A stretch of 63,961 nt of DNA, counting the filler, from a bacterium (GTDB taxonomy: Bacteria > UBA9089 > CG2-30-40-21 > SBAY01), in NCBI GenBank assembly GCA_040757115.1. It is 5 parts of 5 records of this genome, joined end to end, with 100 filler letters (N's around TTAATTAATTAA, not from the genome) between each part and the next. Parts side by side here need not be neighbours in the genome. Positions count along the whole stretch, not along the records: positions 1 to 13,568 come from JBFLYA010000103.1; positions 13,669 to 27,219 come from JBFLYA010000104.1; positions 27,320 to 40,862 come from JBFLYA010000105.1; positions 40,963 to 54,443 come from JBFLYA010000106.1; positions 54,544 to 63,961 come from JBFLYA010000146.1. One strand, given 5' to 3'. Positions 1-63,961 of the stretch are shown piece by piece (position 1 is the first letter of the stretch; the number at the start of each line of letters is the position of its first letter). The position numbers and the translations under genes were made by a program. The notes below the pieces were generated by a model that was not told the origin of the DNA, searched no databases, and was given only the letters and a program-made list of their open reading frames with translations.

Positions 1-100
1 ATAAACTATAAACCATAAACTATAAACCATAAACTATAAACTATAAACTATAAACGAGTTTTGCATTTTGCTCTTTGGAGGAAATTGATAAAAATAGAGG
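1..100 (-). repeat. Contig-terminal TTTAT(A/G)G heptamer array plus element flank, the inverse of about 61211-61310
   Basis: Tandem AAAC(T/C)AT units followed by AAACGAGTTTTGCATTTTGCTCTTTGGAGGAAATTGATAAAAATAGAGG; the reverse complement occurs at 61211-61260. Confidence 0.9.
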
Positions 101-179
101 TTTTAAATACCCGCTTAAAAACTACAGTTTCCTGGTTTTGCAGAATCCTAAGTTACCAATTATAAGGAGGAAGTTAAAA

Positions 180-449
180 ATGCCAATTCATAAATCTGCT
201 CTTAAACGAGCAAGACAAAATGAAACAAGAAGACAACACAATGTTGCGGTTAAATCAACTCTAAAAACTTATACTAAAAAAGTAATTGAGGCAGTTGAGA
301 AAAAAGATGTCGAATCCGCAAAAAATGCCTTAAATACATCCATTAAAATGTTGGATAAGGCAGTGAGTAAAGGCATTATTCACAAAAATAATGCGGGCAG
401 ACGGAAATCAAAATTGACGATTAAAGTTAATAAGCTATCTTCTATGTAA
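180..449 (+). CDS. rpsT: 30S ribosomal protein S20
   Basis: MPIHKSALKRARQNETRRQHN...KGIIHKNNAGRRKSKL; AGGAGG at 165-170 supports ATG 180 over the ORF-track start at 75. Confidence 0.97.
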   Translation: MPIHKSALKRARQNETRRQHNVAVKSTLKTYTKKVIEAVEKKDVESAKNALNTSIKMLDKAVSKGIIHKNNAGRRKSKLTIKVNKLSSM

Positions 450-466
450 GTGAGGAGGGTGTAAAA

Positions 467-694
467 ATGACGATAGATAATTTGACGCGATTAGAAGAAC
501 GGGTAAATAAACTATTGGATGAAATAGAACGCTTAACGAAAGAAAACCAACAACTCCAGGAACGAATAGCCGAGTTTCCTTATGGCGATCTTGAGGCACT
601 TAAATCCGAAAATCTATCATTGAAGGATGAACAAAAACAATTGAAGGAAAGAATAAATAATATACTTACTATGACCGAAAAGGTGTTAAGATAA
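467..694 (+). CDS. ZapB-like coiled-coil cell division protein
   Basis: 75-aa heptad coiled coil (LEERVNKLLDEIERLTKENQQL) directly upstream of zapA; GAGGAGG RBS. Confidence 0.7.
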   Translation: MTIDNLTRLEERVNKLLDEIERLTKENQQLQERIAEFPYGDLEALKSENLSLKDEQKQLKERINNILTMTEKVLR

Positions 695-724
695 ATCCTT
701 CGATAGGGGGATATTTAAACTGCT

Positions 725-1003
725 ATGGAGCAAAATAAGATCGAGGTAGAAATCTTTGGCGCTAGTTATACCATTAAAAGTGATGAAAATCCTACATATA
801 CGGCAGAACTGGCTCAATTTGTCGATGAAAAAATGCGAAATATTACCCAAAAAACGGATACTGTCTCCACCGGCAAAATCGCAATATTAGCCGCTCTTCA
901 TATCGCTGATGAGCTATTTAAGATAAAAAAAACTATTGATTTTAAACTTGATAGATTAACGCGGAAAATAGATGCTAAATTAAAACAAATCCCAGAAAAA
1001 TAG
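725..1003 (+). CDS. zapA: Cell division protein ZapA
   Basis: VEIFGASYTIKS...LAQFVDEKMRNI...IAILAALHIADELF. Confidence 0.92.
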   Translation: MEQNKIEVEIFGASYTIKSDENPTYTAELAQFVDEKMRNITQKTDTVSTGKIAILAALHIADELFKIKKTIDFKLDRLTRKIDAKLKQIPEK

Positions 1004-1005
1004 TC

Positions 1006-2391
1006 TCATCTCAGTTTCTTTATTTCCCTTTTACAAATTTTAAAAATAGCATTCCTTGGACTTGAAAAATATTCATATCGGGGATAAATAAGATAGATAG
1101 AAGAATAAGAAGGGTATTTTTTTATCATTATTTCTAAATTTCCCTTTTTCTTTTTGCAAGTAATAACCTTAATGTCTTTGCGGAGAAAAGAAACATTCTG
1201 GCAATACCAAAAACAAGTCGCATACCCCCAATTAGAGATGACTAAAGAATTATGGGGTAGCCAGCGTAATGCTTGAGAACAAAAGTCATAGGGGGAAAAA
1301 TACTTGCTCCGGTCAATTTTATATCCACCCAGCCAATATGGTAATTGAAAAGAAAAAAATAAACTAATAATTATAATGGCTTGTGTCCAGAGTTGTTTAT
1401 GCGGCGAAGTCCTTTTGATTAAAAACCAAATCCCCATGCCAATGAATAATGAAAAGAATAGATAAGTGGGAAGATATAAACTCCAAATATCACCAATGTC
1501 ATAATTTATACAAAAGATAACCAAAAATAACCACATTAAAGAGATAAGAAGTGTAAAATTTTTATTAAATGATTTAAGGAAACCTATAATTCCGAAACTA
1601 AAGGCAAAAGCAGGAAATTGGGTAATGAGTAAGAGAAAATAATGCCACAAATTTTTAGTGACCTCAAAAACTGGGCTACAAAAGAGTAATTTCTTAAAGT
1701 GGCTACCAGAGATATAGTTGAAAAAATCCTTGAAAGTAGTAACTTTACTCCAGTTGACTACGATAATATCATCAAATGACCGTATGGGAATGTAAAGATA
1801 GATACTCAAACCGAGGAAAAAAGGCAGGATGAATTTACCCAGCTGTCTAACTCGTTCTTTGATAATAAAATAGAAAAAAACAGGTAGAAAAAGGATAATT
1901 GTCAGATGATTCCCAAGGCTTAAACCATAGATAAAAAAGAAAAGGTAAAGCAAAAGTGTTTTTTTGCCTTGCCGCCAGATTAAAAAGATTACGATTAATA
2001 GACTTAGAAGGAAAATATTAAGTGTATAGACCTCAGCTTTGGTCGAAAGCGTCCAGCAGGTATAAGAAAACCCAAAACAAAAACTGGACATTAACCCTGA
2101 AAATCGAGACTGGGTAATGAAAAAGATAATGAGAAATATCAAACTACAACTAAGTGCAGAAAAGAGAGCGGACATTAAGTTTAATCTGAAGGCAATCTCG
2201 CCAAATGGAAGAAAGGTAAAGAGTTTACCTAGTAAAAGATAGAGGGGATAACCAGGGGCATGGGCAATGCTTAATAAATAGGCACAGGTAGCCAATTCAC
2301 CACTATCATCTAATCCAACTCCAGGAGTTAATGTTCGAAGATAAACACCAAAAGTAAAAAAGAAGATAAATAACGATAGCCATTTGTTCAT
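1006..2391 (-). CDS. DUF2723 (TMEM260-like) GT-C membrane glycosyltransferase
   Basis: YLRTLTPGVGLDDSGELATCAYLLSIAHAPGYPLY, AEVYTL and SLGNH motifs; many TM segments. Start moved to ATG 2391 because the ORF-track TTG is the -35 box. Confidence 0.85.
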   Translation of the reverse strand: MNKWLSLFIFFFTFGVYLRTLTPGVGLDDSGELATCAYLLSIAHAPGYPLYLLLGKLFTFLPFGEIAFRLNLMSALFSALSCSLIFLIIFFITQSRFSGLMSSFCFGFSYTCWTLSTKAEVYTLNIFLLSLLIVIFLIWRQGKKTLLLYLFFFIYGLSLGNHLTIILFLPVFFYFIIKERVRQLGKFILPFFLGLSIYLYIPIRSFDDIIVVNWSKVTTFKDFFNYISGSHFKKLLFCSPVFEVTKNLWHYFLLLITQFPAFAFSFGIIGFLKSFNKNFTLLISLMWLFLVIFCINYDIGDIWSLYLPTYLFFSLFIGMGIWFLIKRTSPHKQLWTQAIIIISLFFSFQLPYWLGGYKIDRSKYFSPYDFCSQALRWLPHNSLVISNWGYATCFWYCQNVSFLRKDIKVITCKKKKGNLEIMIKKYPSYSSIYLIYPRYEYFSSPRNAIFKICKREIKKLR

Positions 2392-2398
2392 CGGTAAT

Positions 2399-2427
2399 AT
2401 TATATATTTATTATTCCTTAAAGTCAA
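2399..2427 (-). promoter_or_regulatory. Sigma70-type promoter, probably leaderless transcript
   Basis: TTGACT-N17-TATAAT then 7 nt to ATG 2391; no Shine-Dalgarno. Confidence 0.75.
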
Positions 2428-2435
2428 CTTTTTTG

Positions 2436-2679
2436 GTAACCGTTCACCGCACAGACACAGAGACGCAGAGAAAAAATTAAAAACTATTTACCAGACGCAG
2501 GATTCCATCACGGATTTTCATCAGTGCAATCTTTTGAGGACCGACATCTCATGATTGATTAACAATTGGGTTTTGATGTCCTATGTATTCCAATGATTGC
2601 CTCAATAATCTTTTCTGTTATCTGATTTATTTCTCTGTTCCTCTGCGTCTCTGCGGTAAATTACCACCTGAACGCTTAC
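2436..2679. mobile_element. Family A MITE-like element (GTAACCGTTCA...TGAACGCTTAC) with an internally deleted GxxExxY remnant on the minus strand
   Basis: Terminal inverted repeats; inverted CGCAGAGA(C)-type arms; minus-strand EINQITEKIIEAIIGIHRT and DGILRLVNSF-stop; no clear TSD. Confidence 0.8.
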
Positions 2680-2701
2680 AAAGAATCAGAATGGGACGAA
2701 A

Positions 2702-3430
2702 ATGCATCTTTTTGATGATTTAATAAATTTTATCTTTCCATCTAAATGTAGAACTTGTGGTAAATTGCTTCCAACTTTAGCAGAAAAATATATCTGTAAT
2801 GAATGTTTCTCAAAGATAAACAGGGTCAGTCCTCCTTATTGTGATAAGTGCGGAAAGATGTTAGTCGAGTCATTTAACGAGATTGAAAAACCCCTATGTG
2901 AAGAATGCCAGATTCACAAAAGACACTTTTTTAAAGCACGAATAATGGGTGTTTATGAAGGTATTTTACGAGAGAGTATTCATATATTTAAGTTTGAAAA
3001 GAAGATATGTATGCAAAAGCCACTAAGCGAATTACTGGTTAATTATCTTAAAGAACAACAAGGAGATTTAATTAGCCAGATTGACTTTATCATCCCGGTG
3101 CCATTACATCGAAAAAGATTTAGAGTGCGTGGGTTTAATCAGGCACAACTGTTAGCCTTTCATATTGGCAGGTATTTTAATCTACCATTAAATCTTGACC
3201 TGAAACGAATTAGATTTACCACGCCGCAGATGAATCTGGAAAGGGAACAGCGGATACAAAACATAAAAGGTGCATTTGCGGTAAAAAATCAGCATATAAT
3301 TACGGACAAACATCTATTATTAGTCGATGATATTTTCACCACCGGAGCAACTGTAAATGAATGCAGTAAAGTGCTTATGAAAGCAGGAGCAAAACAGGTC
3401 TTTGTCTTAACATTAGCCAGGGGAAGATAA
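2702..3430 (+). CDS. comF: ComF family double-zinc-ribbon / phosphoribosyltransferase protein
   Basis: N-terminal CxxC pairs, IIPVPLH, RGFNQA, LLVDDIFTTGATVNECSKVL. Confidence 0.93.
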   Translation: MHLFDDLINFIFPSKCRTCGKLLPTLAEKYICNECFSKINRVSPPYCDKCGKMLVESFNEIEKPLCEECQIHKRHFFKARIMGVYEGILRESIHIFKFEKKICMQKPLSELLVNYLKEQQGDLISQIDFIIPVPLHRKRFRVRGFNQAQLLAFHIGRYFNLPLNLDLKRIRFTTPQMNLEREQRIQNIKGAFAVKNQHIITDKHLLLVDDIFTTGATVNECSKVLMKAGAKQVFVLTLARGR

Positions 3431-3500
3431 TCACTGGTGGTCCACTTTAGTTTGAAAAGGGGTAAGCATTCAGATAACAGAGAGCAGTGGACAGAAATTT

Positions 3501-3936
3501 GTAAGCATTCAGGTGGTGTAACAAAAGGAGATGTGGAGATTAAGGAGATAGGGAGATTTATTAGAAATTAGTAGAAACTAATAGAAATTTATGGAAATTT
3601 GGGTGGTGTCTGAAAATAACGCTAAGAGTGAAATCTATGCAGATTTGGTGTAAAAAAGGGGATAAGGAGATAAAAGGAGATATGGAGATTATTCATTGTA
3701 ATTTGCAAAATTTTAGAATGAATTTATCTCCTAATCTCCATAATCCCCATATCTCCTTTTCGGACACTATTTCAACCTTTATGCTAGATTGAGACACCAC
3801 CGAAATTTGTTGTTTTCCACAATCAATTTCTACCTATTTCTATAAATTTCAATCTATTTCTATTATCTTATCTCCATATCACCCTTATCTCCTTATCCCC
3901 TTTCTTACACTTTTGATATATAGCCTGAACGGTTAC
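3501..3936. mobile_element. Family A MITE-like element with GGAGATA-type arms, containing a nested family B element
   Basis: GTAAGCATTCAGG...CCTGAACGGTTAC flanked by 8-bp direct repeat AGAAATTT; its halves recur at 13669-13801 and 40539-40600. Confidence 0.9.
3602..3801. mobile_element. Family B MITE-like element (GGTGGTGTCT...AGACACCACC)
   Basis: 10-bp TIR, 8-bp TSD GAAATTTG; near-identical inverted copy at 10652-10851. Confidence 0.92.
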
Positions 3937-4012
3937 AGAAATTTGACCTCTTCCCCTGTTAAGTTTTTAATAATCTATGTCGATATTAATTAAAGGAGGT
4001 GAATAAAGAAAG

Positions 4013-4408
4013 ATGGCCGCAGTTACTCCTTTAGTAACTCAAGTTGATTTCCTAAAATTATTAGTTACTCAACTCGAATACCAAAATCCATTGGACCCAC
4101 TAGATAATGCAGAGTTCCTTGGTCAAATGGCAGAATTCTCTAATTTACAACAATTGATTAGTTTGAACGAAAATTTCAGTGAATTGACTACTAATTTCGC
4201 ATCCCTTAATAGTTCTATGCTAAAAACTCAAGCATTATCCCTCCTTAATACAGTAGTAAATTTTACAGACCCGGTAAACGGTGAGATTTTCACAGGCATG
4301 GTATATCAGGTAAAATTTATCGAGGGGATTCCGAAATTAACTGTTATTCACGACCAGGGAACATCCGAAATAGGACTTGATAATATCATTAGTGTTATGG
4401 TTCGGTAA
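4013..4408 (+). CDS. flgD: Flagellar hook capping protein FlgD (short form)
   Basis: DFLKLLVTQLEYQNPLDPLDNAEFLGQMAEFSNLQQL. Confidence 0.93.
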   Translation: MAAVTPLVTQVDFLKLLVTQLEYQNPLDPLDNAEFLGQMAEFSNLQQLISLNENFSELTTNFASLNSSMLKTQALSLLNTVVNFTDPVNGEIFTGMVYQVKFIEGIPKLTVIHDQGTSEIGLDNIISVMVR

Positions 4409-4433
4409 AACTGATATTGAAAGGAAATAAAGA

Positions 4434-4757
4434 ATGGAACCATTAGACATAGAGGTTAATTTAGCTCAACAGGCAGAAGTAGGTAGAATGCAACAAGCCG
4501 GGATATACCAGATAAATGCCTGGCAAGAACAAATAGCAGGTAAACTGGAATTAGAGGCTGAAACTTCTCAAACATCAGTTCAAACCACTCAATTATCAGA
4601 AGAAGAACAAATTGAAAAAAGAAAAGGTGACCGTAACAAAAATCCATACTGGTGGAAAAAACAGTACCAGTATAAACAAATAAATAATATTCATCTTGAA
4701 GAGATACAACCAATTCCTCATCCAATCAAAGGTAGATTCATTGATGTCTTTAGATAA
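4434..4757 (+). CDS. Hypothetical protein, possibly flagellum-associated
   Basis: Follows flgD; Gln/Glu-rich; C-terminal HPIKGRFIDV motif. Confidence 0.55.
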   Translation: MEPLDIEVNLAQQAEVGRMQQAGIYQINAWQEQIAGKLELEAETSQTSVQTTQLSEEEQIEKRKGDRNKNPYWWKKQYQYKQINNIHLEEIQPIPHPIKGRFIDVFR

Positions 4758-4794
4758 AGGTAGCCCTTCAGATACGACGGCACAAGAAATGTGC

Positions 4795-5168
4795 GTATGT
4801 GTTTAGCGTGTTCTGAATGATGCTAATTTAAGGCGTAACTCTTTGGTAAATAATAAGATGCCGATGTAAAATATTCCACGAAGAGCTTAATGCAAATATC
4901 AAAATGTAAAAAGCAAAATGACAAAGCAAAATGCAAAAATACTTGTAAGGCAATAAAAAAAATCAAATATTAAAAATCAAAAATAAGAATAAAAGAATTC
5001 CTTAATTTTGATATTTGCTCTTTGATTTTTGATATGATATTTGATATGTCATTTTGCATTTTAATATTTAATTTTTGATTTTGTATTACACAACTTGTTG
5101 TGTTTGAAGTGGTTTCGCACTAAGTCAGTACCATTCATTTGTGCTCTCTGACCACGCTAAACAGGTAC
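4795..5168. mobile_element. Family D MITE-like element (GTA.GTGTTTAGCGTG...CACGCTAAACAGGTAC) with AAATATC/AAAATG(C/T) heptamer arms
   Basis: TIRs; flanking near-direct repeat GAAAT(G/A)TGC; close copy at 17249-17567 and partial inverted copy at about 27520-27700. Confidence 0.88.
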
Positions 5169-5217
5169 GAAATATGCCTCCGTATCTTAGTGAGGCGAAT
5201 AGTTACGAAGGAGGAAG

Positions 5218-5658
5218 ATGTCAGGTATGAGTGATAATGAGAGTAAGAATTTTTGGCTTACAATTCCAGGTATTATCACTGGAATATCTGCTTTTGTCAC
5301 CGCAATAGGTGGACTTCTAATCGCACTTCATCAAACCGGACTGTTGGGACGACCAAATAACCCTTCGCAACAGATAGAGATTAAAAGAGACAAAGTCTAT
5401 GTTGTGGGTAATGTTCGTGATGAATCAGGTAATCCTTTGAGCGGGGCAACTATCATTGCTATTAATACAGATAATAAACAGGAAATTGGAAAAGAAACAG
5501 CAGATACGGATGGTTCTTTTGAGATGAAGCTGGAATTCGACCGAAACAAAGACCGCATTAAGTTAATAACCCAAAAAGATGGTTATGAAAAGTATACGAT
5601 AGTATTAGGAACTGAGCAGGTTTCGTATCCATCAATATTGCTCAAAAGTAAAAATTGA
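5218..5658 (+). CDS. Membrane-anchored protein with a carboxypeptidase-regulatory-like beta-sandwich domain
   Basis: N-terminal TM helix; GNVRDESGNPLSGATI...TADTDGSF...KDGY. Confidence 0.7.
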   Translation: MSGMSDNESKNFWLTIPGIITGISAFVTAIGGLLIALHQTGLLGRPNNPSQQIEIKRDKVYVVGNVRDESGNPLSGATIIAINTDNKQEIGKETADTDGSFEMKLEFDRNKDRIKLITQKDGYEKYTIVLGTEQVSYPSILLKSKN

Positions 5659-5667
5659 GAGGTAATT

Positions 5668-6552
5668 ATGACTTTGAAATTAAAAAGTATTATTTATGCA
5701 ATTAAGTCTATCGTTTTAACTCCGAAGTTTTTTCTTCTTATTTTAATATTCATCATTATTTCTAATGTCCAGGCTCAGCGCTTATTGCCTAAAAGCATAA
5801 TATCAATAAAAGATAAGGCTGAAATGGTGCTAATCCCTGAAGGTCCATTTATTTCGGGTATGAACCAGAATGACATTAGAAATCTTATAAGAGGACTTAG
5901 GACACCAATGATGGATATCTATAAATCTGAATTCCCAATGAAAAATAAAATTCTTGGGAATTATTACATAGACCGTTACGAAGTTACAAATGAACAATAT
6001 GAACGCTTTATGAAAGAAACAGGTCATCGAGCTCCGAAATATTGGGACTGGCCTCAATTCAACGGTAAGCGTCAACCGGTAGTCGGTGTAGGATGGGAAG
6101 ATGCGAAAGCCTACTGCGAATGGGCAGGGAAAAGGTTACCAACTGAGGATGAATGGGAAAAAGCGGCACGAGGGACCGAAGGATGGATATGGCCATGGGG
6201 AAATACGCCAGATGAAGGAAATTTTAACGGCAGGGAACAGGCAAACTATGGCCCTGTAAATGTAGGCTGTTTTCCATCAGGCAATAGTCCTTATGGAATC
6301 AGTGATATGGCGGGCAATGTCTGGGAGATGACTTCTGGTATTTGGTGGAAAGGTAAGGATAAAACAATGCACACAATGCGTGGAGGTTCTTTTCTTAATA
6401 TATCTCCAGATGTTCGAGTAACTATCCGTTGGGCCGCTAAGAATGAAAAAGAGGGCGCAGAGTGGCTTGGCTTTCGTTGTATAATGGATGTTAAAGATAT
6501 GGAAAGATTTTCTACTAAACCTATTTTGAAACCGGGACGCATTAAAAAATAA
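5668..6552 (+). CDS. SUMF1 / formylglycine-generating-enzyme family protein, secreted
   Basis: YYIDRYEVTNEQY, PVVGVGWEDAKAYCEWAGKRLPTEDEWEKAARG, DMAGNVWE, RGGSF, GFRC. Confidence 0.92.
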   Translation: MTLKLKSIIYAIKSIVLTPKFFLLILIFIIISNVQAQRLLPKSIISIKDKAEMVLIPEGPFISGMNQNDIRNLIRGLRTPMMDIYKSEFPMKNKILGNYYIDRYEVTNEQYERFMKETGHRAPKYWDWPQFNGKRQPVVGVGWEDAKAYCEWAGKRLPTEDEWEKAARGTEGWIWPWGNTPDEGNFNGREQANYGPVNVGCFPSGNSPYGISDMAGNVWEMTSGIWWKGKDKTMHTMRGGSFLNISPDVRVTIRWAAKNEKEGAEWLGFRCIMDVKDMERFSTKPILKPGRIKK

Positions 6553-8580
6553 ATGAGTAATATTAAACGCTTGTCTATTCCTAATTCTATCCTTATACTA
6601 ACTCTTATTATCTGGTTTGGTTTGGTGGCAATAAATTACTATAAACATCACCCTTCGCTCTATCAGACACTTACGGGCTTAATTGAAATCTCGAGTGTCT
6701 TGTTCTTTCTTATCTTCATTTTACTTACTGCATTTCTTGGTGGGCATACTCTTTTCAATCTTTTTAAAATCGAGATTAAAGGATTAGAAAAATTCCTGTT
6801 TTCTATGGGGCTTGGGTTTGGGGTATTAATGTATTTAACCTTTTTTTTAGCCACGGCTGGGTTATTATATACTCAAGCGGTCTGTGGGGTAATGATAGCC
6901 ATTATCTTTTTGAGTATTAAAGATTTAAAAAAACTCATCCCTCAGAAACAGAAAAAGAAACCTAATCTTTCCCAAAAGACAAAAAATTATTCTTTACTTG
7001 ATTTAAGTTTAGCCGTTATTTTGTGTCTTACTATTCTTGGGGTTTTAATTAGCACATTGACACCTCATATCTCCTGGGATTGTGCGGTTTATCATTTGAA
7101 TGTTCCAAAATTCTATCTAAAAGAACATAGATTTATCCCAATTCTTCATATTGTTGCCTCTAATATGCCTTTCAATATCGAGATGCTTTATACCATAGCC
7201 CTTTCTTTGAAAAATCCTGTTGTGGCTAAACTCATCCATTTCTCATTCGGGATTTTAACCCTGTTATGTATCTATTCTTTTTGTAAAAGATACTTCAATC
7301 AACAGATAGGTCTATGGTCAATGGTAATTTTTTATCTAAATCCTGTGACACTTTTTGTGGCTAACATTTCCTATATAGATTTAGCGGTAACTTATTATTT
7401 TCTCCTGGCCTGCTATGATTTTTTTCTATGGTCAGACCCGATGAATCAGGATGCGAAAAAGGGACGATGGTTAATTTTAATGGCGATATTTTGTGGAATT
7501 ATGATGGGCGCAAAATATACCGCCGTCTTTGGTACATTTATTCTTGGTGCTGGGATTTTTATAAAACTCTTTTTTTCAGAGCAGGTTAATTTTTTTAAAA
7601 TATCAAAGCAAACCTTACTTTTTGCTTTTATCTCCTCTCTCTTTGTTATCCCCTGGCTTATCAAGAGTTATCTATTTACTGGCAATCCTGTTTATCCAGC
7701 GGCTTATAATCTATTTGGCGGAATTAACTGGGATAAGGAACTTGCTGACCAATTTGCAAAGTGGCAGTTTGGTAAAATGGGTAAAAAAGAGATATTATCA
7801 TATCTCCTACTTCCCTGGCAAATGACTATTCATGGAAATTATGGACAGATATTTGATGGTATTTTGAGTCCACTCTATTTAATTTTTATCCCTTTTCTTA
7901 TCTTCCTTAAGGAAAGAAATAAGGTCATAATCTATTTATTATGTTATTCTATGTCCTTTTTTATATTATGGAGTCTTTCTATTCAAATTTTGAGGTATCT
8001 GTTGCCTATTGTGCCGCTGTGGAGCATTATTGTAAGTTATGTGATAGATGCCGTTTCACACAAAGGCAAAATTCATAAGATAGCTATCTGGACGCCGACA
8101 TTGATTATCCTCCTTTCCATTCAACTTCCTCATCTTTTTCAGTATTCGACTGATGTTTTGGCCGCGGTCGGGTTAGAAAGTAAAGATGCTTACATCAGCC
8201 GAACATTTCCTCCATATAAGGTATTTAAGTATATAAATGAGAAACTAAGTGACCGTGCAAAAATCCTTTGTTTATGGGAAAATCGTGGGTTTTATTGTGA
8301 GCGGGAATACTTAGCGGATAGTTTCTTCGAGGCATCTCATATGTTAAAAATGATTCGAAAATGTGGGAGTGCACCACAACTATTAGAAGAGTTAAGAAAA
8401 CAAGGAATTACACATATCCTTATAAATAAACAATTAGCCGCAATCTTTTATGACAAAAAAGGTGTAGAAATAAAGATAATTGAGGAATTTCTCGGTAGAT
8501 ATTGTCATCTTCTCTATTCGGAAAATGATGTGGATTTGTATGAGATAACTGTTCAGCCACTAATTAGCACGGATAAATAA
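6553..8580 (+). CDS. GT-C (ArnT/PMT-like) membrane glycosyltransferase
   Basis: Polytopic; WDCAVYHLNVPK, YIDL, TGNPVYP, RYLLP; the last codons lie in a family A element end. Confidence 0.8.
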   Translation: MSNIKRLSIPNSILILTLIIWFGLVAINYYKHHPSLYQTLTGLIEISSVLFFLIFILLTAFLGGHTLFNLFKIEIKGLEKFLFSMGLGFGVLMYLTFFLATAGLLYTQAVCGVMIAIIFLSIKDLKKLIPQKQKKKPNLSQKTKNYSLLDLSLAVILCLTILGVLISTLTPHISWDCAVYHLNVPKFYLKEHRFIPILHIVASNMPFNIEMLYTIALSLKNPVVAKLIHFSFGILTLLCIYSFCKRYFNQQIGLWSMVIFYLNPVTLFVANISYIDLAVTYYFLLACYDFFLWSDPMNQDAKKGRWLILMAIFCGIMMGAKYTAVFGTFILGAGIFIKLFFSEQVNFFKISKQTLLFAFISSLFVIPWLIKSYLFTGNPVYPAAYNLFGGINWDKELADQFAKWQFGKMGKKEILSYLLLPWQMTIHGNYGQIFDGILSPLYLIFIPFLIFLKERNKVIIYLLCYSMSFFILWSLSIQILRYLLPIVPLWSIIVSYVIDAVSHKGKIHKIAIWTPTLIILLSIQLPHLFQYSTDVLAAVGLESKDAYISRTFPPYKVFKYINEKLSDRAKILCLWENRGFYCEREYLADSFFEASHMLKMIRKCGSAPQLLEELRKQGITHILINKQLAAIFYDKKGVEIKIIEEFLGRYCHLLYSENDVDLYEITVQPLISTDK

Positions 8581-8601
8581 TAGAGGAGAGACGGCACGGT
8601 G

Positions 8602-8798
8602 CTAGGGTCGTGTTGAGTAAGTTTTGCACGGGGTATCATCAGATTTCATAACCTGCAAACGGATAATTAGTAACTGGTAACTGGTAATTGGTTAAATAGT
8701 TTCGTCCTGAGCTCAGCCGAACGGTATTTAATTACCAGTTACCAATCACCAGTTACCAGAATCAAATTCCGTGCGTTATTTGTTCAACATGACACTAG
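8602..8798. mobile_element. CTAG-bounded MITE-like element with inverted GGTAACT heptamer arms
   Basis: CTAGGGTCGTGTTGA...TCAACATGACACTAG; CTAG at both ends, as with IS5-like targets; partial inverted copy at about 53073-53195. Confidence 0.8.
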
Positions 8799-8899
8799 AA
8801 ACTTCATCATTCTACATTCAGTATTCTACATTCGATATTCAATATTATTCCTGTTACCTAAACGATTACGATATTTTTAAAAAATTCTCGGTCAGCCTC

Positions 8900-8929
8900 T
8901 TGACAAAATGGAAAGAATTGTTTTATACT
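8900..8929 (+). promoter_or_regulatory. Sigma70-type promoter upstream of the histidine kinase
   Basis: TTGACA-N18-TATACT. Confidence 0.55.
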
Positions 8930-8964
8930 TAAATTGAACATTGGAATTGATAATGACTATATTT

Positions 8965-9273
8965 GTAAGCGTTCAGGTGTAAGTAGCACAAGTAATTATT
9001 TTTTATTCACTGCAATTCAGACACTGGACATCAGACACAAGACTATAGACTCTATTTATGCAGGGAATTAGGTAAACGTTCAGCTACTTAAAAAAATAAC
9101 TGTAAAATGTAAAATGAGCAATTAAAAATTTAAAAGTCAATTCTGTGTTCTGGCAGTAAGAATTGATTTCCCAATCATCTTGCATTTCATCTATCCTCTC
9201 ATTTTACATTTTTCATTTTACATTGCCCATTTTACATTATTATTAGATATTTTGTAATGACCTGAACGCTTAC
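8965..9273. mobile_element. Family A MITE-like element with AAAATGT heptamer arms
   Basis: Perfect 15-bp TIR GTAAGCGTTCAGGT../..ACCTGAACGCTTAC core; 8-bp TSD CTATATTT. Confidence 0.92.
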
Positions 9274-9323
9274 CTATATTTGAAACCAATTATTGATAAC
9301 CGATTACCGACAACTAATAAAAG

Positions 9324-10622
9324 ATGGAATGTATAAAAATGCAAGTAAAAAAAGACAATACTAATCAAATAATTACAAGTCTGAGACTTCAGATAATTAT
9401 AGGAATAATAAATGCTATTTTTATAAATATAGCCATTAATCTCCTCATGCCGAAGGTTTGGCCCAATTTTCCTGTGGTAGAAGTTTGCATTTTAGTTGGG
9501 CTTTTACCTATTCTTGCTTTAATAGACTTAGCCCTTTTTGTCAAATTCAAACAACTTATCCTCAATCTGCTATGGATTTTGGTCATCGATGGCATTATCC
9601 TCACTACAATCCTCTATTTAATTGGTGAGATGAGATATTTATTTGTCTTCATCTATCTTATGCCCATTATGATGAGTGCCCCTATCTTTCCGCTAAGGCG
9701 TCTTATCATCCTCCCAATCGTTTATTCTCTCTTCTTTACCACCATGGTCTTTTTAGAGTATCTGGGAATGATTCAGATTATCGATACGCCTCATCTTGAG
9801 ATTACCATCTTCTATATTTTGCTGGTCTCAACCGTAACCATAATCCTTATTCATGCCATAACGATAATTATAGGAAGAACTATGGATAAAATAAATGAAA
9901 GGGATTGGCAGTTAAGATTGACCTATAAGGAACTGCAGGATTCACAGGATAAACTTGTTAAGGTAGAGAAACTTGCAGCGGTTTCTCAGATTGCCGCTGA
10001 GGCCGCTCATGAGGTAAAAAATCCATTACAGGTCATAAAATCAGGATTATACTATCTGAAAATAACTCACAAAGAGGATATTGATGCCCAGCAGACTATC
10101 CAGCAGATGGATAGTGCCGTAGGAAGGGCAACCGGGTTTATCAATGACCTGCTGAATTTCTCAAAGCCACTTGAGTTGAAAACGACTAAGTGCCAGGTGA
10201 ATAAATTAATCAAGGAGGCAATAAAGGAACTCCCTGAAGAACTTCTTTCTAATATCGATGTAACGCAAAACTTAGCCAGTGACCTGCCGGAGATTAATGT
10301 GGATTCTGACCGCATTCGTCAGGTGCTGGTTAATCTGGTGAAGAATGCGGCTGAGGCGATGGGAGGAGTTAAGAGTAAAAAGTTAAAAGTAAAAAGTGAA
10401 AGAGGGGGAGATTTTATCAAGATAGGCATCTCGGATACGGGCAAAGGCATAACCACAGAGGATATAAGCAAGATATTCGAGCCATTTTATACCACCAGAG
10501 GCAAAGGAATAGGTCTGGGGCTGGCTATCTGCCAGCGATTAATTGAGGCACACCAGGGCAGGATAGAGGTAGACAGTGAAGTTGGAAAGGGAACAACATT
10601 TGTGGTATTCCTGCCAATTTAG
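9324..10622 (+). CDS. Membrane-bound sensor histidine kinase (HisKA + HATPase_c)
   Basis: AAHEVKNPL H-box, QVLVNLVKNAAEAM N-box, DTGKGI, FEPFYTT, GIGLGLAI. Confidence 0.93.
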   Translation: MECIKMQVKKDNTNQIITSLRLQIIIGIINAIFINIAINLLMPKVWPNFPVVEVCILVGLLPILALIDLALFVKFKQLILNLLWILVIDGIILTTILYLIGEMRYLFVFIYLMPIMMSAPIFPLRRLIILPIVYSLFFTTMVFLEYLGMIQIIDTPHLEITIFYILLVSTVTIILIHAITIIIGRTMDKINERDWQLRLTYKELQDSQDKLVKVEKLAAVSQIAAEAAHEVKNPLQVIKSGLYYLKITHKEDIDAQQTIQQMDSAVGRATGFINDLLNFSKPLELKTTKCQVNKLIKEAIKELPEELLSNIDVTQNLASDLPEINVDSDRIRQVLVNLVKNAAEAMGGVKSKKLKVKSERGGDFIKIGISDTGKGITTEDISKIFEPFYTTRGKGIGLGLAICQRLIEAHQGRIEVDSEVGKGTTFVVFLPI

Positions 10623-10628
10623 AGAAAT

Positions 10629-10872
10629 GAAGCCTCTCGGATAAAAAATTCGGTGGTGTCTTAATCTAGCATAAAGGTTGAAATAGTGTCCGAAAAGGAG
10701 ATATGGGGATTATGGAGATAAGGAGATAAATTCATTCTAAAATTTTGCAAATTACAATGAATAATCTCCATATCTCCCTTTATCTCCTTATCCTCTTTTG
10801 GACACCAAATCTGCATAGATTTCACTATTAGCGTTATTTTCAGACACCACCCAAATTTATCTGAGAGCGTTC
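10629..10872. mobile_element. Family C element (GAAGCCTCTCGGATAAA...TTTATCTGAGAGCGTTC) enclosing a family B copy at 10652-10851
   Basis: Imperfect 17-bp TIR whose ends recur at 34590 and 56941; the interior is the inverse of 3602-3801. Confidence 0.8.
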
Positions 10873-10904
10873 TAAAAAATAAAGGGGGTTTTGAATCTTT
10901 TACT

Positions 10905-11885
10905 ATGTATTTCCCGCAATATCGGCCAAGAAGATTAAGACAGAATGAAAATTTCAGAAGACTGATTTGTGAAACAACATTATCTGTTGATGACCTGATT
11001 ATGCCTTATTTTGTTGTTCATGGAAAAGGAATAAGACAGGAAATTCCATCAATGCCAGGTAACTTTCATCTCTCGGTAGATGAATTGCTCAAAGAAGTAG
11101 AACAAATCGTTAGTTTAAATATCCCGGCTATTCTATTATTTGGCTTACCGGCAAGAAAAGATGAATTTGGTTCAGAGGCTTATTCAGAAAGTGGAATTAT
11201 TCAGCAGGCGGTCAGGGTTATCAAAGAGAAGGTAAAGGAGATACTTATTATCACCGATGTCTGTCTCTGTGAATATACCTCATCCGGGCATTGCGGGATG
11301 GTAAAAGGTGGGAAGATTCTCAATGACCCAACTTTAGACCTTTTAGCTAAAATTTCATTATCACATGTCAAGGCAGGTGCAGATATGGTTGCTCCTTCAG
11401 ATATGATGGATGGTCGAGTTGGGGCTATCCGCAAGGCGTTAGATGAAAATGGCTACACAGATGTCCCGATTATGTCTTATGCGGTGAAATATGCCTCTTC
11501 TTTTTATGCCCCATTTCGTGAAGCCGCTCAATCTACACCTGAATTTGGCGATAGGAAATCATATCAAATGAATATTGCTAATGTCAATGAGGCACTAAGA
11601 GAAGCAAGATTGGATATAGAGGAAGGAGCAGATATAATTATGGTCAAACCTGCCTTATCTTACCTTGATGTCATCTATCGTGTCAAGTCCAAATTCCATT
11701 ATCCAGTCGCCGCTTACAATGTGAGTGGCGAATTTGCAATGATTAAATCCGCCGCAGATAAAGGATTGATTGATGAAAAAAAGGTTGTGTTAGAGGTATT
11801 AACCTCAATCAAACGCGCCGGGGCAGATATGATATTGACTTATTTTGCTAAGGATGTTGCAAAATGGATAACGGATGGGAAGTAA
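10905..11885 (+). CDS. hemB: Porphobilinogen synthase (ALA dehydratase)
   Basis: [60 protein letters not shown]. Confidence 0.98.
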
Positions 11886-12574
11886 GAAAGATTGGTCCTC
11901 TAAATTATCTGGTTATGCCTGCTTTTGAATCCGTCCTGCAGGGCGTAACAACTAAAGAGATAGGAGAATTTAACTCGGATAACCCTGAAAAAATAAAAAC
12001 CAGACTAAACGAGCTTTTTGGGATTAATCAAATAGCCTGGACAACACAACTTCACGGTGATGAAATTTATGTCATTGGGGAAAATAATTTTAATCAATTT
12101 GGAACCCAAGAGGCAGATGGTTTAATTACCAATATCCCGGGAATTTGCCTGACGATTAGAATTGCAGATTGCCTGCCAATATTTATTTTAGATAAAAAAA
12201 ATAAGGCGATTGGTTTAGTCCATGCAGGCTGGCGAGGAACGGTGAAATGTATTGTTCAAAAGGCAATACTTAAAATGATAACGCTTTATGGCTCTTCGCC
12301 AGAAGATTTCATAGTTGGATTTGGCCCTTCAATTGGTGTCTGCTGTTATAAAGTCGGGAATGATGTGACGGAATTAATCAAGGATAAAGATTTAGTCAAG
12401 GATGGCTATTTAAACCTGCAAAAGGCAAATAAAAAACAATTGCTTGAACTGGGTATTAATAATATTATTCTCAACCAATATTGCACTTATGATGAGCGTG
12501 ATTTATTCTTTTCTCATCGAAGAGGGGATAAGGGGAGGATGATAGCGTTTTTGCAGATGGGAGTGATGGAGTGA
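11864..12574 (+). CDS. pgeF: PgeF/YfiH family polyphenol oxidase / purine nucleoside phosphorylase
   Basis: [34 protein letters not shown]...FFSHR. Confidence 0.9.
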
Positions 12575-12958
12575 AGGCGCCAAAAAGGGATATAGCCACA
12601 GAGTCACAGAGAACACAGAGGGAATATAGCAGTTATTAGTCAAAATTTTACTCAGAGTGGATAAGGGAAAAATCCCAAATCCCAAGCACCAAATTCCACA
12701 TACCAAAAAGCGAATTAGAGATTAGTGAATTAGAGATTAGATTTTACTAATTCGCTAATTCGCTTAATTCACTAATTCACTAAATGGAATTTGGAATTTG
12801 TGATTTGGAATTTCATAGCTATATCTATGTCAAATTTCGATTAATAAGTGCTATAATTCGTGTCCATTTGTGGCTAATTTCTCTAATTCTCTGTGAACTC
12901 TGTGCCTCTGTGGCTGAATGGTTACCCAAAATCACTATTCCACTACTCCATCATTCCC
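12558..12958. mobile_element. Multi-layer nested inverted-repeat cluster; includes TA-bounded element 12625-12855
   Basis: Concentric arms: GGAGTGAT/ACTCCATC, CACAGAG/CTCTGTG, TATAGCAGTTATTA/TAATAAGTGCTATA, AAATTCC/GGAATTT, GAATTAG/CTAATTC. Confidence 0.8.
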
Positions 12959-12979
12959 GGACTGAATGGAGGTAAAATA

Positions 12980-13447
12980 ATGGATTTTCGAGATATCATT
13001 TTACGGCTTTTATTAACCGTGGTTATGGGCGGGATTATTGGAGCAGAGCGGCAGATTCACCGCAAATCTGCCGGAATGAGAACACATATCCTCGTATGTC
13101 TGGGTTCGACATTAATGATGCTTATTTCCTTATTTATTTATGATACCTTCAAAGATGAAGTAAATGTTGACCCTGGTAGAATTGTTGGGCATGTCATCAG
13201 TGGCATTGGATTTTTAGGTGCTGGCACGATTATCGTTACTGGAGGTTCTATTCGAGGATTAACTACGGCGGCAACACTCTGGGTCACCGCCGCGGTAGGA
13301 TTAGCGGTTGGCTGTGGATTCTACTTAGCCGCAGGTATAACAACACTTATCATTCTCCTTGCCCTGATATGTTTAGAACCATTTGAAGAAAAATTCCTAT
13401 CAAAAGATAGAAAAGAGAAAATGGACAGCAATTCTCATTCTCTATAG
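12980..13447 (+). CDS. MgtC/SapB family membrane protein
   Basis: GGIIGAER...AGMRTHILVCLGS, DPGRI...VISGIGFLGAGTI, GLTTAATLW; GGAGG RBS before ATG 12980. Confidence 0.93.
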   Translation: MDFRDIILRLLLTVVMGGIIGAERQIHRKSAGMRTHILVCLGSTLMMLISLFIYDTFKDEVNVDPGRIVGHVISGIGFLGAGTIIVTGGSIRGLTTAATLWVTAAVGLAVGCGFYLAAGITTLIILLALICLEPFEEKFLSKDRKEKMDSNSHSL

Positions 13448-13568
13448 TTTCGTGATTTTTAGAAGATTGAAATCCCCTGAAAACACAAGGAAGAGGAATT
13501 ATTGCAAAGTTATGGCTAAACCATGAGTTGCAAAAAATAGTGAGTGAATTACAAAATTCCAAATCACA

Positions 13569-13668
13569 NNNNNNNNNNNNNNNNNNNNNNNNNNNNNNNN
13601 NNNNNNNNNNNNTTAATTAATTAANNNNNNNNNNNNNNNNNNNNNNNNNNNNNNNNNNNNNNNNNNNN
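13569..13668. other. Artificial contig linker
   Basis: N44-TTAATTAATTAA-N44, stop codons in all six frames. Confidence 0.98.
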
Positions 13669-13801
13669 AATTTGTTGTTTTCCACAATCAATTTCTACCT
13701 ATTTCTATAAATTTCAATCTATTTCTATTATCTTATCTCCATATCACTCTTATCTCCTTATCCCCTTTCTTACACTTTTGATATATAGCCTGAATGGTTA
13801 C
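13669..13801. mobile_element. Right half of a family A element at the contig start
   Basis: Nearly identical to 3804-3936; ends CCTGAATGGTTAC. Confidence 0.88.
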
Positions 13802-13809
13802 CTAAAGTT

Positions 13810-14478
13810 TTATAATTTTTGGGCCGTAATTATCCAGCGAGAGTCTTTCTTAGATAAATCCAGCCCCATTAATCTTTCCCGACATTCAAGGTCGGTAATT
13901 TCAAAATTCACCAGTAATTCTTTTATCTCATTCAGGCTAAAGAAATGTTGCGGTAGGTTTCCTTCGACATCGCCTGGAAGAAGGAATGTTTTTTCTTCGA
14001 TTTCCTCTCCTTTACCACATTCTGTATCACGGTCTGAACGAAGTGCTAAAAATAGTATTCCTTTTTGCGTCAGGACTCTTTCAATCTCTTGTATTCCTTT
14101 TTTTGCCTCTTTAATTAAGATATGGTCTAAAGTTCCCAGACAGATAACCACATCAAAATATTCTGAAGGATATGGTATTTGGGTTAGTGTATTTTTTTTT
14201 AGTTCTGCGGTTAGACCTTCCTGGTTTAACCAATTTTGTGTAATCTGGAGTGATTTTTGTGAAATGTCTATTCCATAGACATTAAAGCCTTTTTTGGCTA
14301 AATAGATGAGGTGTCTTCCATTACCACAGCCTAAATCTAAGATGCGGTTCACTTTTCTTTGTTTTCTTTCAATCTCTTTCGCCACAAATTGAACCAGGCA
14401 CTCACCCGGAACCCACATAACATAAGTTCCATCGCCGTAGAATTTATCCCAGGTTTCTTCAAATTTATAATGTTCCAT
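13810..14478 (-). CDS. Class I SAM-dependent methyltransferase
   Basis: ILDLGCGNGRH, GIDIS, YPSEYFDVVICLGTLDH. Confidence 0.92.
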   Translation of the reverse strand: MEHYKFEETWDKFYGDGTYVMWVPGECLVQFVAKEIERKQRKVNRILDLGCGNGRHLIYLAKKGFNVYGIDISQKSLQITQNWLNQEGLTAELKKNTLTQIPYPSEYFDVVICLGTLDHILIKEAKKGIQEIERVLTQKGILFLALRSDRDTECGKGEEIEEKTFLLPGDVEGNLPQHFFSLNEIKELLVNFEITDLECRERLMGLDLSKKDSRWIITAQKL

Positions 14479-14534
14479 ATTTGTAACTATTCAACCACAG
14501 ATGGGCAGGGATGAAATACTGATTTTAATTTTTG

Positions 14535-14775
14535 GTAACCGTTCACTTAATCCTTTACCGCAGAGACGCAAGAGTTCGCAGAGAGGAAAATATCTTTTTT
14601 TTCGTGTTTTTCGCTGTTTAAAAAGGCTTAAAAACAGTTAGTTAAAAGTAAGTATTAAAAGATTAATAAACAACGAAAGACCCGAAATGCACAAAAAAAA
14701 GAAATTTCTGTCTCTGGTGAATAGATTTTAATTTTTTTCTCTGCGTCTTTGTGGCATCTTGCGGTGAACGGTTAC
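14535..14775. mobile_element. Family A element with CGCAGAGA and CACGAAA arms
   Basis: GTAACCGTTCAC...GTGAACGGTTAC; inverted near-copy at 34713-34951. Confidence 0.88.
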
Positions 14776-14782
14776 TGTAATT

Positions 14783-15727
14783 TTACTCCTCTCCTCCTGA
14801 GTCAATGCGTCCAATTATTTGTGTTGCTATGCGAGTTCCGATAATTCCTGGTCGGCATTTAAACTTAGGTATTTCATTGGCATACATAACTAATGGCTCA
14901 TCCACCTTAGTTTTTAATCTCATGACATCACCTTCTTTTAATTCTAACATATCTCGCATAGTTACTTCAGTTTTACCTAACTCTACAATAAGAGGGATAT
15001 TTACATCGGCTATAGTTTTTCGCATTTTAGCCATATCTTCCGGGGAGACGGTTGATTTTATTTCTTCTGATAGGGCAGGTTCACCTTCACCAGTGAATTT
15101 TGAAATTATTGGTTCTATTGTAAGGAAAGGTAGGCAAAGAGTCATATTTCCTGTTGTTTCACCTGTTTTTACTTCTATGGTTCCAACAAGTACTTTTTCC
15201 TGCGGGGAAGTAATCTGAACAAACTGTGGATTTGATTCAATCCTTTTGACCTGAGGGGTTAAGGTAATTACATTTGCCCAGCCATTTTTTAAATCTATAA
15301 CAAAATCTCTCATAATACCTTCTACCACCTCAAATTCAATATCTGTCAATCCACGTGTCAGTGAAATAACCTCACCCTTACCACCTAATAATCTATCAAT
15401 AAAATTAAATATCACATTAGGCGTTACCTCAATTAACGCCATACCTTTCAACGGACTCATATCTATCATTCCGAGCACCGTTGGGACTTGAATAGTTTTG
15501 ACAAAATCAGCATAGGCAAATTGAGTAACGGTTAAAACTTTTGTTTGAACTGTAGAGGCTAATTTAGCCGATAAAGAGGAGGCAACTTTCTGAGAAAAGG
15601 CATCAAATATTACTTGTAGAGAAGCAATTTTTTCCTTACCGACATCTTTAGTTTTTCTAAAATCAAATTCTACAACCCGTTTTTCAAGCTCTTTTAAATC
15701 CTCGGTTATATCTTTTTTTTTAGTCAC
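14783..15727 (-). CDS. fliM: Flagellar motor switch protein FliM
   Basis: IDRLLGGKG...RGLTDIE, IESNPQFVQI, C-terminal SpoA domain (VELGKTEVTMRDMLELKEGDV); lacks the usual LSQxEIDALL N-terminus. Confidence 0.9.
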   Translation of the reverse strand: MTKKKDITEDLKELEKRVVEFDFRKTKDVGKEKIASLQVIFDAFSQKVASSLSAKLASTVQTKVLTVTQFAYADFVKTIQVPTVLGMIDMSPLKGMALIEVTPNVIFNFIDRLLGGKGEVISLTRGLTDIEFEVVEGIMRDFVIDLKNGWANVITLTPQVKRIESNPQFVQITSPQEKVLVGTIEVKTGETTGNMTLCLPFLTIEPIISKFTGEGEPALSEEIKSTVSPEDMAKMRKTIADVNIPLIVELGKTEVTMRDMLELKEGDVMRLKTKVDEPLVMYANEIPKFKCRPGIIGTRIATQIIGRIDSGGEE

Positions 15728-15746
15728 CTTATTTTCCCCCGGTATT

Positions 15747-15927
15747 TATAGCAGTTATTATTCAAAACTTTACTTAGAATTAAATTTTCTACCAATATAT
15801 CGTTCCTACGGAACTGCTTGATTTGTCTATCTATTCCTACCAATATTATGTTCCTAACGGAACGATTATTCTCATGCCTTATTTATGGGTATTATCCTAT
15901 GTAAACTTCCACTTAATAACCGCTATA
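15747..15927. mobile_element. TA-bounded element (TATAGCAGTTATT...AATAACCGCTATA) containing two REP-like hairpins
   Basis: TIR shared with 12625-12855; internal CTACCAATA...GTTCCTA(A)CGGAAC units. Confidence 0.78.
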
Positions 15928-16020
15928 GAATTGAGTAAACGGTCAGCCAGTGATGAGTAAGCAGAACTCAGTGACTATGGATTTTCGGCTCATTGTTCAC
16001 TGGATAGTGAGCACTCATAC

Positions 16021-16560
16021 CTATTGAACAAGTATTTGAAAATGGATATCCTCAATTTTCCCTTCTCGTAATATCTCATTGAGTGCCTTTTTCAATTCTT
16101 CTTTTAATGCCTTTTTCCCCTCAACGGTTCCTACCTCTATTGTTTTCCCTATGAGAACAGTATTAATAATATCCTTAATTTGAGTTTCTCGTTCACCTAA
16201 TTCTGCAGATAGCATATCATATTTTTCAGCATCATAATATAAAGTTACATCACTAATTTTAACATAGTGGTCTTCTTCAGGGTCAGATAATCTGGCGAGG
16301 TATGCCCCAATCTGATAAACATGTAGAGGTTTTGGAGGGAGTTTTTCCTCATGAGTGGTTTCTGGTTCAAATTCTAATTCAGGTGGAGTTGCTCGTTTTC
16401 CCGCGACGAACCAGGCAACAAGAGCGGCAATTACAAGGACTACTACCGCCACAATCGCTATCATCAGTATATTTGGTAAGCCACCCTTCGGCTTACCTTT
16501 CTCTTCACCTTCTGCGGCCTCTTCACCCGCAGTTGCTTCTGCTTTTTCCTCTTCTGCCAT
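16021..16560 (-). CDS. fliL: Flagellar basal-body associated protein FliL
   Basis: Acidic N-terminus, single TM helix, IKDII...GKKALKEELKKALNEILREGKIEDIHF; upstream of fliM. Confidence 0.85.
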   Translation of the reverse strand: MAEEEKAEATAGEEAAEGEEKGKPKGGLPNILMIAIVAVVVLVIAALVAWFVAGKRATPPELEFEPETTHEEKLPPKPLHVYQIGAYLARLSDPEEDHYVKISDVTLYYDAEKYDMLSAELGERETQIKDIINTVLIGKTIEVGTVEGKKALKEELKKALNEILREGKIEDIHFQILVQ

Positions 16561-16585
16561 AATAGATTACTCCTGTAAATATCTT

Positions 16586-16908
16586 GTAACTATTCACCAC
16601 GAAGAGCACGAAGGACACGAAATGGAATTTAAGGTCTTGTAATTTTCGGTAGTGTCTGACAATAACTACAATTCTTTTAACCACAAAGATCACAAAGAGT
16701 TTCACAAAAGAGTCAAAGATTTTTGAGAGAATAAATTTTTCCCTTTATTTCTTTGTGTATTCTTTGTGTACTTTGTGGTTAATTTCAGAGACCATCTAAT
16801 TTTCTTCGTGTTCTTCGTGGTGAATAGTTACGCGCATCCAATGACTCTATTCGATAATTCATCAAATTTCACTTCGTGCTCTCCGTGCCCTTCGTGGTGA
16901 ATAGTTAC
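16586..16908. mobile_element. Family A cluster (GTAACTATTCACCACGAAG...) with nested B-like element 16648-16796 and a GxxExxY 5-prime remnant
   Basis: TIR ends at 16831 and 16908; nested GGTAGTGTCTGA...TCAGAGACCATC with TSD TAATTTTC; minus-strand (M)KFDELSNRVIGCA at about 16832-16872. Confidence 0.85.
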
Positions 16909-16920
16909 CGCCGTAGTTTT

Positions 16921-17118
16921 TCAATCTTCATTTCCAAACATCCCCATCTTTTTCCGATATTCTATAATTCTTGAAATTATTGTCTCAATATTTTCTTTCA
17001 CGATATATTTGGTTCCGGAGATAAGGGTTATCGTGGTATCAGGGTTAGCTTCCATATTTTCGATTTGATGTGGGTTAAGAAAAAATTCACGACCATTAAG
17101 TCGAGTTAGTTTAATCAT
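16921..17118 (-). CDS. flbD: Flagellar protein FlbD
   Basis: MIKLTRLNGREFFLNPHQIENMEANPDTTITLISGTKYIVKE. Confidence 0.95.
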   Translation of the reverse strand: MIKLTRLNGREFFLNPHQIENMEANPDTTITLISGTKYIVKENIETIISRIIEYRKKMGMFGNED

Positions 17119-17248
17119 TTATCACCATTAAAAAGGCACAGTGCCAGGTGAAAGAATATATTTCTCTCTGTGCAATTTGTGGATTATTTGACTTGCACAG
17201 TTTGAATTATTTCCTTCCACCTGACCTATGCCTCTGCCCCAGTGACTC

Positions 17249-17567
17249 GTACGTGTTTAGCGTGTTCCAAATTGCGTTGATTTGAGACTTAACTCTTTGT
17301 TAAACAATAGGATACCGGTGCGAAATATTCCACAAGGAGTTTAATGCAAATATCAAACTGTAAAAATCAAAATGACAAAGCAAAATGCAAAAATACTTGT
17401 AAGGCAATAAATTAAACACGAAGTCAAGATTTTTGATATTTGATATGTCATTTTGCATTTTAATATCTAATTTTTGATTTTGTATTACACAACTTGTTGT
17501 GTTTGAAGTAGTTTCGCACTCAGTCAGTACCATTCATTTGTGCTCTCTGACCACGCTAAACAGGTAC
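17249..17567. mobile_element. Family D MITE-like element
   Basis: Copy of 4795-5168 with a shorter core; flanked by direct repeat GTGACTC. Confidence 0.88.
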
Positions 17568-17669
17568 GGTGACTCTGGTCACCTTCCTAAAATTTCATTC
17601 TTTATCTAAAAATGTAACCTTTAACTGGTGGAAAACTGTGAAAAATATAGGATGTGTCCCTACTTTCTA

Positions 17670-20600
17670 TTATAGTCTCTTCATCGCGATAATATCAATA
17701 AACATTTGGTCTGCGGTAGTTACGGTTCTTGAATTAGCCTGGAAGGCGCGCTGGGCAATAATCATATCAGCAAATTCTTGAACTAAGTCAACATTTGATT
17801 TCTCTAACTGACCTGCACTTATCGTTCCTCGTCCATCTAATCCTGGTTTACCTATGGAAGAAGTGCCAGAATTAACTGTTTCCGCAAAGGTTGTTGCATC
17901 AAGTTTTGCCAGACCACTTGGATTATCAAATTTAGCCATAGATATCTGGCCAATATCTTGCGTTTGGCCATTATCATATTCAGCAATAACTACCCCTTCT
18001 GAATTTATCTTTGTTTTTTCATCAATAAGTTTTCCTATCCTATATCCATTCTGTTCACTTACCTTTGCTGTAGATGGGTTTGAAGAAAGTTGTGTAACTT
18101 GATTAAAGTCAGGCATAATTTTACTTGGATTTTGACCCTTTTCTGGTGGTGGTGCACCCTCAGTTTCTGGTGGAGTAGGTGTTGGTGGTGGGTCAAAGTA
18201 TATCCCTTTATATCTTGAACCCGGGTCTAACGGGTCAGATGGTGACTCAAATATTTGAGAATTTTCTTTATCCAGTAGACCATTACCTGTAAAGGCTAAG
18301 ATACCATATCCCGCTATCTTCTCTCTTTCTACTGGATTCATTATATACCACAGCCATTTATTGTAACTTAATCTCTCAAATTGGAAATTCCCTTTATAAG
18401 GATTTCCCAGAGAGTCATAGATATCTTGCGGAGTAGTATATTGATATTCTGATTGTAGTTTCAGATTTGTGGTTACTGCCTCTCCAGAATCGGCTAATTG
18501 AGGAATAGCGTTACTTGGGTAATTCGTTTTCGTGGTATTTGGTGTAAAGGTGATATTTTCTGGTCCTTCATTTCCATTAGGGATAAAGACATCAACCGCC
18601 AGCGGGAATATCCGACGATAATCCACGGTTACTTGACCCGCACCTAATGTCCCTGGATTTCTCACCTCCCATATAGTACCAGTTGGGTCTGGCATATAGT
18701 ATTGTGAACCAGCATTTGGTTGTAAAAGGATACAATCAACTCCATTAGTTCCTTTGTTATCTTCGAATATCCAATCTGTTCGTGGTATAATTCTGCCATC
18801 TACTTTTACAACTAAAGATGTATCATCTACATCTGGATTATCTAAATCAAACGAATTTAATCGGGTATAACTTACCAGGTAAGACCCTGGTGTTGTCAGA
18901 ATTATTTGGTCCCTTCCACCAGGTCCGGTGCCGTCTGAAAATACCCAGGAATTTTCACCTACAACTCCCCCTCCAATGATATTCTTTATCAGAATAGTTG
19001 ATTCATCTACATCAGCATTATTCAGGGTAATAAGTGCCGTGCTTCCCCTATACATTCCTTCGTCAATCACCTGGGTACCACGCCTTCCCAGACCTGCTTC
19101 ACCTACTTCTTCATTTCTAATCACATTAGGTATGATATTTACTCTAAATAAATCATTTCCTGTCCCAAACAATCCTGTTGTTTCCCTCCATCCATCTTCT
19201 GGTCCAGGAACCTCTATTTCTAAATCCATAACAGAGTTATTATTACCTCCAACCTTTGTCCCTGTAGCAATATTGATTGCAGAAAAGAAAGGATGTAATC
19301 CTGTTTCTTCCAGGGTTATTTCATCACCCTCTTCACGACTTCTAATGCTAAATTTATCCATATCGGCATGATAGGTTAGAACTACCCTGGCTTCACTGGC
19401 ATTGATTTCATCGATTAAAGCATTTATTGTTGGATAATTAGCCGGAGTGATTGACCGCGACATATATATTCCACTTCTCGAGGTAATTTTGATTGTTCCA
19501 TCTACCGTGCCTCCTTCAAATTGGTCCCAACCAGCGGCCAGGTTTAGTGTTCGGTCTCCGCTTAATACCTTTGAACTACTGTAAATAACTGGAGAAGCCT
19601 CTGTATCAACATAATTATCAATTACCTGACCATTTTTATCTAATTGTAATATCCCTCGTGCCTCTACGGTTTTATTATAGTAATAGTCTGCCACGATTGT
19701 ATCTGTTTCCTGAACCGGTGAATGGGGGACCCCAATCCAGGCAAGCCCAGGATTTAGAATATTAGCCGCTGTCCAGAAACCATTAACATCAGTCTGGTGA
19801 ATTCTGATACCAAGATTTGCCGGATTAGTATTTATCAAATAGAATCTATCCTTTTGTGGGTCATATCTAAGAATAAGCGGCATTGGTGAGGCAAGGATAT
19901 CTGAGTAAGCATCATTAAAGAGATTAATAAACGATTGCACCGTGCCACTTCTAGTGCCTAAAGTTCCTCTCAGTCCGTCGGTCCATACCTGATGAATATT
20001 ATTATTCGATGACCAGCTGGTCCACACACCCGGACTTACTTCCCACATAACAGAAACACAACTTGAAAGTGCAGGCACAGTATTGAATCCACCTCGGAGA
20101 AAAGATTGTGTTAAATCTAATGTATTTTTTACTATCTCTTCACGGCTTTGCGGATTTGCATCAGCGGCTATTGTTACCCAGCTTTTACCTGGTACGGCAT
20201 TCATATGAAATCCTTCTCCGGGTAATTTAGCCAGACTAAGAAATCCCGCTGAGTTGGTTTGAATCGCTGAAATTGCCTGAGTATTCGTCATAAAAAATTT
20301 ATCTTCTTTAGCACTATATGAGAGTTTCACAATACCATTTGTTTTGGTTTTTACAAGAGACATAAATTCTTCCACTGAGTTAAATGTGCTTAACATTGGT
20401 GATGTCCAGTCTCCACCTTGCCATCTAAATGTTACCTGACTGGCAAGCATTGAACTTGTCCACAGACCAGTAGCCGCGGCACACCAATTAAACCCTGCCT
20501 CTCTAAAAGCTCTGGTAACATTTAATGTATCTGTTACCACCTCTTCACTACTACTTGCTGAATAGAAAGTAATCTGGTCATTTCCACCTACACCCTGGTT

Positions 20601-22157
20601 ATTATGGAATTTATAGGTTGTGCCTGGTTGAACCTGACCGTTTACCTTTATTTGTAATCTTGTTGGGTCAACAGTTGAATTATGCATATTATAACCATTT
20701 CTTTTATAATCAACAGCAATTGTGGCTCCGGCTAAAGGTGCATAAGGAAAATATAGTCGGTCAACACCATTTGAAGATACTCCAAATCTCATATCCTCAC
20801 CATCATCATCAAAATAATAAATAGAAGTTTGCTCTGAATTAGTAACAGCCATAGATGCCTTTCCGGCTAAAGTAATCATCATTGAACCAGTTGGTTTAGT
20901 AATGTATACCTCAAGAGTAGTAGGGTCTATATCCGGGTCACCTAAATCAAACACTTTGGTGACACTATCACCCATACCTATTATTTTTCCAACGACTTTA
21001 CCGGGGTCCAGGGAATTTGGGCCTCGCAGTGGGTCACCACGTTCGAAATGATAAGCATTAGTTGTGATAAAATTAGTGGTAGTTGGGTCAACTGCCTTCC
21101 AGCGATAATAATTACGGTCTGGATGTTGCGGGTCAAGAAGATGTTCAAATTGGAGTTCCATCCTGGCATTGACATTATAGGTAAATGGTGCTTGTTCTGT
21201 GCCGCTCGTAATGAATACTTGCGTAAAGAACCCATGCCCTGGTGTATCAGCTACCTCACCTAATGATACCTCAGCATCTGCATTATCTGGTGTAATAATA
21301 AATTTATCACTTTCATATTTGATGGTTACATTTGCTTGTGCCGAGATATTGATTGCATTCATCAAGGCAGAAGGTGTTTCATATCCACCTTCTCCTCCAA
21401 CTTTATATGTTACACCATTGATAATAATTTTCCCATCAGGTGTTTCATTAAATCCTGCCTGGTTCCACGGTTTTGTAATGTCTATTCCTCCCCGGTCTTT
21501 GGAAACTGGCACGACACTCGCCACACTTTTCATAAAAGATAAATTTTTAAAATCTACCGGTAATACTTGTTGAGATTTGAGGTCACCTGTAAATTTAACA
21601 GACTCAGTGGCTTTCCCGGGCATAATATCACCTTTAATTATCTTTACCCCTCTCAATTCACCAGTACTATCGATTATAGTCCTATTAGCCGCATCTTTTA
21701 GAAGTTGTCCTGTAACAGGGTCTCTCTGGGCATTCCACCCTAAAACCTTAAATCCATTTCCTGGATTTACCAGATTTCCATCCCTATCGAAATCAAAACT
21801 TCCTGCTCTTGTATAGCGAAAGTTAGGACTCACACCGTCACTCAGAATAAAAAAGCTTTTTTCTCCATTTATGGCTAAATCAGTATTTCTCCCCGTAGGC
21901 TGTAATTGACCTTGTGTAAATACTGTCTGGATAGTAACCAGGTTTGTCCCTAAACCAACCTGCTTTGGGAGTATACCTCCCACATTCTCACGCGGTGCTA
22001 CCGCACTTTTAAGATTTTGGTTAAGAATGTCTTCAAACGACACACTCGACCGCTTAAAACCAGTAGAGTTGATGTTGGCTAAATTTTCCCCTATTACATC
22101 TAACCACATCAAGTGAGATTTTAAACCACTTACCCCTGAAAAAAATGATCCTATCAT
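17670..22157 (-). CDS. flgE: Flagellar hook protein FlgE, greatly enlarged (1495 aa)
   Basis: SGVSGL...[15 protein letters not shown] and [11 protein letters not shown]...YTRAGSF N-terminus; [31 protein letters not shown] C-terminus; upstream of flbD. Confidence 0.93.
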   Translation of the reverse strand: [1495 protein letters not shown]

Positions 22158-22212
22158 TTAAATCCTTCCTCCCTTTTTTTAATTTTTGTTACTATATTAT
22201 AGAAATTTTTTT

Positions 22213-22387
22213 GTATGTGCTTATCGTTTATGGTTACAAGGATGCGTTTGGTTTTCGTAAAAAGTTTAGAGTTTCGATTACCTTAATTCGAGGTTCTCCC
22301 CCACGCTCCAGCCGGATTTTTTACCCAACCTCTAATGCACACCTTAAACGAAACGCCTTTCGTAACTATAGAACGCTAAACAGATAC
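22213..22387. mobile_element. Degenerate family D-like element with a different core
   Basis: GTATGTGCTTATCGTTT...GAACGCTAAACAGATAC; inner inverted arms TATGGTTAC...GTAACTATA. Confidence 0.6.
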
Positions 22388-22650
22388 ATATTGTCATATA
22401 GTATATAAATTAATCTCTTTTTTGTCAAGTAAAATTTAACAATTTATGTAAAAAAAATATTATTTTATCTTATCTCATTGTAATTGTTAGACTTACAATC
22501 TACCCATAAAATCGGATAGATTCTCCTGAAAATAGGAAGTAGAGAGTAGAAAGTAGAGAGTAGAGAGAAAATCTTTCCTCCACCTGTTTTTTCCTATTTC
22601 CCCTGAAAATGTCCGTAAGTTATTGTAATTGCTTGACTTACAAAACTACA

Positions 22651-23077
22651 TTTTTCATCGTCATTTGTGAGTCGTAGACTCATGAGCGTTTCCCCTGAAA
22701 ATAGCGAATTAGTGAATTAGAGATTAGTGAATTAGTATAGTATCCACAGACTCGTATCCTCTGGTTTAGAACAGATATTCCCCCTTAATAAAGGGGGTTA
22801 GGGGGTTGTTCTTCCATTATTTTCATCCCCTTTCCCCTGAAAATAGCGAATTAGTGAATTAGAGATTAGTGAATTAGTATAGTATCCACAGACTCGTATC
22901 CTCTGGTTTAGAACAGATATTCCCCCTTAATAAAGGGGGTTAGGGGGTTGTTCTTCCATTATTTTCATCCCCTTTGTGAGTCGCAGACTCATGAGCGTTT
23001 CCCCTAAAACCTGAACCATCAAACCCATTTTCATCTTCCTTTGTGCCCACTCCCTGTGGGCATGAGCGTTTCTCATG
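22651..23077. repeat. Repeat cluster: 142-bp exact tandem duplication (22689-22830, 22831-22972) and three TTTTCATC-hairpin-CATGAGCGTTT units
   Basis: Direct comparison; each 142-mer holds GAATTAG repeats and a CCCCCTTAATAAAGGGGG hairpin, also seen at about 54860. Confidence 0.88.
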
Positions 23078-26000
23078 CTATAAAATCAATTTTTGAGATA
23101 AACCAAAATAATTTATTACCACCTGGACTTGCATTTATTAATATCCTATTCTCATCACCTCTTTCCCCCACCTTTTCGTCCTCTTCATTGTAGGAAGATA
23201 TTTTTATATTATCAATATACCTTTGATGTCTTTCTTCTAAATTTTTTCCTGGTTCCTGACCAACATAGACTTCAATACCCTGTAAATCAAGTCCCTTTTC
23301 TACAAGGATTTCTTTTAAGGAAGCAAGTTCTGACTCAATTAATTCTTTTAATTCAAAGTTTTCTACGACAAATTTAGCGAATATCTTTCCATCCTGCTGG
23401 GTTATTTTTAATTCTAATTTACCCAGATATTCGGGCTTGAGTTTAACCTGAATCTCCGAACTATCTTTTTTCAGATGAAGAGATGCTTCTTCTATGAATT
23501 CATAAAGTATTTCCTTAAATATTAAATTAGTCATACTTGCATCAGGTAATGAAGCTGGGATTTCTACCCTATTTGTCCCTTGAATCGCTGAATTGTAAGT
23601 TAAATTTATATTATTATCCTTTAATACCCCAGATTCATCTTGCTGATTTACTCTATTTTCAGTAAAGACTATTCTCTTTTTTACTGATTTAAACATTTCT
23701 GGTAAATTTATAAATGATTTTTGTTTATCTTCTGGTTTAATGTTATCTTCCTCTTTTTCTCTCTTAAAATTCATACTCTCTTGAAATAATACTGGTAGTA
23801 TTCTATGGAGTAATTCTACTCCTTTTTCTTGATGCATTGGAATAAAAGTATTTTCTTGTGGTTTAAAAATAGGCAATTTAGACATCTCTTCTATCTTTTC
23901 AACTCCTACTTTTTGCATAAGTGATAATAGTGAATCTTCATTATTGCGGATTGCGGATTGCGGATTGCGAATTGGGTTATCATCTATAAAATTTTGGATT
24001 TTAGATTTTGGATTTTGGATTTGTGGGATATCTATCTTTATCGTTGTCCCAACTACTAATTTCGGCTCCTCTTTTTTAACCTCTGGTGGCATATTATGTT
24101 TTGGTTGTTCTTGCTTTGTTTCCATTTCTATCTTCTCATCTTTTATCATCGTCCCGAGTATTATTTCCGGCTCCTTTGCCTTAACCTCAAACGGCTTACC
24201 AGTATTTAATTGCNNNNNNNNNNNNNNNNNNNNNNNNNNNNNNNNNNNNNNNNNNNNNNNNNNNNNNNNNNNNNNNNNNNNNNNNNNNNNNNNNNNNNNN
24301 NNNNNNNNNNNNNCGAGTATTATTTCCGGCTCCTTTGCCTTAACCTCAAACGGCTTACCAGTATTTAATTGCTCTGGTATTGACTCTTTTAGTAGTGAAA
24401 ACTGCGGAGTGGAGAGTGAGGGAATTATCTCTACTTTTTCCTCTTTTATCGTCGTCCCGTCTGTTAATTCAGGCTCTTTGACCTTAACCTCTGCTGGCAT
24501 ATTATGTTTTGGTTGTTCTTGCTTTGTTTCCATTTCTATCTTCTCATCTTTTATCATCGTCCCGAGTATTATTTCCGGCTCCTTTGCCTTAACCTCAAAC
24601 GGCTTACCAGTATTTAATTGCTCTGGTATTGACTCTTTTAGTAGTGAAAACTGCGGAGTGGAGAGTGAGGGAATTATCTCTACTTTTTCTTGTTTTATCG
24701 TCGTCCCATCTGGTAATTCAGGCTCTTTGACCTTAACCTCTGCTGGCATATTATGTTTTGGTTGTTCTTGCTTTGTTTCTATCTCTATCTTCTCATCTTT
24801 TATCATCGTCCCGAGTATTATTTCCGGCTCCTTTGTCTTAACCTCAAACAGCTTACCAGTATTTGACTGCTCTAACATTGACTCTTTTAGTAGTGAAAAC
24901 TGCGGAGTGGAGAGTGAGGAAATTATTTCTACTTTTTCTTGTTTTATCGCCGTCCCATCTGGTAATTCAGGCTCTTTGACCTTAACCTCTGCTGGCATAT
25001 TATGTTTTGGTTGTTCTTGCTTTGTTTCCATCTCTATCTTCTCATCTTTTATCGTTGTCCCAACTATTATTTCCGGCTCCTTTGTCTTAACCTCAAACGG
25101 CTTACCAGTATTTGACTGCTCTGGCACTGACTCTTTTAGTAGTGAAAACTGCGGAGTGGAGAGTGAGGAAATTGACTCTACTTTTTCTTGTTTTATCGTC
25201 GTCCCGTCTGTTAATTCAGGCTCCTGGACTTTAACCTCTGCTGGCATATTATGTTTTGGTTGTTCTTGCTTTATTTCTATCTCTATCTTCTCATCTTTTA
25301 TCGTTGTCCCAACTATTATTTCCGGCTCCTTTGCCTTAACCTCAAACGGCTTACCTGATTGCTCTGACACCGGCTCTTTTAGTAGTGAGAAGTGACCAGG
25401 GAAGAATGATGGAATTATCTCTACCTTCTCTTCTTTTATCGTCGTGCCGTCTGTTAATTCAGGCTCCTGGACTTTAACCTCTGCTGGCATATTATGTTTT
25501 GGTTGTTCTTGCTTTGTTTCCATTTCTATCTTCTCATCTTTTATCGTTGTCCCAACTATTATTTCCGGCTCCTTTGCCTTAACCTCAAACGACTTACCAG
25601 TGTTTGATTGCTCTGGCATTGACTCTTTTAGTAGTGAAAACTGCGGAGTGGAGAGTGAGGGAATTGACTCTACTTTTTCTTCTTTTATCGTCGTCCCATC
25701 TGTTAATTCAGGCTCTTTGACCTTAACCTCTGTTGGCATATTATGTTTTGGTTGTTCTTGCTTTGTTTCTATCTCTATCTTCTCATCTTTTATCGTTGTC
25801 CCAACTATTATTTCCGGCTCCTTTGCCTTAACCTCAAACGGCTTACCAATATTTGACTGCTCTAACATTGACTCTTTTAGTAGTGAAAACTGCGGAGTGG
25901 AGAGTGAGGGAATTGACTCTACTTTTTCTTCTTTTATCGTCGTCCCATCTGTTAATTCAGGCTCTTTGACCTTAACCTCTGTTGGCATATTATGTTTTGG

Positions 26001-27219
26001 TTGTTCTTGCTTTGTTTCTATCTCTATCTTCTCATCTTTTATCGTTGTCCCAACTATTATTTCCGGCTCCTTTGCCTTAACCTCAAACGACTTACCAATA
26101 TTTGACTGCTCTAACATTGACTCTTTTAGTAGTGAAAACTGCGGAGTGGAGAGTGAGGGAATTGACTCTACTTTTTCTTCTTTTATCGTCGTCCCGTCTG
26201 TTAATTCAGGCTCCTGAACTTTAACCTCTGCTGGCATATTATGTTTTGGTTGTTCTTGCTTTGTTTCCATCTCTATCTTCTCATCTTTTATCGTTGTCCC
26301 GAGTATTATTTCCGGCTCCTTTGCCTTAACCTCAAACGGCTTACCAGTATTTGATTGCTCTGGCACTGACTCTTTTAGTAGTGAAAACTGCGGAGTGGAG
26401 AGTGATGGAATTGACTCTACTTTTTCTTGTTTTATCGTCGTGCCGTCTGTTAATTCAGGCTCCTGGACTTTAACCTCTGCTGGCATATTATGTTTTGGTT
26501 GTTCTTGCTTTGTTTCCATCTCTATCTTCTCATCTTTTATCGTTGTCCCAACTATTATTTCCGGCTCCTTTGCCTTAACCTCAAACAGCTTACCAGTATT
26601 TGACTGCTCTAACATTGACTCTTTTAGTAGTGAAAACTGCGGAGTGGAGAGTGAGGGGATTATCTCTACTTTTTCTTCTTTTATCGTCGTGCTGTCTCCT
26701 AATTTTGGCTCTTGGACCTTAATCTCTGCTGGCATATTATGTTTTGGTTGTTCTTGCTTTGTTTCCATCTCTATCTTCTCATCTTTTATCGTTGTCCCAA
26801 CTATTATTTCCGGCTCCTTTGCCTTAACCTCAAACAGCTTACCAGTATTTGACTGCTCTAACATTGACTCTTTTAGTAGTGAAAACTGCGGAGTGGAGAG
26901 TGAGGGGATTGACTCTACTTTTTCCTCTTTTATCGTCGTCCCATCTGCTAATTCAGGCTCTTTGACCTTAACCTCTGCTGGCATATTATGTTTTGGTTGT
27001 TCTTGCTTTGTTCCCATTTCTATCTTCTCTTCTTTTATCGTCGTGCCGTCTCTTAATTCAGGCTCTTTGACCTTAACCTCTGCTGGCATATTATGTTTTG
27101 GTTGTTCCTGCTTTATTTCTATCTCTATCTTCTCATCTTTTATCGTCGTGCCGTCTCTTAATTCAGGCTCTTTGACCTTAACCTCTGCTGGCATATTATG
27201 TTTTGGTTGTTCTTGCTTT
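23073..27219 (-). CDS. fliK: Flagellar hook-length control protein FliK with a large tandem-repeat region; 5-prime end missing, internal gap
   Basis: C-terminal IQVKLKPEYLGKLELKI...VENFELKELIESELASLKEILVEKGL FliK domain; upstream of flgE; ORF open to the contig end. Confidence 0.88.
24040..27219 (-). repeat. 249-bp (83-aa) coding tandem repeat, at least 11 full units, plus 105-bp (35-aa) units
   Basis: Period measured at 24491/24740; unit PKHNMPAEVKVKEPEL.DGTTIKEEKVE.IPSLSTPQFSLLKES..EQ.NTGK.FEVKAKEPEII.GT.IKDEKIEMETKQEQ. Confidence 0.95.
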
Positions 27220-27319
27220 NNNNNNNNNNNNNNNNNNNNNNNNNNNNNNNNNNNNNNNNNNNNTTAATTAATTAANNNNNNNNNNNNNNNNNNNNNNNNN
27301 NNNNNNNNNNNNNNNNNNN
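27220..27319. other. Artificial contig linker
   Basis: N44-TTAATTAATTAA-N44. Confidence 0.98.
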
Positions 27320-27519
27320 TTACTCATTAAAATAATAGCCTATTTGATAATATTACAGCTAAAAACCAAAAGGGCTTTTTCAAAATTCACTATTACTCAG
27401 ATTACAAGAAAAATAAATCGGGAATGCAACTTGCAAACCCTTATCCTAGAGCATTTTCATTTGGCATCCTTCATAACCTAAACAATCTCGTACTAATATG
27501 CCACTTTTGGAATTATCAG

Positions 27520-27700
27520 ATTTAATATTTGATTTTTTTTATTGCCTTACAAGTATTTTTGCATTTTGCTTTGTCCTTTTGATTTTTACATTTTGATATT
27601 TGCATTAAACTCCTTGTGGAATATTTCGCACCGGTATCCTCTTGTTTAACAAAGAGTTACTTCTCAAATCAACGCAATTTGGAACACGCTAAACACGTAC
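27520..27700. mobile_element. Partial inverted family D element overlapping the SagB gene stop
   Basis: Reverse complement of about 17249-17415 / 4795-4975; ends CACGCTAAACACGTAC. Confidence 0.85.
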
Positions 27701-28537
27701 CCTGTTACTGATAACCTGATTTCCTACCACTGTAATATATATTGCTGATTCTTTTATCCCATCAATTTCAAGTGTCTGGTTGATTGGGTCGTCGAAAAAG
27801 GCGCCTACAGCACAAATGCCTAATCCCATTGAGATGGCAGATAGATAGAGATTTTCAGCAATATGTCCGGCTTCAATCAATGCATAACGGTAGGCACGAT
27901 GATGATATTTCGATTTTGTCCTGGCAAATATAGCGGTCATAATAAATGCTACCGCAGATTTTCCAACAAACTCTTGTCCTAAACAGTGTTGTGAAAGTTT
28001 CTGACGATAGTCTCCCTGTTTTAGTAATTCTAATAAATGGTTTTCAATAGAATAATGGTATATTCCAGGTTTTATACCTTCAACCAGATAAATAACAGGA
28101 TAAATTTCTATGGGATAAAGTGCCCCGGCAGAAGGTGCGGCTCGTAATCCCTGTGAGCCTTTTCCTTGCGTTATCCCACTGGCATAATAAAGCAAGCAAG
28201 ATAATTCTTTTAATGAAATCGGTTTTTGAATAAAATTTCGTCTCGACCTCCTTCTAATAATCGCCTCTTCAACCGATATTCCCCGATATTTAAAATCCTG
28301 TGGTAATTTAATCTTTTCTGCCTCTATGTATTTTTTGAATAAAGGTGGGGTATGTTTATTAGTCTCTCTACCTAAAAGTATATTGAGTAATGTATGTCTA
28401 CTTTCCTGGTGATATTGTTCTGCAATATCCAGATTAGGTGCGGAAGTAGCCTCTGGCGGCGCGAACCATTTATTAAAAAATGGGACACTTAAACTTAAAA
28501 GTCCAATTTTACTCAGGAAATTGCGTCTGGAAAGCAA
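27689..28537 (-). CDS. SagB/ThcOx family dehydrogenase (nitroreductase fold) with a twin-arginine-like N-terminus
   Basis: RRRSRRNF, LRAAPSAGALYPIEIY, GIYHY, RAYRYALIEAGHIAENLYL, AVGAFFDD; N-terminal SRRNFL. Confidence 0.9.
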   Translation of the reverse strand: MLSRRNFLSKIGLLSLSVPFFNKWFAPPEATSAPNLDIAEQYHQESRHTLLNILLGRETNKHTPPLFKKYIEAEKIKLPQDFKYRGISVEEAIIRRRSRRNFIQKPISLKELSCLLYYASGITQGKGSQGLRAAPSAGALYPIEIYPVIYLVEGIKPGIYHYSIENHLLELLKQGDYRQKLSQHCLGQEFVGKSAVAFIMTAIFARTKSKYHHRAYRYALIEAGHIAENLYLSAISMGLGICAVGAFFDDPINQTLEIDGIKESAIYITVVGNQVISNRVRV

Positions 28538-28539
28538 TC

Positions 28540-28734
28540 TTATCCCTTCCTTTTTAATAATTTATGCCAATTAAAATAAGTATGCCCAAGCACAAAAAAT
28601 ATCGTCAAATAAGCACTATATTTGTGATAAATGAATTGATGTAAGTCTAAATTTACCTGTATCAAACCCGTAATAACAGTTGTAAGGAAAAAGAATATCA
28701 TAAGAATTGTCCAGAAAAATTTTATCCTTGACAT
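28540..28734 (-). CDS. Small two-TM membrane protein, DUF4405-like
   Basis: ITGLI...YHKYSAYL...LGHTYFNW with two His in TM helices; 2 nt from the SagB gene. Confidence 0.65.
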   Translation of the reverse strand: MSRIKFFWTILMIFFFLTTVITGLIQVNLDLHQFIYHKYSAYLTIFFVLGHTYFNWHKLLKRKG

Positions 28735-28812
28735 CGTTAGCCTGAATTTTATGATAACATTCTATTTTAATGTTGTCAAGTAAATTTTGCCTGGTACAGA
28801 AATCTTCTGTTG

Positions 28813-29431
28813 GGGAGCGTTCACAATTTGGGACTTGTGGTTAGTTTATAGATTTTTCAAGAAGATTTTGCCATTTTACCCCATTTTTCTACCCCTTTTG
28901 TGTCGTTTGACATTTTTAGCCTATTTAGAGACGCTGACAAACTATTATAATCCTCTACCCAATCTATCATTAGCCATTCAACCCATCCCATCCCTGTTAA
29001 ATGCCACCCACCGCCGATTAATCATTTGCCGAGATAATTCAAAAAGGCTACCCACTTCTGCCTGGGTAAAAAGTTTTCTCCCGGATAAATCCCTAAGTTC
29101 AAGAAGCCTTATTATCTCTACCTCTTTCGAGTCTTCATCTGTAATCTCTATCATATGAGGGATATAGATGGTTATAACCATTTTGTTTTCTTTGGTTATA
29201 ACCTTTATTTTATCCTCAATATTCTTTTCCTCAAGTTTTTCTATAGAATTGCCGATATGTATATTAGATTTCATGGGCTTAAATTCCTCCTTTTTATTAG
29301 AATCTCTACTAATAATATCGGAAATTTAAGCCCTTCTTTTTAATATTTTTTTCTCCCGCAAATCCCTGCAAAATGTCAAACTAATTTTTTCGCCTACTTC
29401 CAATTTTTAGTCCCAAATTCTGAACGGTCTC
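28813..29431 (-). mobile_element. Internally deleted IS-like element carrying a truncated HTH ORF (28978-29274)
   Basis: 23-bp TIR GGGAGCGTTCACAATTTGGGACT / GAGACCGTTCAGAATTTGGGACT (20/23); ORF has AGGAGG RBS and FTQAEVGSLFELSRQMINRRW HTH. Confidence 0.7.
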
Positions 29432-29485
29432 TGTGAAATAGAAGGACAAATATCCCCCAATTAGGGTGAGAAAAAGAATAAACAG

Positions 29486-29593
29486 CTCGCTCCTATGGAG
29501 CTAATTTGTTATGAGGGAGATAATCTTTCTACAAACATATCGCTCCTCTGGAGCTAATATGAATAAAGCTCCGTAGGAGCAATCTGTTTGTAG
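29486..29593. repeat. REP-like hairpin cluster (GCTCC-N2/3-GGAGC, CTAC/GTAG ends)
   Basis: CTACAAACATATCGCTCCTCTGGAGCT...AGCTCCGTAGGAGCAATCTGTTTGTAG inverted pair plus a third hairpin. Confidence 0.75.
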
Positions 29594-29779
29594 TATTTCT
29601 TTGAACATTCTACATTCTACATTCAATATTTTGTAAGTGTTCCGAAATCTCAATCAATATTAGTAACTCAAGACCTAAACGGTTACGAATATCTGTTTCT
29701 TGCATTTTATTTAAACCTATTTCACAGGTCGAATTTTTTTGTTGACACAGGATAAGATTTCTGTTAATATATCTTCAGA

Positions 29780-31984
29780 ATGTGCAAAAATGGATATGAC
29801 AGTCAAAACACTCAAAATACAATTTCCTATCAGTCAAGATTATTTTTTAAATCTTTTGACCTTTTCATTGTAAGTTTTGTTATACTTAATCTGGAATTGG
29901 CTCTTATAAGATGGCTTCCAGCATATGTGAGATTATTAAGTTTCTTTAATAATTTTGTCCTTTTAGCCTGTTTTCTTGGAATGAGCATAGGATGTATCGC
30001 TTCAAAAAGAAAATTAAATCTGTTACCTTATACTCCCTCCATTTTCCTTATTATTATTTTATTGGTATATCTTTTTAATCTTAATATATCCTTTGGAGAG
30101 CAACTTTTTAAATCAGAAGTCTATTTTGGAGCAGAGGGTAAATTGCCTTCATTAGTAAATATGCCTTTTGAATTTCTTATTATTCTCTCTTTTTCCATAG
30201 TCGTTTTATCATTCATAGGACTTGGACAATTTCTTGGAAATTCTTTTAATAATTTTACCCCAATTAAAGCTTATACCATAAATATCCTTGGAAGTATATT
30301 TGGGATTTTATTCTTCTCAATCTTCTCTTATCTTTCTCTTTCTCCTACTTACTGGTTTTCAATAAACTTTATTTTGATCTTATACCTTTTAAGGAAAGAG
30401 CTCTTTTTCTCTAAATTTAATCTGGGAGTAATTTTTTTAACATCAATTATTTTTATTTTTCTCCTGGGGAAAGGAACTCTCTGGTCTCCATATTATAAAA
30501 TAAAGAAAGAGGTTTTTTTTGACCCATATCTAAAAATTAATGGTACTGTAATTTCTGTAAATGAGATAACCCACCAGATGGGGCTATCTAATAGGACTAT
30601 AGGTGGATATCGATATTCAGTGCCACATTTTTTAATTAAGGATTCTTTAAAGAAAAAATTTGAGAAAGTTCTGATAATTGGTTCAGGCATGGGAAACGAT
30701 GTCTCACACGCTATAATGAATGGAGCAAAAGAGATTGATGCAGTTGAAATTGACCCTTTAATTATAGATATAGGTAAAAAAGACCATCCTGACAAACCTT
30801 ATTCTGATAAAAGAGTTAAAATTTATAATGATGATGGAAGGTCATTTTTAAAGAAAAGCAATAAAAAATATGATTTTATTGCTTATGGACTTGTAGATTC
30901 ATTAACGCTTCTTTCAACATTCTCTACTATAAGATTAGAAAATTATCTATTTACAAAAGAAGCATTTGAAGAAGTAAAAGCGCATTTAAATGAAGACGGT
31001 GTCTTTGTTATTTACAACTATTTTAGAAAAGGATGGTTAGCACTAAAAATATATAGTCTTCTAAAGGAGGTTTTTGGAGAAAATATTTTAGTAATTACAT
31101 TGCCCTCAATAAAAAATATAGATGCTGAAAATCCTATTGACTTTGTAATTTTTATGGCAGGAAATGTGGAAAAAGTAATTAAAAATTTTGAAAAAGGCTC
31201 CTTTTATGCTGATATAAATACACCAAAAAATCTTAAAAAAAATGGATTCAATCCCAAAGATTTTAGAAAAGATAGCACCATTGAAATCTTCCCTGTAGAA
31301 AACCTGAAATCTTCTAAAACTCTTCTTCCATTAGATGACTGGCCATTTCTATACCTTAGAGAGAAAAAAATACCTCCACACAATTTTAAAGGTCTGGCTA
31401 TTATTTTTCTTCTTTCCACCCTTTTTCTGATTATCTTTACAAGTAACGGGAGCAAAAGTTTTTATAGAATTTCCCCTCACTTCTTTTTTTTAGGAACAGC
31501 CTTTATGATTTTAGAGACAGAAAGTATTACTAAATTTGCATTACTTTTTGGTTCTACCTGGGTAAATAACTCCATAGTCTTCCTTTCAATATTAACAATG
31601 ATACTATTTGCAAATTTGTATGTAAGTAAATTCTCTCCTGATAGTCTTAAATTACCGTACATAGCCCTTTTTATTTCACTTCTAATAGGCTATCTGGTTC
31701 CTTTCCAAAACTTTTTAGGGGAAAGCTATACTATGAAAATAATTTATTCAGGTGTAATAGGATTTCTCCCGATACTTTTTGCAGGAATTATTTTTGCAAC
31801 CTCGTTCAAAAAAAGTAGAGAGCCACAAAGAGATTTTGGTTCAAATATATTTGGAGCAATTATAGGTGGAATAGTTGAATATCTCTCATTAATTATAGGT
31901 TATCATAATCTTTTAATAATTGTTGCTTTATTTTATCTTTTATCATTGATTTCAATATTTAAAAAGCAAGAGAATATTAGATGA
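29780..31984 (+). CDS. Membrane-bound spermidine-synthase-like SAM-dependent protein
   Basis: TM blocks flanking WSPYYKI, VLIIGSGMGNDV, DAVEIDP, DDGRSFL, DDWPFLY; TTGACA-N17-TAATAT upstream. Confidence 0.85.
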   Translation: MCKNGYDSQNTQNTISYQSRLFFKSFDLFIVSFVILNLELALIRWLPAYVRLLSFFNNFVLLACFLGMSIGCIASKRKLNLLPYTPSIFLIIILLVYLFNLNISFGEQLFKSEVYFGAEGKLPSLVNMPFEFLIILSFSIVVLSFIGLGQFLGNSFNNFTPIKAYTINILGSIFGILFFSIFSYLSLSPTYWFSINFILILYLLRKELFFSKFNLGVIFLTSIIFIFLLGKGTLWSPYYKIKKEVFFDPYLKINGTVISVNEITHQMGLSNRTIGGYRYSVPHFLIKDSLKKKFEKVLIIGSGMGNDVSHAIMNGAKEIDAVEIDPLIIDIGKKDHPDKPYSDKRVKIYNDDGRSFLKKSNKKYDFIAYGLVDSLTLLSTFSTIRLENYLFTKEAFEEVKAHLNEDGVFVIYNYFRKGWLALKIYSLLKEVFGENILVITLPSIKNIDAENPIDFVIFMAGNVEKVIKNFEKGSFYADINTPKNLKKNGFNPKDFRKDSTIEIFPVENLKSSKTLLPLDDWPFLYLREKKIPPHNFKGLAIIFLLSTLFLIIFTSNGSKSFYRISPHFFFLGTAFMILETESITKFALLFGSTWVNNSIVFLSILTMILFANLYVSKFSPDSLKLPYIALFISLLIGYLVPFQNFLGESYTMKIIYSGVIGFLPILFAGIIFATSFKKSREPQRDFGSNIFGAIIGGIVEYLSLIIGYHNLLIIVALFYLLSLISIFKKQENIR

Positions 31985-31998
31985 AACTTTTGTATATT

Positions 31999-34143
31999 TT
32001 ATCTTTGTGGTGCAGATAAAACCAATTCTAAATTCCTTCTTATCTCAGAAGAAGTTGGGGAGATGGTTAATGCCTTTTGTAAGGTAGAAATAGCCTCTTG
32101 TTGTCTGCCGGTAAGATGATAGCACAAACCTAAAATATTGAGTATATTAGTATCCTCCGGGCTAAGTTTTATTCCTTTTTCAAGTTCCCGCAGGGCATCG
32201 GCATATCTTTTTTGATAATAATAAGTTATCCCCAGATTATAATAAAGGTCAGGGCTTTTAGAATTTTTCTTAATTGCCTTTTGTAAAAGATCAATTGCTT
32301 TGTCATAATTCCCTTTGGCATTGTAAATAGAGGACAAGGCGGCTTGATAAGAGGCATTTCTCGGGTCAATCTTGACCGCCATATTCAATTCCTTCAGTGC
32401 GTCATCTATTTTTCCCCCCAGTTGATACCGTTGGCCTAACTCGGCGTGATAATAACTATAAACCAGCATCACTTCATCTGCCCAGACATCCTTATAGATG
32501 CGATTGTCAAATACACCTCGATAATTATACTTAAATTTATCCCCTAAAACTTGCTGGTCTTTTAATTTACTAAGAATTCCCTCCTTAGTCATTGGTGGCG
32601 GGATAACCTCTTCTTTTTGTGTCAGGAAATCGTGGGTAAAATAAATTTGATGTGTATCTTTATTATTATAGATGATATTCTCAAATATCCTGGTATTTCT
32701 TTCTTTCAGTCCACAGGTAACTTTTATATCCGGATACAGTTTCAGTAACCTTTCCACAAACCAATCTCGAGTCAAAAAAAGCACTGTAAAAACAGGCACA
32801 TCCATCCTGCATTGTTCTACATATTGTAAATACCATAATGGGAAGACATTGTAATCAACTTGATTAAAAAGGATTGAAGATTCTGGTAATTGATTCAATA
32901 CGTTTTTCCCATAATCATGGGCAAAATGATAGCGCCTCATATCCGAAGGGTTATAATGGCTAACACAGATTATTATTGGGAAAAGTAAAGTAATCATCGC
33001 AATTTGTTTAAACTTCGTCTGTCCATATTCAATTAAACCTTTCATCCCAAAACCTATCAGGATAGTCAAAACAATATAAGAAGGTAGATGATAAGCTTCA
33101 TGGTCGATTAGTCCAAAGATTACCTTTTGGAAACCAAGTGAATAGACTGTATTCACCAAAAAGATTAGCCCTAAAAAGATAAGTAATTTCAGGCTCGTCT
33201 TATAAAGAATAAATATACCCAATAGGCTTAAAATTCCAAAATAAGGTGTCCATTGCTGGGTTAGTAGCCAGAGATGATGTTTGATGGTATTTAAAACTTG
33301 AGGAACAGAAGCCGCAAACATTGTTTCTTTATAGATACTGCCAGTAATCAATCTGAAAAAATTCTTAAAGGTAACAGGATTCCCCCAATCAATCAGAGGT
33401 GCTTGAAATCCTCTTATTGGCAGGTAGAGATAAGGAAGAAGCCCTATAAATAAAAATAGTATCATCTTGCTTAAAACCTTTGGTTTTTCAAATAAAAGAA
33501 TCTGACGGTCGGTAATCCATAAAAAATATAAAATAGCAGGCCCGATGAAGACAAGTAGTAAATGATTAGTCAAGCCTAATCCATAGACAAAGGCTGATAG
33601 ATAGAGCATACTATCTTTTTTCTGTCCTTTCCAGGCTAACAAACCCAAAATAGTAGCAGATGAAAAGAAGGCATAGAGTGAATAAACCTCTGCAATAACA
33701 CATACCTTCCATAAAGTCGAGGAAAAGGTAAAAATCAAAGCCGTCACTACTGCCACTACTATTTGCAACCTTAATTTTATTAGAATAAAATAAACCATCA
33801 TAATGGTCAATGCACCAAATATGCCAGAAAGTAGATTTACCCGCATAGCGATATTAGCCACTGGCAGATAGGTAAGTAGATGCCCCAGTAATGTCCAGGT
33901 AGGGTAACCCGTTGGGTGAGCAATGCCCAGTGTGGCCGCACAGGTAATAAACTCTCCACTATCACTAAAGGTTACAGTTGGAGCAACAGTTTTTAAATAC
34001 AAAAAAAATGAAATTAAGAAAACCCCTATCCCTCCTAAAAATGCCTTTTCACTAATCAGACTGATTTCTATTTCCTGGAGGGGTATTCCTCTTTTTTTCT
34101 TTATCTTTTTGGGTAAAGTTTTAGTTTTTACCTTCTTCCCCAA
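31999..34143 (-). CDS. DUF2723 GT-C glycosyltransferase with C-terminal TPR repeats
   Basis: APTVTFSDSGEFITCAATLGIAHPTGYP, AEVYSL, GLTNH, DYNVFPLWYLQYVE; about 4 TPRs. Confidence 0.88.
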   Translation of the reverse strand: MGKKVKTKTLPKKIKKKRGIPLQEIEISLISEKAFLGGIGVFLISFFLYLKTVAPTVTFSDSGEFITCAATLGIAHPTGYPTWTLLGHLLTYLPVANIAMRVNLLSGIFGALTIMMVYFILIKLRLQIVVAVVTALIFTFSSTLWKVCVIAEVYSLYAFFSSATILGLLAWKGQKKDSMLYLSAFVYGLGLTNHLLLVFIGPAILYFLWITDRQILLFEKPKVLSKMILFLFIGLLPYLYLPIRGFQAPLIDWGNPVTFKNFFRLITGSIYKETMFAASVPQVLNTIKHHLWLLTQQWTPYFGILSLLGIFILYKTSLKLLIFLGLIFLVNTVYSLGFQKVIFGLIDHEAYHLPSYIVLTILIGFGMKGLIEYGQTKFKQIAMITLLFPIIICVSHYNPSDMRRYHFAHDYGKNVLNQLPESSILFNQVDYNVFPLWYLQYVEQCRMDVPVFTVLFLTRDWFVERLLKLYPDIKVTCGLKERNTRIFENIIYNNKDTHQIYFTHDFLTQKEEVIPPPMTKEGILSKLKDQQVLGDKFKYNYRGVFDNRIYKDVWADEVMLVYSYYHAELGQRYQLGGKIDDALKELNMAVKIDPRNASYQAALSSIYNAKGNYDKAIDLLQKAIKKNSKSPDLYYNLGITYYYQKRYADALRELEKGIKLSPEDTNILNILGLCYHLTGRQQEAISTLQKALTISPTSSEIRRNLELVLSAPQR

Positions 34144-34218
34144 TTTTTATTCTCCCTTTTATCAAAAATAGATAACTATTTAGCCCTCTTTTCTACTTTC
34201 TACCCTCTACTTTTTATA

Positions 34219-34345
34219 TAATATAATAGTTATTAACGAAAACTTCTCATAGAACAGATATAGCAACAAGGTTGATGGTTGATAGTTTATAGTTGATAGT
34301 TTCATAGACTATCAACCATCAACTATCAACAATACTAATGTGAAC
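34219..34345. repeat. TA-bounded inverted-repeat element with TTGATAG/CTATCAA heptamer arms
   Basis: TAATAGTTATTAAC...GTTAATACTTACTATA; inner inverted heptamers. Confidence 0.6.
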
Positions 34346-34712
34346 TTTTGGTTAATACTTACTATACCATATAAGTATCTCTTTGTCAATTAACTTTATT
34401 ATATCATTTATCGGGTAGTCTGGAGACTTTTATTAAATCTTTTTATTATCTCTAAAATATAAAAGTATTATAGCAGTTATTTGGGGGAAATGGTTGGATG
34501 GTTTTATGGTTAGATGGTTGGATGTCTTACGATTGGGGCAAAAATTTTGTTGACAAATAATAAAATTTTTGCTAAAATACCTCATGAACGAAACCTCTCG
34601 GATAAAAAGTTAAGGTGCGGAACCAGTAGAGATGAGGTGTTGGGTTTTAGGTTATGGGTGATGGGATAAAATACCCATTACCCATCACCAAAACTGGTGG
34701 TGAAGAGAAAAG

Positions 34713-34951
34713 GTAACCGTTCACCGTAAGATGCCACAGAGACGCAGAGAAAAAATTAAAATCTATTCACCAGAGACAGAAATTTCCTTTTTTTGTGTGC
34801 ATTTCGGGTCTTTCGTTGTTTATTAATCTTTTAATACTTACTTTTGACTAACTGTTTTTAAGCCTTTTTAAACACCGAAAAACACGAAAAAAAGATATTT
34901 TCCTCTCTGTTTCTGTGCGTCTCTGCGGTAAATTACCACCTGAACGGTTAC
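34713..34951. mobile_element. Family A element, inverse of 14535-14775
   Basis: GTAACCGTTCAC...CCTGAACGGTTAC; right part also repeated at about 52905-52966. Confidence 0.88.
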
Positions 34952-35009
34952 TAAAAATGCAAGGATTATTATTGAAGTAGATGAATCTCCAACTTGAGAG
35001 GAGGTGTAT

Positions 35010-35756
35010 ATGTCATTACAGACTAACATTGGGGTGATAATTCCTTGCTACAATGAAGAACGACGATTACGGATAGACGATTTCATCAATGAATTGTCAA
35101 AACATTCTGATTTAACATTCTTGTTCGTAAATGATGGTAGTGTTGATGATACACTAAATGTTATCCAAAAGATTTGTGAAGTTAATCCATCCAGAGCCTT
35201 ATGTTTGTCATTGAGTGAGAACAAAGGAAAAGGGGAAGCCATACGATTGGGCATGCTTTATTTATTGGAGAAAAAGACTTATAACATAATAGGTTTCTGG
35301 GATGCTGATCTGGCAGTTCCTCTCTCAGAAATCTGGGATTTTATGGATATTTTCCAAACAAATCCAAATGTGCAAGCAGTTATTGGTAGCAGGGTTCATT
35401 TGTGTGGAAGGAAGATTGAGCGTATAAATTTTCGTCACTATCTGGGACGATTATTTACTACAGTTATATCTTTAACTTTTGGTTTTGCTGTTTACGATAC
35501 ACAATGTGGTGCAAAACTTTTTAAGAGTGAAATACTTATTCCTGTGGTTCAAAAAAACTTTTGTTCAAAATGGATATTTGATGTAGAGATTATTATTCGT
35601 ATATTGCGTCTTCCTTTTTTGCAAGATGAAAGTACCTGGTTATTCGAAGTTCCAGTGAAAGAATGGAGAAATGTTTCCGGGACAAAACGTTCTCTATCAG
35701 CTTATATTAATTCTTTTTTTGATTATCTTACATTAGTGAAAAGATACTTACTTTAA
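35010..35756 (+). CDS. GT2 polyprenol-phosphate glycosyltransferase (DPG synthase-like)
   Basis: IIPCYNEERRL, VNDGSVD, NKGKGEAIR, DADLA, DTQCGAKLF, WIFDVE. Confidence 0.9.
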   Translation: MSLQTNIGVIIPCYNEERRLRIDDFINELSKHSDLTFLFVNDGSVDDTLNVIQKICEVNPSRALCLSLSENKGKGEAIRLGMLYLLEKKTYNIIGFWDADLAVPLSEIWDFMDIFQTNPNVQAVIGSRVHLCGRKIERINFRHYLGRLFTTVISLTFGFAVYDTQCGAKLFKSEILIPVVQKNFCSKWIFDVEIIIRILRLPFLQDESTWLFEVPVKEWRNVSGTKRSLSAYINSFFDYLTLVKRYLL

Positions 35757-35780
35757 GGAAATCATCAAGGAGAGATAAAA

Positions 35781-36500
35781 ATGATTAGAAAAGGTATATT
35801 AATTAATCTTTTAAGTATAGTCTTTCTTATAGGTTGCGTGCATACACCTTTTTATTACTGGAGTTTAGAGGCACAAAAAGGTGTATATCATAAAATGGAG
35901 AAAGGACAAACACTCTGGCGGATTGCAAAAACCTATGGTGTTTCTGTTGAAGAACTTATTAGAATAAATAGGATTGGAGATATAACCAATATCCGAATAG
36001 GACAACAAATATTTATTCCTGGAGCATCAGAGGTATTAAAAGTAGATATGTCTAAACCAATACCTCCTCCAGTAGATACCGTTATTGTCCAGGTGAGTGC
36101 TCCTCCAGAAGGACCAATAAATCAAATCGCATCTTCTTTTATCTGGCCTTTAGAAGGTAAAATCATCTCTGGTTTTGGTCCCAGGGGAAATTCAATGCAT
36201 AATGGCATTGATATTAAAGTTGACTTAGGAACTCCAATCAGAGCCGCCGCAGATGGGGTAGTAACTTATAGCCAGAGCACATATCGAGGTTATGGCAATG
36301 CTATCATCATTACCCATGAGGATGATTGGACAACCGTATATGCCCATAATTCTGTAAATTTAGTCAAGGAAGGTCAGAAGGTTAGACAAGGTGAGATAAT
36401 TGGTAAAGTAGGACAGACCGGAAATGCCTCCACCCCTCATCTTCACTTTGAAGTCTGGAAAGGATTCATTGCTCAAGACCCGTGTATTTACTTGCCGTAA
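35781..36500 (+). CDS. LysM / M23 peptidase lipoprotein (NlpD-like)
   Basis: Lipobox LIGC; GQTLWRIAKTYGVS LysM; HNGIDI, YAHN, PHLHFE. Confidence 0.92.
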   Translation: MIRKGILINLLSIVFLIGCVHTPFYYWSLEAQKGVYHKMEKGQTLWRIAKTYGVSVEELIRINRIGDITNIRIGQQIFIPGASEVLKVDMSKPIPPPVDTVIVQVSAPPEGPINQIASSFIWPLEGKIISGFGPRGNSMHNGIDIKVDLGTPIRAAADGVVTYSQSTYRGYGNAIIITHEDDWTTVYAHNSVNLVKEGQKVRQGEIIGKVGQTGNASTPHLHFEVWKGFIAQDPCIYLP

Positions 36501-36575
36501 ATGTTTAAATTCATTGTTGGTTCAGATGAAATTGGAAATTAGACTTTCATCCTTTCTCCAATTTCTAATTTCCAA

Positions 36576-37892
36576 CTACCAACATATCCCGTCATATTCA
36601 CCAACATTAACCTCAGTTTTATCGAACACTCTGACTAAATCAATTATTATCTTATCTGCGGTCATCTTATGTAGTATCTGTTTAAATTCTTCTGCCTTGT
36701 TACCTATGACCAGAACATCAGAGTCTTCTATAACCTTTTCCATAGAATCACACATAAGTAAGGCGATATGGGGAATAGTTTCCTCAATATACTTTTTATT
36801 CGCCCCAAAGAGCCTCGCAATATGAACATTTCTATCGTATATCTTAATTACATAACCTTTTCCAATTAATGCCTCGATTAATGTTACCATTGGACTTTCT
36901 CGTAAATCATCAGTTCCTGCCTTAAAACTGAATCCAAATATCCCTATTTTTTTCTTGCCCGAGTTCAATATTTTCTTGATAGTTAGGTTAATCTGGTATT
37001 CATTACTTTTTTGAATAGCATCTAATACCGGTAAGGTCAGGTCTAATTTTTTCCCTTCATAAAGTAATGCCCGCAGGTCTTTGGGCAGACAAGAACCACC
37101 ATAAGCAAAACCTGGTTTTAAATAATAAGGCGAAAGATTTAATTTTGTATCCAGACAAAATATATCCATAACCTGATGGCTATCAATACCTTTTTGTTTG
37201 CAAATATTTCCAATCTCGTTTGCAAAACAGACTTTTAAGGCATGGAATGTGTTATTAACATATTTAACCATCTCTGCGACCTCTATGGATGTTCTAACAA
37301 CAGGACTATCAATATCTTTATATATCTCGACCACCGCATCACCACTTTGTTTATTTAACTCTCCAATAAGTATTTTCGGTGGGTGATAATAATCATATAT
37401 TGAACTTCCTTCCCGTAAGAATTCAGGGTTTATGCATATTCCAAAATCTCTGCCTGCTTTCTTCACGGAAGTTTTTTCTAATGTGGGTATAACAACTGAT
37501 TTTATTGTTCCTGGTAACATCGTGCTTCGGACAACGACAATATGAAATGAATCTTTTTGAGCTAACGATTCACCAATATCTATACAAACCCTATTGATAT
37601 ATCTCAGGTCAAGACTACCATTTTCATTGCCTGGCGTTCCCACGCAAATTAAAGAAATCTCAGAATTAAATATGCCTTCTTTTGAAGAAATAGTTGCCTT
37701 TAATTTATTTAAACTTACTACCTCTTTAAGTATTTCATCTAAGCCCTTTTCGATAATAGGGCTTTTACCCGCATTTATCATCTCGACCTTATCGATATTG
37801 GTATCTACGCCAATAACCTGATGTCCTTCTTTGGCAAGACATGCCGCAGAAACACAACCTACATAACCAAGACCAAATACACTAATCTGCAT
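36576..37892 (-). CDS. GDP-mannose 6-dehydrogenase (AlgD-like nucleotide-sugar dehydrogenase)
   Basis: GLGYVG, CVGTP, NPEFLREG, KPGFAYGGSCLPKD, FKAGTDDLRESP, C-terminal GICW. Confidence 0.9.
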   Translation of the reverse strand: MQISVFGLGYVGCVSAACLAKEGHQVIGVDTNIDKVEMINAGKSPIIEKGLDEILKEVVSLNKLKATISSKEGIFNSEISLICVGTPGNENGSLDLRYINRVCIDIGESLAQKDSFHIVVVRSTMLPGTIKSVVIPTLEKTSVKKAGRDFGICINPEFLREGSSIYDYYHPPKILIGELNKQSGDAVVEIYKDIDSPVVRTSIEVAEMVKYVNNTFHALKVCFANEIGNICKQKGIDSHQVMDIFCLDTKLNLSPYYLKPGFAYGGSCLPKDLRALLYEGKKLDLTLPVLDAIQKSNEYQINLTIKKILNSGKKKIGIFGFSFKAGTDDLRESPMVTLIEALIGKGYVIKIYDRNVHIARLFGANKKYIEETIPHIALLMCDSMEKVIEDSDVLVIGNKAEEFKQILHKMTADKIIIDLVRVFDKTEVNVGEYDGICW

Positions 37893-38079
37893 TTTACCCT
37901 CCTTAAATTTGGTAACTGGTAACTGGTGAATGGTAATTCATCCCCTTAATAAACTTATCCTTACCCACATCTTTTAGTGGACAGATTAGATAGAAATTCC
38001 AAATTTCAAGCACCAAATTCCAAATAAATTCCAAATTCCAAACACTAAATTCCAAAGTTTATATTACAACGATGGAAAT

Positions 38080-38277
38080 TCATTTAGACTTTTCAATAAT
38101 TGCTATTGCCTTCTTGAAAAGTCTTTCTCCTTCTTGTTTAAATTTTTCATCGTTAGTTCCAATTATTAATCTTAACCAATAAGCAGATTCTTTTGATTCT
38201 TTACGACAAATCTTTATTCTCATCTTAAAATCTTTCGAGCCTAAAGACTCATTTGCCTCAATATAGTTTGCTCCATA
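38080..38277 (-). pseudogene. Four-helix-bundle (23S rRNA IVP family) gene remnant between inverted AAATTCC heptamer arms
   Basis: GANYIEANESLGSKDFKMRIKICRKESKESAYWLRLI; N-terminal third absent; arms at 37994-38054 and 38325-38378. Confidence 0.85.
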
Positions 38278-38415
38278 AGCACCAAATTTCAAGTAATAAA
38301 TACCAAACTATGGGGGTAATGTTTTGAATTTTGGTCATTCGAATTTGTTTGGAATTTGGAATTTGTGATTTGGAATTTCATAGCCATATCTATGTCAAAT
38401 TTCGATTAATAAGTG

Positions 38416-39426
38416 CTATCCAATCAACATTGCATCTCCGTAGCTATAAAATCTATATCCCCCATTGATAGCGTGGGTATACGCAGATAGAATCTTTTCC
38501 CTGCCAGCAAAGGCACTTACTAAAATCAGAAGCGTCGTCTTTGGCAAATGGAAATTAGTAATTAGCATATCTGTTAGTTTAAATTCAAATCCAGGATAAA
38601 TAAATAATCCTGTCCACCCGGAACAAGGGATTATTTTAGATTCTGGATTTTTCCCTGCTGTTTCTAATGCCCGTACCGTAGTCGTTCCAACCACTATTCT
38701 TTTTCCATTAGTTTGATTAATCGTTTCAGCCGACTCAGGACTAATCTCGTAATATTCCTCCTCCATATGATGTTCGATGACATCTTCCTTTCTAATCGGA
38801 CTAAATGTGCCTATGCCCACATGCAAGGTAATGAACGCAAATTTTACCCCTTTATCGGATATTTTTTTAAGTAATTCTTTAGTAAAATGGAGACCAGCCG
38901 TAGGTGCCGCCACTGCACCAGGATATTTGGCATAGATAGCTTGATATCGCTCAATATCCGACGGAACGGGTTCTCTTTTAATATAAGGAGGTAATGGAGT
39001 TTTCCCTATTTTCTCAACGGTTTCAAAAAAGTCTCCTTCATATTCAAATTTAATATATCCCCGATTACCCTTTTTTTCTATTAATTCACCGCTTAGATTA
39101 TCTCCAAATGGTAACTTTGCTCCGACATTTACCTTTTTAGAATGTTTAATTAACACCTCCCATATTTGTCCCTCGGAGTTTCTATGGAGTAGAATTTCTA
39201 CCGGTTTTCTCGCTGTTGTAAATAATCTTGCAGGAAAAACCTTTGTATCATTTAGTATCAGGGTATCATCTTTATTTAGATACTCAATTATATCTTTAAA
39301 AATCCTATCTTCAATTTTGTCAGTTTTACGGTTTAAAACTAATAGTTTGGATTCATCGCGGCGGGGTAAAGGATATTGAGCAATTAATTCTTTAGGTAAA
39401 TTATAAGCAAAATCACTTACTTTCAT
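38416..39426 (-). CDS. queA: S-adenosylmethionine:tRNA ribosyltransferase-isomerase
   Basis: LPKELIAQYP, PLPPYIKR, GAVAAPTAGLHF, TLHVGIGTF, VGTTTVRALE, TNFHLPKTTL, YRFYSYGDAM. Confidence 0.98.
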   Translation of the reverse strand: MKVSDFAYNLPKELIAQYPLPRRDESKLLVLNRKTDKIEDRIFKDIIEYLNKDDTLILNDTKVFPARLFTTARKPVEILLHRNSEGQIWEVLIKHSKKVNVGAKLPFGDNLSGELIEKKGNRGYIKFEYEGDFFETVEKIGKTPLPPYIKREPVPSDIERYQAIYAKYPGAVAAPTAGLHFTKELLKKISDKGVKFAFITLHVGIGTFSPIRKEDVIEHHMEEEYYEISPESAETINQTNGKRIVVGTTTVRALETAGKNPESKIIPCSGWTGLFIYPGFEFKLTDMLITNFHLPKTTLLILVSAFAGREKILSAYTHAINGGYRFYSYGDAMLIG

Positions 39427-39454
39427 ACTAATTTCTATTTTCCAATTTCATTCG

Positions 39455-40417
39455 TTAGAATAAACTCGCCGGGACGATAATTATATCCTCCGGGCAAATG
39501 ACAATATTTTTTTGTAGATTGCCTTTTTTTGTAATTTCAGTCACATCTATTTTAATCCTATCATATTTTACATCTTTTTTGCGCAAAACAGTAATCTTAC
39601 GCAAATCTGCAAACGGTGTAAAACCACCGGCTAATGCAATTGCCTTAAGTAGCGTAATTTCTTCATTAACTGAAAACACGCCGGGCTTTGCTACTTCACC
39701 AATGATAGAGAATTTCTTACTATTAATTTGGACCACGGCAACTGTGACCGTAGGATTGACAAGATAATCTTTTTTACTCAAATCATTGGCAATCTTTTTA
39801 CTTAATTCAGTTGGAGTCATTCCCATAACATCTATATTTCCGACTATCGGGAAATAAATCTTACCATCTGGAGTAACGGTTACTGCCTTCCTTAAATCCG
39901 GGTCTTCTGAAACAAATATCTCTAAGATGTCAGACGCACCTATCGTATAAACATTCTCTATCTTCTCAACTTTTAAATCTTCTTTTCCCGGCGGGATTCT
40001 GGAGATATTAGCAGGAATCTTTGAAGGAATATCTATCTTATCCTCTACTTCTTTATTGGCATAGATTAATATATATTTTAATTGGTAGTTACCATATTTA
40101 ATCTCTTTTAAAGGAATATAAAATTTAAAATTTTTTCTTTGGTTAGGTTTTAAAAGCCCGGAGGTTTTCACTTTTTCCCAGATTAATTTATTATCCGGGT
40201 CTATGAGGCTAACTTGAAAGATGAAAGAGGGAATATCATTAACACCGATATTCGATATTTTAAAAGATAGCCGTGTATAAGAAGTCAACGAATCTGGCAA
40301 AACAGGTGTAATCTCCACTAAAGATTCAGCGTGAGATATTTCCCCTGATGCTATTCCTTGACGATGGACACTCAAAATAATAAGTAAGACTACAATTAAA
40401 AATTTATTCATCCTCAT
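39455..40417 (-). CDS. Polysaccharide biosynthesis/export protein (Poly_export + SLBB) with an extra N-terminal domain
   Basis: YTIGASDILEIFV...VTPDGKIYFPIVG...GMTPTEL; IGEVAKPG...TLLKAIALAGGFTPFA; start at 40417 or 40411. Confidence 0.88.
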   Translation of the reverse strand: MRMNKFLIVVLLIILSVHRQGIASGEISHAESLVEITPVLPDSLTSYTRLSFKISNIGVNDIPSFIFQVSLIDPDNKLIWEKVKTSGLLKPNQRKNFKFYIPLKEIKYGNYQLKYILIYANKEVEDKIDIPSKIPANISRIPPGKEDLKVEKIENVYTIGASDILEIFVSEDPDLRKAVTVTPDGKIYFPIVGNIDVMGMTPTELSKKIANDLSKKDYLVNPTVTVAVVQINSKKFSIIGEVAKPGVFSVNEEITLLKAIALAGGFTPFADLRKITVLRKKDVKYDRIKIDVTEITKKGNLQKNIVICPEDIIIVPASLF

Positions 40418-40459
40418 GGAAATTATAACACAAGAAAAAGAAAATGTCAATGAATTTTC

Positions 40460-40862
40460 GTAACCGTCAGGTGGTAATTTACCGCAGAGACGCAGAGGAA
40501 CAGAGAAGATATGGAAATAAATCAGATAACAGAAAAGAGTAAGCGTTCAGGTGGTGTAACAAAAGGAGATGTGGAGATTAAGGAGATAGGGAGATATTAT
40601 TAAAAAAATTGGTAACTATTCACCATTCACAATTCACCATTCACAATTCACAATTTCTTCCCTAAATTTCCTTAATAATGGTGAATGGTGAATTGTGAAT
40701 TGTGAATTATCACTCTTCACGGTGTCAAGCAAACTTGGCCCAAGAGTTCGATGCACCGCTATAGCGCATCCAATGACTCTATTCGATAATTCATCAAATT
40801 TCACTTCGTGCTCTCCGTACCCTTCGTGGTGAATAGTTACAAAAATAGAAACTAATAGAAAT
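40460..40862. mobile_element. Triple-nested family A elements at the contig end; innermost is 40612-40840
   Basis: Left ends at 40460, 40539 and 40612; innermost flanked by AAAAAT(T/A)G; GxxExxY starts MEINQITEK (+, 40511) and (M)KFDELSNRVIGCAIAVHRTLGPSLL (-, from 40804). Confidence 0.85.
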
Positions 40863-40962
40863 NNNNNNNNNNNNNNNNNNNNNNNNNNNNNNNNNNNNNN
40901 NNNNNNTTAATTAATTAANNNNNNNNNNNNNNNNNNNNNNNNNNNNNNNNNNNNNNNNNNNN
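40863..40962. other. Artificial contig linker
   Basis: N44-TTAATTAATTAA-N44. Confidence 0.98.
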
Positions 40963-43900
40963 TTGCTAATCCTTTCCCCATCGCCTCGGCTATGTTTGTC
41001 CCTGGCTTACTTGCCGCTTGTTTAATATGTTCACCTAACAGATTACCAGCTATTTTAAATCTCTCTTCATCCGATACCTCTTTACCACTGAATATCTTTT
41101 CCTTGCCAGTTATCATTACGCCTTTTTGGTAGTAATCGGTAATTTTGTCAATATTTCCACTTACCTTCACAAGATAATCTAATTGAGCAGCATTAAGATT
41201 GCACCTCGCCGCTATCTGACCAAGTCCTACCTTTGTAGTTTGTAGTCCGGATAAGAATCGGTTATATCCCGTGATGCGGTCGCCAAATATATCCTTTCCA
41301 AAAGCAGCTGCACTGCCCAGATAGGTAATTTTCATAAAATTAGTAATTTTTGTTAGTTTTTGGAGGTTATTTAGTTTTTGAGTTAACTCGCCTATTTTAG
41401 CAATATCTTTGGCTTTTTTAGCGGCATCTAATGCCTTTCTTGCTTGGTCAATCTTAGGTGTAGTAAATGCATCTATGCCATTCAAGGCACTCATAAATCT
41501 TGAGCCTTTAGATAATTTAGCACCGGTAATAGCATCTTTTCCTGTAACAGCACACATGAGATTGTAATATTGCCCAATACCTGGTATAAGTGAGATACCA
41601 AAACTTAAAACACTCTTTACCCAGCTTTTACTCTGCTTGTATACTTCGGAATACTCTACTCTCGGCAAGCCCTCATCACCAGGTATATTTGCCAATTCTT
41701 CATCTGAAAGTGTTTTTACCTTACTAATGTCCAATCCATAAGATTCAAAGGTAAAAGCTCCACCCGGGACATACTTCTTCTGACCATTCGATACCAGGTA
41801 AACCGCATTACCAGAGCCTTTGACTAAATATGGGCTTTTGATTGGTGTGCCTGTTGGTATGGAGTTAATATCTCCATCTGGTACATTTTTTATAAATCGC
41901 TGTGCAGATATAACTGGAATTTCAGATTCATTTATCGGTCTTCTTCTACCATTTTCTATTACATAGTAGTCTGTAATTGCTTGATAATAGACATATCGTC
42001 CACCTATACTCATCCGGTCATCTCTTATATATTCTTTCTTATAATCTATCCCTTCTCTCATCCATGGTTCTATACGCCAGTATTTCCAGTATTTACTGTC
42101 TGCCTCCCATCTTGTTATTGCTTGAATTGTCCCATTAGGCACATCAGATGCATTTATTGATTTTCTTTTACCATCTTCTATCATATAGTAGTCTGTAATT
42201 GCTTGATAATAGACATATCGTCCACCTATACTCATCCGGTCATCTCTTATATATTCTTTCTTATAATCTATCCCTTCTCTCATCCATGGTTCTATACGCC
42301 AGTATTTCCAGTATTTACTGTCTGCCTCCCATCTTGTTATTGCTTGAATTGTCCCATTAGGCACATCAGATGCATTTATTGATTTTCTTTTACCATCTTC
42401 TATCATATAGTAGTCTGTAATTGCTTGATAATAGACATATCGTCCACCTATACTCATCCGGTCATCTCTTATATATTCTTTCTTATAATCTATCCCTTCT
42501 CTCATCCATGGTTCTATACGCCAGTATTTCCAGTATTTACTGTCTGCCTCCCATCTTGTAGAAACTTCTATTAAATCTGTCTTTTCCTTTACAATTCTAT
42601 GAAGTGCTGGAGTATCTACAATTGGCTTTTTTATCCCACCAATCATATAATAAACCTGTCCATCAGAGCCTTTAATTAATTCTCCATTGGAATACTTTAT
42701 CTTAGAAATTGGTTCTCCTTCATCAATTGATTGTAATTCTGAATTTGAAATTGTCTTTATCTCTTGTTGGTTAAATCCTAAAGCTTCAAATGTTATCTGG
42801 TTTGGAATTAGTCTTCTTAAACCACCTTCCATTAAGTATCGATGACCATCTTCATTCTGAAGTAAAGTTCCATTTGGATATTTAACTTTAGGTAAAGTAG
42901 CAAGAGTAGATAAGTCTTTAAGTTGTTCGCTTGAGACATTAACTGTATTTTCTATATTTAGCTCAAGTCTGAGTGCCCCTGGTAAAACCATCTTTTCCTG
43001 ACCAGGTATAACACTAACATTGTCAAAATATGTACTGGGTTTTTGATTTGCACCCTGGTCGTATTTTACCATTGGGTCATCAGATTCTATTCTTTTATCA
43101 CCTATCTGGATATAATCCACATACAGTTCTCTATCTGCTGAAACACCATGTCTTGATTCATAATGATGGTAATAATTGGTCTTGAAGAGATGCTTTATCT
43201 TATGCACCCAGTGGTCTAACCAGGTATAAATATCCTGGTCATTGGGATAAACAATATCTATCTTATGCTTGCCATCACTTAAAGGAACAGTAACTGTATA
43301 ATCTTTATACTCATCCGTAACAAACCATTCTTTGATTATCTCCCCATCTATTCGAAGTTGGATTAATGGAAAAGAACCTCCATCTTCCTTACCCTTTGCT
43401 CTGACAGTGATGGTCTGTTCTTTGATATTTAAACCTAATGCCTCCCATGTAGTCTTATCTGGTATCTCAATCTTGTTATCCAAGGAAGTCATATAAAGTT
43501 TATCATCAGCTCCACGAAGGATGGTACCGTTGGGATATTCTAAGTGCGGAAATCGTTCTGGGTCATCGGAAATGCCTTGTAATTTTGAAAATGGGACTGG
43601 TTTGACCTTTGAGATATCTAAACCTAAGTTCTCAAGTGTCTGTTTATTTGGTATAAGTTTTTTCTCACCTGCTGGTGTTATCAAGTAGTATTGCTCATCA
43701 TTAGTTTCAGAGTTTTTTAGTATAGTACCGATTGGATATTCGAAGTGTGGGATTTCATCACCTTTTGGAATGTTTTCTAATTCTGATGTAGATACCGGAA
43801 TTGCCTTGGATTCGTCAAGGTCTAAGTTTTTTAATGTTGGTTCATCCGGTATTTTTCTTCTTAAGCCATATGCCATCAGGTAATAATCATTATCTGCTTT

Positions 43901-45133
43901 TAATAATGTGCCATTATCGTATTTTATGAGAAGGATTTCTTCACCATCCGGGATAAGTTCTAATTCCTCATCTGCAAGTGTGATAATTTGAGATTTATCT
44001 AATCCTAAGTTATCGAATGTTTTTTCATCTGGAATGCGTTTTTTAGTCCCTGAAACAATCATAAATCTATTGTCTGCTTCGCTTCTAACTAATGTCCCAT
44101 CAGGGATTAAGGCCGAAAAAAGCAACTTTAAATCAAGGCTATCGACTTTATCATCCAGATTCAAATCGGCATTTTTGTAGCCTAATGTGATTATTTCTCT
44201 TTTATCTTCCCAGTTAGGGTCATTGGAGGTTTTACCAAAGGCTTCTTTGAGAAGGTTTAAATTAGAAAGATTATTATTAGCCCACAGGGTAAATATATCT
44301 TCCTGGTCTATCTTTTTATCTTTGTTAAAATCAACCTCTTTATATCCAGGTTGGGTTTGTAGTTGAGTTTTATCGTTCCAACCAGTATCACTTGATGTTT
44401 TCCCATAAGCCTCTTTAATCAGATTTGCATAAGGCATTCTATATTTTTGCCAGAGGGTAAATATATCCTTTTGGTCAACTATGCCGTCTCGATTAATATC
44501 TGCCTGTTTATATCCTTCTTTGACCACTTCTCTTACAACATCTTCTATTGGTACTAATCTTCTTCTCCACCATCCTTGTCGCAACCACTTTATTTTTCTC
44601 ACCAGATTAACTACATCTTCCCAGCCCGTATCACCTGCTTTTTTATTTAATGCCTGCTCAATTTTATTTAGCATGTTTCTAACAGCACTATCTCTAAAAG
44701 AACGAGAATAGGCAAATCTCTTCAGGTCTTCTATGGTTATCTTATCATCCCTATTTTTATCCAGGTTTTTATAGCCAGTTCCAGGGATAGGTACTTCCTT
44801 TTCTATTTTCTCCCATTCTGGTTCGCCTTCCTTTTTACCCAATCCCTGTTCAATCTTATTTAGTTGAGCACTAATTTGTGGGGAATGTATCTTCAAGTCA
44901 GAGATATTTACTTTAGCATCGTTATTCAAATCGAAATTCTTGTAGCCAGTGTTTGGGATAGGTTTTGTAGTATCTTCCCAGCCAATATCCCCTACTTTTT
45001 TCTTCATTGCCTCACGCAACAATCCAAGTCGGACCATATTACCGAATGTTGGGTCAACAGGCTCATCTTCCTTTTTAGGTTGATGAGTAGTAAGTAATAG
45101 TTTTGGGTCTAACATAACATTATTAGTAGCCAT
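40963..45133 (-). CDS. Large modular protein (over 1390 aa, 3-prime end truncated): EF-hand/dockerin-like repeats, about 60-aa GTL repeats, CBM60-like domain, pre-toxin-TG-like region
   Basis: DLNNDAKVNISDL/DINRDGIVDQKDI repeats; GTLL...YYL...RRxIP..TF..LGL repeats; IDIVYPND...DRELYVDYIQIG; LIPGIG...AVTGKDAITGAKLS; GGAGG RBS. Confidence 0.8.
41963..42558 (-). repeat. 222-bp (74-aa) essentially exact coding tandem repeat, about 2.7 copies
   Basis: Period measured at 41963/42185/42407. Confidence 0.95.
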
Positions 45134-45375
45134 TTTGGCACCTCCTCTGTAATTATAGTAAGCAGATTTAACGGATTTTAAAACAAAAAAGCCTTCTTGG
45201 TTTTAGATTAATGCCAGAAGGTTTAGCTTTCCTTTTTTATTTTCCTGCTGAATTTATGATTACCATAGAGATAGAGACTCATTTTCTTTTTACGCTCCTT
45301 GTTAATTTCCCTCCTTTGTGTATATATTATACTACATAATTTTAAGTTTGTCAAGAGTTTTTTTCAATTTTTTTT

Positions 45376-45643
45376 GTAACTATTCACCACGAAGAGCACG
45401 AAGGGCAGGGAGATGTTACAGAACAAATCTTTTTATGCCTTCTTTCAATCTTTCCACATTGAAATTTATCAATAGACCAACCTTAAATAGTAGTCAGTAG
45501 TTAGTAGTCACTAATTACTGTCCACTCTTCACCTCTTCCCTACTGACTACTATCTACTCTCTACTATTTTAGGTAATGACTCTATTCGATAATTCATCAA
45601 ATTTCACTTCGTGCTCTTCGTGTCCTTCGTGGTGAATAGTTAC
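45376..45643. mobile_element. Family A element with both ends of a GxxExxY gene, interior replaced by AGTAGTC/CTACT-type arms
   Basis: GTAACTATTCACCACGAAG...CTTCGTGGTGAATAGTTAC; minus-strand KFDELSNRVI and KVGLLINFNVERLKEGIKRFVL-stop. Confidence 0.88.
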
Positions 45644-45648
45644 CTGCA

Positions 45649-46728
45649 TTATTTGTAGTTAAGAAAAAGTTGTCCCCAGTTTGTTTTAAGCATCTCATTA
45701 ACCCTTTTTTCCCCAACAGCAGGATACCAGTATAAATCATGATAAAGCCTTGATGCGGCATAAGACCAGGGGACGATTGGTGTGCGAAGTAAAATATGTT
45801 CAAACGGTTTGAGGAAACCGTGATATATTGCCTTCTGACCTTTACTGGCAAAGGTATCACCACACTTAAAGCCAAAGTTGACACCCGATATATCCTCACC
45901 CACTACCTCTATTTCATTTGGGTTACCACACCCCAGCCCCATTTCGTGTGCCAGTCGAATGAAGCCGAGAGCGAGTGGGTCAAATCCCTGGATTTTAGCA
46001 GAGATAGCATCAATTGCTACCTGGTCAGAACTGGCTAAGATGTAATTTGTAACATGTGGTTCCATACAGCGAGGGCCAGGACCACTGCCCGCAATAGTTC
46101 CATCCATCACTGCAAAAATGCCGCTATGAATCTCCTTTTGAATAGTTAAAAGGTCAACCAGGGTCTCATGAATAACGCTGTGTGTCCAGTGTCTTTTTTG
46201 GGATAAAAGACCTCCAAAGGCATTCTTCATTGCCCCAGTAATCGTAGTGAACACATGCGTTTTCACGGTTGGCAGGTGAATGATACTCTTCCCCTGAAAC
46301 ATCTTTGGAATAAGAATACCTTCTGGATACACCTTATCCAGAACAAGTATCTTCCCTTTCGGTTCGTATCTTACCCACTCTATAGGTTTCTCATTCAAAT
46401 AAACCGTAGATAGACCATATTTATCTATCACTAACTTATGTTTATTATTTACCTCTCCGACTCTATCATTGACGACAACAGTGCGATTATGGGCACCAAT
46501 GATATTTTGTGGTGGATAGCCGTCATTAAGAAGGGTTTTTATTACCCCTTCTAATTGCCAGGGTGTAGTTGAGCACGCCGGATACCAGTGATGCCAGGAA
46601 ATGTTAATTTTAAGAAGAACAACTTTATCCCTGGGTAAAAAACTCTCATATTCGGCTAATTTCATTAACCGTTTATAATCCTCGAGTACCGTTTCCGGCT
46701 TTGTTTTTAAAACTGCAACTTTACTCAT
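45649..46728 (-). CDS. DUF362 domain protein
   Basis: LLKINISWH...CSTTPWQLEG, HLPTVKTH...TGAMKNAFGG, AVMDG...GPGP, DQVAIDA. Confidence 0.88.
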   Translation of the reverse strand: MSKVAVLKTKPETVLEDYKRLMKLAEYESFLPRDKVVLLKINISWHHWYPACSTTPWQLEGVIKTLLNDGYPPQNIIGAHNRTVVVNDRVGEVNNKHKLVIDKYGLSTVYLNEKPIEWVRYEPKGKILVLDKVYPEGILIPKMFQGKSIIHLPTVKTHVFTTITGAMKNAFGGLLSQKRHWTHSVIHETLVDLLTIQKEIHSGIFAVMDGTIAGSGPGPRCMEPHVTNYILASSDQVAIDAISAKIQGFDPLALGFIRLAHEMGLGCGNPNEIEVVGEDISGVNFGFKCGDTFASKGQKAIYHGFLKPFEHILLRTPIVPWSYAASRLYHDLYWYPAVGEKRVNEMLKTNWGQLFLNYK

Positions 46729-46764
46729 TTCTTTAAACCTCCTCTTATGACTCGAAGTAAATTT

Positions 46765-48174
46765 TTATCCTTCTTTAGCCATACCATCTTCATATTTAAG
46801 AAAATATCTAAGAAGTGCGGCTAAAGCCGAAAACCAGTAAAATGGTTCAAAGTCTGTCTTGTCTATAAATATACCACTTATCATATGTCCTATTAAGCCA
46901 ATTTCAAGTGCTCGACTTAGATTGTGAACATTAATCCCTTGAAATTCTTCTTTTGCTGATTTCCTTACCCGCCATAAATCTGTAAAATTAAAAAATAATA
47001 ATAACAGGTAAGAGAATAAAGTAATAGTCCCCCCTTGAGCTAAGAACTTTATATATGTATTATGCGGAACAAGTTGTTCGATATTACTATCCCATGGGAG
47101 ATAGCCTCTAACTACATACTGAAAATTTTCCTGTCCTATACCAATTAAAGGATGCTCTTTCCACATCTCAATACCTGCCTTCCATACATCAATTCGATGA
47201 GTGGCTGATGCATCCTCCTCATAAGTCTTAATTGTATTCATTCTCTCCCAATAAATAGGGGGAGCAAACATTATTCCTAACCATATTACTCCACTTAATA
47301 TAAGGAATGATTTTAATTTCTTTTTTGAGTTAAGGGCAAGGGATAGTAGAACTACTCCAGCACCAATAGAACCACCTCGAGAACCAGTAGCAATGATACA
47401 AAAAATTGAGATTGGTAAAAAAATAATACCCGCGATTCTCTCCAATTGATTCTTGCTAAAAATCTTATAGAAAAAAAATGGTATTGTCATTACGACCATG
47501 TGGGCAAGGGCATTAGAACCCTTTAACTGACCTCCACCTACCTCTGTTCTTTTCATTGAACCTCCCAGAATGAATGTGCGGATGGCTAAAAGAGATAAGC
47601 ACCCGCTACCTCCTGATACTATCCAATAGGCAAGATTAAGTTTTTTAAAGGAGTCTGTTAAATTTAGAAAAAGGAGATAAAATATCATTCTTTTACCAAA
47701 TACATTGGATTCCTCAATACTCTTTTCTGGATAAACGGCATTAATAGTGGAAAGATATGCCACGGCTATTAGTCCTAAAATAGCAATGTTTTGCCAGCAT
47801 TTAACAAATCTAAAATTTCGTTTAACTATCATATTAAATAACCAACTTCCCACAACTACTGGTGTTATGTAGAATATTGCCCTTGTATCTGATGGAGCAT
47901 ATTTTATATCACATGACATAAGAAAATATAAAAAGATTACGAATAGGACTCCCAAATAAGGCTCAAGGATAATACCTATACCTCCCACAATACATAATCC
48001 AATCAGGGTCGCATTCCTGATGGAAACAAGAGGGCATAAAAACAGAAATCCCATCGCCATACATAAAACTATGCTTATCGTAATCATTATTGCCGATGGT
48101 AATTCCTTATTATATTTAACCTCTATCCAGAATGAGGTTATCTTTTCTTTCAGAGTATTAAAATATTTCTTCAT
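46765..48174 (-). CDS. O-antigen ligase / O-glycosylation ligase family protein
   Basis: TGSRGG, SATHRIDVWKAGIEMWKEHPLIGIG, PHNTYI; polytopic. Confidence 0.9.
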   Translation of the reverse strand: MKKYFNTLKEKITSFWIEVKYNKELPSAIMITISIVLCMAMGFLFLCPLVSIRNATLIGLCIVGGIGIILEPYLGVLFVIFLYFLMSCDIKYAPSDTRAIFYITPVVVGSWLFNMIVKRNFRFVKCWQNIAILGLIAVAYLSTINAVYPEKSIEESNVFGKRMIFYLLFLNLTDSFKKLNLAYWIVSGGSGCLSLLAIRTFILGGSMKRTEVGGGQLKGSNALAHMVVMTIPFFFYKIFSKNQLERIAGIIFLPISIFCIIATGSRGGSIGAGVVLLSLALNSKKKLKSFLILSGVIWLGIMFAPPIYWERMNTIKTYEEDASATHRIDVWKAGIEMWKEHPLIGIGQENFQYVVRGYLPWDSNIEQLVPHNTYIKFLAQGGTITLFSYLLLLFFNFTDLWRVRKSAKEEFQGINVHNLSRALEIGLIGHMISGIFIDKTDFEPFYWFSALAALLRYFLKYEDGMAKEG

Positions 48175-48207
48175 TTAATATGTCTCCCTTACAGATTATG
48201 TAACTAC

Positions 48208-48348
48208 TCAACTTTGGCAAAAAATGCAAAACTCGTTTATAGTTTATGGTTTATAGTTTATTGTTTATAGTCTATAGTCCTTCAACTATCAACTATATAT
48301 AAACTATCATAAGTTTTTCAAAGAAGTTTGCAAATTTGCCAAAGTTTA
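48208..48348. mobile_element. Family G element (T(C/A)AACTTTGGCAAA TIR) carrying a 6-unit TTTATAG array
   Basis: TIR pair; flanking near-direct repeat GTAACTA(C/T), so it appears inserted into a family A terminus. Confidence 0.78.
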
Positions 48349-48418
48349 GTAACTATTTAGCCATCTGAAGTGAAATAACAGGCAATGGTTGTTAGGTTCA
48401 GGGTTCTACTGTCTTACT

Positions 48419-50272
48419 TCACCTGGGTAAATAATTAACCAGATTATTTATTAACAGCTGTTTTATCTTATAGCAGTCACTAACTTTCTGCCTTGGTCTT
48501 TTAAAGATACTATCTACTATTTTTCTATCTCCACCATTTCTTCGGATTATCTCTACGATGTATTCATAAGTTTGTAGCTCTGTGCGAAGGACTTTTAGTC
48601 GTAGAGATGGAATAGGAATATCGAGATTAAATTTACTACCAGGATAAAAGGCTAATGCAGTGCCATCTTCGTCATCAAGGTAGATATAAGGGTCATCTTT
48701 CCATGAGGCACAACTCCAGAAGCAAATTCCATCAACTTTTGCTTTCCATATTTCCCATAATATATCTATTTCTTTATCATCTTCATTATCACAAAAAGAT
48801 TTTTTATTTACCGCGGGCAGACTTCCATAAAACCAGATTTCTTCATCCTGCCTATGTCTATTTTCCGCATCAGAAATATCACTCCCCAGTCCAACATTCC
48901 ATAATCCAACATAGCCATCTAATCTTTTATCTGAGGAAAGATACTCATAATACCGACCAATATCAATTCTAAAAACAAACTTTGCAGATTTAGTATCCAT
49001 AATTTTCTTTCCCGCACCTATATTTTTAAATCCTTTTCTTGTTAATTCTGCATAGTATTTCAACGCATCATAATCAGCATAGGGATTTTGGGGAGATTCC
49101 TTAGATGGGTATCTCGGTTCATCCATCCGCCAGGGAATTAATTTAGACATAGTTGTTTTATGGTTAAAATATATCTGAAATTGGGTTTGTGTCCAACCCT
49201 GTTTATTAAAATAATCTTCAAATTGTTGACATATTCTTATATATTCTGTTCTGTATTCTGGAGTCGTATATCGTCTTGAATTTTTATCTTCGCCCCATTT
49301 TGCAGGCCAATTACAATTAAATGGCAATATAAAAGATGATAATGCTCTGCCGGTCCCTCGCTTACATTCATAAAAAATATTATCTTTGGGTGAGAAGTAT
49401 TTATTAAACTGATTATAAAATGCCCTCCAATCCACTACCTTAATTTTATCCCCATTACCTTCAATAATGGGGGCATAATTCCCCTTCATTCCACCATCTT
49501 GATTATAGGGTATTTCACTAAGGGTAAATCCATGTTCCCGTGCCATTTTATGAAATTTCTCTTCAATGCTTATGTATCGTGCGTCTTTACGGTCAACATC
49601 AAATCCTCTTGATATCCAGATATAATCATTTAAAATAGCCTTTAATGAATAATCATCCGGAAGGGCAAAATTTAATACCTTAAGTTTAATATTTAGTGTT
49701 TTAAGTAATTTTTTAGTCTGGGTAACCTTAAGAGTCCCTTGATAATCACCAGCAGGAATATTTTTAGGTATGTAAATATCACACCAGACAGCCTGGTTTT
49801 TTTGTCCGATAATAGGTTGGGTAGAAGTAGGAATATCAAATGGGGCACCATAGTCAGGGACTTCAAAAGGTATTAATGCATCCGGATACCATACATTATT
49901 TAGTTTTATATACCACTCACGAAATAGTTCAATATTCTCTTTGCTTTGAATAACTCCCTGTCCTGTTAAATTACTGACTAAAATATCTACATCCTTAAGT
50001 TTTGTATTCTCTGCCTCAATAACTACTTGAAATCCTACATATTCATTCTTTGCCCCCTGAAGGGAAATAGTATTAAGGTTTTTATCAAAGAAGTAATTTT
50101 TGTCTTTATATTCGCCAATTATTGGTTTAGCGTTATATTTTCGCGGGTCTTCCTCATATACATTTCCAGTGATAGGATTGACCTTTTCATATTCTCCTGT
50201 TACCCAGATATTAACTGAAGAAAACGCCGGAGAAGAAGACAATAGAATCAGTAATAATATGATAATTTCCAT
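48419..50272 (-). CDS. Secreted DUF4091 / GH123-like putative glycoside hydrolase
   Basis: Signal peptide; GAKNEYVGFQVVI, WYPDALIP, NQAVWCDIYIP, YQGTL, MDEP, FYPG...PIPSLRLKVLR. Confidence 0.72.
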   Translation of the reverse strand: MEIIILLLILLSSSPAFSSVNIWVTGEYEKVNPITGNVYEEDPRKYNAKPIIGEYKDKNYFFDKNLNTISLQGAKNEYVGFQVVIEAENTKLKDVDILVSNLTGQGVIQSKENIELFREWYIKLNNVWYPDALIPFEVPDYGAPFDIPTSTQPIIGQKNQAVWCDIYIPKNIPAGDYQGTLKVTQTKKLLKTLNIKLKVLNFALPDDYSLKAILNDYIWISRGFDVDRKDARYISIEEKFHKMAREHGFTLSEIPYNQDGGMKGNYAPIIEGNGDKIKVVDWRAFYNQFNKYFSPKDNIFYECKRGTGRALSSFILPFNCNWPAKWGEDKNSRRYTTPEYRTEYIRICQQFEDYFNKQGWTQTQFQIYFNHKTTMSKLIPWRMDEPRYPSKESPQNPYADYDALKYYAELTRKGFKNIGAGKKIMDTKSAKFVFRIDIGRYYEYLSSDKRLDGYVGLWNVGLGSDISDAENRHRQDEEIWFYGSLPAVNKKSFCDNEDDKEIDILWEIWKAKVDGICFWSCASWKDDPYIYLDDEDGTALAFYPGSKFNLDIPIPSLRLKVLRTELQTYEYIVEIIRRNGGDRKIVDSIFKRPRQKVSDCYKIKQLLINNLVNYLPR

Positions 50273-50278
50273 ACTTAC

Positions 50279-50307
50279 ATAATATCACATAATTTAAAAA
50301 AAGTCAA
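50279..50307 (-). promoter_or_regulatory. Sigma70-type promoter, probably leaderless
   Basis: TTGACT-N17-TATTAT then 6 nt to ATG 50272. Confidence 0.7.
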
Positions 50308-50322
50308 TTAGTAATTGACAAC

Positions 50323-50615
50323 GGGTGCGTGTAAAATTTATGGGTAAAAAATATTCTGAGAGTTAGACCTGAAATTAAATCAAATATCAAAATGCAAAAT
50401 TACAAATCAAATTTCAAAGAGGAAATAGCAGGGTTTCTCTCAAAGAGTTGGAGGAATTTGGTAATATCTTTGCTTCAAGTATTTTAACGCTGAAAGGAAA
50501 GAGATAATTTTACATTTTGATATGTAATTTTTATATTTGCTTTTTGCATTTTGCTCTTTGGAGGGAATTGAATAATAGAGATGTTAAAAGTTACCCACAA
50601 ATTTTACATACACCC
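50323..50615. mobile_element. Family E MITE-like element (GGGTGCGTGTAAAATTT...AAATTTTACATACACCC) with a four-helix-bundle remnant
   Basis: About 25-bp TIR, 8-bp TSD TTGACAAC; MQNYKSNFKE then, out of frame, LKELEEFGNIFASSILTLKGKR-stop. Confidence 0.93.
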
Positions 50616-50644
50616 TTGACAACAGTTAAAATATATGTTAAACT
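50616..50644 (+). promoter_or_regulatory. Sigma70-type promoter, probably leaderless; the -35 box lies in the TSD
   Basis: TTGACA-N17-TAAACT with extended TG; 6 nt to GTG 50651. Confidence 0.7.
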
Positions 50645-50650
50645 ATAAGA

Positions 50651-52798
50651 GTGAAAAATGAAAATGCCAGATGTATATTTTCACCTAAATCAATTGCGGT
50701 TATAGGCGCCTCTACTCATCAAGATGCAGTAGGCAGGACTTTGTTTGCCAATATATTGTTTTCTGGATATACAGGTATTGTCTATCCGGTAAATCCGAAG
50801 GCAAGAGGCATTTTAGGCGTTAGGGCATATCACTCTGTCTGGGATATTCCAGGGGGAGTAGATCTGGCTGTAATTATCGTGCCAGCATCAAGCGTGCCTG
50901 GTGTTATGGAGGAATGTGGAGAAAAGGGTATAAAAGCCGCCATAATCATCAGTGCTGGATTTAAAGAAATAGGTGAAAAAGGAGCACAGATTGAAAAAAC
51001 GGTGATAGAGATTGCGAAAAAATATTCTATTGCGGTTCTTGGCCCCAATTGTCTTGGTATAATTAATACTGACCCGGAGATTTCTTTTAATGCGACTTTT
51101 GTTACAAGTATGCTAAAACCCGGTAATATCGCCTTTATTTCTCAATCCGGTGCCCTGGGTGTAGCGGCACTTGAATATGCCTCAGACAATAATATCGGGC
51201 TGTCAAAATTCGTCTCGATTGGGAATAAATCTGATTTAACCGAAACTGATATGCTGGCGATGATGAAGGATGACCCAAATACAGATGTGATTCTGCTTTA
51301 TCTTGAGGACCTCACAGACCCCAGAAGATTCTTAGAACTGGCAAGAGAGATAACCGGGGATATTCCTGAAAGAAAGCCAATATTAGCCATAAAATCAGGA
51401 CGCACTATCGAAGGAGCAAAAGCGGCTTCGTCTCATACCGGGGCATTAGCCAGTTCAGACGACGTTTATGAATATTTCTTCCATCAATGTGGCGTGTTAA
51501 GGGTAGAAACGCTTGAAGAACTATTTGATTATGCCCGCGCATTTGCCAATCAACCACTTCCAAAAGGAAATCAAGTCGCAATTATCACTAATGGTGGTGG
51601 TCCCGGGATAATGGCAACAGATATTTGTATCAGATATGGCATGCAATTAGCACATTTTGATAAAAAAACTACCTCAAAGTTAAAAAATGGCTTACCACCA
51701 AGTTCAAATATAAATAACCCCATTGACCTTATTGGAGATGCCAGAGAAGACCGCTATGCACTTGCCTTGAAATCTGTTCTGGAAGATAAAAATGTAGATG
51801 GTGTCATAATTGTTATCTGCACTATTCAGCCAATAACTACCTTACAAAATATCGCTTATGTTATTACAGAAATGATGCCCAAATACCAGAAACCTATTAT
51901 GGTTTGCTGGATGGGAATAACTGATATATCCAGTGTTTTAAAGATTCTTGATGAAAAAAATATCCCGCATTATAAATTTCCAGAAGTGGCGTCAAGAGCA
52001 CTGGCAAAGATGTGCGAATATACTCAATGGGTAGCACGACCTCGAACACAGGTTCGAATATTCAATGATGTTGATAAAAAGAAAGTAGAAGAAGTCATTT
52101 CTCTTGCAAAAACACAAAAAAGAAGATTTTTACCCGAGCCAGAGACTTATGAGATTTTAAAGGCGTATGGATTCCCGGTGTTAGACTTCCGATTAGCAAA
52201 AAATGAACAAGAAGCCACTCAATACGCTCAGGAAATCGGCTATCCAGTAGCCTTGAAGATAGTTTCTCCAGAAATCCTTCATAAACTGGATGTGGGTGGC
52301 GTCCGATTAAATATTGAAAATGAAAATGATTTGAGAAAGGCATATCAGGAGATGACTCTGAAATTTACTAACTACACTGTTTGGGGTATCCTTGTTCAAA
52401 AGATGGCAAAGAAAGGGAAAGAAATCATTCTTGGGATGAATAAAGATTTACAGTTTGGCAATTTGCTTATGTTTGGATTAGGTGGTGCTTATGTCGAGGT
52501 ATTAAAAGATGTAACATTCAGGATTGCTCCAATTCGTGAACTTGGTGCTTACAATATGATAGAAGAGATTCGCGGCTATAAAATATTGACCGGTTATCGA
52601 GGTGAAAAACCATCTGATATTGACATCATTGCTGAATGTTTAGAAAGGTTATCCCAGTTAGTATGTGATTTTGAAGAAATAGAGGAATTAGATATTAACC
52701 CTTTGATTGTGTTTGAAAAAGGTAAAGGGGCAAAGATAGTTGATGCCCGTATCTTGATATTATCCTTACCCACATCTTTTACTGGACAATGTTATTAA
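50651..52798 (+). CDS. Acetate--CoA ligase (ADP-forming), fused alpha/beta
   Basis: PKSIAVIGAS, GPNCLG, ISQSGA, SHTGALA, NPIDL, GYPVALKIVSPEILHK, MFGLGG, ELDINPL, DARI. Confidence 0.92.
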   Translation: MKNENARCIFSPKSIAVIGASTHQDAVGRTLFANILFSGYTGIVYPVNPKARGILGVRAYHSVWDIPGGVDLAVIIVPASSVPGVMEECGEKGIKAAIIISAGFKEIGEKGAQIEKTVIEIAKKYSIAVLGPNCLGIINTDPEISFNATFVTSMLKPGNIAFISQSGALGVAALEYASDNNIGLSKFVSIGNKSDLTETDMLAMMKDDPNTDVILLYLEDLTDPRRFLELAREITGDIPERKPILAIKSGRTIEGAKAASSHTGALASSDDVYEYFFHQCGVLRVETLEELFDYARAFANQPLPKGNQVAIITNGGGPGIMATDICIRYGMQLAHFDKKTTSKLKNGLPPSSNINNPIDLIGDAREDRYALALKSVLEDKNVDGVIIVICTIQPITTLQNIAYVITEMMPKYQKPIMVCWMGITDISSVLKILDEKNIPHYKFPEVASRALAKMCEYTQWVARPRTQVRIFNDVDKKKVEEVISLAKTQKRRFLPEPETYEILKAYGFPVLDFRLAKNEQEATQYAQEIGYPVALKIVSPEILHKLDVGGVRLNIENENDLRKAYQEMTLKFTNYTVWGILVQKMAKKGKEIILGMNKDLQFGNLLMFGLGGAYVEVLKDVTFRIAPIRELGAYNMIEEIRGYKILTGYRGEKPSDIDIIAECLERLSQLVCDFEEIEELDINPLIVFEKGKGAKIVDARILILSLPTSFTGQCY

Positions 52799-53219
52799 CT
52801 ATGCATTCATTCACAATTCACCATTCACAATTCACCATTGTTTCCCTTTCCCATTTTTTCCTCTTTTCCCCTTTTTCCTTATGGACACTTGAACAGTTAC
52901 AAAAAAAAGATATTTTCCTCTCTGTTCCTCTGCGTCTCTGCGGTAAATTACCACCTGAACGGTTACCGGGAAAAGGTTATTTACTTTTATTACAGTCACC
53001 CTCAATTCATTTTCCTTGACATTTTGATTTAATTGTGATAAAATATCTCCAGTGCAATTAGAATTAATCTCCTGTCGTGTTGAACAAATAATGCAGGGAA
53101 TTTGATTCTGGTAACTGGTGATTGGTAACTGGTAATTAAATACCGTTTGGCTGATTTCAGGACGAAACTATTTAACCAGTTACCAGTTACCAATTCTGAT
53201 AACAGAGGTCGAAAAATCT

Positions 53220-53575
53220 GGTGGTGTCTTAATCTAGCATAAAGGTTAAAATAGTGTATAGGGTTCTGCAAAATAGGATTTGAGGGAGACAACAAATAAA
53301 TATCAAATATCAAATATTAAATATCAAATATAAATATCAAAATGCAAAATTACAAATCAAATTTCAAAGAGGGAGTAACAAGGTTTCTCAAAGAGTTGGA
53401 GGAATTTGGTAATATCTTTGCTTCAAGTATTTTAACGCTGAAAGGAAAGAGATAATTTTACATTTTGATATGTAATTTTTATATTTGCTTTTTGCATTTT
53501 GCTCTTTGGAGGAAATCCCTTTTGGACACCAAATCTGCATAGATTTCACTATTAGAGTTATTTTCAGACACCACC
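53220..53575. mobile_element. Family B element with a four-helix-bundle mini-ORF core
   Basis: Same termini as 10652-10851, TSD AAAAATCT; the core matches the core of family E element 50323-50615. Confidence 0.92.
53342..53455 (+). pseudogene. In-frame internally deleted four-helix-bundle gene (37 aa)
   Basis: MQNYKSNFKEGVTRFLKELEEFGNIFASSILTLKGKR-stop; the ends resemble IVP-family termini. Confidence 0.7.
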
Positions 53576-53597
53576 AAAAATCTGGAGGATGAAAAAG

Positions 53598-54080
53598 ATG
53601 CGACATACTATCTCAGTGTTAGTCGAGAATAAATTTGGGGTTTTAGCCCGTGTAGCGGGATTATTTTCTGGCCGTGGCTTTAATATTGATTCCTTATGCG
53701 TTGCCGAAACTGACGACCCAACTATGTCAATGATGACGATTGTTACTCACGGTGATAATAAGATAATCGAGCAGATTGAAAAACAACTCAATAAACTTAT
53801 TGATGTCATTAAGGTCAGTGATTTAACTAAAGAAGAACATGTCGAAAGAGAGCTGGTTTTGATAAAGGTTACAACAGAAAACGGTAGTCGGGCGGAAATT
53901 ATGGAGATTGTTGATATCTTCCGGGCAAAGATTATTGATGTTGGACAGAAAACCATAATTGTGGAAACCACTGGTGACGAAGATAAACTGAAAGCCTTGA
54001 TTAACCTGCTGAAGCCTTTTGGAATAAAAGAGATAGTTAGAACAGGTAAAATCGCCCTATCCAGAGGAACGAAGGGGTAG
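53598..54080 (+). CDS. ilvN: Acetolactate synthase small (regulatory) subunit
   Basis: MRHTISVLVENKFGVLARVAGLFSGRGFNIDSL...QIEKQLNKLIDVIKV...EIVRTG. Confidence 0.97.
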   Translation: MRHTISVLVENKFGVLARVAGLFSGRGFNIDSLCVAETDDPTMSMMTIVTHGDNKIIEQIEKQLNKLIDVIKVSDLTKEEHVERELVLIKVTTENGSRAEIMEIVDIFRAKIIDVGQKTIIVETTGDEDKLKALINLLKPFGIKEIVRTGKIALSRGTKG

Positions 54081-54082
54081 TC

Positions 54083-54376
54083 GTAACCGTTCACCGCAGA
54101 GACACACAGACGCAGAGAAGAAAATTAAAATTTATGGACGATACGCTTAACATCCCTGATTTTCATCAGTGCAAGCTCTTGAGTCCAACAACATTAAACT
54201 TGCCCTGATGAAAATCAGGGATGGATTAACAAATCTGGCTTGCCGGCTGAACATTCGGCAAGCAGGTCCTATGTATTTCAATGGCTGCACCAATAATCTT
54301 TTCTGTTATCTGATTCATTTCCATATCTTCTCTGTTCCTCTGCGTCTCTGCGGTAAATTACCACCTGAACGGTTAC
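54083..54376. mobile_element. Family A element with a GxxExxY remnant and nested 73-bp hairpin (54151-54223)
   Basis: TIR; 8-bp TSD GGGTAGTC containing the ilvN stop; minus-strand MEMNQITEKIIGAAIEIHRT and KRIVHKF-stop. Confidence 0.93.
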
Positions 54377-54407
54377 GGGTAGTCAAATTTCACAGGGAAA
54401 TAATCCG

Positions 54408-54443
54408 ATGAAAATACTTCCATTAGCCTTTGATTCTTTAGGC
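54408..54443 (+). CDS. Start of a probable UPF0282-like metallo-beta-lactamase-fold protein, cut by the contig end
   Basis: Only MKILPLAFDSLG is visible. Confidence 0.4.
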
Positions 54444-54543
54444 NNNNNNNNNNNNNNNNNNNNNNNNNNNNNNNNNNNNNNNNNNNNTTAATTAATTAAN
54501 NNNNNNNNNNNNNNNNNNNNNNNNNNNNNNNNNNNNNNNNNNN
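54444..54543. other. Artificial contig linker
   Basis: N44-TTAATTAATTAA-N44. Confidence 0.98.
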
Positions 54544-55632
54544 AATTTGGATATTTAAAAAATTCACTTGTATCCGAACATACTATTTTTGTGCCTTTTT
54601 AGGGATATAAGTCAAGAAAAATATTTTTAAAAAAACTTAATTTTTTACTTGACATTTCACCATAAGACTTGAAAAAGATGTCCACTTCTTCGGTTATGCC
54701 TACGATTATGATAAACAGTTGTTCAAGTGAATTCTATAATCAAGTGAGTGTTGACATATCTTTTCATCTATATAATTTGATGAATATTGCATAATATCAA
54801 TTCTATAAAGTTTTTGCCTTTTTGTCAACACGAATGCACACGAATAAGAAGCAAATATTCCCCCTTAATAAAGGGGCTTAGGGAGTTGTTGACCCATAGG
54901 CGTTAAGATATAAGGCTTATTAAAGAGGCAGAAATTAACTAAAATTGATATAATCCATTGAAAAAGAATAGATTGGATATAGATGTAAAGATACTCCAAT
55001 TTTTCATTTATGATCAAAATCTTATGATATGAATTAGTGAATACTCCATGTAACTGGTGTTTCGTGAATTTTTTATGATTCCTTTTGCCTTTAATCTTTG
55101 CGTTCTTTGCGGTTAAAAAAGGATAAACCACAAAGGGCACAAAGTAGTAACGCAAAGGAGACAAAGGGAAGAAAATAGGTGAAGCATTTTTTATCAACTC
55201 AACTTCAAAGGATAAGTTGCAAAAAAATCATCAGGCTTTTGAGCCTAATTTTGCCCTCTTTGAGCAAAATAAACAGATTGATAAGGATTCAAGATAGCCT
55301 CAATGGCTCCTTAAATTAACGAAACTCCAGGGAAAGATTTTGGTAAAATATTCCCATCATGGGCAAACCCCGTTAGAAATGTTGCGAAGCAAAAAATGCC
55401 CAAAAAAGTAAATTCCTATCAGTTAAAAAAGGGATAAGAGGGTTTTTGATAATTATGTTTCACCGAGAATTGCTGAAAATAATAAAAAATTGTTGACAGA
55501 AATAATATATTGTGATATGCTTAACAAAGGGGTAGGTTCTCTAAAAGATACCTAACTAATTTTGTAGATTGTAATTCTAAACAACAAACCAAAATCGTTG
55601 AGGATGGGATTTGAAGGAGGATTTCTGACCAA

Positions 55633-56079
55633 ATGAAGAAAATAGTTAGTTTAGTAGTTTTTGGTATAGTTTGGGGGATGATGTGGACATCTGTTGCCTA
55701 TGCTGATTTAACCAAACAGGATATTGAGGAGATAAGGAAGATTGTAAGGGAGGAAATTCAAAGAGAGATTGTTTATGTAAATCAGCGGATAGATAATCTT
55801 GAGACCAGTTTAAACAAGCGGATAGATGATATAAACAAACGGATAGATGATACAAACAAGCGGATAGATGATTTGAAGGATTTGCTTTATGTCATTTTAG
55901 CAGGTATGTTTGCATTAGCAGGCTTTGTTATCTGGGATAGGAGGACAGCCCTTGCCCCTGCGGTTAAAAAAGCAAAGGAACTTGAGGAGAGAGAAGAAAG
56001 GATAGAAAAGGCGCTCAAGGAATATGCGATTCAACAACCTAAATTAGCAGCGGTTTTAAGAGAAGTTGGAATTTTGTAA
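55633..56079 (+). CDS. Signal-peptide plus coiled-coil plus TM protein with KRIDD heptad repeats
   Basis: AAGGAGG RBS; signal peptide ending AYA; 21-bp repeats at about 55812-55873; TM followed by WDRRTALAP. Confidence 0.8.
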   Translation: MKKIVSLVVFGIVWGMMWTSVAYADLTKQDIEEIRKIVREEIQREIVYVNQRIDNLETSLNKRIDDINKRIDDTNKRIDDLKDLLYVILAGMFALAGFVIWDRRTALAPAVKKAKELEEREERIEKALKEYAIQQPKLAAVLREVGIL

Positions 56080-56088
56080 AAATTTGAG

Positions 56089-56517
56089 GTAACTATTCAC
56101 CACGAAGAGCACGAAGGACATAAAGATGTTACAGAACAAATCCCTTTATGCCTTCTTTTAATCTTTCCACATTGAAATTTATCAATAGACCAACCTTGAT
56201 ATTTGCCAATTTCATATATGGTAATGGGTCAGTGAAATGGGGGATTCTCCTGAAAGTAGGAAGTAGGAGAGTAGGAAAGTAGGAAAGGGGGAGACATTGC
56301 CCCCAGAAGAGGAATACCGTGCACATCCTTTATCCCTTTCCTACTTACCTACTACCTACTTGCCTACTATTTTCATTGCTTTGTCCTCCGCAGGTTAATG
56401 TTCATTTCCCCAAATAACTGATTTATTACCATATATGTCAATATTTGAGCTTCATGAATTCGATAATTCATCAAATTTCACTTCGTGCTCTCCGTGCCCT
56501 TCGTGGTGAATAGTTAC
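56089..56517. mobile_element. Family A element with GxxExxY ends and GTAGGAA/TTCCTAC arms
   Basis: TIR; near-TSD AATTT(G/T)AG; minus-strand YMKLANIKVGLLINFNVERLKEGIKGFVL-stop and KFDELSN. Confidence 0.88.
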
Positions 56518-56713
56518 AATTTTAGTAGGTTTTACCAAAATAGTAGAAGATATTTTTAAAAAAATTCTCGGTCAGCCTCTTGACAAAAGTTAAAAAATAT
56601 GCTATTGTTAGAAATATAGTAGATACAGGTTGGATAAAAAGGTTAAAGGAGCGAGGGTAAAAGACCTTCCTCCGTGTTTCTTTCTCCTTCACTATGGAGG
56701 GGAAGAAAATTTG

Positions 56714-56897
56714 CCACCTGTGCGATTAGACTAATTCATCGCAGAGACGCAAAGGAAAAATAAATGTAAAATGTAAAATAGGAAATGAAAAATGGGAAAT
56801 TTTAGGACTTCGCAAGACTCATTACCTTTCAGTTATACATTTTCATTTTACATTTCTCATTTTGCATTATCCATTTTACATTTAACCGCACAGGTCG
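56714..56897. mobile_element. Family F element (C(C/G)ACCTGTGCG TIR) with AAAATGT arms
   Basis: CCACCTGTGCGATT...AACCGCACAGGTCG; 8-bp TSD AAAATTTG. Confidence 0.88.
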
Positions 56898-56980
56898 AAA
56901 ATTTGTCTGTTGGAGAAGACCAATAAAATCAACACTCAGTTTTATCCGAGAGCGTTCTACTAAAAAAAAGGGGGTTAAAA

Positions 56981-58045
56981 ATGGTAAATATTAATGAATT
57001 ACTTAAAAAAATGATAGAAAAGGAGGCTTCTGATTTACATATGAAAGTCGGCAGTCCACCTTCATTACGAATTTATGGGAAACTGTATCCTATTGAAGGA
57101 TATAGTGTTCTGACTAAAGATGACACAAAAGCAATGGTAAATGCAATAACGACGGATGAACTAAAAAGGAGATTTGAGGAGGAGTCAGAGTTAGATACGG
57201 CATATACGGCAGAAGGGATAGGTCGATTTCGAGTGAATTTATTTCAGCAACAACGGACTTTTGGAGCGGTATTTCGCCATATCCCACTTAAAATAAGGAA
57301 TTTTGAGGAGTTGGTGCTACCGGCACCAGTTTTAGGGACATTGTCTAATTTACAGCGTGGATTAGTTATTGTTACAGGTCCTACTGGCAGTGGTAAATCG
57401 ACAACATTAGCCGCGATAATGAATAATATCAATTTAACTCAACGCAAACATATCGTTACGATTGAAGACCCAATTGAATATGTTTTTGAGGATAAGATGT
57501 CAATTATTAATCAACGGGAGTTAGGCGTAGATACTAAATCTTTTAGTAATGCTTTACGCCGGGTATTACGGCAGGACCCTGATGTGATTATGGTTGGTGA
57601 GATGCGTGATTTAGAAACGATGAGTTTGACACTTTTAGCGGCTGAAACCGGTCATCTGGTTCTGGCAACGATGCATACCAGTGGTGTGGTTTTAGCTATT
57701 GATAGGCTTATTGATTCTTTTCCATCAGAACAACAACCTCAGGTTCGGATGCAATTATCACTGATATTAGAAGGTGTGATTTCTCAGGTATTGATTCCTC
57801 GAGCTGATGGAAAAGGTAGAGTTGTTGCCGTAGAAATCCTTATGGGCACACCGGCGATTAGAAACTTGATTCGTGAAGGAAAAACTCACCAGATGACTAC
57901 TCTTATCCATACGGGCGGACAATTTGGAATGCAGACAGTAGAACAGGCATTAAAAGTTCTATATCAAAAAAATTTAGTTTCCTTTGAAGAGGCCTATGCC
58001 GCCTCTCATGATGCAGAAACCTTTAGAAAATTAGTTGGAAGATAA
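56981..58045 (+). CDS. pilT: Type IV pilus retraction ATPase PilT
   Basis: ASDLH, GPTGSGKSTTLAA, TIEDPIE, LRQDPDVIMVGEMRD, AETGHLV, AIRNLIRE, GMQT. Confidence 0.96.
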   Translation: MVNINELLKKMIEKEASDLHMKVGSPPSLRIYGKLYPIEGYSVLTKDDTKAMVNAITTDELKRRFEEESELDTAYTAEGIGRFRVNLFQQQRTFGAVFRHIPLKIRNFEELVLPAPVLGTLSNLQRGLVIVTGPTGSGKSTTLAAIMNNINLTQRKHIVTIEDPIEYVFEDKMSIINQRELGVDTKSFSNALRRVLRQDPDVIMVGEMRDLETMSLTLLAAETGHLVLATMHTSGVVLAIDRLIDSFPSEQQPQVRMQLSLILEGVISQVLIPRADGKGRVVAVEILMGTPAIRNLIREGKTHQMTTLIHTGGQFGMQTVEQALKVLYQKNLVSFEEAYAASHDAETFRKLVGR

Positions 58046-58048
58046 ACA

Positions 58049-58999
58049 ATGAAAAAAGAAAGCTTAGTTGTTACAGCTATTTTACTTTTGTGTATAATTT
58101 CAATTGGTCTGGGAGTCTATTCGATTTTCCTTCGCCAGGAACAGATTGTAGAAGAGGCATTATTCCCAAAGGGATTATTGCCAGAAAAAAAGAAGATAGC
58201 AGTAGTTCATATTTATGGAGCGATTACTCTTTCAGATGATGTTGGGGGGTTGTATAAACCATTTCGTGGCACACAATATATCATTGACCAACTTAAAAAA
58301 TTTAAGAAAGAACCAAATATTGCCGCAGTAATATTAAGAATAAATAGCCCCGGCGGAACAGTTGCCGCAGTTCAAGAGATATATCAGCAAATACAAGAAC
58401 TTAAAAAGGCAAAGAAAAAAGTAGTTGTTTCCATTGGAGACATATCCGCCTCAGGGGCATATTATATTGCCTGTGGTGCAGATAAAATTGTGGCTAATCA
58501 GGGTTCTTTAATCGGTAGTATTGGTGTCATTATGACTCTGCCCAGTATCCATGGATTTCTTGAAAAGGTAGGGGTAAAATTTAATATCATTAAAAGTGGG
58601 AAATATAAAGATATTGGTTCTGCTTTTAAAGAAATGAATGAAGAAGAAAAAGTAATCCTTCAAGGAGTAATTGATAATGCCTATAACCAATTTTTTAATG
58701 TTGTGGCTGAAAACAGACCAGAGATTAAGAAAGAAAAACTAATGAGCCTTGCTGATGGTCGGATATTCACCGGTGAGCAGGCAAAGGAAGTTGGATTAAT
58801 CGATGAATTAGGAACTTATGAAGATGTAATAAAATTCACGGCTAAATTGGCAAATATTGAAGGTGAACCAGTAGTTGTTGAGGAAGAAAAGTCACTTAAA
58901 CGCCTATTAGACTTTATGGAAATCAAAAACCCATTTGAAAAAATCCAGCAAGATTCTACAAAAGCCCTTCTCGAATATAGATATATTCCAGGAATATGA
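58049..58999 (+). CDS. sppA: Signal peptide peptidase SppA (S49)
   Basis: LRINSPGG, SASGAYYIA, GSIGVI, KSGKYKD, DGRIFTGEQA..GLIDELG. Confidence 0.95.
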   Translation: MKKESLVVTAILLLCIISIGLGVYSIFLRQEQIVEEALFPKGLLPEKKKIAVVHIYGAITLSDDVGGLYKPFRGTQYIIDQLKKFKKEPNIAAVILRINSPGGTVAAVQEIYQQIQELKKAKKKVVVSIGDISASGAYYIACGADKIVANQGSLIGSIGVIMTLPSIHGFLEKVGVKFNIIKSGKYKDIGSAFKEMNEEEKVILQGVIDNAYNQFFNVVAENRPEIKKEKLMSLADGRIFTGEQAKEVGLIDELGTYEDVIKFTAKLANIEGEPVVVEEEKSLKRLLDFMEIKNPFEKIQQDSTKALLEYRYIPGI

Positions 59000-59015
59000 T
59001 AGGGTTTCACGAAAG

Positions 59016-59256
59016 GTAACTATTCAGCCACTGATTAACACGGATTAGCACGGATAAATACAGAGGTCAGAAGATAGAAGGCAGAGAGCAGAAGGCAGAG
59101 GGCAGAGGAGAAAGGGGGAAACAGGAGAAACGGAGAAAGGGAGAAATCTGTGTCCTCTGCGGTAAAATCTTGCGAAAATCTGTGTAATCTGCGGATTATT
59201 TTCAGGTCACGAATTTTCAGTGTTTCATCCGTGTCCATCTGTGGCTGAATAGTTAC
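59016..59256. mobile_element. Family A element between convergent sppA and pcrA
   Basis: Perfect 16-bp TIR GTAACTATTCAGCCAC; CACGGAT and GCAGAAG repeats inside; no TSD seen. Confidence 0.85.
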
Positions 59257-59265
59257 TTTACTTTT

Positions 59266-61125
59266 TCAAATCTGTCCTTTTCCCTCAAGCAGAAATCTTG
59301 AGGGTTTTCTAAATCCACTGCCATATAATCTTCTATTCATCGCATAACTCAAGAATAATTGCTCTTTGGCTCGAGTCATTCCCACATAGCAAAGTCGTCT
59401 TTCTTCTTCTTCATCGTCAGCATTGAAATGCGGCAGTAACCCCTCTTCTACCCCAGTAATAAATACATAAGGGAATTCTAATCCTTTGGCTGAATGTAAG
59501 GTCATTAGACTGACTTTGTTTGATTCATTATCCCAACGGTCAATATTAGTGTATAACGAGATATTAGACAAAAATGCCTCTAAAGTTTTATCCTCATTTG
59601 TTGCCTCAAATTCCTCGATACTGATAAGAAACTCTTTTATATTCTCAATTCTGTCGGTTTCTTCTAATTCCTGTAAGTCTTCCATATATCCTGTTTTAAC
59701 AATAACCTCATTTGTCAATTCAAGCACACTTTTGGAGTCTTTAAGTTTTGTGAAATTTTCCATTAATTCTACAAATTTTATAATCGAAGTGGTTGTAGTT
59801 TTAGATAAGAGGTCAGCACTATCTATTTGTTTTAGTGCCTGGTAGAGAGGAATGCCTTTTTGAAAGCCAAATTCCTCTATTTTTTGGATAGTTGTTTTGC
59901 CAATCTTGCGTGCGGGGACATTGATGATTCGTTTTAAACTTAAAGTATCCTGTGGGTTAGCAATGATATTCAGGTAAGCTAATACATCCTTGATTTCCTT
60001 TCTGCCATAAAAACTAATGCCACCGATAAGCGAGTAAGGAATATTTGCCCGTCGAAATGCCTCTTCTAAGACACGCGATTGGGCATTAACTCGATATAAC
60101 ACGGCAAAATCGTTTAATTTAATTCCTTGATTACTCATTTCTGTAACCTTTCTGGCAACAAAAGACGCCTCAGCGTGTTCATCAGAGGCAATATAAGTTA
60201 TTACGGGACTACCACCTTTCTTTTTTGTCCAGAGTGTTTTTCCTTTGCGACTGAGATTATGATTTATCACCCGATTGGCAATGGTCAAAATTACCTCAGT
60301 CGAGCGATAATTTTCCTCTAAACGGATAATTTTCACATTATCATAGTCCTTCTCAAATTCTAATATATTGCTAATATCTGCCCCTCTAAAAGAATAGATT
60401 GATTGGTCATCATCTCCGACACAACAGATATTCTTATGTTTTTGGGCTAACATTTTGGTAAAGAGATATTGAATATAGTTTGTATCCTGATATTCATCAA
60501 CTAAGATATACTTAAATCTATTCTGATAAAGTTGTAAAATTTCTGGAGATTCTTGCCACAAAAGAATGGTTTTCATCAAAATATCATCAAAATCTAAGGC
60601 ATTATTTTCGTCTAATTTAGTTTGATATAATTCATATACCTGTTTAATCTTTTCTTCAAAGTAATTAGCCGTTTGGTATTCTTGAGGTTTGATTAAATTT
60701 TCTTTTGCCTTGGATATGTTTGATAAGACAGTCTTTGGTTGGAGGGCAAGATTTATTTCTTTCAAGCATTCTTTGACCAGGCTAAGTTGGTTTTCTTCGT
60801 CATAGATAGTAAAATTATAGTTTTTAAGGTGAGCGCGGAGGATTCTCACGCAGGCAGAATGAAATGTGCTAATCCAGAATCTTGGGCGACTAAAGAAGTT
60901 TCCTAAAAGAAGTTCTACACGCTTTTTCATCTCATCTGCGGCTTTATTTGTAAATGTTACGCCAAGGATATTCTCTGGTTTTACACCTTGAGTAAGTAAA
61001 TGAGCAATTCGATAGGTAATTACACGGGTTTTGCCCGAACCAGCCCCGGCTAAAACCAATAAAGGTCCATTGGTATGTAACACTGCTTCTTTTTGTTGTG
61101 GATTCAGGTCTTTTAAAATATCCAT
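59266..61125 (-). CDS. pcrA: ATP-dependent DNA helicase PcrA/UvrD
   Basis: LNPQQKEAV, AGAGSGKT, TFTNKAA, LVDEYQDTN, VGDDDQSIYSFRGA, NYRS, MTLHSAKGLEF, EERRLCYVGMTRA. Confidence 0.96.
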   Translation of the reverse strand: MDILKDLNPQQKEAVLHTNGPLLVLAGAGSGKTRVITYRIAHLLTQGVKPENILGVTFTNKAADEMKKRVELLLGNFFSRPRFWISTFHSACVRILRAHLKNYNFTIYDEENQLSLVKECLKEINLALQPKTVLSNISKAKENLIKPQEYQTANYFEEKIKQVYELYQTKLDENNALDFDDILMKTILLWQESPEILQLYQNRFKYILVDEYQDTNYIQYLFTKMLAQKHKNICCVGDDDQSIYSFRGADISNILEFEKDYDNVKIIRLEENYRSTEVILTIANRVINHNLSRKGKTLWTKKKGGSPVITYIASDEHAEASFVARKVTEMSNQGIKLNDFAVLYRVNAQSRVLEEAFRRANIPYSLIGGISFYGRKEIKDVLAYLNIIANPQDTLSLKRIINVPARKIGKTTIQKIEEFGFQKGIPLYQALKQIDSADLLSKTTTTSIIKFVELMENFTKLKDSKSVLELTNEVIVKTGYMEDLQELEETDRIENIKEFLISIEEFEATNEDKTLEAFLSNISLYTNIDRWDNESNKVSLMTLHSAKGLEFPYVFITGVEEGLLPHFNADDEEEERRLCYVGMTRAKEQLFLSYAMNRRLYGSGFRKPSRFLLEGKGQI

Positions 61126-61132
61126 CAAGGTA

Positions 61133-61161
61133 ATTATACCATAGATTTGATAAGAAGTCAA
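61133..61161 (-). promoter_or_regulatory. Sigma70-type promoter, probably leaderless pcrA
   Basis: TTGACT-N17-TATAAT with extended TG; 7 nt to ATG 61125. Confidence 0.78.
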
Positions 61162-61176
61162 GAAAACTGTGTATTA

Positions 61177-61581
61177 GGGTGTATGTAAAATTTGTGGGTA
61201 ACTTTTAACACCTCTATTTTTATCAATTTCCTCCAAAGAGCAAAATGCAAAACTCGTTTATAGTTTATAGTTTATAGTTTATGGTTTATAGTTTATGGTT
61301 TATGGTTTATAGTTTATGGTTTATGGTTTATAGTTTATAGTTTATGGTTTATAGTTTATAGTTTATGGTTTATAGTTTATAGTTTATGGTTTATAGTTTA
61401 TGGTTTATAGTCCTTCAACTATAAACTATCAACTATAAACTATCAACTATCTACTACATTTCAGCGTTAAAATACTTGAAGTCCTTTTTGAAATTTGATT
61501 TGTAATTTTGCATTTTGATATTTGATTTAATTTCAGGTCTAACTCTCAGAATATTTTTACCCATAAATTTTACACGCACCC
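61177..61581. mobile_element. Family E element (inverted) containing a 22-unit heptamer array
   Basis: Same termini as 50323-50615; 8-bp TSD GTGTATTA. Confidence 0.93.
61257..61410 (+). repeat. 22 x TTTAT(A/G)G tandem array
   Basis: 154 bp counted as 22 seven-base units. Confidence 0.97.
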
Positions 61582-61608
61582 GTGTATTAGGTTCTTTGCA
61601 AATAGCGG

Positions 61609-61637
61609 TTGACAAAATGCCTTAAATCACATATAAT
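61609..61637 (+). promoter_or_regulatory. Perfect consensus sigma70 promoter
   Basis: TTGACA-N17-TATAAT, 10 nt before ATG 61648. Confidence 0.85.
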
Positions 61638-61647
61638 TATCTATGGT

Positions 61648-63564
61648 ATGGAACAACATAAGGTTATCTTTTATCCAGGTGGAGAAATAGGTAATGCGGC
61701 TGATGGTGAGAGTTTGCTTCGTGTGGCGGCGGCGGCTGGGCTTTATATTACCGCCTCTTGCGGTGGAAATCACACCTGTGGGAAATGCAAGGTTATCATT
61801 GAATCAGGCACAATCGAAGGCGGAATATCAGAAAAACTCACGGCTGAAGAAATAAAAAAGGGCTACAGATTAGCCTGTGTTTCTAAGATAAAGAGTAACC
61901 TAACTGTCCGAATTCCGGCAGAATCCCAATTTTCAGATAAACGCTTGCTGGAAGAATCTGTTTCAAAACGACTCCTTATCCCGGAATCCCTGAAAGACAT
62001 AAGACCAGATTATAAACTCGACCCCCTATTGAATAAATACTATCTTGAATTACCCCCACCAACTAAAGAGGATAATATCGATGATTTCTCCCGTGTTAAA
62101 AGAGCAATTAAGTCAACATATAAAGATTGTTCAATTAACCTTTTTTCTTTAAACAAACTGCCACAGACCTTGAGAGAATCAAACTTTAAGATTACTCTAA
62201 CCTTACTTGAAGAGGAGAAAAATAAACCAAAGATAGTAAATATCGAAGAGGGGAATACACAGGATAGACATTTTGCCCTTGCCATTGATGTTGGGACAAC
62301 CTCAATTTATGTTCGATTAATTAACCTTTCGTCAGGAGAGATTCTCGCCACGGTCTCAGACTACAATGCTCAGATTGGCTACGGAGAAGATGTGATTACG
62401 CGGATAGTGTATTCGTTAAAGGGTGATGGGCTTAAAATATTGCAAGAGGCGGTGGTCAAAACCATAGAATTACTCATCACTCAAATACTTAACGAGAAAA
62501 ATATCACCCGCCAGGAAATATCCTATCTTGTTGCCGCAGGAAATACGACAATGGTGCATTTATTAGCCGGAATTACACCTAAATATCTGCGTGAGGCACC
62601 TTATGTTCCGGTAACAAATTCATCTATTGAGATTCAAGCCTCCAAAATTGGGCTTGAATTTCCTGAATATGTCCATCTTTATATTTTGCCCGGAGTGGCA
62701 AGTTATGTTGGTGGGGATATTACCGCCGGTGTGCTTGGAACAGGGCTTTTTCAATCTGATGAATTAACCCTGTTCATAGATATTGGCACTAATGGTGAGG
62801 TAGTTCTGGGAAATAAAGATTGGTTAATCACAACCTCATGTTCAGCCGGACCTGCCTTTGAAGGAGGCACAATAAAACATGGAATGCGAGCAACCATTGG
62901 CGCTATCGAGCAGGTAGAAATAGGTAATGATTATGAACCAATGCTTATTACGATTGGTCATAAATCTCCAAAGGGAATATGTGGTGCAGGATTGATTAGT
63001 TTAGTCGCCGAGTTATTGGAGACGGGAATAATATCTCAAAAGGGTAAGTTTAATACCAATATCGATACCCCACGAATTAGAACGACGCAGGGGATAAAGG
63101 AATATGTTCTTTGTTACGCAGACCAGACTGACATCGCCAGCGATATAGTTATTACCGAACCTGACATTGATGACCTTATTCGTGCCAAAGGCGCTATGTA
63201 TGCTGGTATTTGCACATTACTTAATAGTGTCCGTCTTAGTATTATGGATATTTCTAAGATAATCGTTGCGGGGAATCTGGGATTTCACCTTGAGATAGAA
63301 AAGGCAATTACAATCGGTCTTTTACCAGAGGTCTCATCTTCAAAATTTATATTTATCGGAAATGGCTCTTTACCTGGAACAACACTTTGTGCCCTATCAA
63401 AAGAGATGTTCGAGCAGGTAAAACAGATTGCTAATTCAATGACAAATATTGAGCTTTCAGATAATTCTGAATTTATGAATGAATACATCGCCGCCCTTTT
63501 TCTACCTCATACCGAAGAAAAAAGATTCCCAAATATATTTAAAATGCTCTCTTCGTTGAACTAA
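61648..63564 (+). CDS. RACo/AcsV-type reductive activator of corrinoid proteins (2Fe-2S + ASKHA)
   Basis: CGGNHTCGKC...RLAC ferredoxin; DVGTT, YGEDVITRI, GNTTM, YVGGDI, DIGTNGE, SAGPAFEG, GICGAG, GNGSL. Confidence 0.93.
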   Translation: MEQHKVIFYPGGEIGNAADGESLLRVAAAAGLYITASCGGNHTCGKCKVIIESGTIEGGISEKLTAEEIKKGYRLACVSKIKSNLTVRIPAESQFSDKRLLEESVSKRLLIPESLKDIRPDYKLDPLLNKYYLELPPPTKEDNIDDFSRVKRAIKSTYKDCSINLFSLNKLPQTLRESNFKITLTLLEEEKNKPKIVNIEEGNTQDRHFALAIDVGTTSIYVRLINLSSGEILATVSDYNAQIGYGEDVITRIVYSLKGDGLKILQEAVVKTIELLITQILNEKNITRQEISYLVAAGNTTMVHLLAGITPKYLREAPYVPVTNSSIEIQASKIGLEFPEYVHLYILPGVASYVGGDITAGVLGTGLFQSDELTLFIDIGTNGEVVLGNKDWLITTSCSAGPAFEGGTIKHGMRATIGAIEQVEIGNDYEPMLITIGHKSPKGICGAGLISLVAELLETGIISQKGKFNTNIDTPRIRTTQGIKEYVLCYADQTDIASDIVITEPDIDDLIRAKGAMYAGICTLLNSVRLSIMDISKIIVAGNLGFHLEIEKAITIGLLPEVSSSKFIFIGNGSLPGTTLCALSKEMFEQVKQIANSMTNIELSDNSEFMNEYIAALFLPHTEEKRFPNIFKMLSSLN

Positions 63565-63791
63565 CATTCCCGGTAACACTTTAGCCGTCTGAAGGTGTAA
63601 ATAATGGAAAATGGGTAACCGTTCACCGCACAGACGCAGAGAAAAAAATTGTTGACAAAATTTGAAGTTAAATGGTATTCTATTAAAGAGATAAAATTGT
63701 TACCACAAAAACACAGTAGGGTAGCGTTCTCTAATTGAAGGTAACCGTTCATGGATATAGCCACGAATGAACACGAATAATAAAAAGATTT

Positions 63792-63814
63792 GTAGTGCGA
63801 GGCTTTAGCCTCGC
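63792..63814 (+). repeat. REP-like unit inside a family A element that starts at 63741
   Basis: GTAG followed by hairpin GCGAGGC-TTTA-GCCTCGC. Confidence 0.75.
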
Positions 63815-63961
63815 TTCTGGCAAGCAGGAAAGCAAACCTAATTGCTTTTTCATAAATAGGTTCCTCTTTTGGGGAGAGCGATAGCAAGAAGAACTTTAAT
63901 GTAAATATCAAAATGCAAATATCAAAATTACAATGCAAAATGCAAAAATACTTGTAAATTA

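Follow-up and report, generated by a model that had tools for sequence, protein, structure and literature searches.

Small transposon-like elements, repeat arms and gene remnants in the spacers of a groundwater bacterium

The described systems nearest to the elements considered here are non-autonomous cut-and-paste-type elements (MITEs), mobile insertion cassettes and the ORF-bearing intervening sequences (IVSs) of 23S rRNA. A mobile insertion cassette is bounded by terminal inverted repeats (TIRs), lacks a transposase and is moved in trans. In REPIN-RAYT systems, a single-copy gene for a Y1 HUH transposase has inverted copies of a short repeat on its two sides, and hairpin doublets of this repeat are scattered through the genome; target duplications are not known, and every gene clade has its own repeat; the STRR repeats of cyanobacteria are intergenic heptamer arrays. 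The portion of the IS66 family description used here gives inverted repeats that begin GTAAGCG and direct repeats 8 bp long. The sections of PMC4990558 on 23S IVSs describe inverted repeats that enclose an ORF and form a stem, tandem heptamers just 5' of the start codon whose number varies between strains, and an ORF prone to internal deletion, and they propose mobility. Direct TAACTGA repeats are recorded in parts of PMC4679880 from Beggiatoaceae, cyanobacteria and Bacteroidetes (169 sets, with one indirect repeat), often just 5' of start codons, with a regulatory reading and a patchy cross-phylum spread suggesting transfer; a term search of that text turned up neither MITEs nor nucleases, S23 or four-helix proteins. 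In Ac/Ds-type families, as treated in parts of PMC3260210, the non-autonomous members have short TIRs and subterminal repeats in common, and some are internal deletions of a longer element. Our literature search found no description of a transposon-like unit in which mirror-image short repeats enclose a single nuclease or helix-bundle gene.

Terminal-repeat-bounded elements in the window

The window, that is, the whole stretch of 63,961 nucleotides analysed here, comes from a groundwater bacterium, has 35% G+C and is rich in short tandem repeats. Orthologous sites were compared with a sister genome (G001) assembled in 770 contigs. The spacers of this genome are crowded with small, recently mobile DNA elements. 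We delineated 22 TIR-bounded elements in the window; an exact 8-bp target duplication flanks 10 of these 22, a duplication with at most one mismatch flanks 14, and none of 682 control flank pairs shifted 9-39 bp outward matches at either threshold. No target duplication was found at 8 of the 22, which counts against the reading that we prefer, as does the lack of a transposase in the window itself. An earlier note on this DNA had listed nine exact 8-bp flanking repeats and three with one mismatch (40612-40840, 48208-48348 and 56089-56517); all are present, the nine adjoining TIRs. It had also described the interiors as inverted 7-9-mer arrays and not transposase remnants; such arrays do occur in the spacers, and 0 of 145 spacer ORF pieces of at least 40 aa match a transposase family.

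The commonest ends (T1) have the consensus GTAA[GC][CT][GA]TTCA and an 8-bp duplication. The T1 mini-element at 3501..3936 (ends GTAAGCATTCAGG / GTAACCGTTCAGG, arms AAGGAGAT and TTAATAGAAA, duplication AGAAATTT) is absent from the orthologous site of the sister genome and encloses a T2 mini-element at 3602..3801 (ends GGTGGTGTCT, arms AAGGAGAT, duplication GAAATTTG) that is predicted to fold into a single long hairpin; a copy of the outer element on sister contig C159 lacks the nested one. A canonical IS66-type end, GTAAGCGTTCAGG, and the duplication CTATATTT mark the T1 mini-element at 8965..9273, and GGGTAGTC is duplicated around that at 54083..54376 (minus strand). Mini-elements with T1 ends and CGCAGAG-type arms at 2436..2679, 14535..14775 and 34713..34951 have no duplication; the first is present in the sister genome too, which holds about 25 related copies among the matches listed (40 of 767 candidates scored). 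Duplications are likewise lacking at 45376..45643 (CACGAAG arms) and 59016..59256 (CACGGAT / CACAGAT arms), the latter with unrelated sequence at the sister site. The CACGAAG-armed T1 mini-element at 56089..56517 (minus strand) is flanked by AATTTGAG / AATTTTAG. A half T1 element, with one end and a CGCAGAG arm, lies at 52901..52966, and further T1 ends (63615, 63741) with GCAAAAT arrays, at 63615..63961, run past the window end.

Several T1 loci are composite. At 16586..16908, a T1 element with CACGAAG arms (16586-16831) contains a nested T2-like element (16648-16796, duplication TAATTTTC) and adjoins a half element (16832-16908) in which the opening GxxExxY codons accompany a T1 end and arms. 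Three T1-type pieces abut at 40460..40840: a T1 end with a CGCAGAG arm and the first GxxExxY codons (40460-40538), the left end of the AAGGAGAT family (40539-40611), and a piece with ATTCACA and CACGAAG arms, a GxxExxY N-terminal remnant and the duplication AAAAATTG / AAAAATAG (40612-40840). The earlier note's element at 48208-48348, GTTTATA-armed, has the duplication claimed for it (GTAACTAC / GTAACTAT), but it is nested, and the insertion absent from the sister genome is the enclosing T1-like mini-element at 48200..48439, with duplication CAGATTAT.

The other families are less common. T2 also includes a 200-bp mini-element with AAGGAGAT arms at 10652..10851, without target duplication, and a shell at 53220..53575 (duplication AAAAATCT) whose GCAAAAT-armed core of about 170 bp is that of the T3 mini-element at 50323..50615 (ends GGGTGYRTGTAAAATTT, duplication TTGACAAC, absent from the sister genome); the T2 locus also holds one end of a further shell, TAGGGTTCTGCAAAA. 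A second T3 mini-element, at 61177..61581 (duplication GTGTATTA), holds an inverted CTATMAA array as well as some 24 GTTTATA/G units and is again absent from the sister genome. T4 is represented at 56714..56897 (CSACCTGTGCG ends, duplication AAAATTTG). T5, a family not in the earlier note's list, has 8-9 bp duplications containing one mismatch: the copy at 4795..5168 (ends GTAYSTGTTTAGCGTG, GCAAAAT-type arms), absent from the sister genome, is inserted in the loop of a hairpin with an 11-bp stem, and the second copy lies at 17249..17567 (duplication AGTGACTC / GGTGACTC).

T1 ends number 724 forward and 711 reverse in the sister genome (1,435) against 0 and 1 in a reversed-pattern control, and 29-817 in 12 of 12 relatives searched; T2 ends number 56 against 0. 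The earlier note had suggested looking for empty sites in related genomes, and five elements are indeed absent at orthologous sites of the sister genome, an independent assembly, with a single target copy at each. That the shells are real non-autonomous transposon ends is supported by the constant 8-bp length of the duplications, by the high copy number and by these empty sites.

T1 ends and an 8-bp duplication are consistent with the IS66 family. In related genomes, a 1,505-bp element (G007) has GTAACCGTTCACA at either end of a 468-aa DDE_Tnp_IS66 ORF, and a 1,737-bp intact IS66-type element (G008) has ends GTAACTACTCAGG; a clean target duplication was not seen at these two. An IS66-family gene of the sister genome is split across contig ends, and its end, GTAATTGTTTACC, merely resembles T1; T1-type ends were found at 2 of 3 IS66 loci examined. 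An IS66-family transposase with GTAACCGTTCA ends would be expected to move T1 mini-elements. The proposed match of TIRs to intact transposases holds for T1; for T2-T6 no transposase matched, ISL3 alone being tested besides IS66, and two decayed ISL3 remnants in the sister genome have no matching ends.

Gene remnants and intact gene-and-arms units

A profile HMM built from sister-genome copies identified GxxExxY fragments, all on the minus strand, at 45419-45493 and 56132-56329 (C-terminal remnants in the elements at 45376..45643 and 56089..56517, the latter matching Pfam PF13366), 40637-40906 and 54229-54357. Weak matches, on the same strand, lie at 2562-2660 (an N-terminal remnant in the element at 2436..2679) and 56376-56477. 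A four-helix-bundle remnant was found at one window site only, 37954..38378 (minus strand), with a T6-type end adjoining; it retains 6 codons from the start of the gene and ~70 from its end, flanked by AAATTCC / TTTGGAA arms, and is absent from the orthologous sister spacer. The arrays had been said to lie often around the ends of such genes; the remnants are there, but in roughly 6-8 of about 26 elements.

Intact versions exist as units of 450-650 bp in which a GxxExxY (PF13366) or four-helix-bundle (PF05635) gene lies between inverted 7-9-mer arrays, in keeping with the earlier note's repeat arrays around the first and last codons of such genes. Several element interiors are internal-deletion copies of such units. 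For example, the element at 54083..54376 matches both ends of L090 and L089 in the sister genome (intact 464-bp GxxExxY unit) at 94-97% identity, and the remnant at 37954-38378 matches an intact four-helix-bundle unit, C701 4400-5041. That unit (CCTCTATCC) and L096 (563 bp, AAATGGGA) have both ends and duplication. Of the 46 intact genes examined, no more than 9 have a T1-like end within 260 bp, with an exact duplication in L096 alone among the nine; this counts against the preferred reading as an account of how most intact cassettes spread. Flank inverted-repeat scores of at least 30 were obtained for 8 of 10 GxxExxY and 7 of 9 four-helix-bundle genes in the sister genome and for 13 of 27 GxxExxY genes of 17 other genomes, compared with 0 of 32 neighbouring ORFs. 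A closing stem is predicted across the whole gene-and-arms unit (z = -5.9).

The cargo gene is under selection: all 37 of 37 GxxExxY genes have E27, Y30, E37, D67, E77 and K79, and synonymous exceed non-synonymous changes in the three within-clade pairs compared (11:2, 37:22 and 42:22). In a fourth, more distant pair (L091 and L089), the two are about equal (49:47).

Proposed origin and alternative readings

We consider it probable that these spacers are saturated with MITEs of at least six terminal-repeat families, that the T1 mover is an IS66-family DDE enzyme, and that many elements are deletion derivatives of armed-gene units riding transposon shells. Transposases acting in trans would insert the elements with 8-bp (occasionally 9-bp) target duplications. 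Many elements would have arisen by internal deletion of 450-650 bp 'mobile insertion cassette'-like units whose sole cargo is one small gene, for a GxxExxY PD-(D/E)XK nuclease or a four-helix-bundle (23S-IVS / Avd-like) protein, and the inverted arrays of the 7-9-base unit could pair into a stem closing around that gene. The gene-and-arms unit would be a cassette of greater age, found across phyla, that resembles ORF-bearing rRNA IVSs in its build and is carried inside transposon shells in this lineage. Its gene-less hairpin derivatives would have multiplied to hundreds of copies, while shells, arms and cargo were shuffled by nesting of insertions, by deletion and by recombination where arms are similar.

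Judging from the sequences, shells, arms and cargo do seem to recombine. AAGGAGAT arms are common to T1 and T2 shells, one 170-bp core is found in T2, T3 and one further shell, and T1 and T6 shells each occur with either gene family; cores are thus not tied to a single TIR family, as the earlier note's reading predicts. The mosaics examined can be read as nested insertion followed by deletion or recombination. The boundaries of the core common to T2 and T3 shells, however, fall at the outer arm edges, where cassette-level exchange would place them too, and this counts against the preferred reading.

Such exchange is central to a second reading, in which the armed cassette is an independently mobile IVS-type hairpin element whose own product, the GxxExxY nuclease or the four-helix-bundle protein, recognises its cognate arms, with TIR shells as no more than landing pads and vehicles. 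It would insert into or swap between hairpin-forming sites: MITE centres, terminator loops and rRNA helices. Identical cores with boundaries at arm edges in different shells fit this reading, as do the conserved polarity of both gene families relative to T1 and T6 shell ends, the invariant catalytic residues of the nuclease, the predominance of intact cassettes with arms but without a recognisable shell (37 of 46 have no T1-like end), and the classical IVSs, placed in the IVS account cited above at 23S rRNA helix tips with a matching ORF family and tandem heptamers. The arm motif also tracks the protein clade over genera and families (e.g. CGCAGAG, CGCAAAG, CACAGAT and ACAGGAT), a pairing that the earlier note had proposed to test, but gene-flank co-inheritance accounts for it without recognition. 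All resolved insertion polymorphisms are bounded by TIRs and target duplication, none by arms, and both the five empty sites and the two duplication-bearing intact units are TIR-bounded. One 'core' has the ends of another TIR family and one sub-core is bounded by a TIR and a duplication of its own, so part of what looks like cassette exchange is plain nesting. Copies of intact cassettes are few and varied, and amplification is limited to gene-less TIR-bounded derivatives. We regard independent movement as unlikely. The earlier note's observation is confirmed and its two-layer interpretation partly supported: the shells are real non-autonomous transposon ends, but movement or exchange of armed cassettes by a mechanism of their own was not seen.

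Far less probable is that the arms are host RNA or DNA signals (RNase III sites, transcript stabilisers, terminators) akin to intergenic heptamer arrays and the genes host residents, the association with transposon ends being incidental because MITEs accumulate near hairpins. Free-standing TGGTAAC arrays do lie directly 5' of ribosome-binding sites, differ in unit number between the window and the sister genome and resemble the TAACTGA arrays in the consulted parts of PMC4679880; the Coxiella IVS is described as excised at its stem by RNase III, and one T5 element lies within the loop of a hairpin. Yet the exact junction of a T1 end with a CGCAGAG arm recurs at 20 loci in MAGs labelled as at least five phyla, several with exact 8-bp duplications, and the amplified TIR-bounded elements contain gene remnants. 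GxxExxY matches number 108 in the sister genome, where most are fragments, whereas 29 other genomes have 0-5 strong ones, which fits a proliferating element better than a resident gene. Spurious repeats from AT-rich, low-complexity spacers and a sister assembly in many contigs are refuted by the control flanks, the reversed-pattern controls, the precise empty sites between independent assemblies and the related copies in other phyla.

Comparison with described systems

Like IS66-type MITEs and mobile insertion cassettes, the elements have TIRs that begin GTAAGCG or GTAACCG and a fixed 8-bp duplication, are small, transposase-free, high-copy and nested, with empty sites in a sister genome, and have intact IS66-family elements with identical-type ends in related genomes. 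With the ORF-bearing 23S IVSs of Coxiella and Leptospira (S23p) they share the PF05635 protein family, stem-forming inverted repeats around the ORF, heptamers of varying number before the start codon, and internal deletion. They differ from IVSs in lying between protein genes and not in rRNA helices, in that some units have a PD-(D/E)XK gene instead, and in that some of them show transposon ends with target duplications, features unreported for IVSs in the sections of PMC4990558 consulted. The 23S gene of the sister genome has helix expansions and group I introns, and the contigs that carry this gene gave no PF05635 match. Tandem 7-mers in spacers, patchy across phyla, recall the intergenic heptamer arrays, and the window has free TGGTAAC arrays of the TAACTGA type.

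As in REPIN-RAYT systems, a flanked gene occurs with dispersed hairpin copies and clade-repeat pairing, but here TIRs and gene ends persist in the dispersed copies, and the encoded protein is of the PD-(D/E)XK or helix-bundle type. Ac/Ds elements are eukaryotic hAT transposons whose long element encodes the transposase, whereas the long element here encodes non-transposase cargo. Unlike that of MITEs, this cargo invariably comes from one or other of two small orphan gene families, lies between inverted 7-9-mer arrays and is repeated across several unrelated shells.

Spacer elements, their ends and their recent movement

The window has a G+C content of 35% and encodes flagellar, pilus, exopolysaccharide and corrinoid-pathway proteins; the nearest relatives of its QueA are found in MAGs labelled Nitrospira sp. 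or Nitrospirota, at 68-76% identity. The genome nearest to it, G001 (4.7 Mb), has syntenic genes that are 96-99% identical, and we therefore used it as the sister strain and took every genome-wide count from it. Some 15.1 kb of the window (24%) is not covered by the ORFs counted as genes, and mini-element material makes up roughly half of this spacer DNA, the boundaries of several elements being approximate. The repeats also matter for annotation, and they fragment short-read assemblies: G001 is in 770 contigs, and its contig breaks fall exactly at these repeats. Two pieces of apparent spacer DNA are real small genes and not repeat material, namely a ZapB-like gene at 434-691 (plus strand) and an FlbD gene at 16924-17118 (minus strand). 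An Rfam search of the window returned no family above threshold.

A scan for recurring ends delineated 22 elements of 141-436 bp in the window, each bounded by terminal inverted repeats (TIRs). Target duplications of 8 bp are exact at 10 of them, have at most one mismatch at 14 and are absent from 8; when the flanks were moved outward by 9-39 bp as a control, duplications were found in 0 of 682 cases at either threshold. All nine elements for which the earlier note had reported exact 8-bp repeats beside the TIRs were recovered, as were its three one-mismatch cases. One of these, 48208-48348, does have the one-mismatch repeat, but it is nested in a 240-bp element at 48200-48439, whose duplication is CAGATTAT. 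The ends fall into families T1 (GTAA[GC][CT][GA]TTCA, with 38 ends in the window), T2 (GGTGGTGTCT), T3 (GGGTGYRTGTAAAATTT), T4 (CSACCTGTGCG), T5 (GTAYSTGTTTAGCGTG, missing from the earlier list) and T6 (CTTATC[CG]TTACCCAC), beyond which there are traces of others. As had been claimed from the sequence alone, the interiors are not transposase remnants (0 of 145 spacer ORF pieces of at least 40 aa match a Pfam transposase family), and they are filled by tandem 7-10-mers arranged as inverted pairs. The elements share with MITEs recurring TIRs, a duplication of fixed length, small size without a transposase gene, many dispersed copies and empty sites.

Empty sites with a single target copy in a related genome, on which the original claim had been made to depend, were found for five elements in the comparison with G001: 3501-3936 together with the nested 3602-3801, 4795-5168, 48200-48439, 50323-50615 and 61177-61581. 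An uninterrupted copy of the element that hosts 3602-3801 is present on G001 contig C159. No further clean empty site came to light in contigs from three public groundwater metagenome runs, nor did any joint that skips exactly one element; in these runs the summed depth of repeat bins is far above that of unique bins, although these depths are not copy numbers. T1 ends occur 1,435 times in G001 (724 + 711, against 0 + 1 for a reversed-pattern control) and in all 12 relatives searched, at 29 to 817 each. T2 ends number 56 in G001 (control 0), and the family of the element at 2436-2679 has at least about 25 copies there, with 40 of 767 candidates scored. At 59005-59257 the window has a T1 element where G001 (C767, 4120-4525) has a different element with GTCGTGTTGA-type ends and TGGTAAC arms, as well as a short heptamer array, which is a case of site re-use or replacement. 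A T5 element lies in the loop of a perfect hairpin with an 11-bp stem (AGATACGAAGG ... CCTTCGTATCT; window 4780-5185); the hairpin, intact in G001 just 3' of the 4434-4757 ORF, is probably a terminator.

Several other features of the window are recorded here in their own right. Its flagellar components include two of unusual size, a 1,495-aa FlgE-like hook protein (17670-22157) and a 1,373-aa FliK-like protein (23073-27194) with 11 copies of a 249-bp tandem repeat. The spacer at 22689-22975 contains a perfect 142-bp tandem duplication with TAGTGAAT arrays and a GGGGGTT motif. The region 40907-45133 encodes a probable surface protein of the polymorphic-toxin type, 1,408 aa long; its domains are CBM60, dockerin-like and Pre-toxin TG, and its gene has three tandem repeats of 222 bp. 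In the otherwise syntenic contig C90 of G001, about 180 bp stand in place of two genes and their common spacer (6553-10876); one of these genes encodes a LIC_10190-like membrane protein, the other a histidine kinase. On the same contig a PgeF-like gene has about 66 extra bases (13226-13298, versus 12101-12110 in the window); this is an in-gene indel and not a TIR element.

Armed genes and their remnants

By profile, the cargo genes associated with these arrays belong to GxxExxY (PF13366, a PD-(D/E)XK nuclease family) and to the four-helix-bundle family PF05635 (23S-IVS/Avd-like), with E = 2.6e-45 for the L089 protein of G001 against PF13366. To our knowledge, both are common small proteins to which no role has been assigned. 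G001 has 108 matches to TIGR04256, 17 of them full length and many others spanning only profile positions 1-25 or 81-116, and 40 matches to TIGR02436, including 19 that are nearly full-length. All 19 intact genes extracted from this genome have short-unit arrays in inverted orientation on both sides, often abutting the start and stop codons. The unit varies from gene to gene, examples being CGCAGAGA, CACGAAGNN, CACAGATNN, CGCAAAG and ACAGGATNN at GxxExxY genes, and GTCGTAA, GTTTAGT, GAGTTTAG, AAATTCC and GTTGATA at helix-bundle genes. We scored these arms by local inverted-repeat alignment between the 100-bp flanks, with a threshold of 30. This score was reached by 8 of 10 GxxExxY and 7 of 9 four-helix-bundle genes in G001 and by 13 of the 27 GxxExxY genes taken from 17 further genomes, and by none of 32 neighbouring ORFs (maximum 26).

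The residues E27, Y30, E37, D67, E77 and K79 are invariant in all 37 GxxExxY genes compared, so that the D...ExK core of PDDEXK_3 (D67, E77, K79) is present in every one. Synonymous differences exceed non-synonymous ones in three within-clade pairs (L089 versus L090, L122 and L121) and are about equal to them in a more distant pair (49 and 47; L091 versus L089). Folding predictions have the whole L089 unit closing through its own ends and arms (z = -5.9) and the gene-less element at 3602-3801 forming a single hairpin (z = -6.2). A mobile insertion cassette is a TIR-bounded unit that carries a passenger gene, has no transposase and is flanked by a target duplication. Two units have this make-up: the 563-bp L096, with an intact GxxExxY gene and the duplication AAATGGGA, and a 642-bp T6-shell unit at 4400-5041 of G001 contig C701, with an intact four-helix-bundle gene and the duplication CCTCTATCC.

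GxxExxY genes were found at E <= 1e-20 in 18 of 30 related genomes, with 32 matches in G001 and 1-5 in each of the other 17. The expected pairing of arm motif with protein clade is borne out between genera and families, and co-inheritance is sufficient to explain it.

GxxExxY genes are present in the window as fragments only. Profile HMMs built from G001 genes (ten GxxExxY, nine four-helix-bundle), run against a six-frame translation of the window, located C-terminal ends of GxxExxY genes at 56132-56329 (independently PF13366 by Pfam) and 45419-45493, N-terminal ends at 40637-40906 and 54229-54357, and two further, weaker pieces. Pfam assigned 38083-38307 to PF05635. The element at 54083-54376 is 94-97% identical in DNA sequence to the two ends of an intact 464-bp G001 unit (L089/L090), and only the central part of the gene is missing from it. 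At 37954-38378, the first 6 and last ~70 codons are left of a four-helix-bundle gene whose intact form lies on G001 C701; a search for clean ends and a duplication around this remnant gave a T6-like end on one side only and no convincing duplication. Together, the Pfam, HMM and DNA matches to intact G001 units therefore indicate that the gene ends are real. The earlier note had placed them "often" within the arrays, but they are detectable in about 6-8 of ~26 elements, and those of four-helix-bundle genes at one locus.

Shells, transposases and the movement of armed units

The central claim of the earlier note, that cores are not tied to one shell, agrees with what we found. A T1 element (3501-3936) has AAGGAGAT arms, and so do T2 elements (3602-3801, 10652-10851 and G001 copies). 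A ~170-bp GCAAAAT-armed core is 93% identical between the T3 element at 50323 and the T2 element at 53220. In G001 this core is seen again at about a dozen loci, where the shell is T2, T3 or one of a further type. The T6 shell holds the intact four-helix-bundle gene of C701 and, in the same polarity, an intact GxxExxY gene (L092). T1 ends lie beside several GxxExxY genes (L089, L090, L096 and others) and on one side of a helix-bundle gene (L106). A T1-like end lies near only 9 of 46 intact genes, so the unit of gene and arms is the more general entity and the shell an addition.

T1 resembles a known transposon end. Excerpts of a published account give IS66 inverted repeats as 20-30 bp long, beginning GTAAGCG and associated with 8-bp direct repeats (PMC11946415), and T1 ends match both the start and the direct repeats; GTAAGCGTTCAGG is found at 8965, 9273, 2679 and 40539, and GTAACCG and GTAACTA variants elsewhere in the window. 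A DDE_Tnp_IS66 search of 24 genomes of the phylum gave three strong loci, at two of which T1-type ends bound a compact element: one of 1,505 bp in G007 (L202, 1339-2843), with a 468-aa DDE_Tnp_IS66 ORF and GTAACCGTTCACA at both ends, and one of 1,737 bp in G008 (L201, 485-2221), with GTAACTACTCAGG ends. Neither is surrounded by a clean target duplication. The IS66-family gene of G001 is split across contig ends, and its contig begins with GTAATTGTTTACC, which resembles T1 but is not identical to it; a search of public contigs for relatives of this partial protein gave one, uninformative, match. No transposase is encoded in the window. The proposed matching of TIRs to intact transposases thus succeeded for T1, in two related genomes, and gave no partner for T2-T6, for which ISL3 was the only other family tried. 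ISL3 was rejected as the partner of T3 ends: G001 has two decayed remnants, neither of them near T2, T3 or T4 motifs.

The same combination of parts recurs far from this lineage. The exact junction of a T1 end with a CGCAGAG arm was found at 20 loci in MAGs labelled Pyrinomonadaceae, Syntrophobacteraceae, Chloroflexi, Latescibacterota, Planctomycetota and others. Several of these are whole elements, 160-300 bp long and flanked by exact 8-bp duplications, and one Syntrophobacteraceae locus has a (frameshifted) GxxExxY gene between T1-type ends.

To account for the observed ends, duplications, empty sites, copy numbers, gene remnants and intact armed units, and for the IS66-type elements with T1 ends in related genomes, we favour a reading that we regard as likely. 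DDE transposases acting in trans, of the IS66 family in the case of T1, would mobilise gene-bearing units and their deletion derivatives, and the arms, as long subterminal inverted repeats, would be the legacy of an IVS-like cassette. Such arms would fold the unit back on itself and would probably favour internal deletion and recombination among units with common arms.

Alternatively, the cassette could be a second, self-directed mobile layer. The gene-plus-arms unit would then represent a distinct kind of mobile element not described before, namely an IVS-type hairpin cassette. Its own PD-(D/E)XK nuclease or four-helix-bundle protein would act on the cognate arms, and the cassette would home in on the loops of hairpins, such as those at MITE centres, in terminators and at rRNA helix tips, with transposon shells such as the IS66-type ends as secondary vehicles that are colonised repeatedly. 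However, the T2 copy of the shared core retains one end of another TIR family, and a GTTTATA sub-core has its own ends and its own duplication. The G001 locus L176 is a nest three deep, in which a T1 insertion retains an intact duplication, AAATACTT. Thus, the reassortment of cores foreseen by the earlier note is real, but nested TIR ends and duplications weaken its case for a separate exchange mechanism, and we consider a self-directed layer unlikely. If true, it would assign a function to two large families of orphan proteins and account for how rRNA intervening sequences and dispersed heptamer arrays arose.

Movement by transposases in trans remains our preferred explanation. The window and G001 provide a concrete setting for PF13366 and PF05635 genes, as the sole cargo of tiny hairpin-armed units that in this lineage sit within IS66-type and other transposon ends, have moved after the split of two near-identical strains and have given rise to gene-less copies by the hundred. 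This raises questions about the enzyme that moves them and the purpose of the arms, and also whether an rRNA intervening sequence is this kind of element at another landing site.

Relation to known systems

The literature that we searched, in which subscription journals are thinly covered, yielded no description of the armed cassette or of IS66-type shells around it. Among the matches listed, the T1-end string was found only in unrelated primers and the CGCAGAG arm string had no occurrence. The name GxxExxY was absent from titles and abstracts and rare in full text, where the excerpt containing it was an incidental annotation; in a table row of a 2012 survey, PF13366 is given as "Unknown" and multiple transfers between divisions are recorded for it (PMC3424549).

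Free TGGTAAC/GTTACCA heptamer arrays lie directly 5' of ribosome-binding sites at 37910-37936, 8670-8759 and 53109-53192 of the window and on G001 contigs C249 and C390. One such site has 4 units in the window and ~20 in G001, and another TGGTAAC array, between genes at 46729-46764, is specific to G001. The unit is one base away from the published TAACTGA repeat, which forms direct heptamer arrays; the excerpts of that paper do not contain the terms MITE, nuclease, S23 or four helix (PMC4679880).

The closest published architecture to the armed cassette, judged from excerpts of one report, is the ORF-bearing intervening sequence (IVS) of Coxiella. There, an S23p ORF follows tandem GACAGAT heptamers whose number varies between strains, the stem is cut by RNase III and the ORF decays through internal deletion; the same excerpts mention an older proposal that IVSs are mobile elements (PMC4990558). 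The 23S rRNA gene of G001 (C83, C77; L219, L220) gave no TIGR02436 match to a four-helix-bundle gene; it has three group I intron matches and expansions of ~70-77 nt at two helices. Unlike a 23S IVS, which lies at the tip of an rRNA helix, the window copies are all located between protein genes. Yet the units described here share with it a PF05635 ORF within an inverted-repeat stem and, going by those excerpts, tandem heptamers beside the start codon.

Follow-up and report, generated by a model that had tools for sequence, protein, structure and literature searches.

The locus at 45376-45643 raises the question of how a bacterial genome comes to hold small genes whose two ends survive around a middle that has been removed or replaced, and what carries such remnants from place to place. 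A preliminary description of the window, by which we mean the whole stretch of 63,961 nucleotides that was analysed, had placed GxxExxY copies of this kind at seven sites, read them as products of recurrent hollowing, and proposed that heptamer arms and gene ends together form a cis-acting unit on which the protein may act in trans, in the manner of RAYT/REP pairs. Our analysis retains part of that picture and replaces the rest. The hollow copies are MITEs: they are non-autonomous, they have cis-acting ends, and they need a protein made elsewhere. We put at roughly three in four the probability that they are MITEs derived from one-gene cassettes and moved in trans by a single-ORF IS66-family transposase.

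The focal element and its neighbours

The assembly is a metagenome-assembled genome (MAG) of 462 contigs and 4.32 Mb, and the window joins five of these contigs (C6, C7, C8, C9 and C53) by runs of N and a linker, TTAATTAATTAA. The joints lie at 13569-13668, 24214-24313, 27220-27319, 40863-40962 and 54444-54543, and distances and neighbourhoods across them are not real. Several of the window contigs begin or end inside GTAAC-ended repeats, the repeats at which the MAG breaks.

Table 1. Coordinates of the focal element, of related elements in the window, and of IS66-family copies with the same type of end.
Feature	Position	Strand	Length	Description
Focal hollow type-2 cassette, foldback element	45376..45643	-	268 bp	From sequence, fold and clustering
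Left terminus	45376..45388	+		GTAACTATTCACC, IS66/ISBst12-type end
Left arm	45388..45412	+		CACGAAG, CACGAAG, degenerate CAGGGAG; 9-nt period; read directly
C-terminal GxxExxY remnant	45416..45478	-	20 codons	GLLINFNVERLKEGIKRFVL and stop; weak TIGR04256 match, positions 96-116
Centre	45479..45574	.	96 nt	AGTAGTC-type heptamer hairpin in place of ~80 codons
N-terminal GxxExxY remnant	45575..45607	-	11 codons	VKFDELSNRVI; sister copies reach HMM position 54
Right arm	45607..45631	-		Three CACGAAG (CTTCGTG on + strand), 9-nt period, directly upstream of gene remnant; read directly
Right terminus	45631..45643	-		GGTGAATAGTTAC, inverted copy of left 13 bases
Type-2 copy	56089..56517	-	429 bp	KFDELSN, internal piece (..HEAQILTYM), then KLANIKVGLLINFNVERLKEGIKGFVL and stop; cluster of 4
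Nested MITE	56221..56429	.	209 bp	GTAAT...ATTAC ends, AGTAGGA arms; inside 56089-56517
Type-2/GTGAATT hybrid	40612..40840	-	229 bp	~24 N-terminal GxxExxY residues (KFDELSNRVIGCAIAVHRTLGPSLL), no C-terminus
Type-1 end fragment	40460..40538	+		CGCAGAG arm and MEINQITEK; cut by another element starting at 40539
Type-2 end fragment	16832..16908	-		Arm and KFDELSNRVIGCA; abuts 246-bp element at 16586-16831
Hollow type-1 copy	2436..2679	-	244 bp	CGCAGAG arms; no duplication; cluster of 29
Hollow type-1 copy	54083..54376	-	294 bp	Exact 8-bp duplication GGGTAGTC; cluster of 23
Composite element	3501..3936	.		Same end family, GGAGATA arms; duplication AGAAATTT
Own broken IS66-family copy	C198:3060-4623			Ends GTAACCGTTCAGG..., 1563 bp apart; one TAG and one TAA
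IS66-family copy in a relative	L059		1737 bp	Ends GTAACTACTCAGG; intact 522-aa ORF
IS66-family copy in a relative	L060		1505 bp	Ends GTAACCGTTCACAGG; intact 468-aa ORF

With 13-bp ends and no ORF besides the gene remnants, the focal element has the size and TIRs of a MITE (Table 1). As single-stranded DNA it folds at -56 kcal/mol (z -10.7 against shuffles), and no Rfam family reached its gathering score anywhere in the window. Every residue that is invariant in 24 intact GxxExxY proteins (G22, G24, E27, Y30, D67, E77 and K79, that is, the G-x-G-x-x-E-x-x-Y motif and the catalytic D...E-x-K) has been deleted from it. Its C-terminal piece gives only a weak TIGR04256 score (C9:4460-4528, E 0.1), the remnants being too short, and its membership of the family therefore rests on longer sister copies and intact genes (up to E 2e-47). 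Its cluster has two members, the lone sister copy lying at C418:12279-12378. The focal copy is without a target duplication (flanks TTTTTTTT / CTGCATTA), a point that weighs against the IS66 reading. In the sister genome G001 the same site holds a different element, with CACAGAG/CGCAGAG arms, ending 4 bp away. Public runs X1-X3 hold contigs that stop at the ends of the focal element, with no joints spanning the site; they showed no empty allele of this copy and no excision that could be confirmed. In X1 and X2, which are public groundwater metagenome runs (contigs), word depth summed over 45351-45473 and 45556-45678 was ~50-300x unique flanks, a figure that is not a copy number.

The seven GxxExxY places are as first described, and each is now bounded as an exact element or fragment; both gene ends, however, are kept at only four of the seven (2436-2679, 45376-45643, 54083-54376 and 56089-56517), the remaining three (16832-16908, 40460-40538 and 40612-40840) holding N-terminal sequence alone. 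One of the seven has an exact duplication and two have flanks that match at 7/8, namely 40612-40840 and 56089-56517 (AATTTGAG / AATTTTAG). The copy at 2436-2679 falls within a continuous 96%-identity match to G001.

Two further elements of the window, at 4795-5168 and 17249-17567, have ends of another family (GTAYSTGTTTAGCGTG...) and TCAAAAT-type arrays, with lengths of 319-374 bp; G001:C90 lacks the former, whose 8-9-bp duplication is near-perfect, and the flanks of the latter agree at 7/8. A 1408-aa ORF on the minus strand (40907-45133) runs off the contig start and encodes three near-identical ~60-residue repeats (..AITRWEADSKYWKYWRIEPWMREGIDYKKEY..) together with many short D-rich repeats.

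Ends, target duplications and IS66-family transposase genes

Ends of the form GTAAC-NN-TTCA, in which NN is almost always CG, TA or TG, occur 1182 times in the assembly, against 53 expected from base composition. Adjacent left-right pairs of these ends (n=299) are most often 200-300 bp apart (160 pairs), with a second peak of 20 pairs at 450-500 bp, and pairs of this end type span 168,790 bp, or 3.9% of the assembly. The family is far larger than was first seen; on the protein side, a TIGR04256 search of the genome matched 122 places at E <= 10, of which 16 are nearly full-profile, two of these with an internal stop.

These ends delimit units that have moved. Exact duplications flush with the ends measure 8 bp in 77 of 269 strict elements (<800 bp), as compared with 7 bp in four and 9 bp in none. 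A search that tolerated one mismatch in the ends gave 1093 candidate pairs, 169 with an exact 8-bp duplication and 28 with one that differs at a single position; a control with flanks displaced 8 nt further out gave 0 pairs with at most one mismatch. Two clean pairs of filled and empty sites distinguish the genome from its sister G001, an insertion polymorphism in both directions: the element at window 3501-3936 is filled where G001:C90 is empty with a single AGAAATTT, and G001:C429 is filled, with AAAATACC on both sides, where our own C112 is uninterrupted. An explanation without mobility, in which the copies are artefacts of assembly or scars left by recombination in a paralogous gene family undergoing decay, would accord with a window concatenated from five contigs and with the breakage of both MAG and public-run contigs at these repeats. 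It is refuted, and in our estimation almost certainly wrong, given the 197 pairs with duplications of at most one mismatch against 0 in the control, the two filled/empty site pairs, the many copies that lie in long contigs with unique flanks, and the presence of the same element type, with duplications, in unrelated genomes.

The outer 11-13 bp of the MITEs are common to single-ORF IS66-family transposase genes. Autonomous partners with the same ends are present in relatives (L059, L060 and L062), and the ORFs of L059 and L060 both combine DUF6444, zf-IS66 and DDE_Tnp_IS66 in a single frame. The transposase-bearing IS copies are without heptamer arrays. GTAA-type ends together with an 8-bp duplication are a general hallmark of the IS66 family in ISfinder. 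A specific counterpart is ISDge4, a single-ORF element of the ISBst12 group from Deinococcus geothermalis, for which PMC12898284 gives ends GTGACTACTCAGCA / GTAACTGCTCAGCA, an 8-bp repeat and observed transposition; an end from our own genome, GTAACTATTCAGCA, agrees with GTAACTGCTCAGCA at 12/14 positions, and both elements start with GTAAC and give 8-bp duplications. Taken together, the same-ended transposase genes, the ends of ISDge4 and the 8-bp repeat identify the copies as MITEs most likely moved by an IS66 transposase.

At the same time, no intact IS66-type transposase was found in this assembly, where the six PF03050 matches comprise the broken copy on C198 (two stops) and five fragments, and this counts against the IS66 reading. 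An intact copy may have remained unassembled; the MAG contigs break at these very repeats. The ends, the duplications, the insertion polymorphism, the subfamily structure described below and the transposase genes bounded by the same ends are all direct observations. From them we infer that the elements are moved in this organism by an IS66-family transposase, and that the GxxExxY nuclease serves as cargo, or at most as a helper, and is not itself the transposase. The earlier logic of ends acting in cis and a protein acting in trans holds: the copies are indeed non-autonomous, but the trans-acting protein is most likely the IS66-family transposase instead of GxxExxY.

Founder deletions, heptamer arms and the encoded proteins

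We measured hollowness on DNA, as an HMM census is too insensitive for remnants of 10-13 residues (two elements scored for both ends). When clustered (85% identity over 80% of length), 601 elements gave 289 clusters, the largest having 60, 29, 23, 20 and 19 members with mean identities of 88-97%; the five window copies that could be placed fall into clusters of 29, 23, 19, 4 and 2. The intact 459-bp type-1 element is covered by 150-340 blastn HSPs at its ends; within the ORF the number is ~100 in the first ~60 nt, 6-20 in the middle and 58-172 in the last ~40 nt, and coverage falls from ~100 to ~10 HSPs within 10-20 nt. So sharp a fall means that most copies have one common breakpoint, and shared breakpoints point to a few hollowing events followed by amplification rather than to a recurrent, per-copy process. 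Breakpoints do differ among the copies in the window, as had been noted, whereas genome-wide the subfamilies have breakpoints in common, and the idea of recurrent hollowing does not survive. In G001, likewise, at least eight CGCAAAG-armed copies join position 1516 of the query (L007) to position 1797, with one common breakpoint. For that CGCAAAG-type cassette, which is without GTAAC ends, comparison with five relatives gave no clean empty site. In another genome, G012, which holds mostly N-terminal fragments, an in-frame fusion of N-terminal residues 1-57 to the C-terminus lies between GTAATCGTTCACC ends (L049, G012:C78).

The type-2 centres do contain heptamer arrays, as described, and their filling is non-random, being made up of arm arrays from cassettes that carry four-helix-bundle genes or, at 56089-56517, of a complete nested MITE. 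AGTAGTC-type arrays like those in the focal centre also flank the four-helix-bundle gene at C26:7397-7717, and next to another such gene, at C31:3133-3453, lies DNA that matches the GTGAATT hairpin of 40612-40840 at 97.8% identity. The nested 209-bp MITE has an exact 8-bp duplication, CATATATG (56213-56220 and 56430-56437), made of the TYM codons of the gene, and independent copies of it elsewhere in the genome carry other duplications. The lengths in the 19-member family run in 7-bp steps (208, 215, 222, 229 and 236), which shows that the arrays gain and lose units. The hollow copies thus go back to a small number of founders, formed by deletion and by the insertion of nested MITEs, that were amplified afterwards. 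As a separate observation, a GGAGATA-armed MITE sits at the identical spot in a type-1 N-terminal remnant (after ..CAGAAAAG and before A..) at two places, window 40460-40603 and C112 near 5500-5900 (L134 1240-1900), reflecting either a copied composite or a preferred target.

Nor is there support for counting the gene ends as part of the cis-acting unit, in which they had been included. The largest subfamily (46-60 copies, 34 of them with a duplication at <=1 mismatch) consists of arms only, with no coding remnant; a 292-bp subfamily retains solely the C-terminal 68 codons; and the 222-bp type-2 hybrid subfamily, to which 40612-40840 belongs (cluster of 19, 97% identity), has just ~24 N-terminal GxxExxY residues, with duplications at 16 of its 19 copies. 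The gene ends are dispensable bystanders. The type-2 N-terminal fragments number 31, none reaching beyond HMM position 54, and no intact CACGAAG-type gene was found in the assembly, an incomplete MAG; G001 has an intact type-2-like gene with CACGAAG arms but different outer ends.

Full-length genes show what the parent may have looked like. Units of 459-472 bp between GTAAC ends enclose a complete 125-codon gene on C34, C460, C178 and C25, and a full gene is held by one of 195 duplication-validated elements. An intact copy scores 162 bits against TIGR04256 (cut-off 35) and 157 bits against PDDEXK_3, PF13366 (cut-off 22), its remaining profile match being a weak one to Cas4 only. Intact genes are under strong purifying selection (dN/dS 0.05-0.16), and this, with the invariance of D67, E77 and K79, indicates that the cargo clearly does something. 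Its structure model has a pLDDT of 96, and the neighbours of that model are generic PD-(D/E)XK proteins, both in Foldseek (best E 1.7e-3; Cas4 SSO0001, lambda-exonuclease-like, Hjc) and in VIA-align (best Z 8.0; 3ijm, BpuSI, Cas4); these fold searches gave no transposase-like relative and no functional lead, and a PDB sequence search with the intact protein gave no match at E <= 1. Literature searches on GxxExxY or its Pfam and NCBIfam identifiers found nothing concerning mobility. Among 20 full or near-full genes of this genome, GTAAC-type ends within 400 nt are present on both sides of only five, on one side of eight and on neither side of seven, and this scarcity, with the existence of other outer ends, is a further point against the IS66 reading. 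At C256:23621-23959, C386, C437, C133 and L122 (G001:C189), armed genes are enclosed instead by outer inverted repeats of other kinds (CGACCTGTGAAATAGG...; GAGCTTATCCTTACCCACA...), so that armed cassettes seem to change vehicles.

All intact GxxExxY genes here lie between inverted arrays of a 7-nt core with an 8-11-nt period, the core being specific to the protein lineage (by eye); at loci in relatives, also by eye, arrays stand on both sides at 20 of 23, on one side at two, and one is unclear. Cores and proteins pair across genomes, CGCAGAG with MEINQITEKII.., CACGGAG with LTNQIIGTAIEVHRY.., ACAGGAT with ELTEKIIGCAYKVYN.. and CGCAAAG with the ..VNNL clade, and 27 of ~37 GxxExxY cores fit C-R-C-R-R-A-K by eye. 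Between type-1 lineages, 4-fold sites are 47-68% identical, as against 71-90% for upstream and 57-90% for downstream arm windows (34-42 nt), with 0-2 differences in the 26 nt that form the core of the upstream arm. The alignments therefore indicate that the arms are conserved beyond synonymous sites and under selection; each lineage keeps its own arm motif across genomes, and the protein may act on it, as first proposed.

The same architecture surrounds an unrelated gene. Four-helix-bundle genes (TIGR02436, '23S rRNA IVS protein'), of a family that includes the DGR accessory protein Avd, are armed likewise at 18 of 18 loci examined (C356, C226, C413, C409, C407, C26 and C430 among them), with their own core per lineage; GTAAC-type ends bound two of the 18, and C407 has an exact duplication, AATAATTC. 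Arrays of at least three units are present at both ends of 147 of 197 duplication-validated MITEs and at one end or more of 180, the control being 165 of 2000 random 67-mers. Because the arrays go with the MITEs and not with the transposase copies, and because they are conserved above 4-fold sites, IS66 alone does not explain the arms. Arms as Shine-Dalgarno-like landing pads were considered and rejected: the cores are often not purine-rich (TCAAAAT, TTCCAAA, GTGAATT), and they are reversed in one relative. No description of heptamer arrays beside these genes, or of the parent cassette, was found in the openly accessible literature; the link of armed cassettes to IS66 ends, and the architecture that they have in common with four-helix-bundle genes, are additions of this work.

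An exact 19-mer, the terminus plus the first CACGAAG unit, occurs at 33 loci in other phyla (SAR324, several Gammaproteobacteria, Bacteroidales, Akkermansiaceae, Nitrospira and others). At 10 of the 33 a second end lies within 900 nt, and of these 10, six have an exact 8-bp duplication and two a 7/8 match; at two further loci, with no second end in reach, a type-2-like gene follows directly after the arm. Terminus, arm and gene thus travel together across phyla. PF03050 matches are present in three of five other-phylum genomes that hold the 19-mer, the strong ones having other ends; the sole copy between GTAACTATTCAGCAC-like ends in those five genomes (L131) is a partial copy with a weak match.

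How far, then, might the encoded proteins contribute to movement? Ends of the GTAA type with flush 8-bp duplications mark transposition by IS66-family DDE enzymes, and they speak against a RAYT/REP-like scheme in which GxxExxY is itself the mobilising enzyme, reading the heptamer arms of its lineage and excising or copying the armed units, with the GTAAC ends incidental. Such a scheme would explain why each arm core remains with its protein lineage from genome to genome, why arms are 71-90% identical where 4-fold sites are 47-68% identical, why the catalytic D-E-K is invariant under a dN/dS of 0.05-0.16, and why armed genes occur without GTAAC ends. It would not explain why the same ends enclose transposase genes that have no arms, why an unrelated four-helix-bundle protein occupies the same architecture, or how the type-2 family was amplified though the assembly holds 31 fragments and no intact type-2 gene, and in its fold the protein is a minimal PD-(D/E)XK domain of generic type, without a transposase-like relative. 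We regard this scheme as very unlikely; as to mechanism, the RAYT/REP analogy fails.

A second possibility leaves transposition to the IS66 transposase and makes the arms sites where the cassette's own protein acts as helper or keeper, perhaps by cleaving the second strand or a hairpin or cruciform, by autoregulation, or through an addiction or defence role that lets armed cassettes outcompete plain MITEs. Arm conservation that exceeds neutrality, arms near-universal in MITEs and absent from transposase-bearing copies, a gene under purifying selection and the fit of 27 of ~37 arm cores to one consensus (by eye) would all be expected, and the retention of heptamer cores while the 1-2-nt spacers differ between the arms of one element suits motif recognition over base pairing. 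Even so, gene-less copies have spread without a cognate gene in the assembly, two unrelated folds would both need to read heptamers, and the arms are reversed relative to the gene in at least one relative (L037); we judge this reading unlikely. In a broader reading, heptamer-armed cassettes with either gene could be a distinct and ancient selfish class whose arms are recognition sites of the encoded protein, a two-part transposon with a DDE transposase in trans and the nuclease on the arms, acting in second-strand, hairpin or cruciform cleavage or in homing or retention. If true, this would explain both the co-travel of terminus, arm and gene across phyla and the near-universal arming of the MITEs here; we rate it as unlikely.

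Under the reading that we prefer, movement in trans by an IS66-family transposase, the course of events can be outlined. The parent would be a 460-480-bp mobile insertion cassette with an IS66/ISBst12-type terminus, GTAAC-YR-TTCA, at each end, laid out as terminus, two to four lineage-specific heptamers, a 125-codon GxxExxY (PD-(D/E)XK nuclease) gene, inverted array and inverted terminus. A handful of internal deletions and nested insertions of sister MITEs would have produced shortened founders, which a single-ORF IS66-family DDE transposase, acting in trans, would then have copied round the genome, duplicating 8 bp of target each time. Gene ends would remain only where they adjoin the ends that the element needs.

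Relation to known mobile elements

GxxExxY and four-helix-bundle proteins are encoded by very common, multi-copy bacterial genes of no known function, and they now have a concrete context, as passengers of tiny cassettes on IS66-type ends that make up ~3.9% of this assembly. Their function thereby becomes testable, with transposase plus or minus nuclease and with arms intact or mutated. The same context explains a class of heptamer arrays and gene fragments that are otherwise a source of confusion in annotation and of breaks in metagenome assemblies.

Close precedents are MITEs and mobile insertion cassettes (MICs; the term is used, for example, in PMC5444012 and PMC6199540), MIC231/IS231 being an instance of the latter. 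Both are bounded by ends and lack a transposase, and MICs carry passenger genes. The elements described here are similarly short, with TIRs, target duplications and many copies, trans-mobilisation being inferred, and their full-length form has one passenger gene that lies between IS-type ends without a transposase and moves with them as a unit. Unlike in MITEs and MICs generally, only two kinds of small, nucleic-acid-related gene serve as passenger (GxxExxY or four-helix bundle); heptamer arrays that are conserved and specific to the lineage enclose the passenger, and terminus, arm and gene travel together across phyla. From insertion sequences of the ISBst12 group the copies differ in having no transposase and in their subterminal heptamer arrays, and the genome's own IS copy is broken.

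With REP/REPIN-RAYT systems they have in common a small gene between inverted repeats that are also present many times as gene-less palindromic units. Here, however, the gene encodes a PD-(D/E)XK nuclease and not a Y1/HUH transposase, and the units end as IS66 elements do and duplicate 8 bp of target, neither of which is known of REPINs; moreover, a cognate gene in the genome was not needed for the type-2 burst, as far as an incomplete MAG can tell. In Tn7, a restriction-enzyme-like nuclease, TnsA, works with a DDE transposase, TnsB. The association of a PD-(D/E)XK nuclease with a DDE-type transposition system is an analogy only, for the nuclease gene here lies on a passenger cassette and not beside the transposase, and its fold matches are generic.

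Finally, the four-helix-bundle cassettes recall the intervening sequences of 23S rRNA, which carry a four-helix-bundle ('S23p') ORF (PMC4990558). Both are selfish units of ~0.4-0.5 kb with inverted ends and one small TIGR02436 ORF; the copies described here, in contrast to those intervening sequences, lie outside rRNA and insert by transposition with duplications.
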